Positions 1 to 64,000 of a stretch of DNA of 64,000 bases are shown in pieces. The stretch covers positions 2,612-66,611 of the forward strand of contig JAFGMY010000043.1 of assembly GCA_016927325.1 (NCBI GenBank). Direction: 5' to 3'. The DNA comes from Actinomycetota bacterium (lineage in GTDB: Bacteria; Actinomycetota; Geothermincolia; Fen-727; Anoxymicrobiaceae). How positions within the stretch are numbered: position 1 is the stretch's first letter; every line of letters starts with the position of its first letter. The translations under genes and the position numbers were made by a program. A model generated the notes under the pieces. That model ran no database searches. It saw only the letters and a list, made by a program, of their open reading frames with translations, and was not told where the DNA came from.

Positions 1-865
1 CGACGCCGTGGCCCAGCGAGTGTGTGAAGTTTTCCCCATAACCCTTCTCCTGAAGATAATTCCTCGCGGCTTTATCTACCGACGATGCTTCAACCCCCGG
101 CCGGATCGACTCGAGCGCCCTTTTTACCGCCTGGTCAACTGCAAGATATGCTTCATTTTCACGGTTGGAGGTGGGCGGCACTTTGATTGTGCGGGTGGTG
201 TCGCTCCTGTAGCCGCCGGCTTCGGCCCCGAAGTCGACGACAACGAGATCGCCTTCCTGTACCACCCGGTCCGTTATGCCCGCGTGTGGTTTTGAAGAGT
301 TCGGCCCGGATGCGACTATCGTCTCGAACGCAGGGGCGTCCGCGCCGGCCAGGACCATACGGTAATCGAGCTCGGCCGCCAGCTTCCTTTCGCTGATTCC
401 GGCTTTGATGAGGGGCAGCACCTGATTGAACCCTTCTTCCGCGAAGCATACCGCCCTTCGTATCAGTTCTATTTCCCCCGGCTCCTTGAATGTCCTCAAC
501 TCCTCGACGGCGCCTTCAACCGGCTTCAGGAGAGAGTGTTCCGGCAAGCCTTCGCTTAACCGTGAATAAAAGTCGAAGGAGAGGGTACTCTCGAAACCTG
601 TTGTACCACCGGGCAGAAGGTCCGAAATCGTACCGACGAGGTCTCCGGTGTAGATACTGATATCAAGACCGGGGCACTCCGCGGCTGCCTGTTCCGAGTA
701 CCGGCCGTCGGTTACCAATACGGCCTTGGACGGCGCAACCACCAGGAACGCGCTGCTGCCGCTGAAGCCGGTCAGGTATCTGATGTTCTCCATCCTGGTG
801 ACCAGCAGGCAGACGAGAGCCATTTTATCGAGTCGTGACGCCAGCTTTGAGGTGCGGCTGTTCAT
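1..865 (-). CDS. Xaa-Pro aminopeptidase/dipeptidase, peptidase family M24B (N-terminal ~288 aa; C-terminus lies beyond the left edge)
   Basis: Absent from the ORF track because no stop codon lies in the window. Own translation of the minus strand from ATG 865-863: MNSRTSKLASRLDKMALVCLLVTRMENIRYLTGFSGS...GDLVVVDFGAEAGGYRSDTTRT...FTHSLGHGV. This is a creatinase-like N-domain plus M24 metal-ligand motifs. Its ATG overlaps the TGA of the upstream ORF (ATGA, 862-865). Confidence 0.85.
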   Translation of the reverse strand, partial: MNSRTSKLASRLDKMALVCLLVTRMENIRYLTGFSGSSAFLVVAPSKAVLVTDGRYSEQAAAECPGLDISIYTGDLVGTISDLLPGGTTGFESTLSFDFYSRLSEGLPEHSLLKPVEGAVEELRTFKEPGEIELIRRAVCFAEEGFNQVLPLIKAGISERKLAAELDYRMVLAGADAPAFETIVASGPNSSKPHAGITDRVVQEGDLVVVDFGAEAGGYRSDTTRTIKVPPTSNRENEAYLAVDQAVKRALESIRPGVEASSVDKAARNYLQEKGYGENFTHSLGHGV

Positions 866-3102
866 GGAGCCTTCTCCAGTGTTATGTCGCCGACGATCAT
901 TGCCGCCTGTACGTCACTATAACCCGGCACTTCGCGCAGATAGTAAAGGCCGCCGTCAGAAACCAGCTCCAGCCTGTTCCTTCCGGGGTTCAGTGTGACG
1001 CCTTCGAGCGGGAGATCGCGCGGGTGCCTGGATACGGGAAAAGAGCTTATTTTCACTCCGTTAAGAAAAACCGTCAGAGTGGTGTCCGGCCCGGGAGAGC
1101 CGGCCTCGAAATTCAGCCGGCACGCGACCGGCTCCTCATGCATTGAGTCGATCATGATCTCCGCCCTGGTGACCGCCGGGTGCCGGAATTTCCCTTCCGG
1201 ATCCATGTAAGACTGGTAAAAACCCTGTCCGTAGAGCGGGAATAAACCAGGCTTTTCCGCGGTCACTTTATAAACCACGCAGTCATTAAAGTTCTTCACC
1301 ATGTCCAGGCCGGGGGGGATCTTTTCCAGATCGATTTCTGCCGGGAACGGGAAGTTGAGGTCCCATCCTTTGGGAATTTCGTACAGGGCGGGGATTACCA
1401 GAACGTACTCCGTTTTCAACTCCTTCAGCAGTCCCGGGGTACCCTTGCCTGTTATGTCCATGATGCTCTGGCGGCGGGTTTCCTCTAATGAGTCGGCTCC
1501 AGCCCCGTTAATCAGCGGTTTCTTATGGATTCTCTGCTGAAAAAAGTAACCATAGTTGTAAAAGCTGTCAATGTAAAAGAGCGGATAAACAGCGGTCACC
1601 GGTTTGCCGGGCTGCGCTTCAAGCCAGCGGTAGTAGTCGGTCGTCTCTTTGGTGTTGAGCGAATAGAACGGCGGCACTATTGAAAACTCGAAAAGCACCA
1701 GGATTGAGACGATAACTATCGCCGGCAACTTCCATTTTTTAAGAAGTTCCAGTTCTATTATCTTTGACGCGGCGTACCCGCAGAGGACCGCCACGCAGAA
1801 CACGGTAATCATCCCGAACCGGGCGTACACCCTGAACTGAGGGACCAACCGGTGCAAAAGGTAGGATGGCATATATATTTTGACTCCGAACAGTGAAAAA
1901 GACGGCGGCATGGAGACAAAAAAAGCAAACAGCCCGCATGCGGCGAAGGAGAAGATCAGCCGGTCTGGGGTTATCGCCCGGGTTATTTCCTTTTGCGCCG
2001 ACCCGCCGTTTGGTTCGGCGCTCTCCGGTGGTTCCTGTTTTTGATACGGCTCCTCAAAACCGCCTGAGGGTTTTTCGTTCTTCTTTCTTACAAGGCCGGC
2101 GAACGCTGTCACCACCGCGAAGATTGCTAGAAAAAGGGGAACATAACCTGGAAAAAGAGAGTTCTCGACAGTGAAGCTCCCGTGAATATTGTTCACGATA
2201 AAGTCCCGGGTCAGGTATCCGAGCGCGCTGCTTTCGGCATGGGGGATTAGATAGTCCCACGGTCTCGCCGAATACTTGTAAGCCTCGCTTATATTCCTTC
2301 CGCCGGCGGCTGGAGAGCCTGTGAATACGGTAAACAGAACGGCGATGATTATAAATACTGCAATGATGAAGGGAAGGGTTTTAAGAAGGCCGGTTACGTC
2401 CCTGCTCTTTTTTTTCAATGGACGGCCCGAAAGCCATAGTGCTAACGAGAAGAAGAGTGCGCAAACACCTGCAATAAAACCGTACTGGTAGTTATACAGG
2501 GTTATGAGAACGAACACCGCGCTGCAGCCGATAAGGTTACCGAGACTCCTTTGTGTCCATGACCTGATCAGCAGGAGGAAAAAGAGGGGTATCCAGAAAA
2601 CGGCTGTTAAGCCGAGGTGCTCCTTTCCCTGTACCAGTATGAACGGGCAGAAGCCGAGCACGAAGCCCGACAGGACGGCCGCGTAAATATTGCCGGTAAG
2701 GTACTTGACAAGGTAATAAGAGAATACTGCTGTCAGAAAAAACGATAACAGGAGGATGATGTTGTAGGCGATCGTCTCGGTTGAGATGATCGAAAGAAAC
2801 CGGGCCCCCAGGTTGAACAGCGGGTCGGTCCGGTAGGGATTGATGTTCAGCCCCGAGGGAACTCCGACGATGCTGACAGGTGTAACGGGGATCTGCTCGA
2901 AGAACGAGTACCTCAGCCACCAGAGCCACCACAGGCCGCCGAGGGGATCTTTAGGATCGGCATATGTCCGTGATGTCAGTGTGATGGCCGGGTAGGTCAT
3001 AATCAATACCACTGCGGCGTATGCGGAAAATATGAGGGGTTCGCGGGACAGCGATTTTAGAGTGAAAAAAGCCCTGATCTTCCCGCCCGCGTTCTTAAGC
3101 AT
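862..3102 (-). CDS. large polytopic membrane protein, putative GT-C-fold (ArnT/PMT/YfhO-like) glycosyltransferase; paralog of 14435-16774
   Basis: 746-aa ORF. The N-terminal two thirds are many hydrophobic helices; the C-terminal ~250 aa look soluble and beta-rich. Motifs MTYPAI, GGLWWLWWL and LFFLLLIRSW are mirrored in the 779-aa ORF at 14435-16774. Family assignment rests on architecture only. Confidence 0.6.
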   Translation of the reverse strand: MLKNAGGKIRAFFTLKSLSREPLIFSAYAAVVLIMTYPAITLTSRTYADPKDPLGGLWWLWWLRYSFFEQIPVTPVSIVGVPSGLNINPYRTDPLFNLGARFLSIISTETIAYNIILLLSFFLTAVFSYYLVKYLTGNIYAAVLSGFVLGFCPFILVQGKEHLGLTAVFWIPLFFLLLIRSWTQRSLGNLIGCSAVFVLITLYNYQYGFIAGVCALFFSLALWLSGRPLKKKSRDVTGLLKTLPFIIAVFIIIAVLFTVFTGSPAAGGRNISEAYKYSARPWDYLIPHAESSALGYLTRDFIVNNIHGSFTVENSLFPGYVPLFLAIFAVVTAFAGLVRKKNEKPSGGFEEPYQKQEPPESAEPNGGSAQKEITRAITPDRLIFSFAACGLFAFFVSMPPSFSLFGVKIYMPSYLLHRLVPQFRVYARFGMITVFCVAVLCGYAASKIIELELLKKWKLPAIVIVSILVLFEFSIVPPFYSLNTKETTDYYRWLEAQPGKPVTAVYPLFYIDSFYNYGYFFQQRIHKKPLINGAGADSLEETRRQSIMDITGKGTPGLLKELKTEYVLVIPALYEIPKGWDLNFPFPAEIDLEKIPPGLDMVKNFNDCVVYKVTAEKPGLFPLYGQGFYQSYMDPEGKFRHPAVTRAEIMIDSMHEEPVACRLNFEAGSPGPDTTLTVFLNGVKISSFPVSRHPRDLPLEGVTLNPGRNRLELVSDGGLYYLREVPGYSDVQAAMIVGDITLEKAP

Positions 3103-3226
3103 CTTTAATCAGTCCTTTTCCCATCTTGAAAGAGGCGGACTCACGCCTCGCGACAAGTGCTGGAAAGCACCCGGCGGCGTCATCATCATGCAACCTCTTG
3201 AACCTTAGTGCATAATTGTACTGTAT

Positions 3227-3946
3227 ATGGGGAGGTTTGTATTGAAGGACATAAGCAGTATCGGCCAGGTGGTTACCGCAAGGCACAGGTTTCTGATGAA
3301 GATGGCGGGAGACCTGGGCGGAATCGATATACTCGATCTCGGATGCAGCTTCGGCTGGTTTGAGCAAAGAGCTCTCCGGGACAGGGCGTCGAGGGTGGTG
3401 GGTCTGGACCTGGACCCGGTACAGATAAGAAGAGCTGAATCGGAAGCGCACGGGGCGGAACTGCACGTCAGGGACATCACCAGCGAACTGGCGGACCTTG
3501 GGAGTTTCGATCTGGTTTGTGCCTTCGACGCTGTCGAGCACCTGCCGAAGGGGTCGGAGGCCGGTTTCCTGGAAAACGTCATGGCGGTGCTCAAGCCTGG
3601 CGGCCGCCTGCTGATCTCGGTGCCTTACCGAAGTTTTTTTTCATGTACCCTCGATCCGGCGTTCTACTTCGGCCACAGGCACTACAGTCTCGACTCAATG
3701 GAAGCGCTTCTGCGGGCGTCCGGGTTCAGCGTCACCGGACGGGCTTTCGCAGGAGGCCCATGGTGGATGTTTTCAATGATATGGCTGTATATGTTCAAGT
3801 GGGTGTTCCGCCGCGATATGCCCTTTTATCGGTTTCTGGAGGAAAAACGCACCGGCGAGCACGAGAGATTTACGCGGAGTCCCGGCTTGCGCTCGTTTGC
3901 TACGATGTTCATCGAGGCCCGGCCCTGCCCATCACGTGCGGTTTAA
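3227..3946 (+). CDS. class I SAM-dependent methyltransferase
   Basis: 239-aa ORF with the SAM-binding motif I ILDLGCSFGWF, and AFDAVEHL plus LKPGGRLLISVP typical of Methyltransf_11/23-type enzymes. Its 3' end overlaps the convergent ORF 3909-4667 by 38 nt. Confidence 0.8.
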   Translation: MGRFVLKDISSIGQVVTARHRFLMKMAGDLGGIDILDLGCSFGWFEQRALRDRASRVVGLDLDPVQIRRAESEAHGAELHVRDITSELADLGSFDLVCAFDAVEHLPKGSEAGFLENVMAVLKPGGRLLISVPYRSFFSCTLDPAFYFGHRHYSLDSMEALLRASGFSVTGRAFAGGPWWMFSMIWLYMFKWVFRRDMPFYRFLEEKRTGEHERFTRSPGLRSFATMFIEARPCPSRAV

Positions 3947-4667
3947 CGCACTTGACGTTCATGAAAGCGGCATGGTGGTTGTCAAGCCTGCAGAGAAAAT
4001 CGGCAAGTTGGCCGGTAAAGGGGAAGTAGCCTGCGCCGAGGAACGTTTCCACCGGAAGCCCGTTCACCTCGCAGATCTCCACCAGGGCTTTTGGTGCCAT
4101 GACGCGCCGGTGCTGCAAGGGTCCGGGAACTCCAATTGATTTACGGTGGGCGGCCATGGGGTTTCCGATCCCCAACCTGGCTGAGCTGATATTGGTAAGG
4201 GAGAAAGGCTGCCATCCCAGAACCAGTGAGGCCACGTTTGGCCAACTGGCCAGGTTTTCGGTTGAAATTACAGCGAAACCTCCAGGCTTGAGAACGCGGT
4301 TGATTTCGCGCAGTAGGTGGTCGGTGTCCGGGAGGTGCTCGATAACCTGATTCAGGACTACCACATCGCACAGTTCATCCTCGAGCGGAAACCGCTTGTT
4401 CAAATCACCTTGAACCACTTCAACCCCGGCTTTTAAGGCTTTATGTCCCTGGGAAAGGTTGATCTCTATACCTATGGTTCTCGAGGCTCCCGAGGCACTG
4501 GAAACCTCCATGGTGAACGCCCCGTCGTCACAACCGCAATCGAGCAGTGTGCCGGCGTTTTTGCCCACAAGGGAAACGATCGCCCTCCTGTTCTTATCAC
4601 GGGCTTCGTTCCATATTTTTTTCAACATTCCTGCGAAAACCATATTCCACCGCCCTATTGGTGCCAT
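3909..4667 (-). CDS. class I SAM-dependent methyltransferase
   Basis: 252-aa ORF with motif I LLDCGCDDGAF, then VVLNQVIEHL and VLKPGGFAVISTEN. Its start overlaps the end of the upstream GT2 gene by 13 nt. Confidence 0.8.
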   Translation of the reverse strand: MAPIGRWNMVFAGMLKKIWNEARDKNRRAIVSLVGKNAGTLLDCGCDDGAFTMEVSSASGASRTIGIEINLSQGHKALKAGVEVVQGDLNKRFPLEDELCDVVVLNQVIEHLPDTDHLLREINRVLKPGGFAVISTENLASWPNVASLVLGWQPFSLTNISSARLGIGNPMAAHRKSIGVPGPLQHRRVMAPKALVEICEVNGLPVETFLGAGYFPFTGQLADFLCRLDNHHAAFMNVKCVKPHVMGRAGPR

Positions 4668-5683
4668 TTATTACGGGTATGCTGTCTGGGCCTTACCCGG
4701 CCTTCGATGACCCCGAATGCATATACCACCAGAGTTATGACGCATGCCGGGATGTGCAGCAGCCATGCGCTGTCCCGTTCGTGGAGACAGCCTTTTATTG
4801 CCTGGCAAGCGAGGGGAAAAACAAGCATGGTGTACACGATAAACTTCAACAGGCCGGTCTTTTTCTGCCGGCTCCAGGGATACGTTCTCATTCCCTTGTC
4901 CTGGAAGTAGGAGAAGTCGCGCACGCGGCGCAGCTGCTTTCTCGAGAAGTCGCCGAGGCCCCTGCCATAGAGGTGGACAATGCCCGTTTTTACCTTGGCG
5001 AACCTGATGTGCCCCTTCTCGACAAGCTGGTGAACGACATCGATGTCGAAAAGGTACTCTCCGATGCCGAGTGAATCAAGAAGTTCGCGCCTGACCATGA
5101 AGCCGTTCGCTCCGATTGTGGGTATTTCTGTCGGGGTCAGTATCACCTCCAGGTAATCACCTTTGTCCACAGTCTCTAGCTCCATTCCGGTCCAGGTGCC
5201 TGAAAGGACGCTTTCCCGGTCGTAGTTGCCGATAAAATAGCAGACAGGGTCGTTCATTCCGAGAAGCGCGCAGTACCTGGTGAGGATCGGATCGCCCTTG
5301 CGGTACTCGAACCTCAACGGCTCGCTCCCCGCGATCGCGCGGTCTCTGAAAGGCGCCGCCATCAGTGACATCCAGTCCGGTCCGGGAAGGATGTTGTCGC
5401 TGTCGATCAGTGCCACGATATCACCGGTGGACGCTTTGAGCCCCCGGGCCTTTCCCGCCTCTCCGGTCTTTCCGGGATTGTCGACGACCCTGCATTTGAA
5501 GTCCGCGGCTGTCTCCAGTGTGTTGTCGGCGGAACCGCCATCAGCGATTACTATTTCGATGCCGCCGCTGTAGTCCTGGCTTCGTATGCTTTCAAGGCAC
5601 CTCCGGAGCGTCTTGCCGGCGTTCAGTGTCGGGATAACAACACTTATGTCCGGATTAGAAGCTGTTTCAGGCTTTCTATCCAT
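4655..5683 (-). CDS. glycosyltransferase family 2
   Basis: ISVVIPTLNAGKTLRRCLESIRSQDY...EIVIADGGSADNT...ALIDSDN (GT-A fold with DxD). I place the start at Met36 of the listed ORF (ATG 5683-5681), which shares one nucleotide with the TAA of the upstream gene (TAATG). The longer listed ORF (to 5788) would lie inside the upstream gene. Confidence 0.8.
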   Translation of the reverse strand: MDRKPETASNPDISVVIPTLNAGKTLRRCLESIRSQDYSGGIEIVIADGGSADNTLETAADFKCRVVDNPGKTGEAGKARGLKASTGDIVALIDSDNILPGPDWMSLMAAPFRDRAIAGSEPLRFEYRKGDPILTRYCALLGMNDPVCYFIGNYDRESVLSGTWTGMELETVDKGDYLEVILTPTEIPTIGANGFMVRRELLDSLGIGEYLFDIDVVHQLVEKGHIRFAKVKTGIVHLYGRGLGDFSRKQLRRVRDFSYFQDKGMRTYPWSRQKKTGLLKFIVYTMLVFPLACQAIKGCLHERDSAWLLHIPACVITLVVYAFGVIEGRVRPRQHTRNKWHQ

Positions 5684-6939
5684 TACCACTTGCCGCTCTC
5701 TTCCCTTCTGCGTATTGCTTCCGCGATAGCGCCGGCTTCCATGGCAGCTACCGCACTCCACGTAAACTTCATGGCGAACCGGCGGCACTCCTCCGACCTG
5801 GACCGGAGAGACTCTTCGTCACCGAGGAGACCGGTTACGACTTCCGCGAACTGTTTGATGTCGCCAGGCTTGACGGTTATGACATGATGTTTGAATATCT
5901 TTCGGTAGTGAGGAAGCTTGCAGGCCACCGGCACCAGCCCTCTCGACATTGCTTCCAGGAGGCTGATGCCGAAGCCCTCTTCACGGCTTGCCGTTATAAA
6001 GAGCAGGCTGGACGCCAGTACGAGATCGACCTCTTCCCTGGAAAGATAACCCATGAGCTTGACGCTGCTATCGAGATCCAGCCTCCGCACTTCTTTCGAC
6101 AGCTGTTCTTCCACATCACGAGGCCCGGTTCCGACGATTGCCAGTTTGCTACCCGGCCTGATTTTCAGAACCGCTTTCCAGATGTCGAGCAGGTCAAGAA
6201 CGCCTTTGGAATGATGGAGCCTGCCGAGATAGCAGGCATCGAACCTCTTGGTAATGCCCGGGTGCGGCTCCGGGATATCGGTACCCATCCGTGTGACGAA
6301 GATGTTGTCCTCCCTGAAACCTTTACCGGTCAGCTGCTTCTTCAAGAGGGGATTATCGACTATTACCATATCTGCCAGCCTTGCGGCAAGAAGGAGGCTC
6401 GCTTTCTGGCTCAGGTAGGATATGGTATTGGAAACGGCGGAGCCACGTCTTTCACTGGGGTGAGGAATCAGGTGATAGACACACTGCACCCAGAAAGAGT
6501 TCCTGCCTTTCAGTATCCGCCCTATTGAAGCCGGCAGAACATCTGGTAGCATGTCCGATGCGCTATAGAACAGGATCCTGGGGCTTTTCCAGGGTATATA
6601 AAAAGGAGCGGTCAGTCCTCTTGCGAGGTACATACCCGCTATACCGAGGTTGCCCGCCCACGAGGGGGGGAGAACCAGGTAGGGGCCCCCGAAGCCCTCC
6701 ATCTCACAGTTCTGTCTTCCAACTTCGGGGGTCATCACAATAACCATCGTTCCGCTGTCACGCCAGTGGCGGGCCACTTCCACGAAATGTTTAGTTCCCC
6801 CTGATGCTTCCGGAGTGCGGGTGAACGCGTTTGAAAGAAACAGCGCGGTCCATCCGGACGGCAGGGTTGCGCCGCCTTCCGGTTCCATCTGTTCCTTTTT
6901 ATTTGATTCCCGTTCCCCGCGTTCCCTGTTCCCACTCAT
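5683..6939 (-). CDS. GT-B fold glycosyltransferase (family 4-like)
   Basis: 418-aa ORF with the C-terminal signature ASREEGFGISLLEAMSRGLVPVA (E-x7-E type GT4 motif). Its ATG directly follows the TAA of the upstream radical SAM gene with no spacer. Confidence 0.8.
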   Translation of the reverse strand: MSGNRERGERESNKKEQMEPEGGATLPSGWTALFLSNAFTRTPEASGGTKHFVEVARHWRDSGTMVIVMTPEVGRQNCEMEGFGGPYLVLPPSWAGNLGIAGMYLARGLTAPFYIPWKSPRILFYSASDMLPDVLPASIGRILKGRNSFWVQCVYHLIPHPSERRGSAVSNTISYLSQKASLLLAARLADMVIVDNPLLKKQLTGKGFREDNIFVTRMGTDIPEPHPGITKRFDACYLGRLHHSKGVLDLLDIWKAVLKIRPGSKLAIVGTGPRDVEEQLSKEVRRLDLDSSVKLMGYLSREEVDLVLASSLLFITASREEGFGISLLEAMSRGLVPVACKLPHYRKIFKHHVITVKPGDIKQFAEVVTGLLGDEESLRSRSEECRRFAMKFTWSAVAAMEAGAIAEAIRRREESGKW

Positions 6940-8403
6940 TTAGCGCTCCCAGTACTTGAGAATTCTTAATATCACATCAAGCAGGTGCCACTCCGGGGCG
7001 AGCCGGAAAAACCTCCTCTTCCACCTGAACCTTGCTGAACTGTTGAATAACCTGTAAGCCGCCGAGAAAAGCCTGCGCCCTGAAAGAACACCCCGTTCCC
7101 TGTATTCACCCGCGGTAAAGTCAAAGCTGGTAAGCAGGCCTACCGTTCTGAGGATATTGCGCCGCCGCCTGTTCAGCCAGGGCAGGTTTTCAACCGCGCC
7201 GTAACGGTATCTGCTCCATTCTTCCAGGGATCCCGGCTCACGGAAACCGTTCGCCGTTACTGTAGGGTAAAGAGGGGTTCCGGGGAAAGGAGTATAGATC
7301 GATATTCCAGGTTGGAGTTTTTTGTCGATGCCCGCGAGTTCGTCTATTAGATCGAAGGTCGCATTGAGTTCACTTTCGGTTTCATCAGGGAACCCGGCCA
7401 TGAAATTTACGCCACACACTATATCGTTTTCTTTCAGACGGCGCGTAGTCAGGCGCATGAATTCAGGGGTAATACCTTTGCAGATTGTGTCCAGCACCTT
7501 CTGGGAACCCGACTCTCCCCCGAAACTCATCCAGTCGCAGCCGGTCTCTTTCATAAGCTTGAGCAGTTCGTCGTCGTAGTCCATCGCGTAGTCGAACCTT
7601 GAACTGATCACCCATTTGAAATCAAGTCCACGCTCCATCTTTCCGCGGGCAATCGCGGCCATTCTTTTTTTGCTGGCGCCGAAGTTATCGTCACTCGGCC
7701 ATATCTCGTCCGGCCCCAACTCCTCCATTATGTATTCAAGCTCGTCTAGAACGCGCTCGACCGACTTCGCCCGCCATTTACGCTTATGGACGATTTCGTT
7801 ATAGCAGAAGCCGCAGTTATGGGGACAGCCCCGGCTCGATTCAAAGTAGACCCGCGAGGGTTTCTCGCTGAAGTGGACGTAGCGCTCCGGCTTGATAAGG
7901 CGGTAGGGGAGAAAAGGCAGTTCGTCCAGTTCCAGGAACGGCGTATCCCCGGTGTCTATGATCTCGCCATCTTTTATGAGGGTAAGGCCGGAGACCGAGG
8001 TGGGCTCTTTACCCCTTTCCACCGCCTCGACCAGATTCAGGAAACTCTTTTCTCCTTCACCACGGACTACGATGTCGACGAGCGGGTGGGAGGCTGTCTG
8101 GTGCGCGGTAATCGTCGCGTGTACGCCGCCCCACACTATAAGCTTATCCGGGGCTTTCTCCCTTATATGCGCCGCGGTCTTCAACGCACCCTCTATCGGT
8201 GGTCCGCTGTAACTCGATATTCCGACGATGTCGAACACCCGTGGATCGACCGACTCGATGTCTTCAACCTGGCCATCCAGCAGCCGTACCTCGTGGCCCG
8301 CCTCAATCAGTACCCCCGCGATAGGCAGGAGTGAATAGGGAAACCGCGCAGCCAGAGTTTTCATAGGTGGATAGACAAGCAGTATTCTGGCCATGAGACT
8401 CAC
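6940..8403 (-). CDS. B12-binding-domain radical SAM protein (class B radical SAM)
   Basis: N-terminal Rossmann-like cobalamin-binding region (ILLVYPP...DIVGISSYS...LIVWGGVHAT...VVRGEGE), then SSRGCPHNCGFCYN (Cx3Cx2C). GTG start. Confidence 0.8.
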   Translation of the reverse strand: MSLMARILLVYPPMKTLAARFPYSLLPIAGVLIEAGHEVRLLDGQVEDIESVDPRVFDIVGISSYSGPPIEGALKTAAHIREKAPDKLIVWGGVHATITAHQTASHPLVDIVVRGEGEKSFLNLVEAVERGKEPTSVSGLTLIKDGEIIDTGDTPFLELDELPFLPYRLIKPERYVHFSEKPSRVYFESSRGCPHNCGFCYNEIVHKRKWRAKSVERVLDELEYIMEELGPDEIWPSDDNFGASKKRMAAIARGKMERGLDFKWVISSRFDYAMDYDDELLKLMKETGCDWMSFGGESGSQKVLDTICKGITPEFMRLTTRRLKENDIVCGVNFMAGFPDETESELNATFDLIDELAGIDKKLQPGISIYTPFPGTPLYPTVTANGFREPGSLEEWSRYRYGAVENLPWLNRRRRNILRTVGLLTSFDFTAGEYRERGVLSGRRLFSAAYRLFNSSARFRWKRRFFRLAPEWHLLDVILRILKYWER

Positions 8404-8455
8404 ACACCCCCGGTAATGGTGTCAGTAATACCCGTTGTCTGCAGAGTTCGGACTT

Positions 8456-9361
8456 TTACCTCGCGGCGAGCACCGCTATTTCGTTTTGCAAAGGCCACGT
8501 ATACCACCCCGGTCTGATCAGCCGGCCTATCCTGGTAAAAAGAGGGAAGCTGAGGAAATACTGATGGTCTTTCTTGATCAGTTCAGCCCCACTTGCATTA
8601 ATCAGAGTCTTTATCTCTCTCATGGTGACCGGCCGTTCGTAGCCGAACGGCCAGCCGCGCTTAAGCACGGTAACAGCAATTCTTGGAAGCCAGTAACCGG
8701 GAGCACCGACCGGCGCCTGAACGAACGCCAGGTTTCCGCAGTCAAGGTGAGCCTCCAGGCAACGGCGCCTTTCGTCATCGGTCCTGTAATGTTCTATTAC
8801 CCCCGCGGAAAACGCGAGGCTGAACGCTTTCTTCTTGAACGGCGCGTGTTCCAGACGTGCGTAGACCAGGTTGCAGCTCTGGTTGAACCGTGCGAACAGA
8901 TCTCCGGCGGCACGCAGGGAAGGCCAGGAGTAGTCGAGCAGGGTAGTGCTTCCCACCGCTTCCGTGAGATTCAGCAGCAGGGAAAATGCGCCGGAGCCGC
9001 ACCCAAGTTCTATGCTGGATTCCATGGGAAGAGCGAGACCCTCGATCATTCTCAGTAGAGGATAATGTGATCTCAATACACCCGGATTTTGAACACCCCT
9101 TTCAATTGCGACGGCGATCGGGTTCTGGTCTTCGGTTTCGTAGTGCTCGTCCCAGTATCTATGCTGTCTGTCGGTTTGGGGAGAGCAGTCCAGTATACCT
9201 TCCCGCACCCGCAGGGTGTTCCCGCATCCGGTGCACAAAAGAATTCCCTCATTAATGGGGTGGGGAGCCTTATGGGCATGCATGTCCCGGAGCATAAACC
9301 CGCCGCCGCATGACCGGCATTCCATTTTTTCGATCAGCGTGCTTTCCAAGTCGATCACCAT
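8456..9361 (-). CDS. class I SAM methyltransferase with N-terminal Trm112-like zinc ribbon
   Basis: N-terminal CRSCGG...CTGCGN four-Cys ribbon, then motif I IELGCGSGAFSLLL and SAGVIEHY. Confidence 0.75.
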   Translation of the reverse strand: MVIDLESTLIEKMECRSCGGGFMLRDMHAHKAPHPINEGILLCTGCGNTLRVREGILDCSPQTDRQHRYWDEHYETEDQNPIAVAIERGVQNPGVLRSHYPLLRMIEGLALPMESSIELGCGSGAFSLLLNLTEAVGSTTLLDYSWPSLRAAGDLFARFNQSCNLVYARLEHAPFKKKAFSLAFSAGVIEHYRTDDERRRCLEAHLDCGNLAFVQAPVGAPGYWLPRIAVTVLKRGWPFGYERPVTMREIKTLINASGAELIKKDHQYFLSFPLFTRIGRLIRPGWYTWPLQNEIAVLAAR

Positions 9362-9700
9362 GAAAAAGATTCAAGTCGTTAAATATCGATTTACTCAAGG
9401 CCCGCCCGGCTTTTTGGAAAAATCCCGCCGGGAAGAACCGCAACCATCGCTGTTCCTTATATTCTGCTGTTTCGACTCTTGACACCTTTAACCCTGCCGG
9501 TTGTCAAGTATCCATCTAGAAGCCGCGGCTTTCCGCTCCGGTGAGGCTTCCCAAAGGCTGAGAGCCGCCGTCTCAGACAAAGAGTTTATGCAGACACTGT
9601 GTTCAGGGAGGATATTGTGTGGAAAGAGGAAAAAAGCAACGGTGCAAGAAAAGTGATTTAGTAACGTCAAGAAGCGATATCCATAGGCGGCTGGTGCAAA

Positions 9701-11218
9701 TTGAGGGTTATTTTTCTGCAGTCTGAAAACGAGAACCTTGCGATCGAGTACTTCTCTTCAATCCTTCAATCGCTTGGCCACGAGGTTGGCCTGACGTATG
9801 ACCACAGGTACTTCGCGCGTACCGGAATAAGCATCCCCGCGCTGGGGAGTGCCTTCGATATGAGAAACATGCTAGCCGATCAGGTCGTGAGAGGGCGGCC
9901 GGACCTTGTCTGTTTCTCGGTGATGACCAGCGACTACCTGTGGGCGGTTGATATGGCTTCACGGATCAAAGCGAGAAGTGATGTCCCGGTTCTGTTCGGC
10001 GGCATCCACGCGATATCCGTTCCCGATGTAGTGATGTCCGAGGCCCCTGTAGACATGGTGTGCGTGGGAGAGGGTGAAAAGGCACTGCCTCAACTGCTTG
10101 AACAGTTGCCGGATTTTCCCGGGATCGATGTGCCCGGCATATGGGTCAAGAACGGTGGCGAGGTGATAAGATCGGATGTCCCTCCACTCGTGGAGGATCT
10201 GGACGCCGTTCCATTTCCAGACAAGGAGCTTTTTTACCGGGAGCTTCCATGGTTATCTAGAGGTTATCTGCTGATCACCAGCAGGGGCTGTCCCTACTCA
10301 TGCACTTTTTGCGGTAACGACGTGCTTCGGAAGGCCTACAAGGGAAAGGGAAGGTACGTTAGAAGGAGATCGGTTGAGAGTGTCATGTCCGAGATCATGC
10401 TGGCCAGAGAGCGCTACAAACCCAAGAGATTTAATATACTGGACGACTGTTTCACTATGAACAAAAGTTGGCTGGGAGAGTTTTGCGGGTTATATGCAGA
10501 CAAGGTCCGGATTCCCTTTGTGGCCCTCTCCCATCCCCAGCTTATCGATGATGATGTCGCCGGCATGCTGTCTGACGCCGGATGCTTTATTCTGCTCCTT
10601 GGCATACAGAGTTCAAGCGAGAGTATCCGCTCGGAGATTCTAAACCGGAAAGAGAGCAACGAGCAGGTGATGCAGGCGGCGGAGATTTGCCACCGCCACG
10701 GCCTCCGCTTCTCGATTGACCATATATTCGGCCTGCCTTATGAAGGCGTCGAAGAGTACCGCCACGCGCTGTCTTTTTACAACAACCTGCGCCCGGACGC
10801 GGTAAACACATACTGGCTGGTTTACTTTCCCGGCACCACCATTATCGACCACGCCGTCGATGCCGGTATTCTCGCGAAAGACGACCTGGGACGCATCGAC
10901 CGGGGCGATATGGATATAAGCCTGAATGTGGGAATCGGCAGGGGCGACCGCAAAGACTCCGCGGTGGGCTTTAAGAACTACGCTTTTCTTTACAGCCTTA
11001 TCCCTCTTCTTCCCGGCAGAGTAATCGATTTCCTGGCGAAGCGCGAGATTTACCTCGATGGCAGGGATGTGCCGATATCTGTTACCGGGGCCCTCCGCGT
11101 CCTGGGCCTCATACGTCTGGGAATACTCGGGATCTATCTCGAGGAAGTTTTCGGCATGCTGGGCGGTTTTTTGAAAGAAACGTGGCGGCTCCTGGTTAGC
11201 AGAGTTTCCGGTAAATAA
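9701..11218 (+). CDS. B12-binding-domain radical SAM protein (class B radical SAM)
   Basis: 505-aa ORF with TTG start. Cobalamin-domain-like N-terminus (PDLVCFSVMTS...VLFGGIHAI...VCVGEGE), then TSRGCPYSCTFCGN (Cx3Cx2C). Its stop lies 1 nt from the stop of the convergent gene 11220-12677. Confidence 0.8.
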   Translation: MRVIFLQSENENLAIEYFSSILQSLGHEVGLTYDHRYFARTGISIPALGSAFDMRNMLADQVVRGRPDLVCFSVMTSDYLWAVDMASRIKARSDVPVLFGGIHAISVPDVVMSEAPVDMVCVGEGEKALPQLLEQLPDFPGIDVPGIWVKNGGEVIRSDVPPLVEDLDAVPFPDKELFYRELPWLSRGYLLITSRGCPYSCTFCGNDVLRKAYKGKGRYVRRRSVESVMSEIMLARERYKPKRFNILDDCFTMNKSWLGEFCGLYADKVRIPFVALSHPQLIDDDVAGMLSDAGCFILLLGIQSSSESIRSEILNRKESNEQVMQAAEICHRHGLRFSIDHIFGLPYEGVEEYRHALSFYNNLRPDAVNTYWLVYFPGTTIIDHAVDAGILAKDDLGRIDRGDMDISLNVGIGRGDRKDSAVGFKNYAFLYSLIPLLPGRVIDFLAKREIYLDGRDVPISVTGALRVLGLIRLGILGIYLEEVFGMLGGFLKETWRLLVSRVSGK

Positions 11219-11219
11219 C

Positions 11220-12677
11220 TCAGCGTGCGTTTTTTCTGCCCCTCAGGGCGAAATCCCTCAAGTGCCCGAGAACTGCTTTCGCTGCTTTGGCGACGAACTT
11301 CAAGTCGTCCGCGGACCGGATCGAGACCATGGTGCGGAAGATAAACCTGGGGGTCAGAAAAGAACTGTAAAGGCCCTGTGTCAGCTGGCCCAGCTTTTCA
11401 GCCGGGATGCCGGTTTCCAACACCGGCCCGCTCATATCGTACCTGTCCCAGTCCATTGTGGTCAGCCACCCGTTCGCATCCGCTTCCTCAAAGAGAGGTG
11501 TCCCGGGATAAGGCACGACTATCGTCGCTTGCAGCATATCCGCCGCGCCGGTGTTCAGAAGTTGTTTGCATAGATCGAGGGTCCGTCTGGCGTCTGTTTC
11601 CGTTTCCCACGGGTATCCGACCATTGTGGTGAGGTGCACCGTCAGGCCGGCTTTTTTTGCCATGCCGCAGCTGTCGATAATCTCCTGAACCCTCGTTCCT
11701 TTTCTCAAGCGGTCAAGCGTTTGCTGGTTTGCCGATTCGAGCCCGAACTTGAGCAGGCGAAACCCCGCCCGGGCCATCATCTCGAACCCCTCCCTGTCCT
11801 GGGCGCCCACACGCGCGTTGCATGATATATTGATCTTCCCGGAGTATCCCCTGTCTATCATTCCATTGCAGAACCGGTCGAGCCATGCACCGGCGGGAAA
11901 GGTGCCGGTGTCGTCGAATATCTCCTTAACGCCGTACCTTTCAATGAGGTTTCCGATTTCATCCAGGACGGCGTCGCTTCTTCGCACCCTGAATTTCGGG
12001 TAAAGCGTGGTCCATGAGCAGAAAGTGCAGCGGGCGTACCAGCAGTCCCGGCCTGCCATGGTGTATGTGTGGGGTTTCTTCTTGAACAGGTGCTCGCCGT
12101 AGAGCTTCCACATGGTGAGATCCCGGTCGATTTCCGGAAGTTCGTTCAAGTCATGGTTGAGTGTGAAAAGACCGGTAGAGGCCGGTTTTCCGTCTTCCCG
12201 GTACCAGATCCCGGCTTCGAGCTGCCTGCCGTTCTCCAGGTGATCTACCAGGTTGACCAGCAGGAAGTCGTAATCCCCGCCGGTAAGCACGAAATCCACA
12301 GGGCTGTTTTCCATCGACTCCCCGGGGAGGGCGGTAACGTGGTCCCCGAAGAGGACCACGGTGGTTTCGGGCAGTTCGGCTTTGAGCCTCTTTATGATCT
12401 GCCAGTGAAGCTTGACCACCGGCGTCTTGGTTTCCATGGCTATCAGACCGGGACGCTCGCGGTTTATGAAGCTCCAGAACCGGTCGGGGGTCCAGCGCAT
12501 CGCCACTGCGTCGTTCCATAGCACCTCGTGGCCTTTCTCCTTCAGCATTGTCGCTGCGCAGGAAGGTACCATCGGGTAGATAAAAGACGGGTTATGAAAC
12601 CACTGAAATTGCCTGTTCTGCCCCAGGGTAGGGTGTCGTTCAACTCCCAGGGGAGGATAAGATACTGCTACTTTCAC
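11220..12677 (-). CDS. B12-binding-domain radical SAM protein with variant Cys spacing
   Basis: 485-aa ORF. GTG start overlaps the upstream TGA (GTGA). N-terminal B12-like domain (PGLIAMETKT...VVLFGDHVT...LTGGDYD). The cluster motif reads GRDCWYARCTFCSW, i.e. Cx4Cx2C rather than Cx3Cx2C. Confidence 0.7.
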   Translation of the reverse strand: MKVAVSYPPLGVERHPTLGQNRQFQWFHNPSFIYPMVPSCAATMLKEKGHEVLWNDAVAMRWTPDRFWSFINRERPGLIAMETKTPVVKLHWQIIKRLKAELPETTVVLFGDHVTALPGESMENSPVDFVLTGGDYDFLLVNLVDHLENGRQLEAGIWYREDGKPASTGLFTLNHDLNELPEIDRDLTMWKLYGEHLFKKKPHTYTMAGRDCWYARCTFCSWTTLYPKFRVRRSDAVLDEIGNLIERYGVKEIFDDTGTFPAGAWLDRFCNGMIDRGYSGKINISCNARVGAQDREGFEMMARAGFRLLKFGLESANQQTLDRLRKGTRVQEIIDSCGMAKKAGLTVHLTTMVGYPWETETDARRTLDLCKQLLNTGAADMLQATIVVPYPGTPLFEEADANGWLTTMDWDRYDMSGPVLETGIPAEKLGQLTQGLYSSFLTPRFIFRTMVSIRSADDLKFVAKAAKAVLGHLRDFALRGRKNAR

Positions 12678-14383
12678 TGTTCCTTCATCCTTTTCGAGAC
12701 GAGCCCTCTGATTACACCATAGCCGTAAACGATATGCGTGGCAATTATGCCGGGAAACATCATCATGTTGATCAGCGGGTTAAGGCTCTTGATGCTCGAA
12801 CCGAGCACGGCTACGAGATAGATGGATGCGATGGTTGCGTAGAAGAGCATGAATCCATTGCTGAAAAAGCTCAATATCAAACCGGCGATCAATGCGATCA
12901 GGAGAAGGCTCGGCACGAAATAGACCGGTTTTCTCGAAGTCTCGGGAAAAACCTTCGCGAAGTACCCCCTGTGAAGCGCATAAGAGTGTACCTGCCTCAA
13001 GTGCTCTCTGTAGACCTTCCGGCGGTGGTGGAAAACCGTCACGTTTGGAACATAAAGGATCTTCTTCCCCAGTTCCTGTGTCAGTTTCCAGCAGAATACG
13101 GTATCTTCACCCGGCCAGAACTCCGGGTCGAAACCTTTTACCGCGTCGAAGTCCGCCCGCCGGACGATGAGGTTGCTTGTGGGATAATCGTCAACTTCGC
13201 GGTATGCGCGGTATACGTACCTGTAAGTAGTGGGCCCGGACACAATCGACGCCGAGTATATCAGCCCACTGGCCTGTTGTCTCCTGGAGTCCCCTTCGGG
13301 GGTTACACCGGGGCCTCCGACTGCTGTTACTTCTTTATCATCGAAGTAGGCAATCGAGTTTTTGAGCCAGTCGTACTCAGGCCAGGCGTCGGAGTCAATG
13401 AACGCAAGGAGATCAGCGTCGCTGTCGGCGGCGCCCATGTTCCTCTTGATCGCAGGCCCGACGGGCCCGCTTTCGATGATTTTGCTTCCAGGTTGAGGGA
13501 GTTTCCTGACTGCCGCGCTATCGGTTATCAGTTTTATATCATAGTTCGAGTAGTTCAACTCGGAGCATCTCTCGAGGCACTCCTCTACCATGGGATCGAT
13601 CGCTCTGGTTGGTATGATTATGGACACCTTCGGCTCTTCACTTGATGCTGCTTTGAGTGGGCTTCCATAATAACCGTAGACATACAGGCGGTAGAAGATA
13701 CCTATTGTATCCACCACTATTCTGCGGATATCGAGCCAGGTTATCCGTTTATATTTTCGTTTGAAATCAAGCTTGATCGGGGTTTCGGCAATCCTGTAGC
13801 CCATGTAGTTTGCGGTAACCAGCAGTTCGAGATCCAGCGTGTATCCCTTGCAGGTCATTCTGGGGAATACCGTTTCGAGCACTTCCCTCCTGAACAGCTT
13901 GATGCCGGTCTGGGTGTCCCTCACCGGCAGCTTGAACATGAGGTAGATAATCCAGTAGTAGACCGTGCTGTATATCTTGCGGACCGCAGGGTAATCCAGC
14001 TCCGACTGCGGGTGCCTCTTGCTTCCGGTGACGATATCGGAGCCGGTGTTTCTCATTGTCGTGTAAAGGGTGCCGATTTGCGACGGATGAAGCTCGAGGT
14101 CAGCGTCTATGAAGCAGACATACTCCATTCCGGATACCTCAAAGCCCCTTTTCATGGCGTTGCCTTTGCCGCGGTTCTCCTTGAGACTAACTACCCTGAC
14201 TGTTTCCAGATCGAGGGCGGCCCTGCCGACTTCATGCGCGGTGTCGTCGGTGCTCCCGTCGTTCACGACAATGATCTCGTATTCCCTGATGAGCTTTTTC
14301 ATCTCCGCTGCTGTTTCCAGGATGGTGCGGTAGATCGAATCCGCCTCGTTGTAAGTCGGGATGATTACCGATATTCCTCGCAC
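12674..14383 (-). CDS. two-domain family 2 glycosyltransferase with C-terminal membrane anchor (first domain Dpm1/GtrB-like)
   Basis: Domain 1: ISVIIPTYNEADSI...IIVVNDGSTDDT...FIDADL. Domain 2: VSIIIPTRAID...AFIDSDAWP. The C-terminal ~90 aa are hydrophobic (VYFVPSLLLIALIAGLILSFF...). Confidence 0.8.
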   Translation of the reverse strand: MRGISVIIPTYNEADSIYRTILETAAEMKKLIREYEIIVVNDGSTDDTAHEVGRAALDLETVRVVSLKENRGKGNAMKRGFEVSGMEYVCFIDADLELHPSQIGTLYTTMRNTGSDIVTGSKRHPQSELDYPAVRKIYSTVYYWIIYLMFKLPVRDTQTGIKLFRREVLETVFPRMTCKGYTLDLELLVTANYMGYRIAETPIKLDFKRKYKRITWLDIRRIVVDTIGIFYRLYVYGYYGSPLKAASSEEPKVSIIIPTRAIDPMVEECLERCSELNYSNYDIKLITDSAAVRKLPQPGSKIIESGPVGPAIKRNMGAADSDADLLAFIDSDAWPEYDWLKNSIAYFDDKEVTAVGGPGVTPEGDSRRQQASGLIYSASIVSGPTTYRYVYRAYREVDDYPTSNLIVRRADFDAVKGFDPEFWPGEDTVFCWKLTQELGKKILYVPNVTVFHHRRKVYREHLRQVHSYALHRGYFAKVFPETSRKPVYFVPSLLLIALIAGLILSFFSNGFMLFYATIASIYLVAVLGSSIKSLNPLINMMMFPGIIATHIVYGYGVIRGLVSKRMKEQ

Positions 14384-14434
14384 GAGCGCTCTTTCCGTTG
14401 AAGGTTACTTCTCGATAAGACCTAGTTCAATGAC

Positions 14435-16774
14435 TTACTGGATTATCCTTGGTTTGACTGAAACGTCCCCAAGCTTGAGAAATGCCGTCGGGGTCCCGAA
14501 GAAGTTGACTTCAACCTCATCTATTTTGACAGCAGGGCCCGACGGGGTCAGCACTATAATAAGACCTCCCGCAGGTATTTTCACGTTAGACAGCCGGACA
14601 CTCTCCTGCTGGTCGCCCGTAAGGTCGCCTTCCCAGACAGTATCTCCATCAATTGAAATATTCAGATGATGAGGGGATGCGATATTATTGATCGGCACTT
14701 CAATATCCGCTTCAAGCTGTTCTTCCGCAAAATTAACAATATGGATCTCCCCCGTACCCGCCAGGAGCCTCACTGTTATTTTGCCCTGATCGATGAAGGG
14801 GGTTGATATTCGGCCGGCATAGAACGGCACAAGGCTGGAAGGCCGGTCGGCGACCTTGAACAGGTAGCCGTCGGAGAAAATATCATCGCTTTCAATTCTG
14901 TTTATGAGTTCAAGCCCCTGTGGAAGGTGGGACATCTCTTCCTCCTTATTTTCCGTACCTTCGTAGAGTTCGAACATCTTGCGGAGGTAAATTACGTGTG
15001 TTATCCCGAAGCTGCTCAGGATCGAGGGCACCATGGGATTAAACGGGTTGTAAACGGTCCGGCGCAGAGCTTCGCCGTCAGAGTAATCATAGCCTCCGTT
15101 GAGCATTGGTCGCTGGAAATATCTCTGGTAGAGAAGATACCGTTGCGAATGAAAGAAGGACGCTTCGAACGCTGGATAGATTACCAGGCTGCTGTCTTCG
15201 GGGAGTTTACCGGCGAGCCGGAAGATTTCAGGTGTTTTGTCGACTTTGAAATACTTGAAAGGTGGAACAACGGCCGTCTCGCAGAAAATAACCACTGTTA
15301 ATATTATTATTATCGCGTATCGCCACCGCGTGTTCATATTTCTAATGATATGCTGAACCGCGAAGCAGGCGATTACAATTACGCATGCGGCGACCATTAC
15401 CCCAAAACGGAGGTACCATCGGAACCAGGGCGCGATAAAGCGGAAAACAAGGCTTGGCATAGGGACCGCAAAGTCGCCGATATATACATTGGGTGGCAGT
15501 GAAAAGACTAAAGCGGACACTCCTCCTGCAAAGAATCCCCATAGAATAATGCGCTTGTGGGCGGACTCGAAGATTGATACCTCGGTGCCGTCGACTAACA
15601 CGGAGTTTTCCTTCTCAGCTCCGTCAGGTTGTTTTTCAGCACTCCTTTTCCTGGTAAAAATGACCATTGACGCGATCGCGAGAACAAGTATGGTCCATCC
15701 GATGTAAAGCGAATTGTTAAACATTTTGAGGTCGTTTTTGTTCAATTTTCTTACAATGCGGCCTACCGTGAAATTTTCAGCATTCGGGATAACGTAGTCC
15801 TTCAGTTTCGCTGATCCCGAGATTGTGGCCTCGAGGGTCCTTGAAGAGCCCTGCGTAGGAATCCCCGCCAACTCCCCGGTGGTGGTCTCAGTTATGATTT
15901 GAAGAGTGAAGAAGGGCACGATAACAGCAACTGTAATGAAAATGGATATAATAATCAGTATTATTGTCTGGCGGTACGGGTAGGCAGCCGTAACAGCCGT
16001 ATTTACTTCAACATCTTTCTTTTCTTTGTCGGCTTTTCTGTTCTGAAGAGCAAAACAAGTTAGACATACCGACGAAAAAGTAATGGTGAAAATGATTGTG
16101 AAGAGTCCGTAATGAAGGCAGGTTCCGGCCGTAAGAATCAGGGAAGAACAGAATAGTATGCAGTTTTTCCACCCGGGCTTTTCGATAAGCCGTATCAGCA
16201 GAAGCATTGCGAGCGGCATCCATTGTATTATGGACAGGTTAGGGAAAAGCATGCTGTTCACCGCGTGATAAGTGCAGATCATATAAGCAAAGCCACCCAC
16301 GAAAGCGGCCGGTTTGCTGCGGGTCACATGGCGAACAAGATAGTACATCGTGATTCCCGAGAGAAAGAAGCTGGTAAAAACAATAAGGTTGCAGAGAAGT
16401 ACCTCATTCACGAAGAACAACAAGAACTTTGCCCCGAACTGGTAGATGAACTCGGCGTACATGGCGTTGATGCCCTGGCCGAAAGGGGCTCCGATCAAGG
16501 GACAAAAAGTGGCGTTTGATCCGAAAGAACCGGCATTTCTATACCACCACAAGAGCCATGTCGTGCCCATATTGTCACTCGGAATCCCATATAAGGCGCT
16601 CGAGAAATTGGAAATAACAGGCCATGTAAGAAAACCGGTCATTAAGAAATAGAATAAGAAAATAATCATTTCAGGAATGTTCCGCTTCAGTGCCGGTCTC
16701 AGGCGCGAAGAACCGTTCGGCATAGCTTCTTCGCCGGAGTTTCTGACTTCGTCTGGTGTTTCCGGGGTATCCAA
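14435..16774 (-). CDS. large polytopic membrane protein, putative GT-C-fold glycosyltransferase; paralog of 862-3102
   Basis: 779-aa ORF with a TTG start as listed. An internal ATG at 16723 with GGAG 8 nt upstream is an alternative start. Motifs LTWPVI, TTWLLWWY and LAMLLLIRLI match the 746-aa ORF. Long hydrophobic core and a beta-rich C-terminal domain. Confidence 0.6.
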   Translation of the reverse strand: MDTPETPDEVRNSGEEAMPNGSSRLRPALKRNIPEMIIFLFYFLMTGFLTWPVISNFSSALYGIPSDNMGTTWLLWWYRNAGSFGSNATFCPLIGAPFGQGINAMYAEFIYQFGAKFLLFFVNEVLLCNLIVFTSFFLSGITMYYLVRHVTRSKPAAFVGGFAYMICTYHAVNSMLFPNLSIIQWMPLAMLLLIRLIEKPGWKNCILFCSSLILTAGTCLHYGLFTIIFTITFSSVCLTCFALQNRKADKEKKDVEVNTAVTAAYPYRQTIILIIISIFITVAVIVPFFTLQIITETTTGELAGIPTQGSSRTLEATISGSAKLKDYVIPNAENFTVGRIVRKLNKNDLKMFNNSLYIGWTILVLAIASMVIFTRKRSAEKQPDGAEKENSVLVDGTEVSIFESAHKRIILWGFFAGGVSALVFSLPPNVYIGDFAVPMPSLVFRFIAPWFRWYLRFGVMVAACVIVIACFAVQHIIRNMNTRWRYAIIIILTVVIFCETAVVPPFKYFKVDKTPEIFRLAGKLPEDSSLVIYPAFEASFFHSQRYLLYQRYFQRPMLNGGYDYSDGEALRRTVYNPFNPMVPSILSSFGITHVIYLRKMFELYEGTENKEEEMSHLPQGLELINRIESDDIFSDGYLFKVADRPSSLVPFYAGRISTPFIDQGKITVRLLAGTGEIHIVNFAEEQLEADIEVPINNIASPHHLNISIDGDTVWEGDLTGDQQESVRLSNVKIPAGGLIIVLTPSGPAVKIDEVEVNFFGTPTAFLKLGDVSVKPRIIQ

Positions 16775-16953
16775 CAGGCACCGCCTTCTTTCGAATGAAA
16801 TTTTACTCTACTCAATCGATTCAATCAGCACAGTCATTTTCCTTGGTTACGGGGAACGGAAGACGGGGGGGGCAGGCGAACGCCGTAATGTGCGGGGGGA
16901 GAATAGTAAGAGGCGACTACCTGTATATGCCGTGTGTCAGGTGATCCGTTTGT

Positions 16954-17613
16954 TTGTGGATGTATAATGTAAAAACATATTTAAACTACAGGAAAGCGAC
17001 AAGCGGTTCCGGTGAGGCTGCAAAGCCGCTTGTCACTGAACAGGAGGTAGGAGAGATTACTACAACCAGCGATTTCAGGAACGGCCTTGTGCTGGATATC
17101 GACGGGTCTTTGTTTCGTATTGTCGAGTTTCAGCATGTAAAACCAGGAAAAGGAGGCGCGTTCGTCCGCACCAGGTTAAAAAACGTAGAGACCGGCCAGG
17201 TGCTTGACAAGACGTTCAGGGCCGGTGAGAAGGTGGAGGAAGCCAGGCTGGTGCACAGCAAGATGCAGTTTTTATACCGCGATGGTGACAATTACGTATT
17301 CATGGACCTGGACACTTTCGAGCAGATAAACACCGGTCCGGAAGTGGTTGGAGAACTGGCCTCTTTCCTGGTGGAAAACCAGGAACTGAGCGTTTTTTTG
17401 CGCGGGGGCGATGTGATAACCATTGAGTTGCCGTCCGCCGTCGACTTGAAAGTCGAGAAAGCTGATCCCTGGTTGAAGGGTGATACCTCGGGAGGCGCTA
17501 CCAAGCCGGTGACCCTTGAGACCGGACTCATCGTTCAGGTGCCTTTGTTCGTTGAAGAGGGAGACACCCTCAGGGTGGATACCAGGACCGGCAAATATAT
17601 TGAGAGGATTTAA
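16954..17613 (+). CDS. efp: translation elongation factor P
   Basis: DFRNGLVLDIDGSLFRIVEFQHVKPGKGGAFVRTRLKNVETGQ is the canonical EF-P N-domain with the KPGKG loop. The listed ORF carries a 34-aa non-EF-P leader; the true start may be the ATT at 17056 (see findings). Confidence 0.9.
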   Translation: MWMYNVKTYLNYRKATSGSGEAAKPLVTEQEVGEITTTSDFRNGLVLDIDGSLFRIVEFQHVKPGKGGAFVRTRLKNVETGQVLDKTFRAGEKVEEARLVHSKMQFLYRDGDNYVFMDLDTFEQINTGPEVVGELASFLVENQELSVFLRGGDVITIELPSAVDLKVEKADPWLKGDTSGGATKPVTLETGLIVQVPLFVEEGDTLRVDTRTGKYIERI

Positions 17614-17614
17614 T

Positions 17615-18052
17615 ATGGCAACCGGGACCGGGAGCCGGAGAAAACAGCGCAGGAACGTTCTGCGGATACTGTTCGAGATGGACATCAACTGTTCCACCGT
17701 GGAAGAGGTGTTAAAGGGGAAGCGCCTTGCCGGCGAGGATGTGCCGGGGGATTTCGGAATAGAGATTATCAGGGGAGTGAACACACACCTTGGTAAACTC
17801 GATAAGGTGATATCCAGGTATTCCCAGGGGTGGGACATAGAAAGAATGCCGCTGGTGGACCGCAATATCCTGCGGATGGCTCTGGTAGAGCTTTTCTTCA
17901 TCAGTGATATTCCCACTGCGGTTACGATCGACGAGGCGGTTGAGCTGGCAAAGACGTTTTCAACCGAGGACTCCGGGAAGTTCGTTAACGGCGTACTGGG
18001 AAAAATCAACAGCGAGGAGAATGAGGTAAAGATGATCTTGTCTGAGGGCTGA
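17615..18052 (+). CDS. nusB: transcription antitermination factor NusB
   Basis: Start moved to ATG 17615, 1 nt after the efp TAA. RRKQRRNVLRILFEMDI...WDIERMPLVDRNILRMALVELFF...P..V.IDEAVELAK is the typical NusB sequence. Confidence 0.9.
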   Translation: MATGTGSRRKQRRNVLRILFEMDINCSTVEEVLKGKRLAGEDVPGDFGIEIIRGVNTHLGKLDKVISRYSQGWDIERMPLVDRNILRMALVELFFISDIPTAVTIDEAVELAKTFSTEDSGKFVNGVLGKINSEENEVKMILSEG

Positions 18053-18074
18053 AAACATGCTATCTTTGGAAAAA

Positions 18075-18107
18075 CCTTTTAAGCTAGTCCGGCGAGGCTA
18101 GAAAAGG
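18075..18107 (+). promoter_or_regulatory. PyrR-binding loop (anti-antiterminator hairpin) of the pyr attenuator
   Basis: CCUUUUAAGCUAGUCCGGCGAGGCUAGAAAAGG. The stem is CCUUUU/AAAAGG, and the inner sequence GUCC-G-GAGGCU...AAGG closely resembles the PyrR box as I remember it (UCCAGAGAGGCU...AAGG). It lies 175 nt upstream of pyrR. Confidence 0.7.
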
Positions 18108-18138
18108 AGCGAAAATTGGAATACATGACTGCAAATAT

Positions 18139-18170
18139 AGCTTTTCCACTCGATGGAGGAGCTTTTTTTT
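18139..18170 (+). terminator. intrinsic terminator of the pyr leader attenuator
   Basis: Stem AGCUUUUCC (18139-18147) pairs with GGAGGAGCU (18155-18163): 9 bp including 2 G-U, with a 7-nt loop, followed by a T8 run ending at 18170. GAAAAG (18101-18106) can alternatively pair with CUUUUC (18141-18146) as the antiterminator, and this overlaps the 3' arm of the PyrR loop. Confidence 0.7.
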
Positions 18171-18266
18171 ATACAGGAAGAGCCGTCGCGGAACTCCGCG
18201 TGAATTCGCGTCCCGGTTTTTCCCGCGCCCGCCGGGCCAAACGGCTGTCCGTTCCAGTTCCATTGA

Positions 18267-19754
<1,488 letters not shown>

Positions 19755-19762
<8 letters not shown>

Positions 19763-21140
19763 TGGAATTCTGATAAAGAACGGCAATATTCTAAGGTTTT
19801 CCAAAGGCAAGGAACAGAAAGCGGATATCCTGATTGTAGATGGGATCATACGCAGGATCGACCGGGGCATCGAAGGAGGATCTCACAGGATAATTGACGC
19901 ACAGGACTGTATTGTGGCACCCGGACTGGTCGATATGCATACACATCTTCGTGAACCCGGAATGGAGCACAAGGAAGACATCGGCACTGGAAGCCGGGCG
20001 GCGGTGGCTGGAGGTTTTACCGCGGTCTTCTGCATGCCGAACACGGCTCCATGCATCGACAATCGTTCCGTAGCCGAATATGTGTTCGACAGAGGGAAGG
20101 AAGAAGGCCTGTGCATGGTATTGCCGCACGGCGCGCTGACGTTGGGACAGAAAGGCGAAGCGCTCGCGTCGATCGGGGATATGAACGCATGCCGCGCCCA
20201 CGTTCATGGGTTCTCCGATGACGGGAACCCCGTATCCGACTCCGAAGTGATGAGGCGGGCCATGGAGTACGCGAGGACTATAGGGGTCCTGGTCATATCA
20301 CATGCTGAGGAAAAAGCGCTCTCGGAGGGTGGACAGATCAACGAAGGTTACTACTCCACCCTGCTGGGGCTTCAGGGAATTCCGGCGGAAGCCGAGGAGA
20401 TACAGGTGTTCCGGGATATTGCGCTTGCGGAGAAAACCGGGGCGTCGCTTCACGTGGCGCATGTTTCGACCGCAGGGTCGGTAAGGCTCTTGCGTGAAGC
20501 CAAGAAACGGGGGGTGCCGGTCACCTGTGAGGTGACACCCCATCATTTGTCCCTCAATGATTCGATGATGGTCCAGTATGACACAAATCTGAAGATGAAC
20601 CCTCCGCTCAGATCTGAAAAAGACGTCCAGGCGGTTCTGGAGGGGCTTGCGGACGGAACGATAGACGTAATAGCTACCGACCACGCACCCCACGCCGCGC
20701 ATGAAAAGGAAGTTGAGTTTGATCTTGCCCCATTCGGCGTCATCGGTCTCGAGACATGCCTCCCGGTTGTTCTGAGCAGTGTCGTGGCGGAGGGGGTTTT
20801 AAAGATGGGTGACGCGATTAGACGGCTGAGCGCCGCTCCGGCCGAAATAATGAATATGAGCAGATGGGGATACGTTGCCGGTGTTGAAGAAGGCATCGCG
20901 GCCAACCTGGTCATATTCAACCCCGACATCGAATGGACGGTCGATCCTGGTCTATTGAGTTCCCGGTCGAAGAATACGCCTTACCGGGGAGCCCGGTTGA
21001 AAGGAAAGGTCCTGTTCACCATATACCGGGGCAATGTCGTTCTGGAAGACGGCGGTGGGACTCCGGCCGGAAACGACGGCGGGCTGGATATGGACAGGGT
21101 CGCCGGCCCGGTGCATGGTGAAGAGAAGCAGAAGGCATGA
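19755..21140 (+). CDS. pyrC: dihydroorotase
   Basis: Start set at ATG 19755 (MDSGILIKNG). GLVDMHTHLREPG, ATDHAPH. It carries a ~40-aa Gly/Asp-rich C-terminal tail not needed for the fold. Confidence 0.9.
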
Positions 21141-21162
21141 AGAGAGGATGGAGAGATAGAGA

Positions 21163-22287
21163 ATGACGCGATTCAGTGACCGGATTCCGGCCTTGCTGGT
21201 GCTCGAGGACGGGGCGTGCTTCAAGGGTTACAGCGTCGGTGCTTTGGGTGAGTTCACCGGTGAGGTCTGTTTTAATACCAGCATGACCGGCTACCAGGAG
21301 GTGCTCACCGACCCTTCCTACGCGGGGCAGATGGTAAACATGACGTATCCGCTTATGGGAAATTACGGCGTCAACAACGAGGATTTCGAGTCGGAAAAAG
21401 TTTATATGGGCGGCTTCCTGATGAGAGAGTGTTCCCGGATCAGGAGCAACTGGAGGTCGACCGGAGACCTTGACGGTTTCCTGAAAGATCACGGGGTGGT
21501 GGGTATCGAGGGTATCGATACCAGGGCTTTGACCAGGCATATCAGGAATGAAGGGGCGATGGTGGGGGTTCTGAGCAGCGTCGATCTCGATAAGGAAAGC
21601 CTGCTTGCCAGGGCGAAAGACTCTTGCGGGCTGGTCGGGGTAGACCTGGTCAGCGGCGTTTCGGCTGAGGCAATATACACATGGGACAAAGGTTGTGACC
21701 GGGACCACCGGTTCAATATCGTGGCTTACGATTTCGGCATCAAGAGAAACATACTGAGGCTTTTCGCTTCGCGGTCGTGCAGGGTAACCGTTGTGCCCGC
21801 CGATACTTCCGCCGAAGAAGTGCTGGATCTGAAACCCGATGGAATATTTCTTTCCAACGGACCGGGTGACCCCAGCGCCGTGACTTACGCGATAGAGTCT
21901 GTCCGCCGGCTGCTGGGAAAGAAACCCGTGTTCGGAATATGCCTCGGACATCAGATCCTGGGACTTGCGCTCGGGGGGGAGACCTACAAGTTGAAGTTCG
22001 GTCACAGGGGGGCAAACCAGCCGGTCATGAACCTGGACACGGGGAAAGTCGAGATTACTTCCCAGAACCATGGTTTCGCGGTCCGTGCGGATTCCCTGGA
22101 AGGGCTGGATTCCGGTGAGGTCGAAGTGACCCATTTAAACTTGAACGATAATACCACCGAAGGAATACGTTGTCGCAAGCTGGGGGCTTTTTCCGTTCAG
22201 TACCATCCGGAAGCTTCACCCGGCCCGCATGATTCCAGATACCTGTTCGAGAGTTTTATTAACATGATAGAGGAGTGGGACGGCTGA
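21163..22287 (+). CDS. carA: carbamoyl-phosphate synthase small (glutaminase) subunit
   Basis: [13 protein letters not shown]...GICLGHQ...HGFAV is the class I glutamine amidotransferase triad context. Confidence 0.95.
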
Positions 22288-22288
22288 T

Positions 22289-25200
22289 ATGCCCAGAAGG
22301 AACGACATAGAAAAGATTCTTATAATCGGTTCCGGCCCCATAGTAATAGGCCAGGCGTGCGAGTTTGATTACTCGGGGACCCAGGCCTGCAAAGTGCTTC
22401 GTGAGGACGGCTTCAAGGTTGTTCTGGTGAACAGCAATCCGGCTACCATAATGACCGATCCGGAGTTTGCCGACAGAACTTACATCGAACCGATAAACGC
22501 TGAATGGGTGGCGAAAGTAATAGAAAGGGAACGGCCCGACGCCCTGCTGCCCACGCTCGGCGGTCAGACCGGGCTGAACGTTTCGGTGGCTCTTGTTGAG
22601 GATGGAGTATTGGACCGCTTCAATGTGGAGTTGATCGGTGCCGGATACGATGTCATAAACAAGGCCGAAGACCGCAACCTTTTCAAGGCGGCGATGCGCC
22701 GCATCGGTCTTGATATTCCTGAAAGCGATTTCGCCTACTCACTTGACGACGCTGCCCGCATCGGCTCCGAACTGGGCTTTCCTCTGGTGATAAGGCCCAG
22801 TTTTACTTTAGGCGGAGGTGGAGGCGGCCTGGTATACGACATGGAAGAGCTTCAAAAGGTAGCGCGCCACGGACTCGACCTGAGCCCTATCTCGGAGATA
22901 CTGATCGAGCAGTCGGTAAAGGGATGGAAGGAATACGAGCTGGAGGTCATGCGTGATTTCAAGGACAACGTCGTTATTGTATGCACTATAGAGAACTTCG
23001 ACCCGATGGGGGTTCATACAGGCGACTCCATCACCGTTGCTCCGGCACAGACTTTGACTGACAGGGAGTATCAGGTGCTCAGAAACGCGTCCATCGCAAT
23101 TATGAGGGAGATAGGGGTGGAGACCGGGGGGTCGAATATTCAGTTCGCAGTCGAGCCGTCCACCGGTGAAGTCGTTGTCATAGAAATGAACCCGCGGGTC
23201 TCCCGGTCGAGTGCTCTCGCTTCAAAGGCAACCGGTTTTCCGATCGCGAAGATAGCGGCAAAGCTTGCCGTTGGATATACGCTGGACGAAATCGCCAACG
23301 ATATAACCCGTGAGACGCCGGCCTGCTTTGAGCCGACCATAGACTACTGTGTGGTGAAGTTCCCCAGATGGGCATTTGAGAAATTTCCCGGTGCCGACAT
23401 GGCGCTGACGACCAGGATGAAGTCTGTGGGAGAAGCTATGTCGATTGGACGGACCTTTAAAGAGGCGGTGCAGAAAGCGGTGCGCTCGCTGGAGATCGAT
23501 TATTACAGTCTTGCCGGTAAGGACGCGACCCCCGCCGGTGAACTGCTGGAGAAGCTGGAGAGTGCGAGCCACGACCGGCTATTTCAAATATACAGTGCCA
23601 TAAGAGAGGGAATACCGATAACCGAAATCAACCGCCGGACCGGAATCGACCTCTGGTTTCTGGACAATCTGGCTGAAGTGCAGGAACTCGAAGAGGAGCT
23701 GAAACTTTTCACACTCAACACGATCAGCGACGACCTGTTTCTCGAAGCGAAGAGGTTCGGATTTTCCGATGTTGAACTGGGGCGCCTGTTCGGCCGCTCC
23801 GAGATCGAGATAAGGGAGGAAAGGAAGAGAAGAGGAATAAAACCGGTGTTCAACGCGGTTGATACCTGCGCGGCCGAGTTCGAGGCTTATACTCCATACT
23901 ACTATTCGACTTATGAAACAGAGGATGAGGTAAAACCTGCCGATAAGCAGAAAGTGATGATTCTCGGCAGCGGGCCCAACCGTATCGGGCAGGGGATAGA
24001 GTTTGATTACTGCTGCGTACACGCTTCGTTTGCCTGCAGGGAGCTGGGATACGAGACGATAATGGTCAACTGCAATCCCGAGACGGTGTCGACCGACTAC
24101 GACACCAGCGACAGGCTGTACTTTGAGCCCCTGACTTTCGAGGATGTAATGAACATCGCCGATCGGGAGGAACCGTTGGGTGTAATCCTGCAACTCGGCG
24201 GACAGACACCGCTCAAGCTCGCATTTCCTCTGGAAAGGGCCGGGATGAATATTCTGGGCACGTCCCCGGAGGCTATTGACCTGGCTGAAGACCGTGAACG
24301 GTTCGGCAGGCTTCTGAAGAAGCTTGGCATCAAGCACCCACCCGACGGCACCGCCGTTTCAAAGGAAGAGGCGCTTGAAGCGGGGAGAAGGATAGGGTAT
24401 CCGGTTCTGGTAAGGCCGTCCTATGTGCTGGGCGGAAGGGCCATGGAGATCGTCTACTCTGACGAGATGATGGAAAAATACATCGAAACCGCGGTCAAAG
24501 CTTCACCCCGGCACCCGGTGCTGGTGGATAAGTTCCTGGAAGACGCCAAGGAAATCGACGTTGATGCCCTTTCGGACGGTGAAGAGGTTTTCATAGGCGC
24601 GATTATGGAACATGTGGAGGAGGCGGGAATACACTCCGGCGATTCAGCGTGTGTTATTCCACCGGTGTTTATTACCCCGTCTGTCAGGAAGAAGATAGAA
24701 AGGTACACCAGGCTCCTGGCGGTCGAACTCGGGGTGGTGGGCCTTATCAACATACAGTATGCGGTAAAGGACGGTGAAGTGTTTGTGCTCGAGGTCAACC
24801 CCCGGGCAAGCAGGACCGTACCTTTCGTGAGCAAGGCCATAGGCATACCGATGGCCAAGATGGCGACGCGACTGATGCTGGGGGAAAAGATTAAAGACCT
24901 CGATCTGAAGGAAGAGCGGTATTCCAGGCTGAAGCATGTTTCGGTAAAAGAAGCCGTATTGCCGTTTGTAAGGTTTCCCGGAGTCGATACCGTCCTTGGG
25001 CCCGAGATGAAATCCACCGGTGAGGTAATGGGCCTGGACGACTACTCGGGAGATGACGATGCCGGTATCGGAATGGCTATGGTGAAGTCACAGATCGCCA
25101 GCTATAACCATTTTCCGATTTCGGGGACCGCTTTCATAAGCGTACCCGACCGGAAAAAGAAGGAGGCCGCGTATCTCGCCAAGCGTTTGAAAGACGAGGG

Positions 25201-25552
25201 GTTCATGATTCTTGCCACGCGGGGCACCGCGGCGGCGATCGAAGTGCAGGGCATAGAGGTTGAGATCGTTGAGAAAGTGGGCGAGGGAACCCCCGATATA
25301 GTGGATTACATCAAAGATGGAAAAGTGGACCTGGTTATCAATGTGCCCGGAGGCAGGGGAAGCCGTGGCAGCGGTTATGAGATCAGGACCGAGTCCACGA
25401 TGAACGGAATACCCTGCATTACCACGATAGAACTTGCGGACATTATCATCATGGGAATAACCGATCTGAAGAGAAACGGTATTAAAGTAAAGAGCCTGCA
25501 GGAGTACCATGCGGGGATACAGGAAGTTCTGGATGAAGGGGTATCGAGTTGA
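22289..25552 (+). CDS. carB: carbamoyl-phosphate synthase large subunit
   Basis: 1087 aa. Duplicated ATP-grasp halves ([24 protein letters not shown] and [24 protein letters not shown]) and a C-terminal MGS-like domain. Confidence 0.97.
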
Positions 25553-26367
25553 ATGGTGCCGTGAAACTCTCCGGTCGGTGCGGCCGTTGCCGGATTTCAA
25601 GAAGTGATAAGGTTGCGGGTTCTATCCATCTTGTTGAACTCGAAATCAGGGATTGCCCCGTGGATCTGGAAAGGCCGCGGCCGGGCCAGTTTTTCCAGGT
25701 GAAGTGCGCTGATGGGCCGGAACATATTCTGAGAAGGCCTCTCAGTGTTCATGGGATAACACAGTGGGACGAACCAGGGCACTCGTTGGAACTGCTGGTT
25801 GAAGATGTCGGATGGGGCACCCACCGCCTTTGTTCTCTTTCCGTGGGCTCCGAGGTTGAATTGCTGGGCCCTCTCGGCCGCGGTTTTGAGATGCCTCGAG
25901 CCGGAAAGGCGCTTCTGGTCGCTGGAGGGATGGGGATAGCGCCCCTGTTTTTCATGGCGCGGGAGATGGATCACGTCGATGCCGGGTACGATCTCGTCGC
26001 CGGTTTCAAATCAGGAGACTGCGCCTATGCTCCGCTGGCCTGTTTGAAGGGCGGCGGAGTGCTGTGCACCGAGGACGGTTCAGCCGGAGAAAAGGGCACC
26101 GCAGTGGGGAAAGCGGCCGGATATATGGAACGCTCGGTGTACTCGATGATATATGTGTGTGGACCCGAGGCAATGATGGCGGAAATGTCCCGCCTGGCTG
26201 AAAAGGCGGATATACCGTGCCAGGTGTCGCTGGTGTCGCGGATGGCTTGCGGGATAGGTGTCTGCAGGGGTTGCGCAAGACCGGGGCGCAACGGAGATAA
26301 TCTTTGCGTTTGCAGGGAGGGCCCGGTTTTTGATTCGACGCGGGTGGAGTGGATATGTGTACAGTAG
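25549..26367 (+). CDS. pyrK: dihydroorotate dehydrogenase B electron-transfer (FAD/2Fe-2S) subunit
   Basis: RRPLSV (FAD-binding), GGMGIAPL, and the C-terminal Cys cluster CGIGVCRGC...C. TTG start overlaps the carB stop (TTGA); the exact start is uncertain. Confidence 0.85.
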
Positions 26368-26458
26368 TAACATTACCAATTACATATAACTATAATATAA
26401 TATAGTAACATTATATATATTATGTAACAATATTATAATATAACAACAGGATATTATT
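26368..26458 (+). promoter_or_regulatory. 91-bp extremely AT-rich spacer inside the pyr operon (possible internal promoter or protein-binding site)
   Basis: By my count only 13 G/C in 91 nt. Contains TATAAT at 26391-26396 and 26434-26439, an 11-nt direct repeat TAGTAACATTA (26365-26375 and 26403-26413), and four TAACA copies. Function not established. Confidence 0.3.
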
Positions 26459-27373
26459 GTGGTTGATCTATCAATAAAACTGGCGGGCATCGATTTAAAA
26501 AGCCCCCTGGTTCTCGCTTCGGGAACCGCCGGGTATGGGGTGGAGTTAGCTTCCATCTGTGGCTACTCCGGATTAGGGGCGGTTACTCTCAAATCGCTTA
26601 CCATTATGCCGAGGCCGGGAAACCGGAGCCCCCGCGTATGGGAGACAACCGGTGGAATGCTTAATTCTATCGGCCTTGAAAATGCCGGTGTTGATGCATT
26701 CCTGAGCGATTTTCTTCCACAGTTGAATGAACTCGGGGTCCCACTGATCGTTAGCATAGCAGGGGAGACGGCGGGAGAGTACGCGCTGCTCGCCAGAAGG
26801 ATATCCGGCGCGCCGGGTTCTATTGTGGCGATAGAGGTGAACGTTTCGTGCCCGAACGTTGAAAAAGGTGGCCTCATGTTCGGGGCCGAGCCACAGGCGA
26901 GCGGTGCGGTGACTTCGGCGGTGGTGGAAAATACCGGCCTGCCCGTGTTTACCAAGTTGTCGGCCTCGGTGTTCGATATTGTAAGGATAGCGGAGGCGGT
27001 CGCCGCCGCAGGGGCGTCGGGCCTTTCCCTGATAAATACCCTGCCGGGCATGGCGATCAATCCTGTAACCGGATACCCAAGGCTGGGAACGGTTTCGGGG
27101 GGTCTTTCCGGCCCGGCTATTAAACCGGTCGCGGTCAAAGCGGTATGGGACTGCTACAGGGCAACAGGACTTCCTGTTATCGGAGGCGGTGGAGTATATA
27201 ATGCCCTTGATGTAGTGGAGTTTATGAGGGCGGGAGCGACTGCTGTTTCAATAGGAACAGCCACATTCCAGAACCCCTGCAGGTTTGAACAGATTGCCTG
27301 TGAGTTGCCGGATATCATGAACCGGACAGGAGCTCTGAGACCGGCCGACCTTGTCGGATCTGTTAAAGTATGA
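26459..27373 (+). CDS. pyrD: dihydroorotate dehydrogenase B catalytic subunit
   Basis: GTG start. LASGTAGYG, NSIGLEN, EVNVSCPN and GGGGV are class 1B DHODH motifs. Confidence 0.93.
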   Translation: MVDLSIKLAGIDLKSPLVLASGTAGYGVELASICGYSGLGAVTLKSLTIMPRPGNRSPRVWETTGGMLNSIGLENAGVDAFLSDFLPQLNELGVPLIVSIAGETAGEYALLARRISGAPGSIVAIEVNVSCPNVEKGGLMFGAEPQASGAVTSAVVENTGLPVFTKLSASVFDIVRIAEAVAAAGASGLSLINTLPGMAINPVTGYPRLGTVSGGLSGPAIKPVAVKAVWDCYRATGLPVIGGGGVYNALDVVEFMRAGATAVSIGTATFQNPCRFEQIACELPDIMNRTGALRPADLVGSVKV

Positions 27374-27395
27374 CCGGTGTAAAGTATGACCGGTG
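27364..27395 (+). repeat. perfect 16-bp tandem duplication spanning the pyrD stop codon
   Basis: TAAAGTATGACCGGTG at 27364-27379 is repeated exactly at 27380-27395. The first copy contains the pyrD TGA (27371-27373). Confidence 0.9.
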
Positions 27396-27471
27396 CCAGG
27401 TCGTTCATTTTACCTACGGTAAAACAAAAGACCCGGGACACCGGAGTTGGACACCATAGAAAGAAGAGAAA

Positions 27472-28200
27472 ATGGACAAAGACTTACTGAAAAAGTTAAG
27501 CCCCCTGATCCTGGCGATGGACACCTCCAGCCTCCACGAAGCGCGTGAAGTCGCGTCAAAGGTTGTGGAAAGCGTCGATATCGTGAAAATAGGACTGCAG
27601 TTGTTCTCCAGTGCCGGGACCGGTTCCATAAGTTCATTCAAGGACGACGGTTTCGAGATATTCGTCGACATCAAGATGTGCGACATCCCCAATACCGTAG
27701 CATCGGCGTGCAGGGTTTTGTGCGATTACGAACCCCTGATGCTGACCATTCACACTATGGGGGGAGTCGAAATGATGAGGGCGGCTTCAATTGCGGTAAG
27801 GGAACACTGTGATGGCCTGGGGCTCAGAAAGCCGTTGCTGGTGGGAGTGACCGTCCTGACCAGTATCGATCTTTTCGCGCTGGGAAAGATCGGTGTGGAT
27901 GATTCTGTTGAAGGGCAGGTATGCAGGCTGGCCGCGCTGGCCAGGGATAGCGGCATGGACGGTCTGGTATGCTCACCTCTGGAGATAACGCCGGTCCGCC
28001 GCGAAGTGGGAGAAGAGATGGTCCTGGTAACCCCGGGAGTAAGGCTTCGTGACTCTGACAGGAACGATCAGTTGAGGGTCGCGGCTCCGGGTGAGGCAAT
28101 GAAATCCGGGGCCGATTTCCTGGTTGTTGGAAGACCAATATACGAATCGGAGGATCCGGAGGGCAGTGCCGGAAGAATTCTCGATGATATCAGGTTATGA
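27472..28200 (+). CDS. pyrF: orotidine 5'-phosphate decarboxylase
   Basis: LILAMD...DIVKIG...FVDIKMCDIPNT...VVGRPI. Confidence 0.92.
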   Translation: MDKDLLKKLSPLILAMDTSSLHEAREVASKVVESVDIVKIGLQLFSSAGTGSISSFKDDGFEIFVDIKMCDIPNTVASACRVLCDYEPLMLTIHTMGGVEMMRAASIAVREHCDGLGLRKPLLVGVTVLTSIDLFALGKIGVDDSVEGQVCRLAALARDSGMDGLVCSPLEITPVRREVGEEMVLVTPGVRLRDSDRNDQLRVAAPGEAMKSGADFLVVGRPIYESEDPEGSAGRILDDIRL

Positions 28201-28264
28201 TATCCACCGAGTTTCAGGGTGGCTTTAAACGAAAAAGGGCTCATTGACATGAAAGGGCCGGGTC

Positions 28265-28834
28265 TTGGATAAAAACGAACTGATTGCCGAACTTACAGGA
28301 AGCGGAGCATTGAGGGAAGGCCACTTCAGGCTCTCGTCCGGGCTGCACAGCGATACGTACATTCAGTGCGCGAAGCTCCTTGAGAACCCTCTGACAGCGG
28401 TTAAAGTGGGAAAATCGATAGCCGGAATTGCCGGTGGGAACGTCGACCTGGTTTTTTGTCCCGCTCTTGGAGCGTTAATAGTCGGCTTTACCACCGCCCT
28501 TGCCCTGGAAGTGCCGATGGTGTTCGCCGAACGAAGAGAGGGTGGCATGTGCCTGAGGCGGGGTTTTGAAATTGAAAAGGGCAGATCGGTGCTTCTGGTT
28601 GAAGATGTTATCACTACCGGCGGATCGATAAAGGAACTGGCCGGGATAGTCGAAGGTTCCGGCGCGGTTGTATCCGGGATAGCGTGCATTGTGAACAGGA
28701 GCGGATACAGTACGATGGAGTACCCGGTCCACCAGTTGCTGAGTATCGAGCCGGAGATTTTCAGTCCTGATGATTGCCCCCTTTGCAGGGATGGTGTTCC
28801 GCTGGATACGCCGGGCACCAGGTTTGCGCGTTGA
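28265..28834 (+). CDS. pyrE: orotate phosphoribosyltransferase
   Basis: TTG start. GHFRLSSGLHSDTYIQ, and the PRPP motif VLLVEDVITTGGS. Confidence 0.92.
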   Translation: MDKNELIAELTGSGALREGHFRLSSGLHSDTYIQCAKLLENPLTAVKVGKSIAGIAGGNVDLVFCPALGALIVGFTTALALEVPMVFAERREGGMCLRRGFEIEKGRSVLLVEDVITTGGSIKELAGIVEGSGAVVSGIACIVNRSGYSTMEYPVHQLLSIEPEIFSPDDCPLCRDGVPLDTPGTRFAR

Positions 28835-28862
28835 TGTGTTTTTGCCATGAAATTGTCATATC

Positions 28863-28891
28863 CGTGCGCATTGACTATAATTTTTCCCCCG
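28863..28891 (+). promoter_or_regulatory. sigma-70-type promoter candidate for gmk-rpoZ-coaBC
   Basis: TTGTCA (28863-28868), an exact 17-nt spacer, then TATAAT (28886-28891), about 50 nt upstream of the gmk ATG. Confidence 0.5.
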
Positions 28892-28943
28892 GAGGAACAG
28901 TTCCGGGATTATCCGGCTTTGAAACGAAGCCCTGGGAAAAATA

Positions 28944-29501
28944 ATGAAGAAAGGTAAAATTTTTGTGGTGGCCGGCCCGTCCGGCGTTGGTAAAGATACC
29001 TTGATCCGGAAAGCGGTTAAAGGGGTCGAGCGGCTGCACTGTTCGATTTCAGCTACTACCAGAAAACCGAGAAAAGGTGAAATAGACGGGAAGGACTACT
29101 ATTTTCTGGGCGAAAACGAGTTTGAACAGAAAGTGAAGCATGGAGAGTTTTTAGAGCACAAGCAGGTGTACGGCAATAAGTACGGTACTCTATGGGAAGA
29201 AGTCAAAGGGCATATTCAGTCCGGTGAAAGTGTTTTGCTGGAAATAGATGTCCAGGGAGCGCTGGACGTCAAGTCGGAAGTGAAAGATGCATTGCTGATT
29301 TTTATCATGCCGCCGTCGCTCGAGGAACTGGAATCAAGGTTATTAAACAGGAAGACGGACGTAACAAGCGAAATCAAGACTAGAATGGGAACTGCGCCGG
29401 CCGAGATTGAAATCGGAAAAAAGTATTTTGACATCATCGTGTACAACGAAAACGCGGATGAAGCAGCCGAAAAACTCGCCGGAATTTTGAAGGGAGAATA
29501 G
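28944..29501 (+). CDS. gmk: guanylate kinase
   Basis: P-loop GPSGVGKDT, then TTRKPRKGEIDGKDYYF. Confidence 0.93.
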   Translation: MKKGKIFVVAGPSGVGKDTLIRKAVKGVERLHCSISATTRKPRKGEIDGKDYYFLGENEFEQKVKHGEFLEHKQVYGNKYGTLWEEVKGHIQSGESVLLEIDVQGALDVKSEVKDALLIFIMPPSLEELESRLLNRKTDVTSEIKTRMGTAPAEIEIGKKYFDIIVYNENADEAAEKLAGILKGE

Positions 29502-29506
29502 ACGCT

Positions 29507-29752
29507 ATGATAACACCAAAGCTGGAGGACCTGCTGGGGCATACAGAGAACAGGTTCACGCTGGTCATCGAATCGGCGAAACGGGCAAGACAGATAACCA
29601 ACTTTCAGAAGAGGCTTGGGGAAGGAGCCGGTGGTGTCGCCCCGATGAAACTGGAAGACATCTCAAAAAAACCGCTGACCGTCGCAATGCAGGAGATAGC
29701 CGAAGGGGAGATCGAGTACGACAGGCCTGAGGATGAAGAAGCGCCGTTTTAA
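29507..29752 (+). CDS. rpoZ: DNA-directed RNA polymerase subunit omega
   Basis: 81 aa. NRFTLVIESAKRARQI, in the conserved position between gmk and coaBC. Confidence 0.85.
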   Translation: MITPKLEDLLGHTENRFTLVIESAKRARQITNFQKRLGEGAGGVAPMKLEDISKKPLTVAMQEIAEGEIEYDRPEDEEAPF

Positions 29753-29769
29753 ACTGGAGGCTTGATTCT

Positions 29770-30966
29770 ATGAGCAGGCTTGCCGGCAAGAATGTCGTCC
29801 TGGGTGTCTCCGGAGGCATTGCTGTGTATAAGGCTGTCGAGTTGTCGCGCCTTCTGGTTAAAAAGGGCGCAAATGTAAAAGCGATTATGACCGAGGCGGC
29901 TTCCAGGTTTGTCAATCCTCTCACGTTCAGGGTAGCAACCGGAAATCCGGTTACGACATCGATGTGGTCTGATCCCGGTCTTCCGATACCTCATATATCG
30001 CTGAGCGAGGAAGCCGATATTATTCTCGTTGCTCCCGCGACGGCGAACATCGTAGCCAAGTGTGCTAACGGCATTGCCGACGACATACTTTCCACAACTC
30101 TTCTTGCCGCAAGGGGAAAGATAGTGTTTGCCCCCGCAATGAACTCGAGAATGTATCTGAACCACGCGACGCAAGAGAACCTCTCAACATTAATAAAGAG
30201 AGGGATAACTATTGTGGAGCCGGAAAAAGGTGAGCTTGCCTGCGGCGATGAAGGTGTGGGCAGGATGGCTGAACCCCCGGTGATTGTTGAAACGCTGGAA
30301 TGCCTTGCGGTGCAGAACTCTGACCTGGAGGGACTGCGGATAATGGTTACCGCCGGGCCCACAAGGGAGCACATAGATCCGGTTCGCTTCATTTCCAACC
30401 CCTCTACCGGGCGGATGGGCTACGCAATCGCCGACCTTGCGCGAAAGAGGGGGGCCGAGGTGACGCTGGTCACAGGACCAACGAGCCTTGAGCCTCCGAT
30501 TGGAGTAAATACGCACAGTGTCGTTTCCGCTTCCGAAATGAAGGATACGGTTATGGCGGGTGTCGGTTCAGCGGATGTGCTTGTGATGACGGCGGCCGTG
30601 GCGGACTATACCCCGGGAGAAACATCAAAAAGCAAGATCAAGAAGAAAGACGGCCCACCCGGGATTTCTTTACGGCCTACCGCCGATATCCTGCGGGAGG
30701 TGTCGAAGGAGAAACGGGATCTGGTGGTAGTCGGGTTTGCCGCCGAGACAGACGACGTGGTGGAAAACGCGCTCCAGAAAATGCGTGAAAAGAAAATGGA
30801 TTTTATCGTGGCGAACAAGGTTGCTGAAGAAGGAACGGGATTTGCCTCCGAGACCAATCTCGCGACAATACTCTCGCCCGACGATTCGAGCGGAACACTT
30901 TCACTTGTGACGAAATGCGAATTGGCTTCGATGATACTCGACAAGATCGCTTCTTTGGCCGGATAA
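29770..30966 (+). CDS. coaBC: bifunctional phosphopantothenoylcysteine decarboxylase / phosphopantothenate-cysteine ligase
   Basis: 398 aa. Flavoprotein N-domain (VVLGVSGGIAVYK...APAMN) and DFP C-domain (ITAGPTREHIDPVRFISNPSTGRMG). Confidence 0.93.
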   Translation: MSRLAGKNVVLGVSGGIAVYKAVELSRLLVKKGANVKAIMTEAASRFVNPLTFRVATGNPVTTSMWSDPGLPIPHISLSEEADIILVAPATANIVAKCANGIADDILSTTLLAARGKIVFAPAMNSRMYLNHATQENLSTLIKRGITIVEPEKGELACGDEGVGRMAEPPVIVETLECLAVQNSDLEGLRIMVTAGPTREHIDPVRFISNPSTGRMGYAIADLARKRGAEVTLVTGPTSLEPPIGVNTHSVVSASEMKDTVMAGVGSADVLVMTAAVADYTPGETSKSKIKKKDGPPGISLRPTADILREVSKEKRDLVVVGFAAETDDVVENALQKMREKKMDFIVANKVAEEGTGFASETNLATILSPDDSSGTLSLVTKCELASMILDKIASLAG

Positions 30967-31061
30967 TATGCCTTATAATATTACATTGCCGGGTTGTTTT
31001 TGTTGTCAAGTTCGAACTGATAGAAGTCGATCAAAGTAACGAAGGCGATTTACAGGGTAAA

Positions 31062-31427
31062 ATGAAAGAAAAAATTTCCGGTCTGGTTTGCGACATATCA
31101 ACAAATCCCTTTCAGACTTTTTCTCACAAGAGAAAAGAGAATTCGACGTTCCTGAGTTTCGATATAAGCTTCAATGTTTATGATGAAGACGGGAAGATGA
31201 CACATGTCTGGTTCAACAGGTCCTTCCGGCTTCCCCCGCCGCTCGAAGATGGAGATCATATCGACATAATAGGAAGACATGGACGGCTGTTCGGTTTATA
31301 TGCAAGGAAGAACTTCTATGCACTCCGCATTATCGACAAGGAAAGGAAAAGGGAATACACTCCCTGGCGAAACCTGGAACTTAGTGAGAGTTCCGGATCG
31401 GGGACCAAGAGTAGCGTCCTGGCATAG
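31062..31427 (+). CDS. hypothetical protein (121 aa)
   Basis: Start moved to ATG 31062 (MKEKISGL...), because the listed upstream extension overlaps coaBC. No motif recognised. Coding status is supported only by ORF length and position. Confidence 0.4.
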   Translation: MKEKISGLVCDISTNPFQTFSHKRKENSTFLSFDISFNVYDEDGKMTHVWFNRSFRLPPPLEDGDHIDIIGRHGRLFGLYARKNFYALRIIDKERKREYTPWRNLELSESSGSGTKSSVLA

Positions 31428-31955
31428 ATATTGGAGTTGAAACCTGTTCAACCGGACCCCCTTGTTTAATTATGACCCCGCATATCCTTGGATACAGTAT
31501 CGCAATGTGGATTGCGTGCCCGGCCTCCATTCTTACCGCCGGAGAGAATCCGGAATTTAAGGTACCAGGACAATATAACTATCATATAAAAGTTATAATA
31601 CCTATTATAACTGCCGGAAGTCATGGAGGGCCTACTCCCCTGAAATACATGAATCAATCAACCATCAGTCTGTTCGAAAAGCCGCGGCCTTCAGTTAAAT
31701 TTAACTTAAGGATTATCGGGACTGGAAGGTTGTGCCGGGACGTAAGTGTTTTATCGCAGGTAATGCCCCGGGAACCCGTATCCCCGTCCCCGGTATTATG
31801 AGGCGGCTGAGATTAAAGTAAGTGCTTTGTTAAGTCGAGTCAAGGCATAGAAGCGGCCTGTTTTACAGAGTATGCCCTGGGTGTGGTTTATTTGAGGGTG
31901 CGGCCGTAAATGAAACTGGACGGTTGACAGGGCGACCTCTGAAAAAGGGATTCCC

Positions 31956-34487
31956 TTGTTTGATAATCCGGGGCGGCTTATGGAAAGAAAGACGGTTCGT
32001 GTGAAGCAGAAGGAGTTGAAGCCGGGATTGGACGGCACATTCAAGTCGTTTGGTGTCTTGAGTGACTTGAGTGTGTTTGACGACATTCCAGTACGGGTCC
32101 TTATCAAGGACGCGGATTCCACCTGGGTATACGCCAACAATCTGCTTGCCGGCGATATGGGGCTTTCCCGGGAAGAGATTCCAGGTAAGACCGATTACGA
32201 TTTCTTTGACTACGAGGCCGCGGGTGAGATCCGAAGCGGCGACAAAGAAGTAATGGGGTCCGGAACTCCCATGAGGTCCACCGGCAAGTATGAAATATCC
32301 GGCAGGGAATGGACGGCGGAGAAGATAGCTTCACCGGTGTTCGATGAAAACGGAGAGGTAATCGGCGTTTCGATTTTCATTCTCGACGTAATCGATTCAG
32401 GCAGGGCGGAAGAGAAGCTTGATCAATACCGGGAGCGCAGCAGATCTCTGGAGAGGGAAGTCAAAGAGCGGATCACCGCCCTTGAAAAGGAGAGGGAGTT
32501 TAACGACGAGGTTCTTGACGCGCTTCCGGAAATTGTGTGGGTATACAACATTGCTGACGGCCATTTTATCAAGTGCAACGAAGCGTTTACCGCTATCACC
32601 GGTTATTCGGATAAAGACATCGGACGAATGAATCCGGTGGATATTGTTTCGGAAGATGATGTGCCGAAGGCCATGGAAGCGATTTCGAGAACGATTACCG
32701 ATGGAGAGGTGCATGTTGAGCTGTCATTGATTACCAGAGAAGGGCTTACCGTGCCTGTTGAACACCACACGGTGCTGCTCAAGGACGCCGATGGGGCCCC
32801 GACCCTGATTGCCTGCGCGGCGATGGAGATAACGCAGAGAAAGTGGGCCCAGCAACTGGTTGAGGCGCAACGGGATTTCGCGATGGTGCTGATGCAGTGC
32901 ATAGGTCTTCCGGAGACGCTGGAAACGGCTCTCAAATTCATAATGGAGGTGACCGGCCTGGACGGCGGCCTGATTTATGATCTTGACGATTACTCAGAGA
33001 AGTTCAATCCCCTGTTCAGTACCGGTTTGTCCGGTGAATACCGAAGCGCGATTGATGAAGGCAAAGCGTATGTGCCGGATGTAAATGTGGCTCGCGAGGG
33101 CATATTCATATATATGGGTTACGAAGACCTGAAAGGGCTCGGGTTCGATTCGGAGTTGAAGGAAGGCGTAAAGTGTTTCGCGGTAATACCGGTATTCAAC
33201 GGCAATGAGCTGCTTTGCTGCATGATGATGGTCTCCCGGTCGGATGAAACAGTGTCCAATGAAATCCAGGAGCTTGTCGAAACACTTATTGTGCTGGTGA
33301 GCCAGGCTGTGGACTGCGCCTGCCTCAATACCGCTCTTCAGGAAAGCGAGGGGCGGTTCCGTGCGGTGTTTGAATCGTCAACCGATGCCGTACTGATTCT
33401 TGGGGTGGACCACCGGTGTCTGTATATAAATCCAGCGGGTGTAAACGCGCTTGGTTATCATGAGGAATCTCTTGCGGGCATCGATCTTCGCGAGGGTTTG
33501 AAGGATTGCCCGGAGTATTTGAGCAAGTGGATGGACTGGGCCGGGGAAGTCTTCAACAGTCAGAAGCCCCTGTATGTTGAAGATGAAAGGGACATTAACG
33601 GTGTGGACCTGTTCAGCGAGCTCAGGTTTTTCCCCATAAGAGATCCGTCCGGCGAGGTTTTCGCCGTGGGTATTATCTACCGTGACGTTACCGAGCGAAA
33701 AATCGCTGAAAGGGAACTGAAAAGGTATCAGACGCACCTCGAGGAGATAGTTGAAGAACATACTACAAGGCTTCAGGACACTCTCGATGATCTGGAAAGA
33801 TCGAACGCCGAACTCGAGCAGTTCGCTTATATCGCTTCCCATGATTTGAAAGAGCCCCTGCGCATGGTGAGCAGCTATATTCAACTGATCGCGAAACGGT
33901 ACCGTGGAAAGCTTGATCCTGACGCCGATGAGTTCATCGATTACGCTATTGACGGGGCGAAAAGAATGCAGGAGTTGATCGATGACCTGCTCGCGTACTC
34001 CCGTGTCGGGACGAGGGGCGGAACCTTCGAGCATGTCGACACGGAACTGATACTCAACCGCGCAAAGGGCAATCTCGAGAGCCAGATCGCCGAGACGGAA
34101 GCGGTAATAAGCAACGACCCACTGCCGGCTGTCTTCGGGGATATGTCTCAAATGGTTCAGCTGTTTCAGAACCTTCTGGGCAACGCGATGAAGTTCAAGG
34201 GTGACGGCAGGCCGATAATCCGTGTATCCGCGCGTCCAAAGGGCGATTTCTGGGAGTTTTCAGTAAGTGATAACGGCATCGGCTTCGAGCCGAAGTTCAG
34301 GGAACGGATTTTCACCCTCTTTCAGCGTTTGAACGCGAAAGGGAAGTTCGGCGGGACCGGGATCGGTCTTTCGGTGTGCGAAAGGATTGTACTCCGCCAT
34401 GGAGGAGAAATATGGGCCGAGTCCAGGCCCGGAGAAGGGTCCACTTTTTATTTCACCCTGCCGATGAGAGGAGGAGCCGGATCATGA
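31956..34487 (+). CDS. multi-PAS/GAF sensor histidine kinase
   Basis: 843 aa. Several PAS-like segments, H-box ASHDLKEPLRMV, N-box LLGNAMKF, G-boxes DNGIGF and GTGIGLSV. Start is either TTG 31956 or ATG 31980. Confidence 0.88.
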   Translation: MFDNPGRLMERKTVRVKQKELKPGLDGTFKSFGVLSDLSVFDDIPVRVLIKDADSTWVYANNLLAGDMGLSREEIPGKTDYDFFDYEAAGEIRSGDKEVMGSGTPMRSTGKYEISGREWTAEKIASPVFDENGEVIGVSIFILDVIDSGRAEEKLDQYRERSRSLEREVKERITALEKEREFNDEVLDALPEIVWVYNIADGHFIKCNEAFTAITGYSDKDIGRMNPVDIVSEDDVPKAMEAISRTITDGEVHVELSLITREGLTVPVEHHTVLLKDADGAPTLIACAAMEITQRKWAQQLVEAQRDFAMVLMQCIGLPETLETALKFIMEVTGLDGGLIYDLDDYSEKFNPLFSTGLSGEYRSAIDEGKAYVPDVNVAREGIFIYMGYEDLKGLGFDSELKEGVKCFAVIPVFNGNELLCCMMMVSRSDETVSNEIQELVETLIVLVSQAVDCACLNTALQESEGRFRAVFESSTDAVLILGVDHRCLYINPAGVNALGYHEESLAGIDLREGLKDCPEYLSKWMDWAGEVFNSQKPLYVEDERDINGVDLFSELRFFPIRDPSGEVFAVGIIYRDVTERKIAERELKRYQTHLEEIVEEHTTRLQDTLDDLERSNAELEQFAYIASHDLKEPLRMVSSYIQLIAKRYRGKLDPDADEFIDYAIDGAKRMQELIDDLLAYSRVGTRGGTFEHVDTELILNRAKGNLESQIAETEAVISNDPLPAVFGDMSQMVQLFQNLLGNAMKFKGDGRPIIRVSARPKGDFWEFSVSDNGIGFEPKFRERIFTLFQRLNAKGKFGGTGIGLSVCERIVLRHGGEIWAESRPGEGSTFYFTLPMRGGAGS

Positions 34488-34978
34488 CTGGAAAATGTGA
34501 AGGTTCCGTTATCGAGATACTGCTCATCGAAGACAACCAGGGCGATGCGAGGCTGACCGAGGAAGCGTTGAAGGACGGGAACATCTGTTTTGAACTGCAT
34601 GTGGTGGAGGACGGCCTGGAAGCGCTTTTATTTCTGAGAGGTGAAGGGAAATATGCCCGCAGGACAGTGCCGGACTTGATTCTTCTCGATCTGAACCTGC
34701 CGGTAATGGACGGGAGGGAACTTCTGGTCAAGCTGAAAGAAGATGAGAAGCTGAGGATGATACCGGTGATTGTCCTGACGGCTTCGAAGAGCGAAAACGA
34801 TATTGCACGGAGTTACGACTCACAGGCGAACGCGTATATTACGAAACCGGCCGACCTGGACCAGTTCTCCGATGTAATAAAGGCAGTGGAGGATTTCTGG
34901 CTTACGGTGGTCAGGCTTCCCTCGGTCAGACATAAGTCAAATATGGACAACCATCAAAAGCATGGATCTGGAGTGTAG
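34484..34978 (+). CDS. single-domain response regulator (receiver only)
   Basis: Start at ATG 34484 overlapping the kinase TGA (ATGA). ILLIEDNQGD...LILLDLNLPVMDG...VIVLTASK...AYITKP. Confidence 0.88.
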   Translation: MTGKCEGSVIEILLIEDNQGDARLTEEALKDGNICFELHVVEDGLEALLFLRGEGKYARRTVPDLILLDLNLPVMDGRELLVKLKEDEKLRMIPVIVLTASKSENDIARSYDSQANAYITKPADLDQFSDVIKAVEDFWLTVVRLPSVRHKSNMDNHQKHGSGV

Positions 34979-34984
34979 GTCACG

Positions 34985-36817
34985 ATGGAAGAGGCAGCAA
35001 GAAATATTCTGGTAATCATGGATGATGAAGATATTGTCGACAGACTCGAAGAGTATCTGCCGGCCGGGAAAGATGTGAAACACTGTTTGCACTCGGAGAA
35101 CAGGCTTGATTCAGGCCTGGATTATATTTCCCGCAACGATATTGATCTGGTCTTTCTCGCGTTGGACCTGCCCGACAGCGAGGGGTTCAATACTTTTGAA
35201 AGAGCAAGGCAGTCCGCGTACGGCGTACCGATAGTGGTGTTGATTTCTGTTGATGAAATTGAAGCGGCAAAAGAAGCGATCAGGCATGGAGCGAGGGATT
35301 ACCTCGTAATTGAAAAGTTAAACAGGAGGGAACTTGAAATCATCGCGGGCGGGGCATTCAGGGAAAGGGAATTCCATGCCCAGTCGATGCTGGTGGAAGA
35401 TGATTTAAGCAAGCTTTTCCAGGACTACCCCGAAGCAATAATAATATTTGATTCCGCGGGAATGATTATGCTTGCGAATCCCGCCGCCGAGTCGATACTC
35501 GGTCTTGCGCCGGAAGAACTCGTCGGCAGCCTTTTCGGTTTCTCTCTAACCGGCGGCGGGCATACCGAGGTTGAGATAAAGCATGAGGACTCGGGACCGG
35601 GAACCGCCGAAATGAATATCTCCAAAACCCAGTGGCGTGGGGAACCCGCTTATATCGCGACATTCCGGGACGTAACCGACCGGAGGCAGATGGAGGACAA
35701 GCTCCGCGAAAGTGAGGCGAAGTACCGCTTGCTGGTGGAGAACCTTCAGGAAGGCATTATGGCGATCAATGAGAAGGCCGTTACGACTTTCATTAACGAG
35801 CGGATGGCGGAGATGCTGGGTTATAAAGTAGAGGAGATGCTCGGAAAACCGTTGTTCGCCTTCATGGACGAAGAGGCTACCGGTGTCGCCAAGAGTTATA
35901 TCGAAAGGCGAAGAGTCGGAAAGGGAAAAAGGCAGGAGTTCGATCTCATTTCCAAGAACGGGTCAAAGATCCATGTCAGCGTTGCCATGACGCCGGTAGC
36001 TAATGAAAACGGGGACTACAGAGGCGCGATAATGGCGCTTGCTGATGTTACGGATTTGCAGAGGGCCGCAATCGCGCTCGAGGACCAGACAAAAGAATTA
36101 AGCGACCTGATCGATGTGGCCGCCCACGAACTGAGGCATCCGGCGACAATCTTCAAAGGGTACTCGACTTTGCTTCTGGAGCAATGGGACAACATGAGCG
36201 AGGAGATGATAAGGGAAGCTCTGGTGAGCATAGATCTCGCGACAAACAGGCTCGCCCATCTTGTCAACGAACTTTTCGAAGCTTCGAGAATTGAACGGGG
36301 CACTATAACCATGGCGTATCAGGAGATCAGCCCTTATCAGCTGGTCATGAGAGCTATACACGAGATAAGGGCGGTAGGCAACACCAACAGGTTCAACGTC
36401 AGAACGCTTGAAGACGACGAGATAATCGAGGTTGACGCGGAGAGAGTCAAGGATGTCATTTACAATCTCATCGACAACGCGGTCAAGTACTCGGATGAAG
36501 GAAGTGATGTCGATATCTGGTGGGAGAGAGGCAACGACGAAGTAGTGTTCTCAATAGCTGATAGAGGCATCGGTATAAGCGTGGAGGACAGGGCAAAGGT
36601 CTTCGACCGGTTTTTCCAGGTCGAGGATGCTATTCATCACTCCACCCCCGGCATCGGGCTTGGGCTTTACATCGGCAGAAACTATGTTGTTGCCCACAGG
36701 GGATGGATGAGGTTGGATCCCCGTGAAGGAGGGGGTTCGGTTTTCACCTTCGGGATACCTCTTTACCAGAGCAGGGAAGCCGGTGATTCGGAAAAAATGA
36801 AATGGGCGAAACGATGA
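34985..36817 (+). CDS. hybrid REC-PAS-PAS histidine kinase
   Basis: 610 aa. N-terminal receiver-like domain (VIMDDED...LALDLPDSEG), two PAS segments, H-box AAHELRHPAT, then DNAVKYS, DRGIGIS, GIGLGLYI. Confidence 0.88.
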   Translation: MEEAARNILVIMDDEDIVDRLEEYLPAGKDVKHCLHSENRLDSGLDYISRNDIDLVFLALDLPDSEGFNTFERARQSAYGVPIVVLISVDEIEAAKEAIRHGARDYLVIEKLNRRELEIIAGGAFREREFHAQSMLVEDDLSKLFQDYPEAIIIFDSAGMIMLANPAAESILGLAPEELVGSLFGFSLTGGGHTEVEIKHEDSGPGTAEMNISKTQWRGEPAYIATFRDVTDRRQMEDKLRESEAKYRLLVENLQEGIMAINEKAVTTFINERMAEMLGYKVEEMLGKPLFAFMDEEATGVAKSYIERRRVGKGKRQEFDLISKNGSKIHVSVAMTPVANENGDYRGAIMALADVTDLQRAAIALEDQTKELSDLIDVAAHELRHPATIFKGYSTLLLEQWDNMSEEMIREALVSIDLATNRLAHLVNELFEASRIERGTITMAYQEISPYQLVMRAIHEIRAVGNTNRFNVRTLEDDEIIEVDAERVKDVIYNLIDNAVKYSDEGSDVDIWWERGNDEVVFSIADRGIGISVEDRAKVFDRFFQVEDAIHHSTPGIGLGLYIGRNYVVAHRGWMRLDPREGGGSVFTFGIPLYQSREAGDSEKMKWAKR

Positions 36818-37221
36818 CGGAAGAAAAAGTTGAGACGGTTCTGGTTATTGACGACGATCCTACAATACTGAATGTTATCAGGATGATTCTGGAGACAAAC
36901 AGTTACCGGGTCCAGGAGGCACTATCCGGTGAAGGCGGGTTTACCGCGGCCAAAGAGGTGAGGCCGGATGCGATTCTGCTTGACATAATGATGCCCGATC
37001 TCGACGGTTTCGAGTTGTGCAGGAGATTGAAGCTTGATGAGGAGTGCCGCGATATACCGGTTATTTTCGTCACGGCAAAGACAGCGCCCGAGCACCTGAG
37101 AAAAGGTCTTTCACTCGGTGCTTCCGGTTTTGTAACCAAACCGTTTACCGTGCGGAAACTGGTAGGCGAAGTCGCCGCCGCCATCGATGCGGCACGGAAA
37201 AAAGAGCAATCCACGCCTTGA
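36814..37221 (+). CDS. single-domain response regulator (receiver only)
   Basis: Start at ATG 36814 overlapping the kinase TGA (ATGA). VLVIDDDP...ILLDIMMPDLDG...VIFVTAK...FVTKP. Confidence 0.88.
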   Translation: MTEEKVETVLVIDDDPTILNVIRMILETNSYRVQEALSGEGGFTAAKEVRPDAILLDIMMPDLDGFELCRRLKLDEECRDIPVIFVTAKTAPEHLRKGLSLGASGFVTKPFTVRKLVGEVAAAIDAARKKEQSTP

Positions 37222-37304
37222 GTTTCCAGGTTTGCCAAATGATAAATTTGGAATTCAGGAGATATGCCGGAGCGGGTTCAAAGGCTGGGACACCGGGAAG
37301 ACAG

Positions 37305-37392
<88 letters not shown>

Positions 37393-37786
37393 TTTATTTT
37401 TCAAGCGAACGCCAGCATGTCAGAATAATTTATTTTAGCGGGATTACAATAAACGTTTTTTGTGATTCAATCAACATGTTTTTCTATTGAGGCGGTTCGC
37501 GTCAGGAAAAGATAACTTTATTACCAGAGTCGATCGGTATGGCGGCCTTCAGGGTTCCGCTTTTGTAATATACTATAGTCTGCCTGTCAGTCAGGCCTTA
37601 AAAAGAATGGATTCGGCGAGTGGTGTCGAATCATAACTGCAGGGTGGATTTTGCGGCGCAACTGTAAAAACCGGTAGTCGTTGCTTAACAGTCGGTTGTA
37701 CGGGATGGGCCATGTTTTTCAATTTCCGGCCTGTTAATCTACAATGAGGAGAAACATTTTGGCATATTCTGGAAGGAGAGGGCGGC

Positions 37787-38524
37787 ATGCCTGAAGGTAT
37801 AGGGGACAAGTATCAGAAGCAGACCAAATACCGTAGGGGCCGGTTACCGAACAAGACGCTTGACTGGTCCAAGCGGCCGGACGTATACAAAGAGTATGTC
37901 GATACTCCAATTATCAAGTTGCCCAACCCACAACCGGTACCCGGCGGAATGGGGCTGGATGAAGCTTTCATGCGGAGAAAAAGCACAAGGGATTACGCGG
38001 CCAAGCCTATCAACAGCAATCAGATCTCATATCTGCTGTGGGCGAGCGCGGGTATTCAGAGGGTCGAGCGCGGCCATGAATTCAGGATGGTCCCCTCCGC
38101 GGGTGCGCTTTATCCTATAGAAACTTATGTCGTGATAAACAACTCCTTCGATATTCCCAGCGGTCTTTATCACTATTCGGTCAAGAAGCACCTGCTTGAA
38201 GAACTCAGGAGGGGCGATCTGGGTGTAGAGCTTGCGAGCGCCGCCCTGGACCAGGATGTTTGTGTTACCGCCGCGGCGGTTTTTATCTGGTCGGGGGTGT
38301 TTTTCCGGTCGAAGTGGAAGTATGGAGAGCGCGCTTATCGCTATACATATCTCGACGCGGGCCATATCGCCGAAAACCTGTACCTCGCAGCCGTCAGTAA
38401 GGGGCTTGGAGCCTGTTCCATCGGTGCGCTGTATGATGACGAACTGAATAAGTTCATCGGGGTTGACGGCGCCGAGGAGAGCGCTTTCTATATGTCCGTG
38501 GTGGGTTGGCCCGCTGAAGCCTGA
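37787..38524 (+). CDS. SagB-type (nitroreductase-fold) dehydrogenase family protein
   Basis: 245 aa. YQKQTKY leader, RRKSTRDY, RMVPSAGALYPIETYVV, YRYTYLDAGHIAENLYLAAVSKGLGACSIGALYD. Strong RBS GGAAGGAGAGGG upstream. Confidence 0.75.
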   Translation: MPEGIGDKYQKQTKYRRGRLPNKTLDWSKRPDVYKEYVDTPIIKLPNPQPVPGGMGLDEAFMRRKSTRDYAAKPINSNQISYLLWASAGIQRVERGHEFRMVPSAGALYPIETYVVINNSFDIPSGLYHYSVKKHLLEELRRGDLGVELASAALDQDVCVTAAAVFIWSGVFFRSKWKYGERAYRYTYLDAGHIAENLYLAAVSKGLGACSIGALYDDELNKFIGVDGAEESAFYMSVVGWPAEA

Positions 38525-38567
38525 CGCAGCCCGCAGGCACTTGAGCAGGCTGGACCACAGCCCCTGA

Positions 38568-39902
38568 TTATTTCATTTCAACAAGGGTGTTTGTGCGTTT
38601 CGCCCAGGCGTGATCGGCTATCTTGCGGTACTCTTCCGCGTATTCATCCAGTTCGGGCGCAAGGTCGCGGATAATCGCTTCCGCTCCCGAGTGGGTTGGA
38701 TGTGCGTCGCAGGCGGATACTACTTCGCGGAGGACTTCCGGTACATCAATTATCATGCAGGGCCGGTAGAGGTTATCGGTGTAAGGTTGCCTTTTCCTTA
38801 TTTCGGTGAAGAACTTCGAATTGAGAATTTCGGTGAGAGACTTCTCCCTTATGTTATCGACCGCGAAATGGCAGAAGACGCACGGCTCGACATCCCCGCT
38901 TGATGTCACATGCAGATAGCGGCTCCCGCCGGCGAGGCAGTGTCCCACCAGCGGGCCGTCGTTCCAGAAGTCGGCAAGAAGAATGTCGTTTTGCTCCCGC
39001 CGTACCCGCAGCCTTTCAAGCCTGTGTATTCGTTGCTCCGGGGTAGGCATCAAGCTGACGCCGGGTTCTTTTCCTACCGGCACATAATGAAAGTACCATC
39101 CGACCAGGCAGCCCCTGTCACGGTAGAAATCAATGAAATCGTCACTTAACAGGAGATCGTTGTTATCTCTGGTCGCGGTAGCGCTGAAGCCGAACACGAC
39201 ACCCGCGTTTCTCAGATGCTCCATGGCACCGAGTATCAGCCGGTAGGTGCCCTTGCCTCTTCGGGCGTCGGTTTCTTCCTCGTATCCTTCGACACTGATG
39301 CATGGATAGGCGTTTCCTGTTCTGGCTAGTTTTTCCGCAACTTCCCTGTTGATGAGAGTGCCGTTGGTGTAAACCTGAAAGAGGATGGAGGGGTGGTTTC
39401 TGAAAACGTCTATCAGTTCATCACCCAGCATGAACGGCTCACCCCCGGAGATGGTAATAAAATAGACTCCCATGGCCTCAGCCTGATCGAGGATACTTTC
39501 GAGAGTGTCCATCCCGAGGTCCTCCCCTTTGGAGTACTTGCCGGCATAACAGCCGTAGCAGTTTAAATTGCATCGCATCGTCGGGCTGATCACCAGAAGA
39601 ATCGGCGGTTTAAAGCCGTTTTCGGATTTGAAGCGGTCTCTCCTGTTGTCATTGCTGACAAGAGCGTTGCCGATGAATCCGGCGACACGCTTCTGGACGT
39701 CCGGCGACAGCTTGTCGAGGTTGCGCTTGGCAAGAAGGATCAGTGTTTTCATATAATCACGGCCTTCCGCGTAGTCGATCTTCTTAAGGCCGATATCGGC
39801 AGCGGCCATAAGCGAACGTTCGGGAATTGCTCTAAAGGAGGCAAGACTTCCCTTGACCAGTGTTTTCGCCGCGATATTTTTTGAGTACTCGACTATGCTC
39901 AT
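38568..39902 (-). CDS. radical SAM enzyme with C-terminal auxiliary Cys cluster (SPASM/twitch-like)
   Basis: Start set at Met73 of the listed ORF (ATG 39902-39900), preceded by GGAAAGGGG. ISPTMRCNLNCYGCYAG (Cx3Cx2C), GGEPF, and the C-terminal HCLAGG...SSGDVEPCVFCH...YRPC. A ~110-aa helical N-terminal extension precedes the core. Confidence 0.75.
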   Translation of the reverse strand: MSIVEYSKNIAAKTLVKGSLASFRAIPERSLMAAADIGLKKIDYAEGRDYMKTLILLAKRNLDKLSPDVQKRVAGFIGNALVSNDNRRDRFKSENGFKPPILLVISPTMRCNLNCYGCYAGKYSKGEDLGMDTLESILDQAEAMGVYFITISGGEPFMLGDELIDVFRNHPSILFQVYTNGTLINREVAEKLARTGNAYPCISVEGYEEETDARRGKGTYRLILGAMEHLRNAGVVFGFSATATRDNNDLLLSDDFIDFYRDRGCLVGWYFHYVPVGKEPGVSLMPTPEQRIHRLERLRVRREQNDILLADFWNDGPLVGHCLAGGSRYLHVTSSGDVEPCVFCHFAVDNIREKSLTEILNSKFFTEIRKRQPYTDNLYRPCMIIDVPEVLREVVSACDAHPTHSGAEAIIRDLAPELDEYAEEYRKIADHAWAKRTNTLVEMK

Positions 39903-40319
39903 TAAAAAACCCCTTTCCTGGAGCTCGTATTCTCGTGTAAATCCATGAGTGTCAAGATCACCGTAAAGACGGTTCACCCGCATGATGCACACCAAGTTCA
40001 TCATTATAACACCGCTTTTTGACCGCTTAAATGAGAAGAGTCGGTTCTTTGAGAAGCTGAAAGCTGTCATCTGCGGATGTGCGCTCATCTTGACCTGGAC
40101 AACAGCCGGGAGTGCCATACGAATAACGGAGGAAACATAAATTCAAACATTATGGAAAGCAGGCAAAATTGACCTGGGCGGTTTGGTTATGGTAGTTTTT
40201 CAAAACAAATGACCTGAGAACAAGTCTTGAAAGAACGTATCTGGAAACACCACCTGTACCGATTGGCATTATCAGGTCAAACATTGCTTTGTTTGTCCGG
40301 TTTCGATTGGGGGTAGAGC

Positions 40320-42659
40320 ATGAGGGACAAATTCTTTTCCAGGATTGCTTCTTTCGTTACGAGGAGAGCATTACTGACTCTCGGTATAGGTATAGTCGTA
40401 ACTGTCATCATGGGTGCTCTTGCGGGTACAATTTCCATTTCCAACAGCTGGGTTGACCTCCTTCCTTCCAAACATAAGCAGGTTGACGCCTTCAAGGAGA
40501 TGAGTGAGAAGCTGGGAAGCACCGATTTCTTCATTGCCATGATAGAGTCCGGCGACCGGGAAGAAGCCAGGCGGGTGTCTGATGAACTTACCGGACTTTT
40601 TCTTGAAGATAAAGAAATCGAATATGTTTTTAATAAAGTCGATCTTCCTTTTTACCGGAGGCAAATGCTCCTGTATCTGAGCCCCGAGGAGCTTGAACAG
40701 CTGCGGGGTGGTCTCGCCGCACTGGCTTCTCTGGACGAACAGGCAGCTGTTCAACAACTGCGGGACGAGCTTAAGACTTTTGATGAAGAGACCATGAAGG
40801 CTTTCGGTTTCGGCTATGACAAGGACGGCTATCTGTTCTCCGAAAACGGGGATTACCTCCTGGTTCTCGCCCAACCGGTCACCGACATGTATGACCTCTC
40901 CTGGACCGTCCCTTTCTGCAGGAAGATGGAAAAAAACGTCAAAACTCTTGATGAAAAATACCCCGACACCCGGATTCTGCTGGGTGGAAACTACTACTTC
41001 GCGTACGAGGAAAAAGTCACAGTCGACAACGACATGATGCTGGTCGCGATTCTTGCGTTGATAGTCGTTGTAGCGCTGTTTGTAATATTCTTCCGGAGCT
41101 GGAGCTACCCCCTGTTGTCTCTATTGTGTCTGATAATGGCTATAGTGTGGACTCTGGGAGTGATGAACCTGGTTTTTGGCCAGTTGAACTTCATTACCAG
41201 TATCCTTGCGGCCATGCTGCTTGGCATAGGGGTTGACTACTCTATTCATGTCTTATCCCGGTATAAGGAGGAGATGCAGCGCCACAGCGACAGCACCAGA
41301 GCATGGATCACTACTTTCAAGCACACCGGTAAAGGGGTGCTTACCGGTGCTGTTACAACCGCGGCGGCAATGTTTCTGATAATGCTGGGCGACAGCAGGG
41401 CGTTTATTGAGACCGGACTGTTCCTTGGTGTTGGGGTCCTGTTCTGTTTCATTTCCGTCGTGCTGTTCCTTCCGGCAATGATTGTGCTTAAAGAGAAAAA
41501 GTGGCCGATGAAGACGGAGAAGATCAAGGGGAAAATGCCTCTTCTCGGCAAGCTGGGCGGGTTCTCGTCAAAGCACTTTGTGATAATCATCCTGGTTGTT
41601 CTTGTTCTGAGCGGGCTGTTCGGATACGGCGTAACTAAGGTTGCATACGAATACGATATGTACGCAATCGAGCCTGAAGGGATCTCCAGCAAGATTGTCA
41701 ACGACAAGCTTGTCGAACAGTTCAATATGAGTCTGGACGGTTCGGTATTATTCACCGATGACATCGACGAAGTAAAAATGTTGGCGGATCAGTTCCGGGG
41801 TGTTTCGACGGTGGGGAAAGTCGAGTCGGTAGTCGACCTCGTACCTCAGGATGTCGATGAAAAGATGGCGATAATCAAGGGGATCAAGGAAAGCTTTTAT
41901 GCTACCGGTTTTTATAAAACCATCGAAGGTACCGATCTGGGCAACTCGGTTAATCAATTACTCGAGGTGCAACCTCTGGGCATTGACTCACTTCCCGAGG
42001 ACATGCGGAAGAGGTTCATCACCGGCGACGGAGAATACGTAATCTACGTTTATCCAAAAGAAGATCCCTGGGACGAAGCCTTTCTTGCCGAATACATAAA
42101 AACAACTCGAAAGGTAGACGAAAGGATTCACGGTGCGCCGACTATTTATCATGACGCGGTCAATTCTCTTAAGGATGATTTTGGAACCGTTACACTGTAT
42201 TCCCTGATTGCCATATTCGTTTTAGTGCTTCTTGATTTCAAAAGATTGGGAAGAGCTGTTTTCGCTTTTCTTCCCCTGGGGATTGCCGTTCTCTGGATGG
42301 TGGGGCTGATGGGACTGATAAATTTCAAGTTTGACATAGTCAATATCATGGTTACGCCAATGGTTATCGGTCTTGGCATCGACTACGGAGTAATCGTCCT
42401 GCACAGGTATATAGAGGAAGGTGAGACACCCAACGGTATCCCCGGGACCCTGGAGGGCACAGGCCGGGCCGTCCTCGTCAGTGGACTCACGACAATCGGC
42501 GTCTTCGGGACTCTGCTTCTTGCCCGGTACAGAGGGTTCCAGCATTTGGGACTTACTGCGGCGATCGGTCTTACGTTCTCGGTACTGGGTGCAATAATAG
42601 TCCTGCCATCGATATTGACCGGCGTAAATTGGATCAAAGAGAAGCTGAAAAAAGCCTGA
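40320..42659 (+). CDS. MMPL / COG1033-type RND superfamily exporter (HpnN-like architecture)
   Basis: 779 aa. Two homologous 6-TM bundles, each with the GxGxDY signature (LLGIGVDYSIHVLSRY and VIGLGIDYGVIVLHRY), separated by large extracytoplasmic loops. Confidence 0.8.
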   Translation: MRDKFFSRIASFVTRRALLTLGIGIVVTVIMGALAGTISISNSWVDLLPSKHKQVDAFKEMSEKLGSTDFFIAMIESGDREEARRVSDELTGLFLEDKEIEYVFNKVDLPFYRRQMLLYLSPEELEQLRGGLAALASLDEQAAVQQLRDELKTFDEETMKAFGFGYDKDGYLFSENGDYLLVLAQPVTDMYDLSWTVPFCRKMEKNVKTLDEKYPDTRILLGGNYYFAYEEKVTVDNDMMLVAILALIVVVALFVIFFRSWSYPLLSLLCLIMAIVWTLGVMNLVFGQLNFITSILAAMLLGIGVDYSIHVLSRYKEEMQRHSDSTRAWITTFKHTGKGVLTGAVTTAAAMFLIMLGDSRAFIETGLFLGVGVLFCFISVVLFLPAMIVLKEKKWPMKTEKIKGKMPLLGKLGGFSSKHFVIIILVVLVLSGLFGYGVTKVAYEYDMYAIEPEGISSKIVNDKLVEQFNMSLDGSVLFTDDIDEVKMLADQFRGVSTVGKVESVVDLVPQDVDEKMAIIKGIKESFYATGFYKTIEGTDLGNSVNQLLEVQPLGIDSLPEDMRKRFITGDGEYVIYVYPKEDPWDEAFLAEYIKTTRKVDERIHGAPTIYHDAVNSLKDDFGTVTLYSLIAIFVLVLLDFKRLGRAVFAFLPLGIAVLWMVGLMGLINFKFDIVNIMVTPMVIGLGIDYGVIVLHRYIEEGETPNGIPGTLEGTGRAVLVSGLTTIGVFGTLLLARYRGFQHLGLTAAIGLTFSVLGAIIVLPSILTGVNWIKEKLKKA

Positions 42660-42675
42660 CCGTTCCCAAACACTT

Positions 42676-42886
42676 AACACATCGCTTCAGGCGGTGCCTC
42701 AGCCCCACAGTAGACGCATACGGGGCCTGTCCAGGCCCCACCGTATTCCTCCTGCACGGGGGTACGTCAAGCCCCGCTGTGTCCCCCACACCCTTCAGGC
42801 GGGGTCTATCAGGCCCCGCTTTCAACACATCGCTTCAGGCGGTGCTGTCAGCACCGAGGTGTTGCAGGCGGGTACAGTTGCCCGCG
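42676..42886. repeat. array of ~6 GC-rich imperfect hairpin units (REP/BIME-like) containing a perfect 22-nt direct repeat
   Basis: AACACATCGCTTCAGGCGGTGC occurs at 42676-42697 and again at 42824-42845. Hairpins: GGGGCCTG/CAGGCCCC (42722-42739), CGGGG/CCCCG (42757-42776), GCGGGG/CCCCGC (42799-42819), CGGTGCT/AGCACCG (42840-42856), GCGGG/CCCGC (42868-42885). The recurring unit resembles CAGGCGG-N-loop-(G)CCCCRC. Confidence 0.6.
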
Positions 42887-42928
42887 ATGTGATTCGATAA
42901 GAATAGGGGAGGACGATAAAGAAATATC

Positions 42929-45826
42929 ATGAGTTCATGGACCAAGAGAATCAGGATCAAAATACCGTTAATATCGGTAATAACAGCGATAATCCTTTTG
43001 TCTATAACTGTTTTGCCTCATGAAAGCGCTTCCGCCGCAGGACCGGCCGCGTACTTCATCTCTACTGCTGGAAGTGATCTAAACGCGGGCACACAAGCGG
43101 CGCCGTGGTCGACTTTCGCACATGCATTTTCGGTTATGGCTCCAGGCGACACCCTGCTTGTCGGGGACGGAACCTATACTGAAAGAATTGAGGATCCGGT
43201 TTCCGGTACGCCGTCTTCCTACACGACGATTGCCGCTGAAAGGGATGGAGGTGTGATTATAGACGGATCGCTCGCCGGCGAGTGGGAAAGCGCGCTGAAT
43301 ATTTATGACGGGCGGTACATCAGGATCGAGGGAATGAAGTTCAGGGGTGGAAGGGCGGACGGAACCGGCAACAGCGCCGCCGCCGTCTACGGCTCGGACC
43401 ACATCAGGATCATGAGGTGCGCCTTTTACGACCCTTCTCTCCGCTCGCGCGAGGAGACCCCGGGCGGGACAAACTATCCGACTTTTTCCATAAGCGGGTG
43501 CAGCTACATGCTGGTAGAGGACTGCTGGGCATGGGGTTATGGAAGGTATAAGTTCGAATCATATAACTCCGACCACGTTATTTTCAGGAGGTGTCTGGCC
43601 CGTTACGACCGCATGAAAGCCCACTATCCAATGGCGGTGTTCTCTATCTATGGTTCACCTTACAACCAGATGCAGAACTGCATGGCGATTGATTCAGATC
43701 AGGACGAGTATTACACGTGCATTGACGAGAGTTCGGAAGGTTTCTACGGTGGGCTCGTTTCCCCGAACAACTCCACGGAAAACAATAACAGGGGGATGAA
43801 GATACTTGGTTGCATGGCGCTGAACGTCAGCGGCGACCAGGGCTGTGGGAGCCTTCTCACCTACGGGGACCAGTACATCAAGGATACCGTAGTCTGGGAC
43901 TGCAGCGGGGGGATCACTTACGGCGTTCCCAACGAGAATGCTTCCGTGTCGGCGGAACACCTTACCTGCGGCGGAATATACGGGGAGCAGAGCGACTATA
44001 CCCCGTCAGGGGGGAACGGCGCGACATGCTGGGAGGACGGGCTGGGGAGTTCAATCACCAACTCTCTATTTGCGAATAACAACGAATACGGCATATTCAA
44101 TTTCAGGGGATCGGACTTCAACGACTTCTATGGTAACGCCGCAGGCGACTACGGCAACTCCTGGGGGCAGAGTCACACCGTCGCCGGGCCGAACGACAGG
44201 TACCTGGACCCGGAAATCAAATATATAACCAGGATTGAGCGGGGGTCTCCGCTGAAAAATGCCGCCTCTGACGGTGGCGATATAGGCGCGACCGTGCTGA
44301 AACGTTACGGGGAGTCCGGGACTCTGTATGGTGAGTCCGGGTTTGAGCGGTTGACGGACCGGGACCTGTGGCCGTGGCCCAACCAGTACCGGATACAAAA
44401 CGATATGGGTGCGTACGTCGGGCCGCCGGCGGGCGTAAGGGGTTTCTGTGCGCCCGGTACCAACCTGACGAAGTATGTCTGGGAGTATCTGGGCAACCCC
44501 GTTCCCGACGATCTTTACCGGCAGTGGTATTTTGCGGAAGGTACTACCCGCGATAACGGCACGGACGGGCGCTTTGAGGAATGGATTTGTCTGCAGAACA
44601 CCGATGACCGCGACGCCTGGGTAACCCTTTATTACATGCTTTCCGACGGATCTGTACGGGTACAAGAGACATGCCTGAGGCCGAGGAGCAGAGCCACCGT
44701 AAGCGTCAACGAATATCTGGGGCCCGACCGCGACACTTCGGTACTGGTTGAAAGCAGCGCGCGTGTCGTGGCTGAGAGACCGATGTATTTCAACTACGGG
44801 GGGTGGTGTACTGGAGGCCATGTAACGGCCGGTGCCACGGAGCCTTCGAAGATCTGGTATTTCGCTGAAGGTACAACCCGTGATAATCCACGTGACGGAC
44901 GGTTTGATGAGTGGTTGTGCCTTCAAAACCCTAACAGCACTGAAGCCCGGGTGAGAGTCTCATATATATTTGCAGCAGGTGACGTTGTTGAATGTGAACA
45001 TACTGTACCGGCAACCGGCAGGAAGACACTCGATGTGGAGGCGGAAGTTGGTTCGGAGCGTGATGTCTCTATTGTGGTGGGAAGCGATATCCCCATTGTT
45101 GCCGAGCGGCCGATGTACTTTGACTATCACGGAAAGTGGACGGGTGGTCACGTTGTAACCGGTGAAGTGTCCGCGGCGACCCGCTGTTACTTTGCGGAGG
45201 GGACAACCAGGGACAACCCGGTTGACGGAAGTTTCGAGGAGTGGATATGCATTCAGAACCCGAATGATGACGAGGCTTGTATTACTGTGATATGTGATAC
45301 AGACAAGGGTGCTTCGTCTTCCACCGATATCCGTTTGCCGCCACGAACCAGGACAACTCTGGATATCAGGGATATCGCCGGACGGGAAGTGGATGTTTCA
45401 GTCGAGATGCATTCCAGCGTCCCTGTTGTCGCCGAGAGGCCTGTTTATTTCAACTACCGCGGGCATATTACGGGTGGACACGATTCATGCGGGGTTGCGT
45501 CTCCCGCCAGGAGGTTCTACTTCGCCGAAGGGACCACCAGGGATGGGTTTGATACCTGGGTTACCGTACTGAACCCACAGGATTCTCCCGTTGTCGTAAG
45601 CTTTACTTATCTTCTGGAAGATCATGAACTGAGTATCACTGAAACAATGAATGCTCACTCGAGAACGACCCGGGATATGAGATTGGACGCGGGGGGCGGT
45701 ATCGATGCTTCCGTGATTGTTGAGGGAGACAAGGCCATTGTCGTCGAGAGGCCGATGTACTTCATCTATCACGGCTGGTGTGCGGGGGGACACGATTCAA
45801 CGGGTTTTCGTGATCCGCTTGAATGA
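42929..45826 (+). CDS. secreted right-handed beta-helix protein with four C-terminal 110-aa tandem repeats
   Basis: Signal peptide MSSWTKRIRIKIPLISVITAIILLSITVLPHESASA/AG. N-terminal cap AYFISTAGSDLNAGTQAAPWSTFAHAFSVMAPGDTLLVGDGTY, typical of PbH1/pectate-lyase-like beta-helix proteins. Four repeats follow, each starting xYFAEGTTRD and ending VAERPMYF.Y....GGH. Confidence 0.75.
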   Translation: MSSWTKRIRIKIPLISVITAIILLSITVLPHESASAAGPAAYFISTAGSDLNAGTQAAPWSTFAHAFSVMAPGDTLLVGDGTYTERIEDPVSGTPSSYTTIAAERDGGVIIDGSLAGEWESALNIYDGRYIRIEGMKFRGGRADGTGNSAAAVYGSDHIRIMRCAFYDPSLRSREETPGGTNYPTFSISGCSYMLVEDCWAWGYGRYKFESYNSDHVIFRRCLARYDRMKAHYPMAVFSIYGSPYNQMQNCMAIDSDQDEYYTCIDESSEGFYGGLVSPNNSTENNNRGMKILGCMALNVSGDQGCGSLLTYGDQYIKDTVVWDCSGGITYGVPNENASVSAEHLTCGGIYGEQSDYTPSGGNGATCWEDGLGSSITNSLFANNNEYGIFNFRGSDFNDFYGNAAGDYGNSWGQSHTVAGPNDRYLDPEIKYITRIERGSPLKNAASDGGDIGATVLKRYGESGTLYGESGFERLTDRDLWPWPNQYRIQNDMGAYVGPPAGVRGFCAPGTNLTKYVWEYLGNPVPDDLYRQWYFAEGTTRDNGTDGRFEEWICLQNTDDRDAWVTLYYMLSDGSVRVQETCLRPRSRATVSVNEYLGPDRDTSVLVESSARVVAERPMYFNYGGWCTGGHVTAGATEPSKIWYFAEGTTRDNPRDGRFDEWLCLQNPNSTEARVRVSYIFAAGDVVECEHTVPATGRKTLDVEAEVGSERDVSIVVGSDIPIVAERPMYFDYHGKWTGGHVVTGEVSAATRCYFAEGTTRDNPVDGSFEEWICIQNPNDDEACITVICDTDKGASSSTDIRLPPRTRTTLDIRDIAGREVDVSVEMHSSVPVVAERPVYFNYRGHITGGHDSCGVASPARRFYFAEGTTRDGFDTWVTVLNPQDSPVVVSFTYLLEDHELSITETMNAHSRTTRDMRLDAGGGIDASVIVEGDKAIVVERPMYFIYHGWCAGGHDSTGFRDPLE
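44525..45823 (+). repeat. four in-frame tandem repeats with an exact 330-nt (110-aa) period inside the secreted protein gene
   Basis: Repeat starts at 44525, 44855, 45185 and 45515 (residues 533, 643, 753, 863). Conserved blocks: YFAEGTTRDN, F[ED]EW[IL]C[LI]QNP, VVAERPMYF[ND]Y, GGH. The copies differ mostly at synonymous third positions. Confidence 0.9.
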
Positions 45827-45881
45827 GTTGATCCCGCTGAAAGAGGGTTCCTCCAGACGATCCGGCAGCCAGGTGATACAG

Positions 45882-46391
45882 CTACCAGGTAACCCTTTCG
45901 TTCTTGTCTTTAAGCCAGCCTATTCTCACTCTGCCCGGTGCGCGGAATCCCGGAACGTAAGGTTTGATATCCAGAAGCGGGGTCCCATCAAGGACGTCTA
46001 TGTTTTCGACTTCCAGAACGTTGCCGTCGACTTTAAGCAGTTTTACGACGGATATGCCTATTGGATTAGGCCTGGCAAAATGCCTGATCGCGAAGATGCC
46101 ATGCGGCTCACCGTCCAGAAAAGGCTTTCTTGTAAGCTGGACATCCTCCGGGCCTCCCGCAAGGTGAAAATAGTAAATGAGCTTTATATGCGAAAACCCA
46201 TCGATATCTTTCAGGCCCTCTTCATATTCTGAATAAACGACGACCTGCCCCTTCGCTTTATCCGCAAAGGCAGGCTGAATGGGAATCCCCTCCGTCTTCT
46301 TGAAGGGAGAGTGGATAATGCCAACCGGTTTCATCTCTATAATCGGGCTGTAGTCACCGTGCAAGATTACCTCCCAGGTTTGATTGCACAC
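45882..46391 (-). CDS. trmO: tRNA (t6A37) methyltransferase TrmO / TsaA (YaeB) family
   Basis: MKPVGIIHSPF...GFSHIKLIYYFH...HGIFAIRHFARPNPIGISVVKLLKVDGNVLEVENIDVLDGTPLLDIKPYVP. GTG start as listed; ATG 46334 is an alternative. Confidence 0.85.
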   Translation of the reverse strand: MCNQTWEVILHGDYSPIIEMKPVGIIHSPFKKTEGIPIQPAFADKAKGQVVVYSEYEEGLKDIDGFSHIKLIYYFHLAGGPEDVQLTRKPFLDGEPHGIFAIRHFARPNPIGISVVKLLKVDGNVLEVENIDVLDGTPLLDIKPYVPGFRAPGRVRIGWLKDKNERVTW

Positions 46392-46737
46392 TGCAACTAT
46401 ATCTTATATTTAAACGGAAGCACGCGCTCTGGGTCAACGAGGTCCCGCGAAGGCCGCGGTTCATCGGTGCCGCTTTGTCCTCCGAAGACGGTTTACGCTT
46501 TTTCCCGGGCTCCGAATCTGCTTAAACCGGTCATTTAACCATAGGCCGGTCCGGCCCGGGACGACACCGTTACCCTTGCGAACCCGCTATTCCCTGAAGG
46601 CAACGGGCTCAGAATATTCTGCATCGGACACCCGATGGTCGCCGAGCGCTTTGTACTGGAACTCAACCGCCGGCGTGTACCGCCAGGCTGCCCACGACTC
46701 GATCGGTCTTGATCCCTGAGCCGGAAAAAATGAAGCA

Positions 46738-46774
46738 AAGGGGCCGGGTTTTATCACCGGTCCCTTATTTATAT
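46738..46774. terminator. strong hairpin with U-rich flanks in an ORF-free gap (orientation ambiguous)
   Basis: AAGGGGCCGG (46738-46747) pairs with CCGGTCCCTT (46757-46766): 10 bp with one G-U and a 9-nt loop. It is followed on the plus strand by ATTTATAT, and on the minus strand by TGCTTCATTTTTT. Confidence 0.4.
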
Positions 46775-46923
46775 GAAAGCAGGTTGTAAAAAATGAGTTC
46801 GTTTAGTATATGATAAAAAAGTATGTATGCTTTGTTGATTCTTTGATGCAGGTATTCGCCGGCAAGACGCCGGCATGCATGAAGTGCCGTTCGATTTCAG
46901 AAGACTGGTTATATGTGTAATTT

Positions 46924-48150
46924 ATGCTTGAGAACGTAATTCCGAACAACGCGAACTTCATAGCCATGGCGCTGGGCGCATCGCTATTACTGGGATGGGG
47001 TGCCGGCCTGCTGTGCAGGAAAATAAAAGTACCGATGGTTGTGGGGTATATAGTCGTCGGGATAATCGTCGGAAAATCGGTTCTCGGGGTATTCAACGGA
47101 GGTAACATCGAGGGGCTGGTTTACTTCACTTATATCGCCCTTGCGGCAATCGGCTTCGATATCGGAGGAGAACTCGCCTGGAGGAAAGTGAGAGCGCTGG
47201 GAAAGTCGATTATATCGATTTCTCTTCTTGAAACACTGGGAGCCTTCATTTGTGTAACCCTGGCGGTTTACATCTACACAAGGGAGCTTTATATCGCGCT
47301 GGTGTTCGGCGCGCTGGCTACCGCTACCGCCCCGGCGGCCACCGTGGACGTGCTGAGGGAATACCAGTCGTCCGGCCCTTTGACCACCACGACGTTTGCC
47401 GTGGTTGGAATCGACGATGCTTACGCGGTGATAATCTATTCTTTCTCGATATTTCTGGCCAAGACGATCATTACGCACAAGGATTTGAACGTCCTGGAGG
47501 CCATCTATAGACCGACAATGGATATAGTCGGGGCGGTAGCCCTCGGATTCGCGGTGGGGGTAGTATTCCTTTTCCTGATACGCAACTACACTGCCAGAAG
47601 AGGCTTGCTGGTAATGACCTGGGGCGCGATAATTCTTGTCACCGGCCTTGCGAATTTGCTTAACATATCACTGATACTGGCTAATATGTCCCTGGGACTT
47701 ACGGTAGTCAACGTCACCCGCTGGAAGCGTGAAGACCTTTTTAACCTGATGAGAGAGACGACACAGCCGTTTTTCGTGATATTTTTCGTTATCGTGGGAG
47801 CGCAGCTGGATGCGGCGAAACTACTCGGCCTCGGGGTCATAGGCGTACTTTATATTGTTTTCAGATCATCCGGGAAGATGGGGGGAGCTTATCTGGGTGG
47901 AGTGATATCGAATTCTCCTGAAAATGTTAAAAAATATCTGGGTTTGTGTCTGTTTTCACAGGCTGGTGTAGCGATCGGTCTGGCGACGCAGACGCAGATA
48001 ACTTTCGGCGGCGGACGGTTCGGCGCCGCCGGGGTGGAGCTTGGCGTCATGGCGATAAGCGTTATCGCGGCCACGTCGCTGGTGTTCCAGCTTATCGGGC
48101 CGTCTAGTACGAGGTACGCTATTTTCAAGGCGGACGAGGCTAACATCTAA
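46924..48150 (+). CDS. cation:proton antiporter (CPA2/Kef-type Na+/H+ exchanger family)
   Basis: 408 aa with ~12 predicted TM helices and sequence character typical of the Na_H_exchanger family. No RCK/TrkA domain is fused. Confidence 0.7.
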   Translation: MLENVIPNNANFIAMALGASLLLGWGAGLLCRKIKVPMVVGYIVVGIIVGKSVLGVFNGGNIEGLVYFTYIALAAIGFDIGGELAWRKVRALGKSIISISLLETLGAFICVTLAVYIYTRELYIALVFGALATATAPAATVDVLREYQSSGPLTTTTFAVVGIDDAYAVIIYSFSIFLAKTIITHKDLNVLEAIYRPTMDIVGAVALGFAVGVVFLFLIRNYTARRGLLVMTWGAIILVTGLANLLNISLILANMSLGLTVVNVTRWKREDLFNLMRETTQPFFVIFFVIVGAQLDAAKLLGLGVIGVLYIVFRSSGKMGGAYLGGVISNSPENVKKYLGLCLFSQAGVAIGLATQTQITFGGGRFGAAGVELGVMAISVIAATSLVFQLIGPSSTRYAIFKADEANI

Positions 48151-48171
48151 AGAGAGGGGTGTATCGATATT

Positions 48172-48615
48172 ATGTTCGATACGGAACAACAGGATGAGAA
48201 CACCTACCCTTACCTGGAAGGAAGGGTTGACGATGTCATGGCGACCGAGCCGTTGATTGTGGTTGAGGACGAGCCGATACAGAAGCTTATCGAAATTTTT
48301 ATCGAGTACCAGTTCTGCGGTATGCCGGTGGTGAACTCGAAAGGAAACCTGGTGGGTGTGGTAAGAGACTCCGACCTTGTGTCGATATTCGCGCGCAAGG
48401 AACCGGCCACGGTCAAGTCGAGCAAGGTCAAGGACATTATGCATGTCCCGCCTTTTACGATCGGCCTTGGCGATACCGTTCAGAAGGCGGTGTCGAAGAT
48501 GTTCGCCGACGGCACGAGGTTCCTCGTTGTCATAGACAAGAACAAGGATATCGTCGGCGTGGTGACACGAATCGACCTGGTGAAGGCGATTCGCTTCCGG
48601 GAAGACGACAACTGA
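48172..48615 (+). CDS. CBS-pair domain protein
   Basis: 147 aa. Two CBS motifs (GMPVVNSKGNLVGVVRDSDL and RFLVVIDKNKDIVGVVTRIDL). Lies 21 nt downstream of the antiporter gene. Confidence 0.8.
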   Translation: MFDTEQQDENTYPYLEGRVDDVMATEPLIVVEDEPIQKLIEIFIEYQFCGMPVVNSKGNLVGVVRDSDLVSIFARKEPATVKSSKVKDIMHVPPFTIGLGDTVQKAVSKMFADGTRFLVVIDKNKDIVGVVTRIDLVKAIRFREDDN

Positions 48616-48805
48616 GAGCAGTTTACGGGAGTGGTCCCGGACTACGAATCCTTTAGCATATATGCTGATGCTAGAATCGGCTGCGGCCTTTTTCTTACCT
48701 GCCTCCCCGGGTATTAATACACATGCTCTGTTCGCACTGCATATTGATTATGGGAAAGTGGGAGAATAGAACGAAACAGGTTGAGGTTAACCCCTGGAGG
48801 TTAAA

Positions 48806-49906
48806 ATGTCGGATGTTTACTTTGCGCCGGTGGGAGCTTTCAAGGACAAGGGGCTTATCCAGAAAATACCCCTGTTGTTCAGAAAAGCCGGTTCGAGTGA
48901 AATAATCGAGGACGGCGACCTGGTTGCGGTCAAGGTGCATTTCGGTGAGCTGGGATCGTCGTCATTCATTCCCGGTTTCTATGTGAGGGAGATTGTGGAG
49001 GCGGTTAAAGTTGGGGGAGGAAAGCCTTTTCTAACTGATACCGGCACACTTTACCTGGGTAAAAGGAGAAACGCTTACGATCACCTGAATACGGCACGGT
49101 CCAACGGCTTCACCCAGGCGAGTACTGGGGCTCCCGTAATTATAGGTGACGGTCTGCGGGGGTCCGATGTCAAGCAGGTGGAAATATCAGGTGATTATTT
49201 CGACCATGTGGATATAGCCGGAGCAATCGCCCAGGCCGATTCACTGGTTGTGGTTACGCATATCACCGGACATGACCTGACCGGATTCGCGGGTACCTTC
49301 AAAAACCTGGGGATGGGTGCGGTCGGACGAAAGGTAAAACTTGCCATCCATGAGGCGGTTAAACCTGTAGTAAAAAAGGATGACTGTACCGCGTGCGCGG
49401 TATGCGTCAAGAACTGCCCGGCTGATGCGATAGCCATCGATCCCAAGGACAGGATAGCCGTAATAGATCTGGATAAATGCATAGGCTGCGGTGAATGCGT
49501 CGGTGTTTGTCCCGAGCGTGCGGTGGTGGTTAAGTGGTCCGGCGAAGGGGAGAAAGCGAACATGAAGCTTATCGAGGCCGCGTCCGCGGTCGTTCGCCAG
49601 AAGAAGGGCAGAATAACCTATTTCAGTTTCCTGCTGAACGTTTCTCCCAGTTGTGACTGCTGGAACTACAGCAAAGCGCCGATGGTGCCCGATATCGGGG
49701 TTCTGGCGTCCAGTGACCCGGTTTCGATTGACCAGGCGGCGGCGGACATGGTGAAAAGCGCGCCCGGCGGCATTAACGAAGCTTTCCGCGACCCGGAACT
49801 CAGGTTCAAGGTTCCAGCCGGCGGCTCATGGGAAGTCCAGCTTAAAAAGGCGGAGGAGATGGGTCTTGGTGAAAGGGAGTACCGTCTTATCAATATAGAC
49901 GAATAA
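48806..49906 (+). CDS. DUF362-family protein with inserted 2x[4Fe-4S] ferredoxin domain
   Basis: VAVKVHFGELGSSSFIPGFYVREIVEAVK...PFLTDTGTLY (DUF362-like), plus CTACAVCVKNCP and CIGCGECVGVCP. Confidence 0.65.
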   Translation: MSDVYFAPVGAFKDKGLIQKIPLLFRKAGSSEIIEDGDLVAVKVHFGELGSSSFIPGFYVREIVEAVKVGGGKPFLTDTGTLYLGKRRNAYDHLNTARSNGFTQASTGAPVIIGDGLRGSDVKQVEISGDYFDHVDIAGAIAQADSLVVVTHITGHDLTGFAGTFKNLGMGAVGRKVKLAIHEAVKPVVKKDDCTACAVCVKNCPADAIAIDPKDRIAVIDLDKCIGCGECVGVCPERAVVVKWSGEGEKANMKLIEAASAVVRQKKGRITYFSFLLNVSPSCDCWNYSKAPMVPDIGVLASSDPVSIDQAAADMVKSAPGGINEAFRDPELRFKVPAGGSWEVQLKKAEEMGLGEREYRLINIDE

Positions 49907-49988
49907 CCGTTTCCGCTTTTCAACCGGCTTTTTACCGTTACCTGCTTTTATGGGCGAGGGCCGCCCGCTTCACGGGAAAGACGCGTTT

Positions 49989-50576
49989 TCAGCCTATAAG
50001 AAGGATGGCCTCCATCATGCCAAACGGTTCAATTCCGGATTCGTCACTTTCGCCGGATACTCCCTCCCAGCCAAGTGACCTGTTGAGCACGTTGAAATTT
50101 ACACCCAGACCCGACGCCGATGGTCTCGAAAGTTCGGGGTGCCTGCATTTGCCCTTCTCTTTCAGCGCTTCGCAAATATCGTCATCGGCGCAGTAAAGTT
50201 CTTTGCACGAACCACCGGCGAACCCCCTGGAGTTTTTATATCCGGCAAGTGCTGCGGTTTTCTCGAGGCTTGTCAGGAGTTTATGAATATGCCGGGAGAA
50301 ATCGTGCCTTTCGTCGGAGTTCAATATCCGCATCGGTATATCGAACTTCAGGACGAGAGCGGTTTCATACCCGCTCAGCAGTTCCTTGAACTGGCCTGAC
50401 TTCATCGCGTGGGGCGGGCAGCTCAATGCCGAGCCGTACCCCGGGCACCTGGACAGCCCGCAGATATTTCCAAGGTCTTCATCGATTACGATCGTCTCGG
50501 CTGAAATAAGCCGGACATCACTCGCACCGGCATCCAGTGCTTCTTTCTTCAGGTTGTCAATCAGTTCGGAATTCAT
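49989..50576 (-). CDS. DUF2284-like predicted metal-binding protein
   Basis: 195 aa. CGLSRCPGYGSALSCPPH and the later Cys-rich segment CKELYC...CEALKEKGKCRHPE. Confidence 0.55.
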   Translation of the reverse strand: MNSELIDNLKKEALDAGASDVRLISAETIVIDEDLGNICGLSRCPGYGSALSCPPHAMKSGQFKELLSGYETALVLKFDIPMRILNSDERHDFSRHIHKLLTSLEKTAALAGYKNSRGFAGGSCKELYCADDDICEALKEKGKCRHPELSRPSASGLGVNFNVLNRSLGWEGVSGESDESGIEPFGMMEAILLIG

Positions 50577-50761
50577 GATTCCACATTATACGATATGAAA
50601 TCGATCGCAGAACAGGAGTTCATCTCTTGAAAACATGTCGGATACTGAAGACGTATGCCGGTTGAAGCAATGATGATGTTTCTTGTTGAAGTTCCACCAA
50701 TGGTATCATTCAACATGCGGGTTTTCAGAGAAGAGGATTGGGTCAGGAAAACGGAGGAGAG

Positions 50762-51691
50762 ATGATTTATACAATTACACTGAACCCTACGCTGGACATA
50801 ACTTACGTGGTTGACCGCATCGAGCCTGAAGGGTCGTTTAAAGCCAGGGAAGTAATCAAGACCCCCGGCGGCAAGGGAATTAACGTCTCCATGGCACTGA
50901 TGGCGATGGGAGTGGACTCGATATGCATGGGCTTGATGGGTGGATTCTCGGGCGAGGAGGCGACTGAACTCCTCCAGAAAGAGGGCCTGATATTGCAGAT
51001 GGTAAAGATCGCGAATGCCACCCGTACTAATGTTGTAATACTCGGACGCGACGACTGCAAAGAGCTTATTATTAGGGCCGATGGGCCGGTTGTGGAAGAA
51101 GAGGAGACCGAAAAGCTGACCGGCCTGTTTCTGAGGATAGCGCACTCACCGGAGATACTGGTTCTTTCCGGTTCACTTCCCCGAAGCGTAAACAGTGACA
51201 TTTATCGTTCGCTTATCAGGGGGGCCAAAGAACGCGGGGCGAAGGTTTTCCTGGATGCTTCGGGCGAACCCCTGAGACTGGGGATAGAGGCTGCCCCTTA
51301 CCTGATAAAGCCGAACAAGAGGGAGTTGGAGGAGCTCGCGGGCAGGAGTTTTAAGGATAATGATGAGATAATAGACTTCTGCAGGAATCTTAACGCGGGG
51401 GGTATAGAGAGAGTTGTCGTCTCCATGGGAGCAGGTGGGGCGATTCTGGTGACCGGCGAGGGCGTCTGGCGGGGAACCGTCCCGGTGGTCAGGGAGGACA
51501 CGGTAGGAGCGGGGGATTCCATGGTGGCGGGATTCGCCGTTGGATTGACCCGTTCCGAGTCGGTGGAGGAGACCTTTCGAACCGCGCTTGCCTATTCGGT
51601 ATCAGCGGTAATGAACTCGGGACCCTGGCTTACGGAGCCTGAAACATACAGGAAGGCATATCCGCTGGTACGGGTGGAAAGGACAGGGTAG
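50762..51691 (+). CDS. PfkB-family sugar-phosphate kinase (1-phosphofructokinase / tagatose-6-phosphate kinase subfamily)
   Basis: Start moved to ATG 50762, which has GGAGGAG upstream. MIYTITLNPTLDITY, GGKGINVS, DTVGAGDSMVAGF. Confidence 0.85.
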   Translation: MIYTITLNPTLDITYVVDRIEPEGSFKAREVIKTPGGKGINVSMALMAMGVDSICMGLMGGFSGEEATELLQKEGLILQMVKIANATRTNVVILGRDDCKELIIRADGPVVEEEETEKLTGLFLRIAHSPEILVLSGSLPRSVNSDIYRSLIRGAKERGAKVFLDASGEPLRLGIEAAPYLIKPNKRELEELAGRSFKDNDEIIDFCRNLNAGGIERVVVSMGAGGAILVTGEGVWRGTVPVVREDTVGAGDSMVAGFAVGLTRSESVEETFRTALAYSVSAVMNSGPWLTEPETYRKAYPLVRVERTG

Positions 51692-51694
51692 CCA

Positions 51695-52402
51695 GTGAGT
51701 AGTTTACCGGCGGGTGACAAGAGGGCTGTTGTCCTGCTAAGCGGTGGAATAGACTCCGCTACCGTGCTGTGGCTTGCGAAGTCCCGCGGGTACGTACTGT
51801 TCGCAATGACGTTCGACTATGGCCAGCGCCACAGGATGGAAATAGAGTCCGCTGCAAAAATCGCAAAGTCGGCTGAAGTACAAGAGCACCTGGTGTTTTC
51901 ACTTGGAATGCACCTGATCGGAGGTTCCGTACTCACCGGTACGGGAGAAGTCCCGAAAGACCGCCTGGATGGAGTCGGGGGCGGGGAGATACCCGTCACC
52001 TATGTCCCGGCAAGAAATACTGTTTTTCTTTCGATAGCGCTCTCATGGGCCGAGGTGTTGGGCGCCGGCTATGTATTCATCGGAGCCCACGCCGTTGATT
52101 ACTCCGGGTATCCCGACTGCAGGCCGGAGTATATCCAGGCTTTTCAGAGCATGGCGGACCTTGCCACCCGGAGAGGTGTGGAAGGTGATCCCATCAAGAT
52201 AGAAGCGCCGCTGATAGACATGAACAAATCTGAAATCATCAAACTCGGAGCGGTCCTCGGCGCCGACTTCTCGATTACTACGAGTTGTTACGATCCCGAC
52301 GACTCGGGAAAGGCCTGCGGCCGTTGTGACAGTTGCCTTATCCGAAAGCGCGCCTTCGGGCACTCAGGCATTGAAGACCCCACGGTTTACCTTGAACAGT
52401 GA
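51695..52402 (+). CDS. queC: 7-cyano-7-deazaguanine synthase
   Basis: GTG start. VVLLSGGIDSAT (PP-loop), and the C-terminal zinc motif CYDP...CGRCDSCLIR. Confidence 0.9.
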   Translation: MSSLPAGDKRAVVLLSGGIDSATVLWLAKSRGYVLFAMTFDYGQRHRMEIESAAKIAKSAEVQEHLVFSLGMHLIGGSVLTGTGEVPKDRLDGVGGGEIPVTYVPARNTVFLSIALSWAEVLGAGYVFIGAHAVDYSGYPDCRPEYIQAFQSMADLATRRGVEGDPIKIEAPLIDMNKSEIIKLGAVLGADFSITTSCYDPDDSGKACGRCDSCLIRKRAFGHSGIEDPTVYLEQ

Positions 52403-52637
52403 ATTTCGTCGACTTCAGCCGATCTGGCGACAGTGCTGTTAAACAAAAACTTTCGGCTGAAAGACGACATCGGCATACTGCTGATTTCAGTTTCCGGACA
52501 CTATGCCTTTTCAGACGCACGGTACAAACTGTCAGCCGTGATATAATTTTGACGCCATCGCCGGATCGACACATATTGCTGGCCTTAGATGTCTTTTAAC
52601 CGTAATGACGTGTTCTTTGGAGTAGGGGGTATTCCGT

Positions 52638-53963
52638 ATGAAAGTAATAGTTGTTGGAGCGGGACCGGCCGGCCTTGCGGCCACTTACACATTAAAGAAG
52701 CAGGGTGCCGACGTTGTTGCTCTGGAAAGTACCGACAAGCCTGGAGGCAGGGCCCAGGGGCTGGAAAAAGATGGCTATGTATTTGACATGGGTGCCCAGT
52801 TCCTAGGCAAACACTATGAGACGACCTTCAGGTTCTGCCGTGAACTTGGAATGATGGACGATGTCATTCCGTTCAATTTCAAGGTTGCCATCTACAGAAA
52901 AGGAAAGATGTACCCCCTGAGCATGAACATGAATCCCGTGGAGCAGCTTAAAATGATCCCGGATTACCTGCGGTTCAGGGCGATTTCGATTAAGGCGATT
53001 TTTGAGATGGCCAGGATGATGCCCAGATTAATGCAGAGAATGCCCGCCGCTTTCAAAATGGACTTTCTGGCCATGAGCGACGTCGATTACCTGAGCATCG
53101 CCGATTTTGTCTTGCGTTACGGCGGGAAGAGCGCGCTCGAGGAAGTGTTTCAGATGCTGATGGCCGGCCTTACCCTTGGCGAGCCCGAGGACATCGGCGC
53201 GGCACACGGGTTATCCCTTTTCAACTTCGGCCGGGGTCTTCTCGCTTTGAAGCACGGCATGGGCTCGCTGACTGACAGTATTTACGATGCTTGCAAGGAC
53301 AAAGTCAAGCTGTCCACTCCGGTAAAAAAGATTGTCATCGACGGAAAATATATCAAGGGTGTGGAGACGGAGGACGGGTTCCTGGAAGCCGACCATGTCA
53401 TTTGCGCTACTACCGCGGGGACGGTAAGGCGCCTGACGCCGGATCTCCCGGACGCGATACGGAAGCCCCTCGAAATGGTCAAATACAGTTCGACCAGGCA
53501 CGTCGTATTCGCGCTGGAGAAGAGGCTCCTTCCCGAGGGCTGGTATCCTCTTTCATTCTCCAGGCAGGTCGGATCTTTTCTTCCGGCAATTGTTGACAGT
53601 TCATGCAAGTCTCCCAACCATGCGCCACCGGGGGCCGGACAGATCCACTGCTTTACCTATGGCAGGAAGGCCGCGGATTATAACGATGTCCCGGAGGAAG
53701 AGCTGAAGAAGCTTATGATAAAAGAGGTCCAGAAGTTCTTCCCGAACATGCCGGACACTCCATTGTTTTCAGTATACTGCAGGTGGGATGAGGCCATCTG
53801 CCTTGAACCGCCAGGAATGCTGAACGCTATCCGCCGAATGAAGATGGAGGGCATGAAGAAGGTAAGGGGACTGCACCTTGCCGGTTCATACATGCGTCTT
53901 CTGTCTTCGGTTGAAGGGTCATTGGCGAGTGGCGTCGACGCCGCTTATGAAGTGTTGAAGTAG
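52638..53963 (+). CDS. NAD(P)/FAD-dependent oxidoreductase (phytoene-desaturase / amine-oxidase-like)
   Basis: [39 protein letters not shown] (GxGxxG...E...GGR). 441 aa; substrate unknown. Confidence 0.75.
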
Positions 53964-54022
53964 TCGGGATTGATTGGATGGAGGGCCCGGCCGGGCCCTC
54001 CATTCTTTATGGAGGTGCTCCA

Positions 54023-54547
54023 ATGGAGTTTCTGGGCGGAAGGCTGGAAATAATTGACGGCGACATCACAAAACTGAAGGTCGATGCGATAGTTAATGCC
54101 GCTAATAAGTCTCTTCTGGGAGGGGGCGGTGTCGACGGCGCCATCCACAGGGCGGCCGGACCAGGGCTCCTCGAGGAAACACGCGGCCTGGGTGGCTGCA
54201 ATACCGGGGAGGCTAAGATCACCGGCGGTTATGATCTCCCCGCAAAGTATGTTATTCACGCGGTCGGGCCGGTGTGGCACGGCGGCAACTCAAACGAGGA
54301 CGGGCTGCTCGCCGGCTGCTACACGAACAGTCTTCAACTGGCGGTTGAGAACGATGTGCGGACGATCGCGTTTCCATCGATAAGTACAGGGGTATACGGT
54401 TTTCCGATCGAAAGGGCTTCAAGAGTTGCCCTGGGTGGGATCGCCCGGTTCCTCGAGGATCACGAAACGATTGAAAAGGTGGTCTGTTGCTGTTACGGCC
54501 GGGCTGATGAGAAGGTCTATGAGACCACCGCAAACGAGGTGTTGTAA
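54023..54547 (+). CDS. macro domain protein (O-acetyl-ADP-ribose deacetylase, YmdB-like)
   Basis: Start at ATG 54023, preceded by [41 protein letters not shown]...[12 protein letters not shown]. Confidence 0.88.
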
Positions 54548-54630
54548 GCGGGATCATGACGCGGGTTCGAAACAGACGTTGCTCTTTCACTCTGATTCAC
54601 AAATAAGCGGTAACTGAAAGGAAAAGAAAT

Positions 54631-55626
54631 ATGACTGACAGGGATCTCTACCGCGAGTTATCGGAAAATATCGGTATGAGAAACTCTCAAATAGTGCCGC
54701 GCCTGTTTGAACTTATTGCCGATAAAAGGGAAGCCGAACTGCTTCTGGCTCTGCCGTCTTCTGCCGGTGATTACGCGGGGGCCTCGGGAGTTTCTGAAGA
54801 TGAAGTCGAGCATATGCTGGAAGATCTTTTCGTAAAAGGCGTCGTCTTCAAAAAAAGAAGCGGAAAAGGAGTGCTCTTTCGAATGAGCCGCGACGTCGTC
54901 CAGTTTCATGATGCCTCGATTCTGTGGCCGGAAGCTCCGCGTGCTTTTCTCGACCTGTGGCAGGATTTTATGGATGAAGAGTGGCCGGTCATTTCAGAGA
55001 AGGCGCAGAAGTCCGGTACCAGGCCGGTAGGCAGAGTTCTGCCGGTTGGGGAGTCGATCGACGATAAGCAGCAGATCCTGGCATGCGAGGACGTAATCCG
55101 GATCATAGACAGCGCCGACAGGATTGCGGTCACCAACTGCACCTGCCGGCTTACAGCACGAAAATGCGACGCGCCTGTTGAGATTTGCCTGCAGGTGGAT
55201 GCCGCGGTGGAATACACCCTGGAAAGGGGTACCGGGCGGGAAGTAGACCGCGAGGAGGCCCGTAGATTGATCTACGAGGCGGAAGAAGCCGGCCTGATTC
55301 ACGCAACCATGAACAGGGAGGGGAATCTGCACTTCATCTGTAACTGTTGTCCCTGCTGCTGCATGGTCTTTCCCTTGCTCATTCACAGAAACCTGAACAC
55401 CTGCGACCCGAGCAGGTATCGAGCGGTGGTTCGGGCTGCGGATTGCACCGGCTGCGCCGAGTGTTTGGCAAGGTGTTACTTCGGGTCAATATCCATAGAT
55501 CAACAGTCAGGTGTTGCTTCTGTTACAGCCGGTTCCTGTATGGGGTGCGGCTTATGCAGTTCCACCTGTCCCGAGAACGCTATATCGCTTGTCGAGGTTC
55601 GCGACGCCGATTTCATACCTTCCTGA
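54631..55626 (+). CDS. Cys-rich Fe-S protein with C-terminal 2x[4Fe-4S] ferredoxin motif
   Basis: 331 aa. NCTCRLTARKC...C, FICNCCPCCC, CTGCAECLARC, CMGCGLCSSTCP. The N-terminus is helical and possibly wHTH-like. Function unknown. Confidence 0.6.
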   Translation: MTDRDLYRELSENIGMRNSQIVPRLFELIADKREAELLLALPSSAGDYAGASGVSEDEVEHMLEDLFVKGVVFKKRSGKGVLFRMSRDVVQFHDASILWPEAPRAFLDLWQDFMDEEWPVISEKAQKSGTRPVGRVLPVGESIDDKQQILACEDVIRIIDSADRIAVTNCTCRLTARKCDAPVEICLQVDAAVEYTLERGTGREVDREEARRLIYEAEEAGLIHATMNREGNLHFICNCCPCCCMVFPLLIHRNLNTCDPSRYRAVVRAADCTGCAECLARCYFGSISIDQQSGVASVTAGSCMGCGLCSSTCPENAISLVEVRDADFIPS

Positions 55627-55978
55627 AAAATTAACACCGGTGAAATCACGACAACTCACCCAAAGCACTGAATAATGCAACCTATCACTGAAATGCATTC
55701 GCTTAATAAAATGATCCCGGCACAAACAGGAGATACTCAAGAATGTAATCTCTAAAATGATCGTAGAATCCGGCATCACACGCGCTTCAACGCAAAGCTT
55801 AATATCTTTACGGCGGTTTGCTTGACCTTTCCACTGTTACCGATCACAAGCACAGTGCCGCGCCCGTACGCTTAATGAAAGAGTAAGCATCCCGGCACAC
55901 TGAGACTCGGTTCGACTAACTTGAGACTCTTCCAGGCAGTGGTAGCCTTATTCAGATTTTATGCGGCCGGCCGGGTTG

Positions 55979-56110
55979 TTATTTGCCGAGCTTTTTGTCA
56001 GCCTTGTTAGCTGCCTTCAAAGCCTTTTCGGCCTTCTTGGTAAGTTTTCTTGCCTTCTTGTCGAGTTTCTTGGATTTCTTGCGGAGCTTCTTCGCCTTCC
56101 TGGCTTTCAT
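55979..56110 (-). CDS. 43-aa lysine/alanine-rich highly basic small protein (histone-H1-like composition)
   Basis: Not in the ORF track (under 60 aa). Own translation: MKARKAKKLRKKSKKLDKKARKLTKKAEKALKAANKADKKLGK, ending in TAA. The ATG is preceded by GAGGGGAG with a 7-nt spacer. The listed plus-strand ORF 55983-56186 is its antisense shadow. Confidence 0.55.
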   Translation of the reverse strand: MKARKAKKLRKKSKKLDKKARKLTKKAEKALKAANKADKKLGK

Positions 56111-56700
56111 GTCAATTCTCCCCTCGTCTTGGTCTTTTGACTATCCTTATCATAGGGCAAGCATCAGGCCCAAAATAAAACTCTGAGCAAGATTGAACGC
56201 GGTACAAATTTATCAATATGCTCTTGCGCTCTGTGAATAATACCAGCTAACCGTTTCAGTTAACAGTACTTATCAACTATGTTTCATGCAGTTAATAACG
56301 GGTGTAAACATTATCGATCATCCGGTATTATGCCTCATTTGAGGCAAGCAACACAAGATTCTCAAGGCAATATCATAAATGTAATTTAATTGATTGTCAC
56401 GTATTCAATGCCTGAGGGCTTTGACATTCATTGAATTAAGGCCGCGGTTTCCACCCTTGTTCAGTACAGTTGCCGGGTCCACGGGCATCAGCTATCGACC
56501 TTTAAGTTAAGCCGCCGCCTTTTGCTTTCAGTGGGCCATTCGGTTGAGTTCAAGACGGAAATGTGTTGAAAAGTCTTATTGCCGCCGCAGTTTGATCCGT
56601 TTCTTGATATAGGGACACATGAAATCAATGGCTGGGTGGCTTTTCCTCTCCAGGCTTGATGTTCATGCCGGCGGCGGCGATGTGGAAAGTGGTGCTCAAG

Positions 56701-57171
56701 ATGGCTGCGAAGAAGGTGCTTCTCACCGTTGCATCGGGAACGACAGGGACTGAAGCGTTCCATGAACTGCTTCGCAGAAGGGGTAAATACGAAATCAGGC
56801 TTCTGGTCCGGCCGTCAAGGATCAACACCGCGAACTTCAAGAAATATGGAAAGGCTGAAGGCGTTGAGATAATCCGGGGTGATCTCACCAGCAGGCCGGA
56901 TGTTCTCAAGGCAGTCTGTGATGCCGATTACATACTGCACACGGTTGCGATAATTCCTCCCGCTGCGAACGATCTGCCGGGTCTCGCTGCGAAAGTAAAT
57001 GTTGAGAGGTCGAGAAACCTCGTTGAAGCGGTAAAAGCCTGCTCGGGGCAGGACACGGTCCGTCTCGTGAGTGCAGGCACTGTGGCGGAGTGCGGTGAGC
57101 GGCGGCCGCACAACAAGCTTATGAATGCTTCCGACCCGGTCGGGACAGGGGCATGCGACCACTTGGATTGA
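56701..57171 (+). CDS. NAD(P)-binding Rossmann (SDR/NmrA-like) protein, N-terminal half only; possibly a truncated gene
   Basis: MAAKKVLLTVASGTTGTEAF (glycine-rich dinucleotide motif) and NVERSRNLVEAVKAC. It ends after ~156 aa, whereas such enzymes are usually about twice that length. No catalytic YxxxK is seen. Confidence 0.4.
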   Translation: MAAKKVLLTVASGTTGTEAFHELLRRRGKYEIRLLVRPSRINTANFKKYGKAEGVEIIRGDLTSRPDVLKAVCDADYILHTVAIIPPAANDLPGLAAKVNVERSRNLVEAVKACSGQDTVRLVSAGTVAECGERRPHNKLMNASDPVGTGACDHLD

Positions 57172-57525
57172 AGAAGACGACCAGGAAGGTATCGAGTGCT
57201 CCTTCGGGCCCAGGGAAAACCGGGAGAGGATACCGAACTGGAACTGATACGAACCGCCAGTAACTTTAAGGCATGGCGGCTTGATCATAAATATGGCGGT
57301 GGGGTTTGAGAAAAAGGAGTAGCCGCCTTTCTCTTAGCTGGAGGGATTGCCTATGGTCCCATCCGGGCCCCACCGTCCTTACTTCTCACGACAACCAATC
57401 GTCAAAACTCACATGTTAATTAATGGCTTGATCCTATTGCGATCCTTCATTAGGTGAAAAGAGCAAGCGGTCGACACAAGTAAAACAGGTTCATAATAGT
57501 GAAGCAGCGTATAAGATATTAGGTC

Positions 57526-59931
57526 TTGTTCAACACGTTGGAAAATATATTTCCAGCGGAGGCACAGTTGAGAACATATACAAAGAAGCTCCTTCGTGAT
57601 CTCTTGACCGGGAAAGCCCAGTTAATTGCGATTATCGTGGTTGTTGGGCTTGGGGTCACTCTTTTTACAGGTATATTCACCGGTTCCCGTAGCCTCGGGG
57701 ACTCCGTCGATTCCTTTTACTCAAAGACCGCTTACGAGGATTTCTCGGTCACAGTAGTTTCTGTCCCTCCTGAAGTTGTCATCGAAGCCGAGAAACTTAA
57801 AAATGTGGAAGCTGCCCAGGGGCGCCTGGTTGTTGAGACTCTGGGCAGGGTAAAGGACACATCTCTTACCATAAGGGTGGTTACCGTTCCCGACGGCGAA
57901 CGACCGGGCGTCAGCGGTTTGGAGGTGGAAGAAGGGGATTACCTTGGATCTGAAAATAAGGGGTCCTGCCTGGCGGAATATCATCTGGCTGAGGAGTTCA
58001 ACATCGGGCCCGGCGATACAATAGGCTTGAAGGGTGATCGGGGGCAAACTGATTTCTTGATCACGGGAGTAGTGGCAAGTCCGGAGTACCTGAGGCTGGC
58101 AAGGGGCAGGACTGAATTGGTTACAGACCCGAGGCAGTTCGGAGTCGTCTTCCTTAAGTTCGGTGATGCCTTAAGGCTTTTCGATTACCCCGAACAATAC
58201 AATGAGGTCCTTTTTAAAGTCAGTGATCCCGGACAGATCGAGAGCACCATTAGGTCCGCTGAGTCTCTCCTGGCACCGTTCAATATAATTGCCGTTACTA
58301 TGGGCGAAGAGAGAATGAGTGCTTCAATGATGAAGCTCGATGCTCAGAACCAGCAGAGCATGGCCTTGTTTTTCGGCCCTCTTTTCCTGGTTGTAGCCGC
58401 GTTGACCCTGTTTGTATCGATAACCCGGCAGGTCGTTCTTCAGCAGCGGCAGATCGGCATATCCCGTGCTCTGGGATACGGGAAGAAGAGTGTACTGTTT
58501 CACTATATGGGATACGGAGCCGTTCCGGGATTCATCGGTTCCTGCCTGGGTATCATAGGCGGCTATTTCATGGGGAAATGGATTTTAGGTGTCCTTCTCG
58601 GGGCGCTCGGTGTACCTCCCATTTACAACAGTCACGTTTATTGGGATATTGCGCTGTTGGGTGCGGCCACAGGGATCTTGTTTTCAATGCTTGGTGCGAT
58701 ACTGCCGGCGCTGCGCGCGGCCAACATGAGACCTGAGGAGTCTATAAGAACCGAAGCCGATATTTCTCATCGCTACAAGCGCAGAAGCGTAAACAAGCAG
58801 GAATCAGGTGCAGCGGCGATACCGGCCTGGTTATATTTATCTTTCAGGAATATCGGGCAGAACTGGCGCCGTGTGACTTTGACATTCTTGTCGATAACCA
58901 TGACCGTGGCGATGTTGATTGCTTTAAGCGCCGGGTTGGACTCCGTTGGTTACTCATTCGACAAGCACATGAACGAAGTATTGAAATGGGACGTAATGGC
59001 GGTTTTTCAAGAGCCCCAAACAGCCAAACTATTAACCGAAATAAAAGGGATAGACGGCATAAGGGAGATCGAACCCGGCGCGGTGTTTCCGGCGCGGATA
59101 CTGTCCGCTGACGGTTCGGCCGACATTGAGATGCAGGCACTTTCGAGAGGCACGGTCATGCATCGGGATCTTGCCTATGGTGATTCGCAGAGATGGCCCG
59201 GACCCGGAGAGATAGTACTTCACAAAGGGGTATCGCAAAAACTTGGTGTCCGGACCGGCGATACCGTCAGTATTAAAACTGAAATCGGAACTGTGAGGGC
59301 GGAGGTTACGGGCTTTGTCAACGAAATATTCGGGAACGTTGGTTATATGGACCTCGGATATATCAGGGACCTTGCCGGCGTTGATATTTTCAATACGGTT
59401 CTTCTCAAAATCGATCCCTCCGGACAAGATGATGTCCTTGATTCATTGGGCCGGACTCCTGGAATCGCCAGAATGATAACGATGGATCAGATGCGCGGGT
59501 ACGGTGAGACCATTGCCGGGGTGATATCTTCTTTCGGGAACATACTTCTGGTAATGGGATTTATCATCGGTTTTTCCATAGTCTTTACCATGGTGACGAT
59601 AAATGTTCTGGAAAGAAGCCGGGAACTGGCCACCATGCGGACGCTCGGTGCCGGGGGAGGAGTAATCTTCGGATCTTTGAGTGTTGAGACATTACTGATA
59701 TGCATTGCCGCGTTCGTGCCGGGTGTACTGATTGGAAGGGTTCTCGAATGGGTCTTGATAGAAAAGACTTTGTCGACAGACTTCATCAGCGCGACTTCTA
59801 TTCTTCATGTTGTGACAGTATTGATTATTCTGGCGGGGCTCCTGGCCGCGGCTTTTCTGTCTGAACTGCTGCCTTACAGGTGGATAATGAAGCTCGATCT
59901 GGCGAAAGCAACTAGAGAAAGACGCGGATAA
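57526..59931 (+). CDS. ABC-transporter permease with two FtsX-type domains (MacB/YbbP-like), no adjacent ATPase
   Basis: 801 aa, TTG start. Two 4-TM FtsX-like modules (around LFFGPLFLVVAALTLFVSITRQV...ISRALGY and FIIGFSIVFTMVTINVLERSRELATMRTLGA), each preceded by a large extracytoplasmic domain. Confidence 0.8.
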   Translation: MFNTLENIFPAEAQLRTYTKKLLRDLLTGKAQLIAIIVVVGLGVTLFTGIFTGSRSLGDSVDSFYSKTAYEDFSVTVVSVPPEVVIEAEKLKNVEAAQGRLVVETLGRVKDTSLTIRVVTVPDGERPGVSGLEVEEGDYLGSENKGSCLAEYHLAEEFNIGPGDTIGLKGDRGQTDFLITGVVASPEYLRLARGRTELVTDPRQFGVVFLKFGDALRLFDYPEQYNEVLFKVSDPGQIESTIRSAESLLAPFNIIAVTMGEERMSASMMKLDAQNQQSMALFFGPLFLVVAALTLFVSITRQVVLQQRQIGISRALGYGKKSVLFHYMGYGAVPGFIGSCLGIIGGYFMGKWILGVLLGALGVPPIYNSHVYWDIALLGAATGILFSMLGAILPALRAANMRPEESIRTEADISHRYKRRSVNKQESGAAAIPAWLYLSFRNIGQNWRRVTLTFLSITMTVAMLIALSAGLDSVGYSFDKHMNEVLKWDVMAVFQEPQTAKLLTEIKGIDGIREIEPGAVFPARILSADGSADIEMQALSRGTVMHRDLAYGDSQRWPGPGEIVLHKGVSQKLGVRTGDTVSIKTEIGTVRAEVTGFVNEIFGNVGYMDLGYIRDLAGVDIFNTVLLKIDPSGQDDVLDSLGRTPGIARMITMDQMRGYGETIAGVISSFGNILLVMGFIIGFSIVFTMVTINVLERSRELATMRTLGAGGGVIFGSLSVETLLICIAAFVPGVLIGRVLEWVLIEKTLSTDFISATSILHVVTVLIILAGLLAAAFLSELLPYRWIMKLDLAKATRERRG

Positions 59932-59970
59932 CTTGAATCGGAACGGTTGTAACTCATTATTAAGTGGCAG

Positions 59971-60981
59971 TCAGTGATCCTTTGAAATGCCTTCCCATGC
60001 CAGAGCGGCGGCCCCTATTACCCCCGCTTCGTTTCTCAGCTTGGAAAGCAGGATCGGGATTCCTTCAACTAATACTCGTATTCCCAGTTCAATGACCGAG
60101 TCCCTCACCTGGTCGATAAACAGGTGCCCGGACTCGGATACTCCACCACCCAGGACAACTATCTTCGGGTCGAAGATATGGATAAAATCTACGATGCCCT
60201 CTGCTAGATAGGTTGACCATGTCTTAATAGTTCGCAAGGCTGTTTCGTCACCCTGTTCGGCCGCTGCCGTCACCAGTTTGCCGGTGATCATATCCGGATC
60301 ACCGCCAGCCATTTCAAGAAGAATGGTATCCGGATTGTCTTTAGCTAATTCGGCACCCTTGCGACCCATTGCCGTGCCGGAAGCTAGCGCCTCTAAACAG
60401 CCCCTCCGGCCGCAGCCGCACAGAGGCCCGTTCGGGTCGATGATTATGTGTCCAAGTTCCCCCGCCACGCCCCGGTTACCCCTCAAGAGGTTTCCATCCG
60501 TATATACTCCGCCTCCGACACCGGTACCCAGCGTAATATATACAAAGTCATCTACGCCCTTGGCGATACCAGCGAACCTTTCACCAGCCGCCGCTCCATT
60601 GGCATCGTTATCGAGAAATGACGGCAGGCCGGACGCTTCCTCCGCGATCATCTTCAAGGGCACCATACGCCAGGCTATGTTTGGTGACTCTATCAAGACC
60701 CCGTCCTTGCGGGAAATATACCCGGCGGCCGCTATACCGACCGCTTTTATATCGAGCCCTTTGCCGCGGCACCTGGATGTTTCGTTTGCCACCAGTTCAC
60801 GGAACGTTTTTACCATTTTGTCGCCGTCATGTGCGGGCGTCTGCAGTTCACTTTGTTCCAGAATCTCGCCTCTGGTGCTAACGGCTGCCGTAGCTATTTT
60901 TGTCCCCCCTGCATCTATTCCAAGGAGACATTCACGGCCATTGTCTTGAGGAGCCATATGCTTCACCGCCTTGTTGTTCAA
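59971..60981 (-). CDS. ROK-family glucokinase
   Basis: LGIDAGGTKIA, DNDANGAAAGE, GTGVGGG, and the zinc motif GHIIIDPNGPLCGCGRRGCLEA. Confidence 0.88.
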   Translation of the reverse strand: MNNKAVKHMAPQDNGRECLLGIDAGGTKIATAAVSTRGEILEQSELQTPAHDGDKMVKTFRELVANETSRCRGKGLDIKAVGIAAAGYISRKDGVLIESPNIAWRMVPLKMIAEEASGLPSFLDNDANGAAAGERFAGIAKGVDDFVYITLGTGVGGGVYTDGNLLRGNRGVAGELGHIIIDPNGPLCGCGRRGCLEALASGTAMGRKGAELAKDNPDTILLEMAGGDPDMITGKLVTAAAEQGDETALRTIKTWSTYLAEGIVDFIHIFDPKIVVLGGGVSESGHLFIDQVRDSVIELGIRVLVEGIPILLSKLRNEAGVIGAAALAWEGISKDH

Positions 60982-61228
60982 ACGGCTTTAAGTTACCAAC
61001 AATTGATTTTGACACCTGATCCTCGATACCTCTGCACCGCCGGGCCAAACAAAGGAAGTTGCCGCCCGCAGAGGACTTGGCATGCCAGGAAAGATATGCG
61101 TGAAAATGCAGTTCATATGAAAGACCACAAACCCTTCTGGTTTTGAAAAGGAGAGTATTAAACAAAGAGGAAAATATGAATAACCGGAAGGAACGATCAC
61201 TGATTAACAGTGTCGGTTAAAAATATTT

Positions 61229-62443
61229 TTGTTGGAAAGGTGTCTTTTGGCTGAAGATGAGAGCGGGACGCGTTTCAGGATTATGTCCAGTACGCCCGTG
61301 TTGCTGCTGGCCGTTCTGGTAGTGTTTATCGACTCGCTGGGTTACGGTGTCGTTGTCCCCCTATTTCCCCACTATGCTGAAGTTCTGGGGGCGAACGACC
61401 TTGCCCTTGGCTTTCTTTACGCCACCTACGCTATAGCGCTTCTGATATTCGCGGTGCCGATCGGAGTGCTTGCCGACCGGTACGGCAGAAAGCCGTTCAT
61501 TCTGTTCGGCATGTTCGCGATGTCCGGGTCGTTTGTCTTCTATGCTTTGGCCGACAGTTATCTACTTCTTGTCATAGCCAGGTTACTTGATGGCGCTACC
61601 GCGGCGGCGACATGGAGTGCGGCCCTCGCTTTGGTCGGTGACAGGTTTTCAGAGAGCGAGTCGGGACAGAAATACGGTTATCTGTTTTCGGCGATCGCCA
61701 TGGCGAGTATAGCCGGGCCGCTACTCGGCGGGGTCCTGTATGACGCAGCGGGAATAAGGGCGCCGTTCTTTCTGATTGCGGCCCTTTGCGCTATCGGCGG
61801 GTTCATTTCGATATTCCTGCGTGAGGAGTGGAATGTCGAGGCAAAGGGATCGGCAAGATGGAGGAAGCTTCTCGGGTTGGTGCTGGGCAACAGGATGGTA
61901 ATGATCGCCTGTTTTCTGGAAATGATGCTGGCCATGGGTCTGGGTATCCTGGAACCTCTGCTGCCGGTAAGGCTTGATGAAAAGCTATTGATGTCGGCAA
62001 CGGCTATAGGCCTGGTTTTCGGTGCAGCCACACTGGCTGAGGGGATAACGAGTCCGTTTTTTGGCTGGGTCTCAGACCGTATCGGCAGAAAGAAGCCGAT
62101 CATCGCAGGCATAGTTGCCACCGCCTGTATCTTTCCGCTTATGGCTGTAGTTGAAAACCGTGCACTGATTTATATCATAATGGCCGCCGCCGGGGCCGTG
62201 TTCGCGATGTTCGGTACGTCCTCACTGCCGCTGGCGACCGATGCACTGGTGGAAAGCGAAGTGGGAGGGGAGAGGCCTCACGGCACCGCGTTTGGTGTTC
62301 TGAACGTGGCCTACAGCCTCGGAATGATTTTGGGTCCTATCTGGGGTGGTGCGATTTCAGACGCGGTAGGCCTTTTCTGGGCTTTGATTGTTTATTCCGG
62401 GCTGTTGCTGATTACGTGTTTTATGACCTGGAAACTTCTGTAA
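61229..62443 (+). CDS. MFS transporter
   Basis: ~12 TM helices; the loop 2-3 motif LADRYGRKP and its duplicate VSDRIGRKKP. The start may be ATG 61283. Confidence 0.85.
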   Translation: MLERCLLAEDESGTRFRIMSSTPVLLLAVLVVFIDSLGYGVVVPLFPHYAEVLGANDLALGFLYATYAIALLIFAVPIGVLADRYGRKPFILFGMFAMSGSFVFYALADSYLLLVIARLLDGATAAATWSAALALVGDRFSESESGQKYGYLFSAIAMASIAGPLLGGVLYDAAGIRAPFFLIAALCAIGGFISIFLREEWNVEAKGSARWRKLLGLVLGNRMVMIACFLEMMLAMGLGILEPLLPVRLDEKLLMSATAIGLVFGAATLAEGITSPFFGWVSDRIGRKKPIIAGIVATACIFPLMAVVENRALIYIIMAAAGAVFAMFGTSSLPLATDALVESEVGGERPHGTAFGVLNVAYSLGMILGPIWGGAISDAVGLFWALIVYSGLLLITCFMTWKLL

Positions 62444-62444
62444 A

Positions 62445-62481
62445 TAAAAAAAGCATACTTAATTAAATTTCTAAGTACGCT
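62445..62481 (-). terminator. intrinsic terminator, canonical in the minus orientation (may also serve the MFS gene)
   Basis: Stem 62452-62461 (AGCATACTTA) pairs with 62472-62481 (TAAGTACGCT) at 9 of 10 positions, with a 10-nt loop. The A7 at 62445-62451 becomes a U7 tail immediately 3' of the hairpin on the minus strand. Confidence 0.5.
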
Positions 62482-62525
62482 CTCTTTAATTCAGTTATAC
62501 TCTTTCGCGTGTCCGTCGCCTTGTT

Positions 62526-62547
62526 TTCACTGCCTATCAAGGGGGTC
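62526..62547 (+). repeat. copy 1 of the perfect 22-nt direct repeat TTCACTGCCTATCAAGGGGGTC
   Basis: Identical to 63018-63039. This copy is not followed by an ORF. Confidence 0.95.
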
Positions 62548-63017
62548 AGGCAACGCTTACCGCGCGAGTTACTAATTATATCGGAGGGAATTCGCGGGAA
62601 CTTTAGGTCTGATCACGATTTACTCCGCTTTATGCAGTTTGACAAGCTGTCCACAGACGTGTAATCTTATAGTATCCCTTGGGTGAGTTAGGGGGTTACC
62701 GTAGGATCCATTCCACGATTAAATTATGCTTCATGTTCTCGTTTAGTGCCCGGTTCTTTACTGATTATCACGGCTGATTGACAGGCATTATTGAAGTCCC
62801 ATGTAAATTCCCGGCACCGGGAGTGTCTCTTGAGCGGTTCGTTCGTTATAGATTGTGATGAAGCAAGGGAATGGACGGAAAAGGAAACCCGGCGGACAAC
62901 AATATTGGCGGATATCTTAAGGTTGGTTGACTGTTTAACTTCTTACTGGACTTAATAGCGGTATACAGCCGTTTTGTAATGTAATATAAACCTAATATAT
63001 TGAACGGGTCTATTAGA

Positions 63018-63039
63018 TTCACTGCCTATCAAGGGGGTC
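63018..63039 (+). repeat. copy 2 of the 22-nt repeat; forms the 5' UTR / Shine-Dalgarno of the downstream secreted-protein gene
   Basis: Contains AAGGGGG and ends 2 nt before ATG 63042. Confidence 0.95.
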
Positions 63040-63041
63040 TG

Positions 63042-64000
63042 ATGCGCATGAGTTCACCGTCCGTCAGAAAACGCATTGCAGTATTAATGGGGATTTCGCT
63101 TGTCCTGGGAACGCTGCTGCCACTGGTTTTCGCAACTTCCGCGTTTGCTGCAGATGTAACAAGTATTTCCGGTACTGTTACATTTCAGGAACCGGGCAGT
63201 AACGAATCCTGTCTTGTCCATCTGTACAATGCTGATACAGAGGTTTATATAGCTGAAGCTTCTGTTACGAGGTTGGATCTTGGATGGGGAATAATTATCG
63301 ACGCTACCGGGTATGGGTTCTACAATCTGGAACCAGGCAACTATAAGGTTGCTTTCGATCCTCCATCGAGCAGTGCTTATGGCAGCGAGTGGTATAACAA
63401 TAAAACAAGTATGGATGCCGCTGATGTCGTAAATGTAGCTGATGTAAATGATGAAAATCCGAACATTAACGCATATCTCGAGAAAGTAAACAGTACAATC
63501 TCAGGATATGTTAAAGCACAGGATACAGGGGATCCCGTAACCAGTTTCTATGTACAAGCATATAACGCATCAACGGACGAGCTTGTTTGTCAATCATGGG
63601 TATGGGCGGCAGGCGACTATAAACTCAACGGTTTTGCCCCGGGGCAGTATAAAATACTCTACAATCCAAGATACCCTGATACCAGAAGAAACGACCCCTA
63701 CATGGCGGAATGGTACAACGATAAATATTCCATGGCCACGGCTGATCTCATTACAGTTTCTGGACCTGGGAGCATGGCTCTTCCCGACGTGTTACTGGCA
63801 CCCGGAGGAAGTATCTCCGGTACGGTCACCGGCGAGGACGGAAATGAACCGGTTGCTGATGCTTATGTCGAAGCCTATAACCTGCAGGGCAGCTTCTGTG
63901 GAAGCGCGGACGCGGACGACTCGGGCAACTACGAGATCATGGGACTTCCCACCGGCAGCTACAAGGTCAAGTTCGACTTCCGTGTCGTCAGCGATAAGTA
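63042..64000 (+). CDS. secreted protein with repeated carboxypeptidase-regulatory-like (Ig-like beta-sandwich) modules; runs off the right edge
   Basis: Not in the ORF track (no stop in the window). Own translation: MRMSSPSVRKRIAVLMGISLVLGTLLPLVFATSAFA/ADVTSISGTVTF... About three modules of ~100 aa follow, sharing ISG.V, G.Y.L.(L)PG.YK[VI].[FY], EWYN[ND]K.SM..AD. No in-frame stop to 64000. Confidence 0.8.
   Translation, partial: MRMSSPSVRKRIAVLMGISLVLGTLLPLVFATSAFAADVTSISGTVTFQEPGSNESCLVHLYNADTEVYIAEASVTRLDLGWGIIIDATGYGFYNLEPGNYKVAFDPPSSSAYGSEWYNNKTSMDAADVVNVADVNDENPNINAYLEKVNSTISGYVKAQDTGDPVTSFYVQAYNASTDELVCQSWVWAAGDYKLNGFAPGQYKILYNPRYPDTRRNDPYMAEWYNDKYSMATADLITVSGPGSMALPDVLLAPGGSISGTVTGEDGNEPVADAYVEAYNLQGSFCGSADADDSGNYEIMGLPTGSYKVKFDFRVVSDK

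Follow-up and report, generated by a model that had tools for sequence, protein, structure and literature searches.

A candidate cell-envelope glycosylation island combining GT-C-fold glycosyltransferases, methyltransferases and radical SAM enzymes in an uncultured actinobacterium

What could a 16-kb block of genes in an uncultured actinobacterium assemble, when it combines large membrane proteins, glycosyltransferases, methyltransferases and radical SAM enzymes without a single key enzyme from a family of tested function? An earlier note on this DNA had described eleven genes lying between an M24B peptidase gene and efp. Our ORF check of the window (the whole stretch of 64,000 nucleotides that was analysed) recovered 11 of 11 at the coordinates given in Table 1, together with both flanks, and Pfam agreed on three class I methyltransferases (MT3 weakly), one GT4-like, one GT2 and one double-GT2 enzyme. 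None of the proteins reaches any curated NCBIfam cutoff, so the functional assignments are only at the superfamily level; we could place no component in a characterised pathway, and a description of the locus did not turn up in literature searches. Among the scanned ORFs of the window, we found no Wzx, Wzy, ABC exporter, GtrA/GtcA, WecA/WbaP or nucleotide-sugar genes, in agreement with the earlier view of a glycoconjugate locus outside the Wzx/Wzy, ABC-transporter and teichoic-acid templates.

Table 1. Genes of the island and its flanks, with positions in the window.
Feature	Position	Strand	Basis
M24B (Xaa-Pro-type) peptidase gene, 5' part	1..861	-	Open frame; gene truncated by the window edge
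Mem1, 746 aa, GT-C-fold membrane glycosyltransferase	862..3102	-	AF2 model, Foldseek, family Pfam matches
MT1, class I SAM methyltransferase	3227..3946	+	Pfam Methyltransf_23/25/11, ~1e-14
MT2, class I SAM methyltransferase	3909..4667	-	Pfam Methyltransf_11, 3e-17
GT2a, GT2 glycosyltransferase, 342 aa	4655..5683	-	Pfam Glycos_transf_2, 1.8e-21
GT4, GT4-family (GT-B) glycosyltransferase	5683..6939	-	Pfam Glycos_transf_1, 5.6e-27
rSAM1, B12-binding-domain radical SAM	6940..8403	-	Pfam Radical_SAM 1e-19, B12-binding 3.8e-15
MT3, 301 aa, weak class I methyltransferase domain (residues ~116-203)	8456..9361	-	Pfam Methyltransf_25, 1.5e-8
rSAM2, B12-binding-domain radical SAM	9701..11218	+	Pfam Radical_SAM 2.8e-19, B12-binding 6.2e-15
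rSAM3, radical SAM, highly conserved family	11220..12677	-	Pfam Radical_SAM and weak B12-binding-like N-domain
dGT2, 569 aa, two fused GT2 domains	12674..14383	-	Pfam, PDB sequence matches, AF2/Foldseek
Mem2, 779 aa, Mem1 paralog, same GT-C family	14435..16774	-	Aligned with Mem1 in family alignment A1
efp	16954..17613	+	Pfam EFP_N, EFP, Elong-fact-P_C

The genes are packed as tightly as had been reported, with overlap or abutment at most same-strand junctions, except for two spacers of ~51 nt. A GTGA overlap joins dGT2 and rSAM3, rSAM1 is followed by GT4 with no gap (TAA then ATG), and the GT4/GT2a junction is TAATG, which places the real start of GT2a at 5683 rather than at 5788. GT2a in turn overlaps MT2 by 13 nt, the 3' end of MT1 overlaps MT2 by 38 nt on the opposed strand, and the stop of Mem1 overlaps the start of the M24 gene (ATGA). 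Judging from these junctions, rSAM3 is predicted to be translationally coupled to dGT2 via the GTGA, and the M24 gene to be co-transcribed with Mem1. Both flanks are conserved, efp on the left-hand side and the M24 peptidase gene on the right: the M24 fragment is 48-72% identical to the Creatinase_N + Peptidase_M24 genes that follow the Mem1 orthologs in L001-L008, and an EF-P of 185 aa adjoins the Mem2 ortholog in L001. In our window, efp probably starts further downstream than the TTG at 16954.

The gene set is also kept in relatives. A metagenomic contig (L089) carries nine of the 11 genes (Mem2, dGT2, rSAM3, inverted rSAM2, MT3, rSAM1, GT4, MT2, and inverted MT1) in the same order and orientation, at 35-72% protein identity, and L096 retains the part from rSAM3 to GT4. 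Since L089/L090 and L096 show the same order and orientation, as do L001, L005, and L008 in part, the clustering is not due to chance, the alternative that the earlier note had wished to see checked by co-conservation. Genes of the same kinds are clustered in Ca. Methanoperedens (L084), L086, L015, and L029. The frame holds one radical SAM and one methyltransferase in L001, and many methyltransferases in L002; in another relative it is filled by GFO/hexapeptide/DegT amino-sugar genes, with dGT2 present without rSAM3, and in L009 Mem2, dGT2, and Mem1 stand side by side. The interval from efp to the M24 gene thus keeps a constant frame of GT-C and GT2 genes in which the tailoring genes are exchanged, and such variation between related genomes is as expected for a surface antigen.

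Within the conserved frame GT2-MT-Mem1, MT2 has orthologs in L001 (77%), L002 (50%), L008 (55%), and L089 (52%), and GT2a, which has C-terminal hydrophobic helices and TM-like segments near its C-terminus, has them in L001, L002, L003, L005, and L008 (61-75%) and in the deltaproteobacterial L029 (48%). Orthologs of Mem2 occur in L001 (58%), L009 (37%), and L089 (35%), and those of GT4 in L001 (77%), L089, and L096 (50-51%). MT1 is accessory (49-52% in L002, L008, and L089; no counterpart in L001), and rSAM1, rSAM2, and MT3 belong to an accessory cassette: rSAM1 has orthologs of 56-67% in L089-L096, while in L089, L090, and L096 rSAM2 is likewise inverted (60-61%) and MT3, whose N-terminal ~100 aa match no domain, lies between rSAM2 and rSAM1 (50-51%).

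The two large membrane proteins at the ends of the island are paralogs, as had been proposed (26% identity over 720 residues, E = 4e-63), and they are GT-C-fold glycosyltransferases with a CBM-like tail, members of a large uncharacterised family that is not STT3-type. The AF2 model of Mem1 (pLDDT 84.5, pTM 0.82) has ~12 TM helices followed by a C-terminal extracytoplasmic domain that ends in a CBM-like beta-sandwich. In Foldseek it matches STT3, DPY19, AftD, AglB, EmbC, and PglB at E 1e-8 to 3e-4, all of them GT-C enzymes that use polyprenyl-linked donors, and its tail matches CBM6/35/36. The suggested comparison with PglB and YfhO gave PglB among the structural matches of Mem1, and YfhO, together with DUF6541, PTPS_related, and PMT_2, among the Pfam matches of other family members; Mem1 and Mem2 themselves match no Pfam family. 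Neither contains the WWDxG motif of STT3 or an EL1 DxD/ExD, and neither matches the STT3 profile; the acidic residue D52, which lies in the first outer loop of Mem1, hardly varies in alignment A1.

dGT2 (AF2 pLDDT 89.8) consists of an N-domain (1-240) and a C-domain (241-569) that ends in three TM helices (486-562), with the invariant motifs D93xD95 and D330xD332. The PDB sequence matches of the N-domain are DPMS (5mlz, 2e-14), ArnC, and GtrB, and Foldseek superposes it on these enzymes at 2.5-3.4 Å rmsd and 22-26% identity (2.5 Å over 238 columns for DPMS). DPMS, ArnC, and GtrB load sugars on polyprenyl monophosphate; the N-domain is thus probably a priming-type enzyme, which could explain the missing WecA/WbaP-type primer. 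The earlier note had seen no WecA/WbaP-type priming transferase; this holds, but priming in general is probably provided for.

Taken as a whole, dGT2 also resembles two-domain polymerases, and it could be a bifunctional membrane-anchored enzyme that makes an alternating two-sugar polysaccharide from nucleotide sugars, like the chondroitin polymerase K4CP or the heparosan synthase PmHS2; the radical SAM enzymes and methyltransferases would then modify the polymer, and the GT-C proteins would add side branches outside. K4CP (1e-19) and PmHS2 (4e-17) are indeed its top whole-protein Foldseek matches, both DxD motifs are invariant, the C-domain has PF13632, common in processive synthases, and JGI names its homologs 'cellulose synthase/PNAG synthase-like'. 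However, the TM-scores to K4CP and PmHS2 are only ~0.3 with rmsd of 17-18 Å, so these matches reflect the presence of two GT-A domains and not a common arrangement. L084 and L086 encode the halves as two genes, L087, L116, L117, and L032 do without the N-half, the nearest matches of the N-domain are the non-processive DPMS, ArnC, and GtrB, and an exporter for a cytoplasmic polymer is absent. We consider a polymerase distinctly unlikely.

The three radical SAM proteins all have both domains of the B12-binding class to which the earlier note had assigned them, although the B12-binding score of rSAM3 (27.6 bits) is below the Pfam cutoff of 32.1. The cysteine motif is canonical in rSAM1 (C193xxxCxxC) and rSAM2 (C197xxxCxxC) and non-canonical in rSAM3 (C212-x4-C217-x2-C220), where it is kept in 17 orthologs; the full-length identity of the rSAM3 family is 58-83% across Actinomycetota, Latescibacterota, and Ca. 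Methanoperedens. The best NCBIfam matches are BchE, HpnJ, and ApyD for rSAM1 and ApyD for rSAM2, all under cutoff, and the closest solved structures are AprD4 and MgmA, with PDB matches of at most 61 bits. HpnJ, BchE, and AprD4 are not methylases. Given these nearest families, the sub-threshold B12-binding domain, and the CX4CX2C motif of rSAM3, the heavily C-/O-methylated glycan proposed in the earlier note is a plausible and reasonable hypothesis, and the three enzymes need not all be C-methylases. All three end in cationic amphipathic helices (the C-terminus of rSAM2 being hydrophobic or amphipathic), which fits work at the membrane surface. No TM segments are found in the methyltransferases, rSAM1, or rSAM3, and rSAM2 has one C-terminal hydrophobic stretch.

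The C-half of dGT2 and rSAM3 form a two-gene module across bacterial phyla and Ca. Methanoperedens (41-46% identity for the former and 50-62% for the latter), with rSAM3 directly downstream in the other-phylum loci that were mapped in full. The core of the island could accordingly be a glycolipid head-group pathway, in which the C-terminal GT2 would attach a sugar to an endogenous membrane lipid, rSAM3 would rearrange that sugar (a ring contraction to a carbocyclic cyclitol being one example, as has been proposed for HpnI/HpnJ of hopanoids and for the calditol synthase Cds of archaeal lipids), and the other genes would decorate or extend the head group. This possibility, which partly overlaps with the envelope pathway that we propose below, we regard as rather unlikely. 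In L087, L116, and L117 the pair is self-contained and has no further glycan genes around it, and HpnJ ranks first among the full-length NCBIfam matches of rSAM3 (E = 7.5e-45, model positions 30-454 of 472). With HpnI/HpnJ and Cds the island would share the pairing of a membrane glycosyltransferase with a B12-domain-type radical SAM enzyme that acts on a lipid-linked sugar (PMC13459092, PMC9204698), HpnJ and Cds have been proposed to contract the ring of lipid-linked hexoses by radical SAM chemistry (PMC13459092), and CX4CX2C and a B12-binding score under threshold would suit such an enzyme, the motif being shared with the sugar ring-contracting OxsB (PMC9204698). Nevertheless, the HpnJ score of rSAM3 is 154 bits against a cutoff of 578, about one quarter, and rSAM1 scores about equally on this model, so the resemblance is not specific. 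The C-methylase GenD1 also has CX4CX2C (PMC4340712), and OxsB is not in the PDB sequence matches of rSAM3. There are no HpnI, HpnK, or hopanoid genes, the pair occurs in hosts and contexts unrelated to hopanoids, and many lineages embed it with GT-C transferases and a polyprenyl-phosphate-GT-like domain.

Cobalamin radical SAM enzymes that tailor sugars have precedents in GenK and GenD1 of gentamicin and MoeK5 of moenomycin (PMC9204698, PMC4340712), class B enzymes that C-methylate sugar carbons. These belong to antibiotic pathways of Streptomyces and Micromonospora, and their similarity to the island enzymes is remote, as the scores given above indicate. We find it very improbable that the island is a secondary-metabolite cluster for an aminoglycoside- or moenomycin-like glycoside or a glycosylated C-methylated peptide (RiPP) rather than an envelope component. 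That the characterised sugar-tailoring enzymes serve antibiotics (PMC9204698) and that rSAM2 matches the RiPP enzyme ApyD best would agree with it; the ApyD score, however, is 132 bits against a cutoff of 750, no precursor peptide, aminocyclitol, prenyltransferase, resistance, or export genes were found, the island occupies a fixed chromosomal site amid housekeeping genes, apparently co-transcribed with the M24 peptidase, and two GT-C transferases typical of envelope glycosylation frame it.

We give a little better than even chances to a pathway of cell-envelope glycosylation in which sugars are handled on a lipid carrier and attached outside the cell. What we observe are the assigned domains and folds, the paralogy of the membrane proteins, the co-conservation, and the variable cassette; from these we infer the carrier, step order, chemistry, and acceptor of the pathway as follows. 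The dGT2 N-domain would load a sugar onto polyprenyl monophosphate at the cytoplasmic face, like DPMS, ArnC, and GtrB, and the dGT2 C-domain, GT4, and GT2a would add further sugars. The three methyltransferases and three radical SAM enzymes would tailor the carrier-bound sugars, presumably before export, since they depend on SAM and reducing power and, apart from the rSAM2 stretch, lack TM segments. rSAM1 and rSAM2 would most likely C-methylate unactivated carbons, and rSAM3, in its fixed pair with the dGT2 C-domain, might catalyse C-methylation or a radical rearrangement. A putative flippase would then carry the product across the membrane, and Mem1 and Mem2 would pass the tailored sugars to an extracytoplasmic acceptor, which the CBM-like tail suggests is a glycan, a protein also being possible. 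Several observations weigh against this pathway: neither the island nor the scanned window ORFs hold a flippase (GtrA/GtcA, Wzx, or ArnEF-like), an exporter, or nucleotide-sugar genes; dGT2 has the polymerase resemblance discussed above; GT2-rSAM3 pairs also occur by themselves, away from any GT-C gene; and some relatives lack parts of the scheme (Mem1 and GT2a in L090, rSAM3 in one locus).

The proposed pathway can be compared with the three-component polyprenyl-phosphate systems GtrA/GtrB/GtrX, CsbB/GtcA/YfhO, ArnC/ArnEF/ArnT, and Ppm1/PMT. As in these, a DPMS/GtrB/ArnC-type GT2 adjoins GT-C-fold transferases, a WecA/WbaP-type primer is absent, and some members of the Mem family match YfhO and PMT_2 profiles. 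Unlike them, the island has no small flippase gene, its own GT-C proteins match no Pfam family, and it has two GT-C paralogs with an extra GT2 and GT4, which points to an oligosaccharide rather than a single sugar; its set of three radical SAM enzymes and three methyltransferases has, to our knowledge, no counterpart in the known systems. Mycobacterial AftD and EmbA/B/C share an actinobacterial host, the GT-C fold, and a C-terminal carbohydrate-binding-type beta-sandwich with the Mem proteins, and AftD and EmbC are among the Foldseek matches of Mem1, but sequence similarity is undetectable, Mem1 and Mem2 are much smaller, and the island has no decaprenyl-phospho-arabinose genes. A further parallel is archaeal Agl N-glycosylation, which in Haloferax volcanii involves AglJ, AglG, AglP, AglB, and AglS. 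The dGT2 halves match AglJ, a dolichyl-phosphate hexose transferase, and AglG below threshold; assembly on a monophosphate carrier and a SAM methyltransferase that tailors the carrier-bound sugar (both proposed here), together with two GT-C-type transferases, are further likenesses, and genes of the kinds seen in the island are also found in Ca. Methanoperedens. In contrast to Agl, Mem1 and Mem2 lack the STT3-type features listed above, all Agl HMM scores are far under cutoff, and the acceptor of the island pathway may not be a protein. Finally, Mem2, the first gene of the efp-proximal operon, has a GC content of 0.465-0.485, below that of the rest of the island.

The eleven open reading frames that the earlier note had assigned to the island were all found where it had placed them, and Pfam bears out their claimed domains, including the count of three methyltransferases. 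Mem1 and Mem2, the large membrane proteins at the two ends of the island, are paralogs as had been proposed (26% identity across 720 residues, E = 4e-63). Tight junctions had also been claimed throughout; five of the seven same-strand junctions do overlap or abut, but in the other two about 51 nt separates the genes. The junction is GTGA between dGT2 and rSAM3, TAA followed immediately by ATG between rSAM1 and GT4, TAATG between GT4 and GT2a, and ATGA between Mem1 and the M24 peptidase gene, and the GT2a and MT2 genes overlap by 13 nt. Since the GT4 stop takes part in the TAATG junction, the true start of GT2a is at 5683 (342 aa), which is also the length of GT2a in relatives; the mechanical ORF call was over-extended. 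Likewise, the efp start probably lies 3' of the TTG at 16954, because the EF-P of a relative has 185 aa and the called ORF 219.

Features of the island, its flanks and the rest of the window
Feature	Position	Strand	Description
M24 peptidase gene	truncated at window start		flank of the island on the Mem1 side
Mem1	862-3102	-	large membrane protein, 746 aa
MT1	3227-3946	+	class I SAM methyltransferase (Pfam)
MT2	3909-4667	-	class I SAM methyltransferase (Pfam)
GT2a	4655-5788 (called ORF)	-	GT2 (Pfam)
GT4	5683-6939	-	GT4 (Pfam)
rSAM1	6940-8403	-	B12-binding and Radical_SAM (Pfam)
MT3	8456-9361	-	class I SAM methyltransferase, weaker match (Pfam)
rSAM2	9701-11218	+	B12-binding and Radical_SAM (Pfam)
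rSAM3	11220-12677	-	B12-binding (score below cutoff) and Radical_SAM (Pfam)
dGT2	12674-14383	-	two GT2 domains (Pfam)
Mem2	14435-16774	-	large membrane protein, 779 aa
efp	16954-17613 (called ORF)	+	next to the island beyond Mem2
PyrR-binding RNA element	18071-18172	+	Rfam, 57.7 bits, above gathering score
pyr operon	18282 to about 28200		pyrR-pyrB-pyrC-(carA-carB by position)-pyrK-pyrD-pyrF
tRNA gene	37308-37392	-	Rfam tRNA, 54.9 bits
Nitroreductase gene	37787-38524
SPASM-domain radical SAM gene	38568-40118	-
MMPL transporter gene	40320-42659
965-aa protein	42929-45826		weak ASRT/DUF5719-like matches

Our comparison with related loci separates the island into a stable frame and a variable cassette. 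In related Actinomycetota the frame runs efp, Mem2, dGT2, cassette, GT2a, MT2, Mem1 and M24 peptidase, and in locus L009 Mem2, dGT2 and Mem1 are direct neighbours. The cassette of the closest relative, L001 (Mem1 66% identical), consists only of an rSAM3 ortholog and one methyltransferase; that of L002 holds at least seven methyltransferases together with epimerase and GT4 genes; and in the JGI locus it carries oxidoreductase, acetyltransferase and aminotransferase genes of the kind usual for diacetamido-sugar synthesis. The earlier note had treated the island's genes as one set, and a check of their co-conservation agrees with this, the three radical SAM genes being kept together in L089, L090 and L096. 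Locus L089 preserves the window's order: Mem2 (35% identity), dGT2 (58%), rSAM3 (72%), rSAM2 (60%, inverted), MT3 (50%), rSAM1 (67%), GT4 (50%), MT2 (52%) and MT1 (50%, inverted). L090 carries on as far as the M24 gene, and the rSAM3, rSAM2, MT3, rSAM1 and GT4 part recurs in L096. Among distant GT-C homologs (22-29% identical), B12 radical SAM genes are adjacent in 8 of about 78 loci, an enrichment too weak on its own to support a claim; the order-conserved synteny is the stronger evidence. Loci L015 and L029 (a deltaproteobacterial MAG) are rich in B12 radical SAM genes near distant Mem homologs.

Single components are missing in some relatives, such as the JGI locus, which has no radical SAM gene, and L090. 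In the latter (5505-8200), otherwise syntenic, MT2 and MT1 are followed directly by the M24 gene without GT2a and Mem1, so that the second GT-C protein and its GT2 are dispensable in this lineage. Orthologs of rSAM1 (56-59%) were also observed outside the island context, in L091 (5737-11194) and L093 (1774-6764), where their neighbours are MT1-like and MT2-like methyltransferases as well as two unassigned ORFs with lengths near 256 and 290 aa; this sequence context hints that rSAM1 and class I methyltransferases may act as a unit. A role of the island in modifying EF-P, considered on account of the neighbouring efp, was rejected, since both efp and the M24 gene simply border the insertion site as conserved neighbours, and the enzymes are of a membrane glycan type. 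Beyond the M24 gene, on the opposite strand, relatives encode proteins without annotation, among them a pilin-like N_methyl protein and others some 800-1,000 aa long (L001 13314-15309; L002 13241-22178; L003 13053-21998; L009 12094-19442; all outside the window). L009 and the JGI locus have there two more GT-C-like proteins (TMEM260-like and YfhO-like), a prepilin peptidase and PilM. These proteins could be candidate acceptors or simply neighbours.

rSAM3 and the C-terminal half of dGT2 make up a conserved two-gene module. Orthologs of rSAM3 with 58-83% full-length identity occur in Actinomycetota, Latescibacterota and the archaeon Ca. Methanoperedens. In all six loci of other phyla that were mapped in full (L084, L086, L087, L116, L117 and L032), an rSAM3 ortholog (50-62%) lies immediately 3' of a gene orthologous to the C-terminal half of dGT2, a GT2 domain (41-46%). 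Upstream, L084 and L086 encode the N-terminal half as a gene of its own; the other four lack it, and the pair stands on its own in L087, L116 and L117. The Ca. Methanoperedens locus repeats the window's kinds of genes: GT2, GT2, radical SAM, GT2, GT4, epimerase, a second B12 radical SAM, a double methyltransferase and GT4. Over Actinomycetota, Latescibacterota, Anaerolineales and Ca. Methanoperedens, the pair is 50-83% identical and carries the CX4CX2C motif. We tentatively suggest, as a possibility with the odds against it, that this broadly distributed pair performs a so far undescribed radical change of a lipid-linked sugar, for example ring contraction to a carbasugar or C-alkylation. A glycosyltransferase paired with a radical SAM enzyme on a lipid-linked hexose has precedents in HpnI/HpnJ and Cds (PMC13459092). 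A glycolipid head-group pathway is a rival explanation.

All three radical SAM proteins are placed by sequence in class B, the cobalamin-dependent radical SAM enzymes, and may bind cobalamin. For rSAM1 and rSAM2, both Pfam domains score above cutoff and the motif is the canonical CX3CX2C; for rSAM3, the Radical_SAM domain is above cutoff and B12-binding (PF02310) reaches 27.6 against a Pfam cutoff of 32.1. The cluster motif of rSAM3, C212-x4-C217-x2-C220, shows little or no variation among 17 orthologs. It has been reported that this variant occurs among cobalamin radical SAM enzymes in OxsB, for sugar ring contraction, and in GenD1, for sugar C-methylation (PMC9204698, PMC4340712). rSAM3 may carry out either methylation or a rearrangement. 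For rSAM1 and rSAM2 the default would, by analogy, be C-methylation, the chemistry most often seen in class B. None of the three reaches the NCBIfam equivalog cutoffs of HpnJ, BchE, ApyD, HpnR, PhpK, MgmA or AprD4, with top scores of 152-157 bits against cutoffs of 481-750 bits; the best-matching models are BchE, HpnJ and ApyD. Their nearest solved relatives are AprD4, a diol dehydratase, and 9ccb (MgmA), a glutamine C-methylase; several of these five enzymes, namely HpnJ, BchE and AprD4, are not methylases. The mutual identity of the three proteins is 26-29%, which makes them old paralogs and rules out a recent duplication. Their C-termini are cationic amphipathic helices, which fits enzymes working at the membrane surface.

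The double glycosyltransferase offers a possible answer to a puzzle raised by the earlier note, the missing WecA or WbaP primer. Residues 4-207 of dGT2 match DPMS (dolichyl-phosphate mannose synthase, 5mlz, 2e-14) and also ArnC and GtrB in a PDB sequence search, and its AlphaFold model (pLDDT 89.8) superposes on these three with Foldseek at an rmsd of 2.5-3.4 A over about 230 columns (22-26% identity). All three put a sugar onto polyprenyl monophosphate, and by analogy the N-domain (residues 1-240) would offer the priming step without WecA or WbaP. D93xD95 and indeed both DxD motifs are invariant, and the fusion ends at its C-terminus in three TM helices. The ArnC NCBIfam model scores dGT2 at 68 bits against a 529-bit cutoff. 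A second rival explanation is that dGT2 is a bifunctional polymerase; in Foldseek the whole protein matches K4CP and PmHS2, which are two-domain polymerases, with a TM-score of only about 0.3.

Profile searches against known families had been suggested for the large membrane proteins; Mem1 and Mem2 themselves match no Pfam or NCBIfam family (no Pfam match at E <= 0.1). Among 34 relatives, weak Pfam matches (best E-values 1e-6 to 3e-9) were found to DUF6541 (15), PTPS_related (PF10131; 12), PMT_2 (PF13231; 7) and YfhO (PF09586; 7), so the sequences point to a family related to these but distinct from them. A literature search on DUF6311 gave no relevant paper. Structure was more informative. 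The AlphaFold model of Mem1, built from 34 homologs (pLDDT 84.5, pTM 0.82), has about 12 TM helices, and its best PDB matches in Foldseek are all GT-C enzymes, namely human and yeast OST STT3, DPY19, AftD, EmbC, AglB and PglB (probability 1.0, E 1.6e-8 to 2.7e-4, TM-score 0.25-0.51). DPY19 is a C-mannosyltransferase, AftD and EmbC are mycobacterial, AglB is archaeal and PglB bacterial. Mem1 thus combines a many-TM bundle and an extracytoplasmic domain with structural likeness to solved GT-C enzymes; its last ~150 residues match CBM6/35/36 carbohydrate-binding modules in a fold search, and D52 (DPLG), in the first outer loop after TM1, is a candidate for the acidic catalytic residue expected there in GT-C enzymes, being shared by at least 90% of the 34 family members. 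The hallmarks of the STT3/PglB/AglB oligosaccharyltransferases are missing from Mem1 and Mem2: the WWDxG motif does not occur, the first 120 residues, searched for the EL1 motif, contain no [DE]x[DE], and the STT3 Pfam profile matches none of the 34 family members. Given the GT-C fold and these missing hallmarks, we place both proteins in a separate, uncharacterised family of the GT-C superfamily, not among STT3-type oligosaccharyltransferases. The family profile retrieves 5,115 cluster-50 representatives at E <= 1e-30 and 15,041 at E <= 1e-10, and no match in a sequence-profile search against the PDB. The closer Mem1 homologs (40-67% identity) belong to Actinomycetota that have not been cultured, Candidatus Geothermincolia and Anoxymicrobiaceae among them.

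The Mem2 gene has a GC content of 0.465-0.485 against 0.52-0.57 in the rest of the island, and it is conserved less than its neighbours (58% identity in L001 versus 82-85% for dGT2 and rSAM3); faster evolution or exchange of the gene would fit.

It is important to note that every functional assignment of the island proteins is at superfamily level. Within this limit, we infer as the most likely mechanism that dGT2, GT4 and GT2a would load and extend sugars at the cytoplasmic face, with polyprenyl phosphate as the carrier, and that the SAM-dependent enzymes would tailor the carrier-bound sugars there; these enzymes have no export signals and so must act on that side. The product would then cross the membrane by a flippase, and Mem1 and Mem2 would hand sugars to an acceptor in the envelope. 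A glycan as acceptor is favoured by the CBM-like tail and by the resemblance to AftD and EmbC, while the resemblance to STT3 and DPY19 keeps a protein open. No flippase, exporter, phosphoglycosyltransferase or nucleotide-sugar gene was found among the window ORFs scanned. The mismatch with textbook loci that had been pointed out therefore stands, as WecA/WbaP, Wzx and Wzy, and an ABC exporter were absent from the island genes and the other window ORFs scanned. Wzx-like genes are present in one distant related locus, L086. Neither a cobalamin riboswitch nor another RNA element was detected in the 339-bp divergent gap (9362-9700) or elsewhere in the island, the gap holds no credible small ORF, and promoter and terminator consensus scans gave counts near shuffled expectation, which makes them uninformative.

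The general logic of lipid-linked assembly followed by GT-C transfer is already known, which is not so for its combination with several cobalamin-type radical SAM enzymes, for the cross-domain GT2-rSAM3 module or for the Mem GT-C family. We found no description of such a locus in the searchable literature, searches for B12 radical SAM enzymes with GT-C proteins or polysaccharide clusters gave no relevant paper, and surface glycans are absent from a 2026 review on B12 radical SAM enzymes. Cobalamin-type radical SAM enzymes have been described in antibiotic, cofactor, lipid and peptide pathways, and a secondary-metabolite cluster is a third rival explanation; as routine tailoring enzymes of cell-surface glycans they are not described in the searchable literature. 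The island and its relatives would bring radical chemistry into envelope glycan assembly in uncultured anaerobic bacteria and archaea. If the GT2-rSAM3 pair does perform the undescribed sugar change suggested above, it would, with the Mem family (>5,000 cluster representatives), define a new route by which many uncultured anaerobes make surface glycans tailored by radical chemistry. The island would also illustrate how a locus for lipid-linked glycans can do without a classical priming transferase. Three targets for biochemistry follow: the highly conserved GT2 and radical SAM pair, the large Mem family without a solved structure, and the natural cassette variants (one versus three radical SAM genes, or many methyltransferases), which could tie genes to glycan structures.

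Elsewhere, the window contains the pyr operon, coaBC, genes for sensor kinases and others without relation to the island. The PyrR-binding element just upstream of the pyr operon represents ordinary pyrimidine attenuation control. Further downstream, a SPASM-domain radical SAM gene has a nitroreductase gene on one side and an MMPL transporter gene on the other, beyond which comes the gene of the 965-aa protein; together they could form a separate maturation or export system. A lone tRNA gene was also identified.
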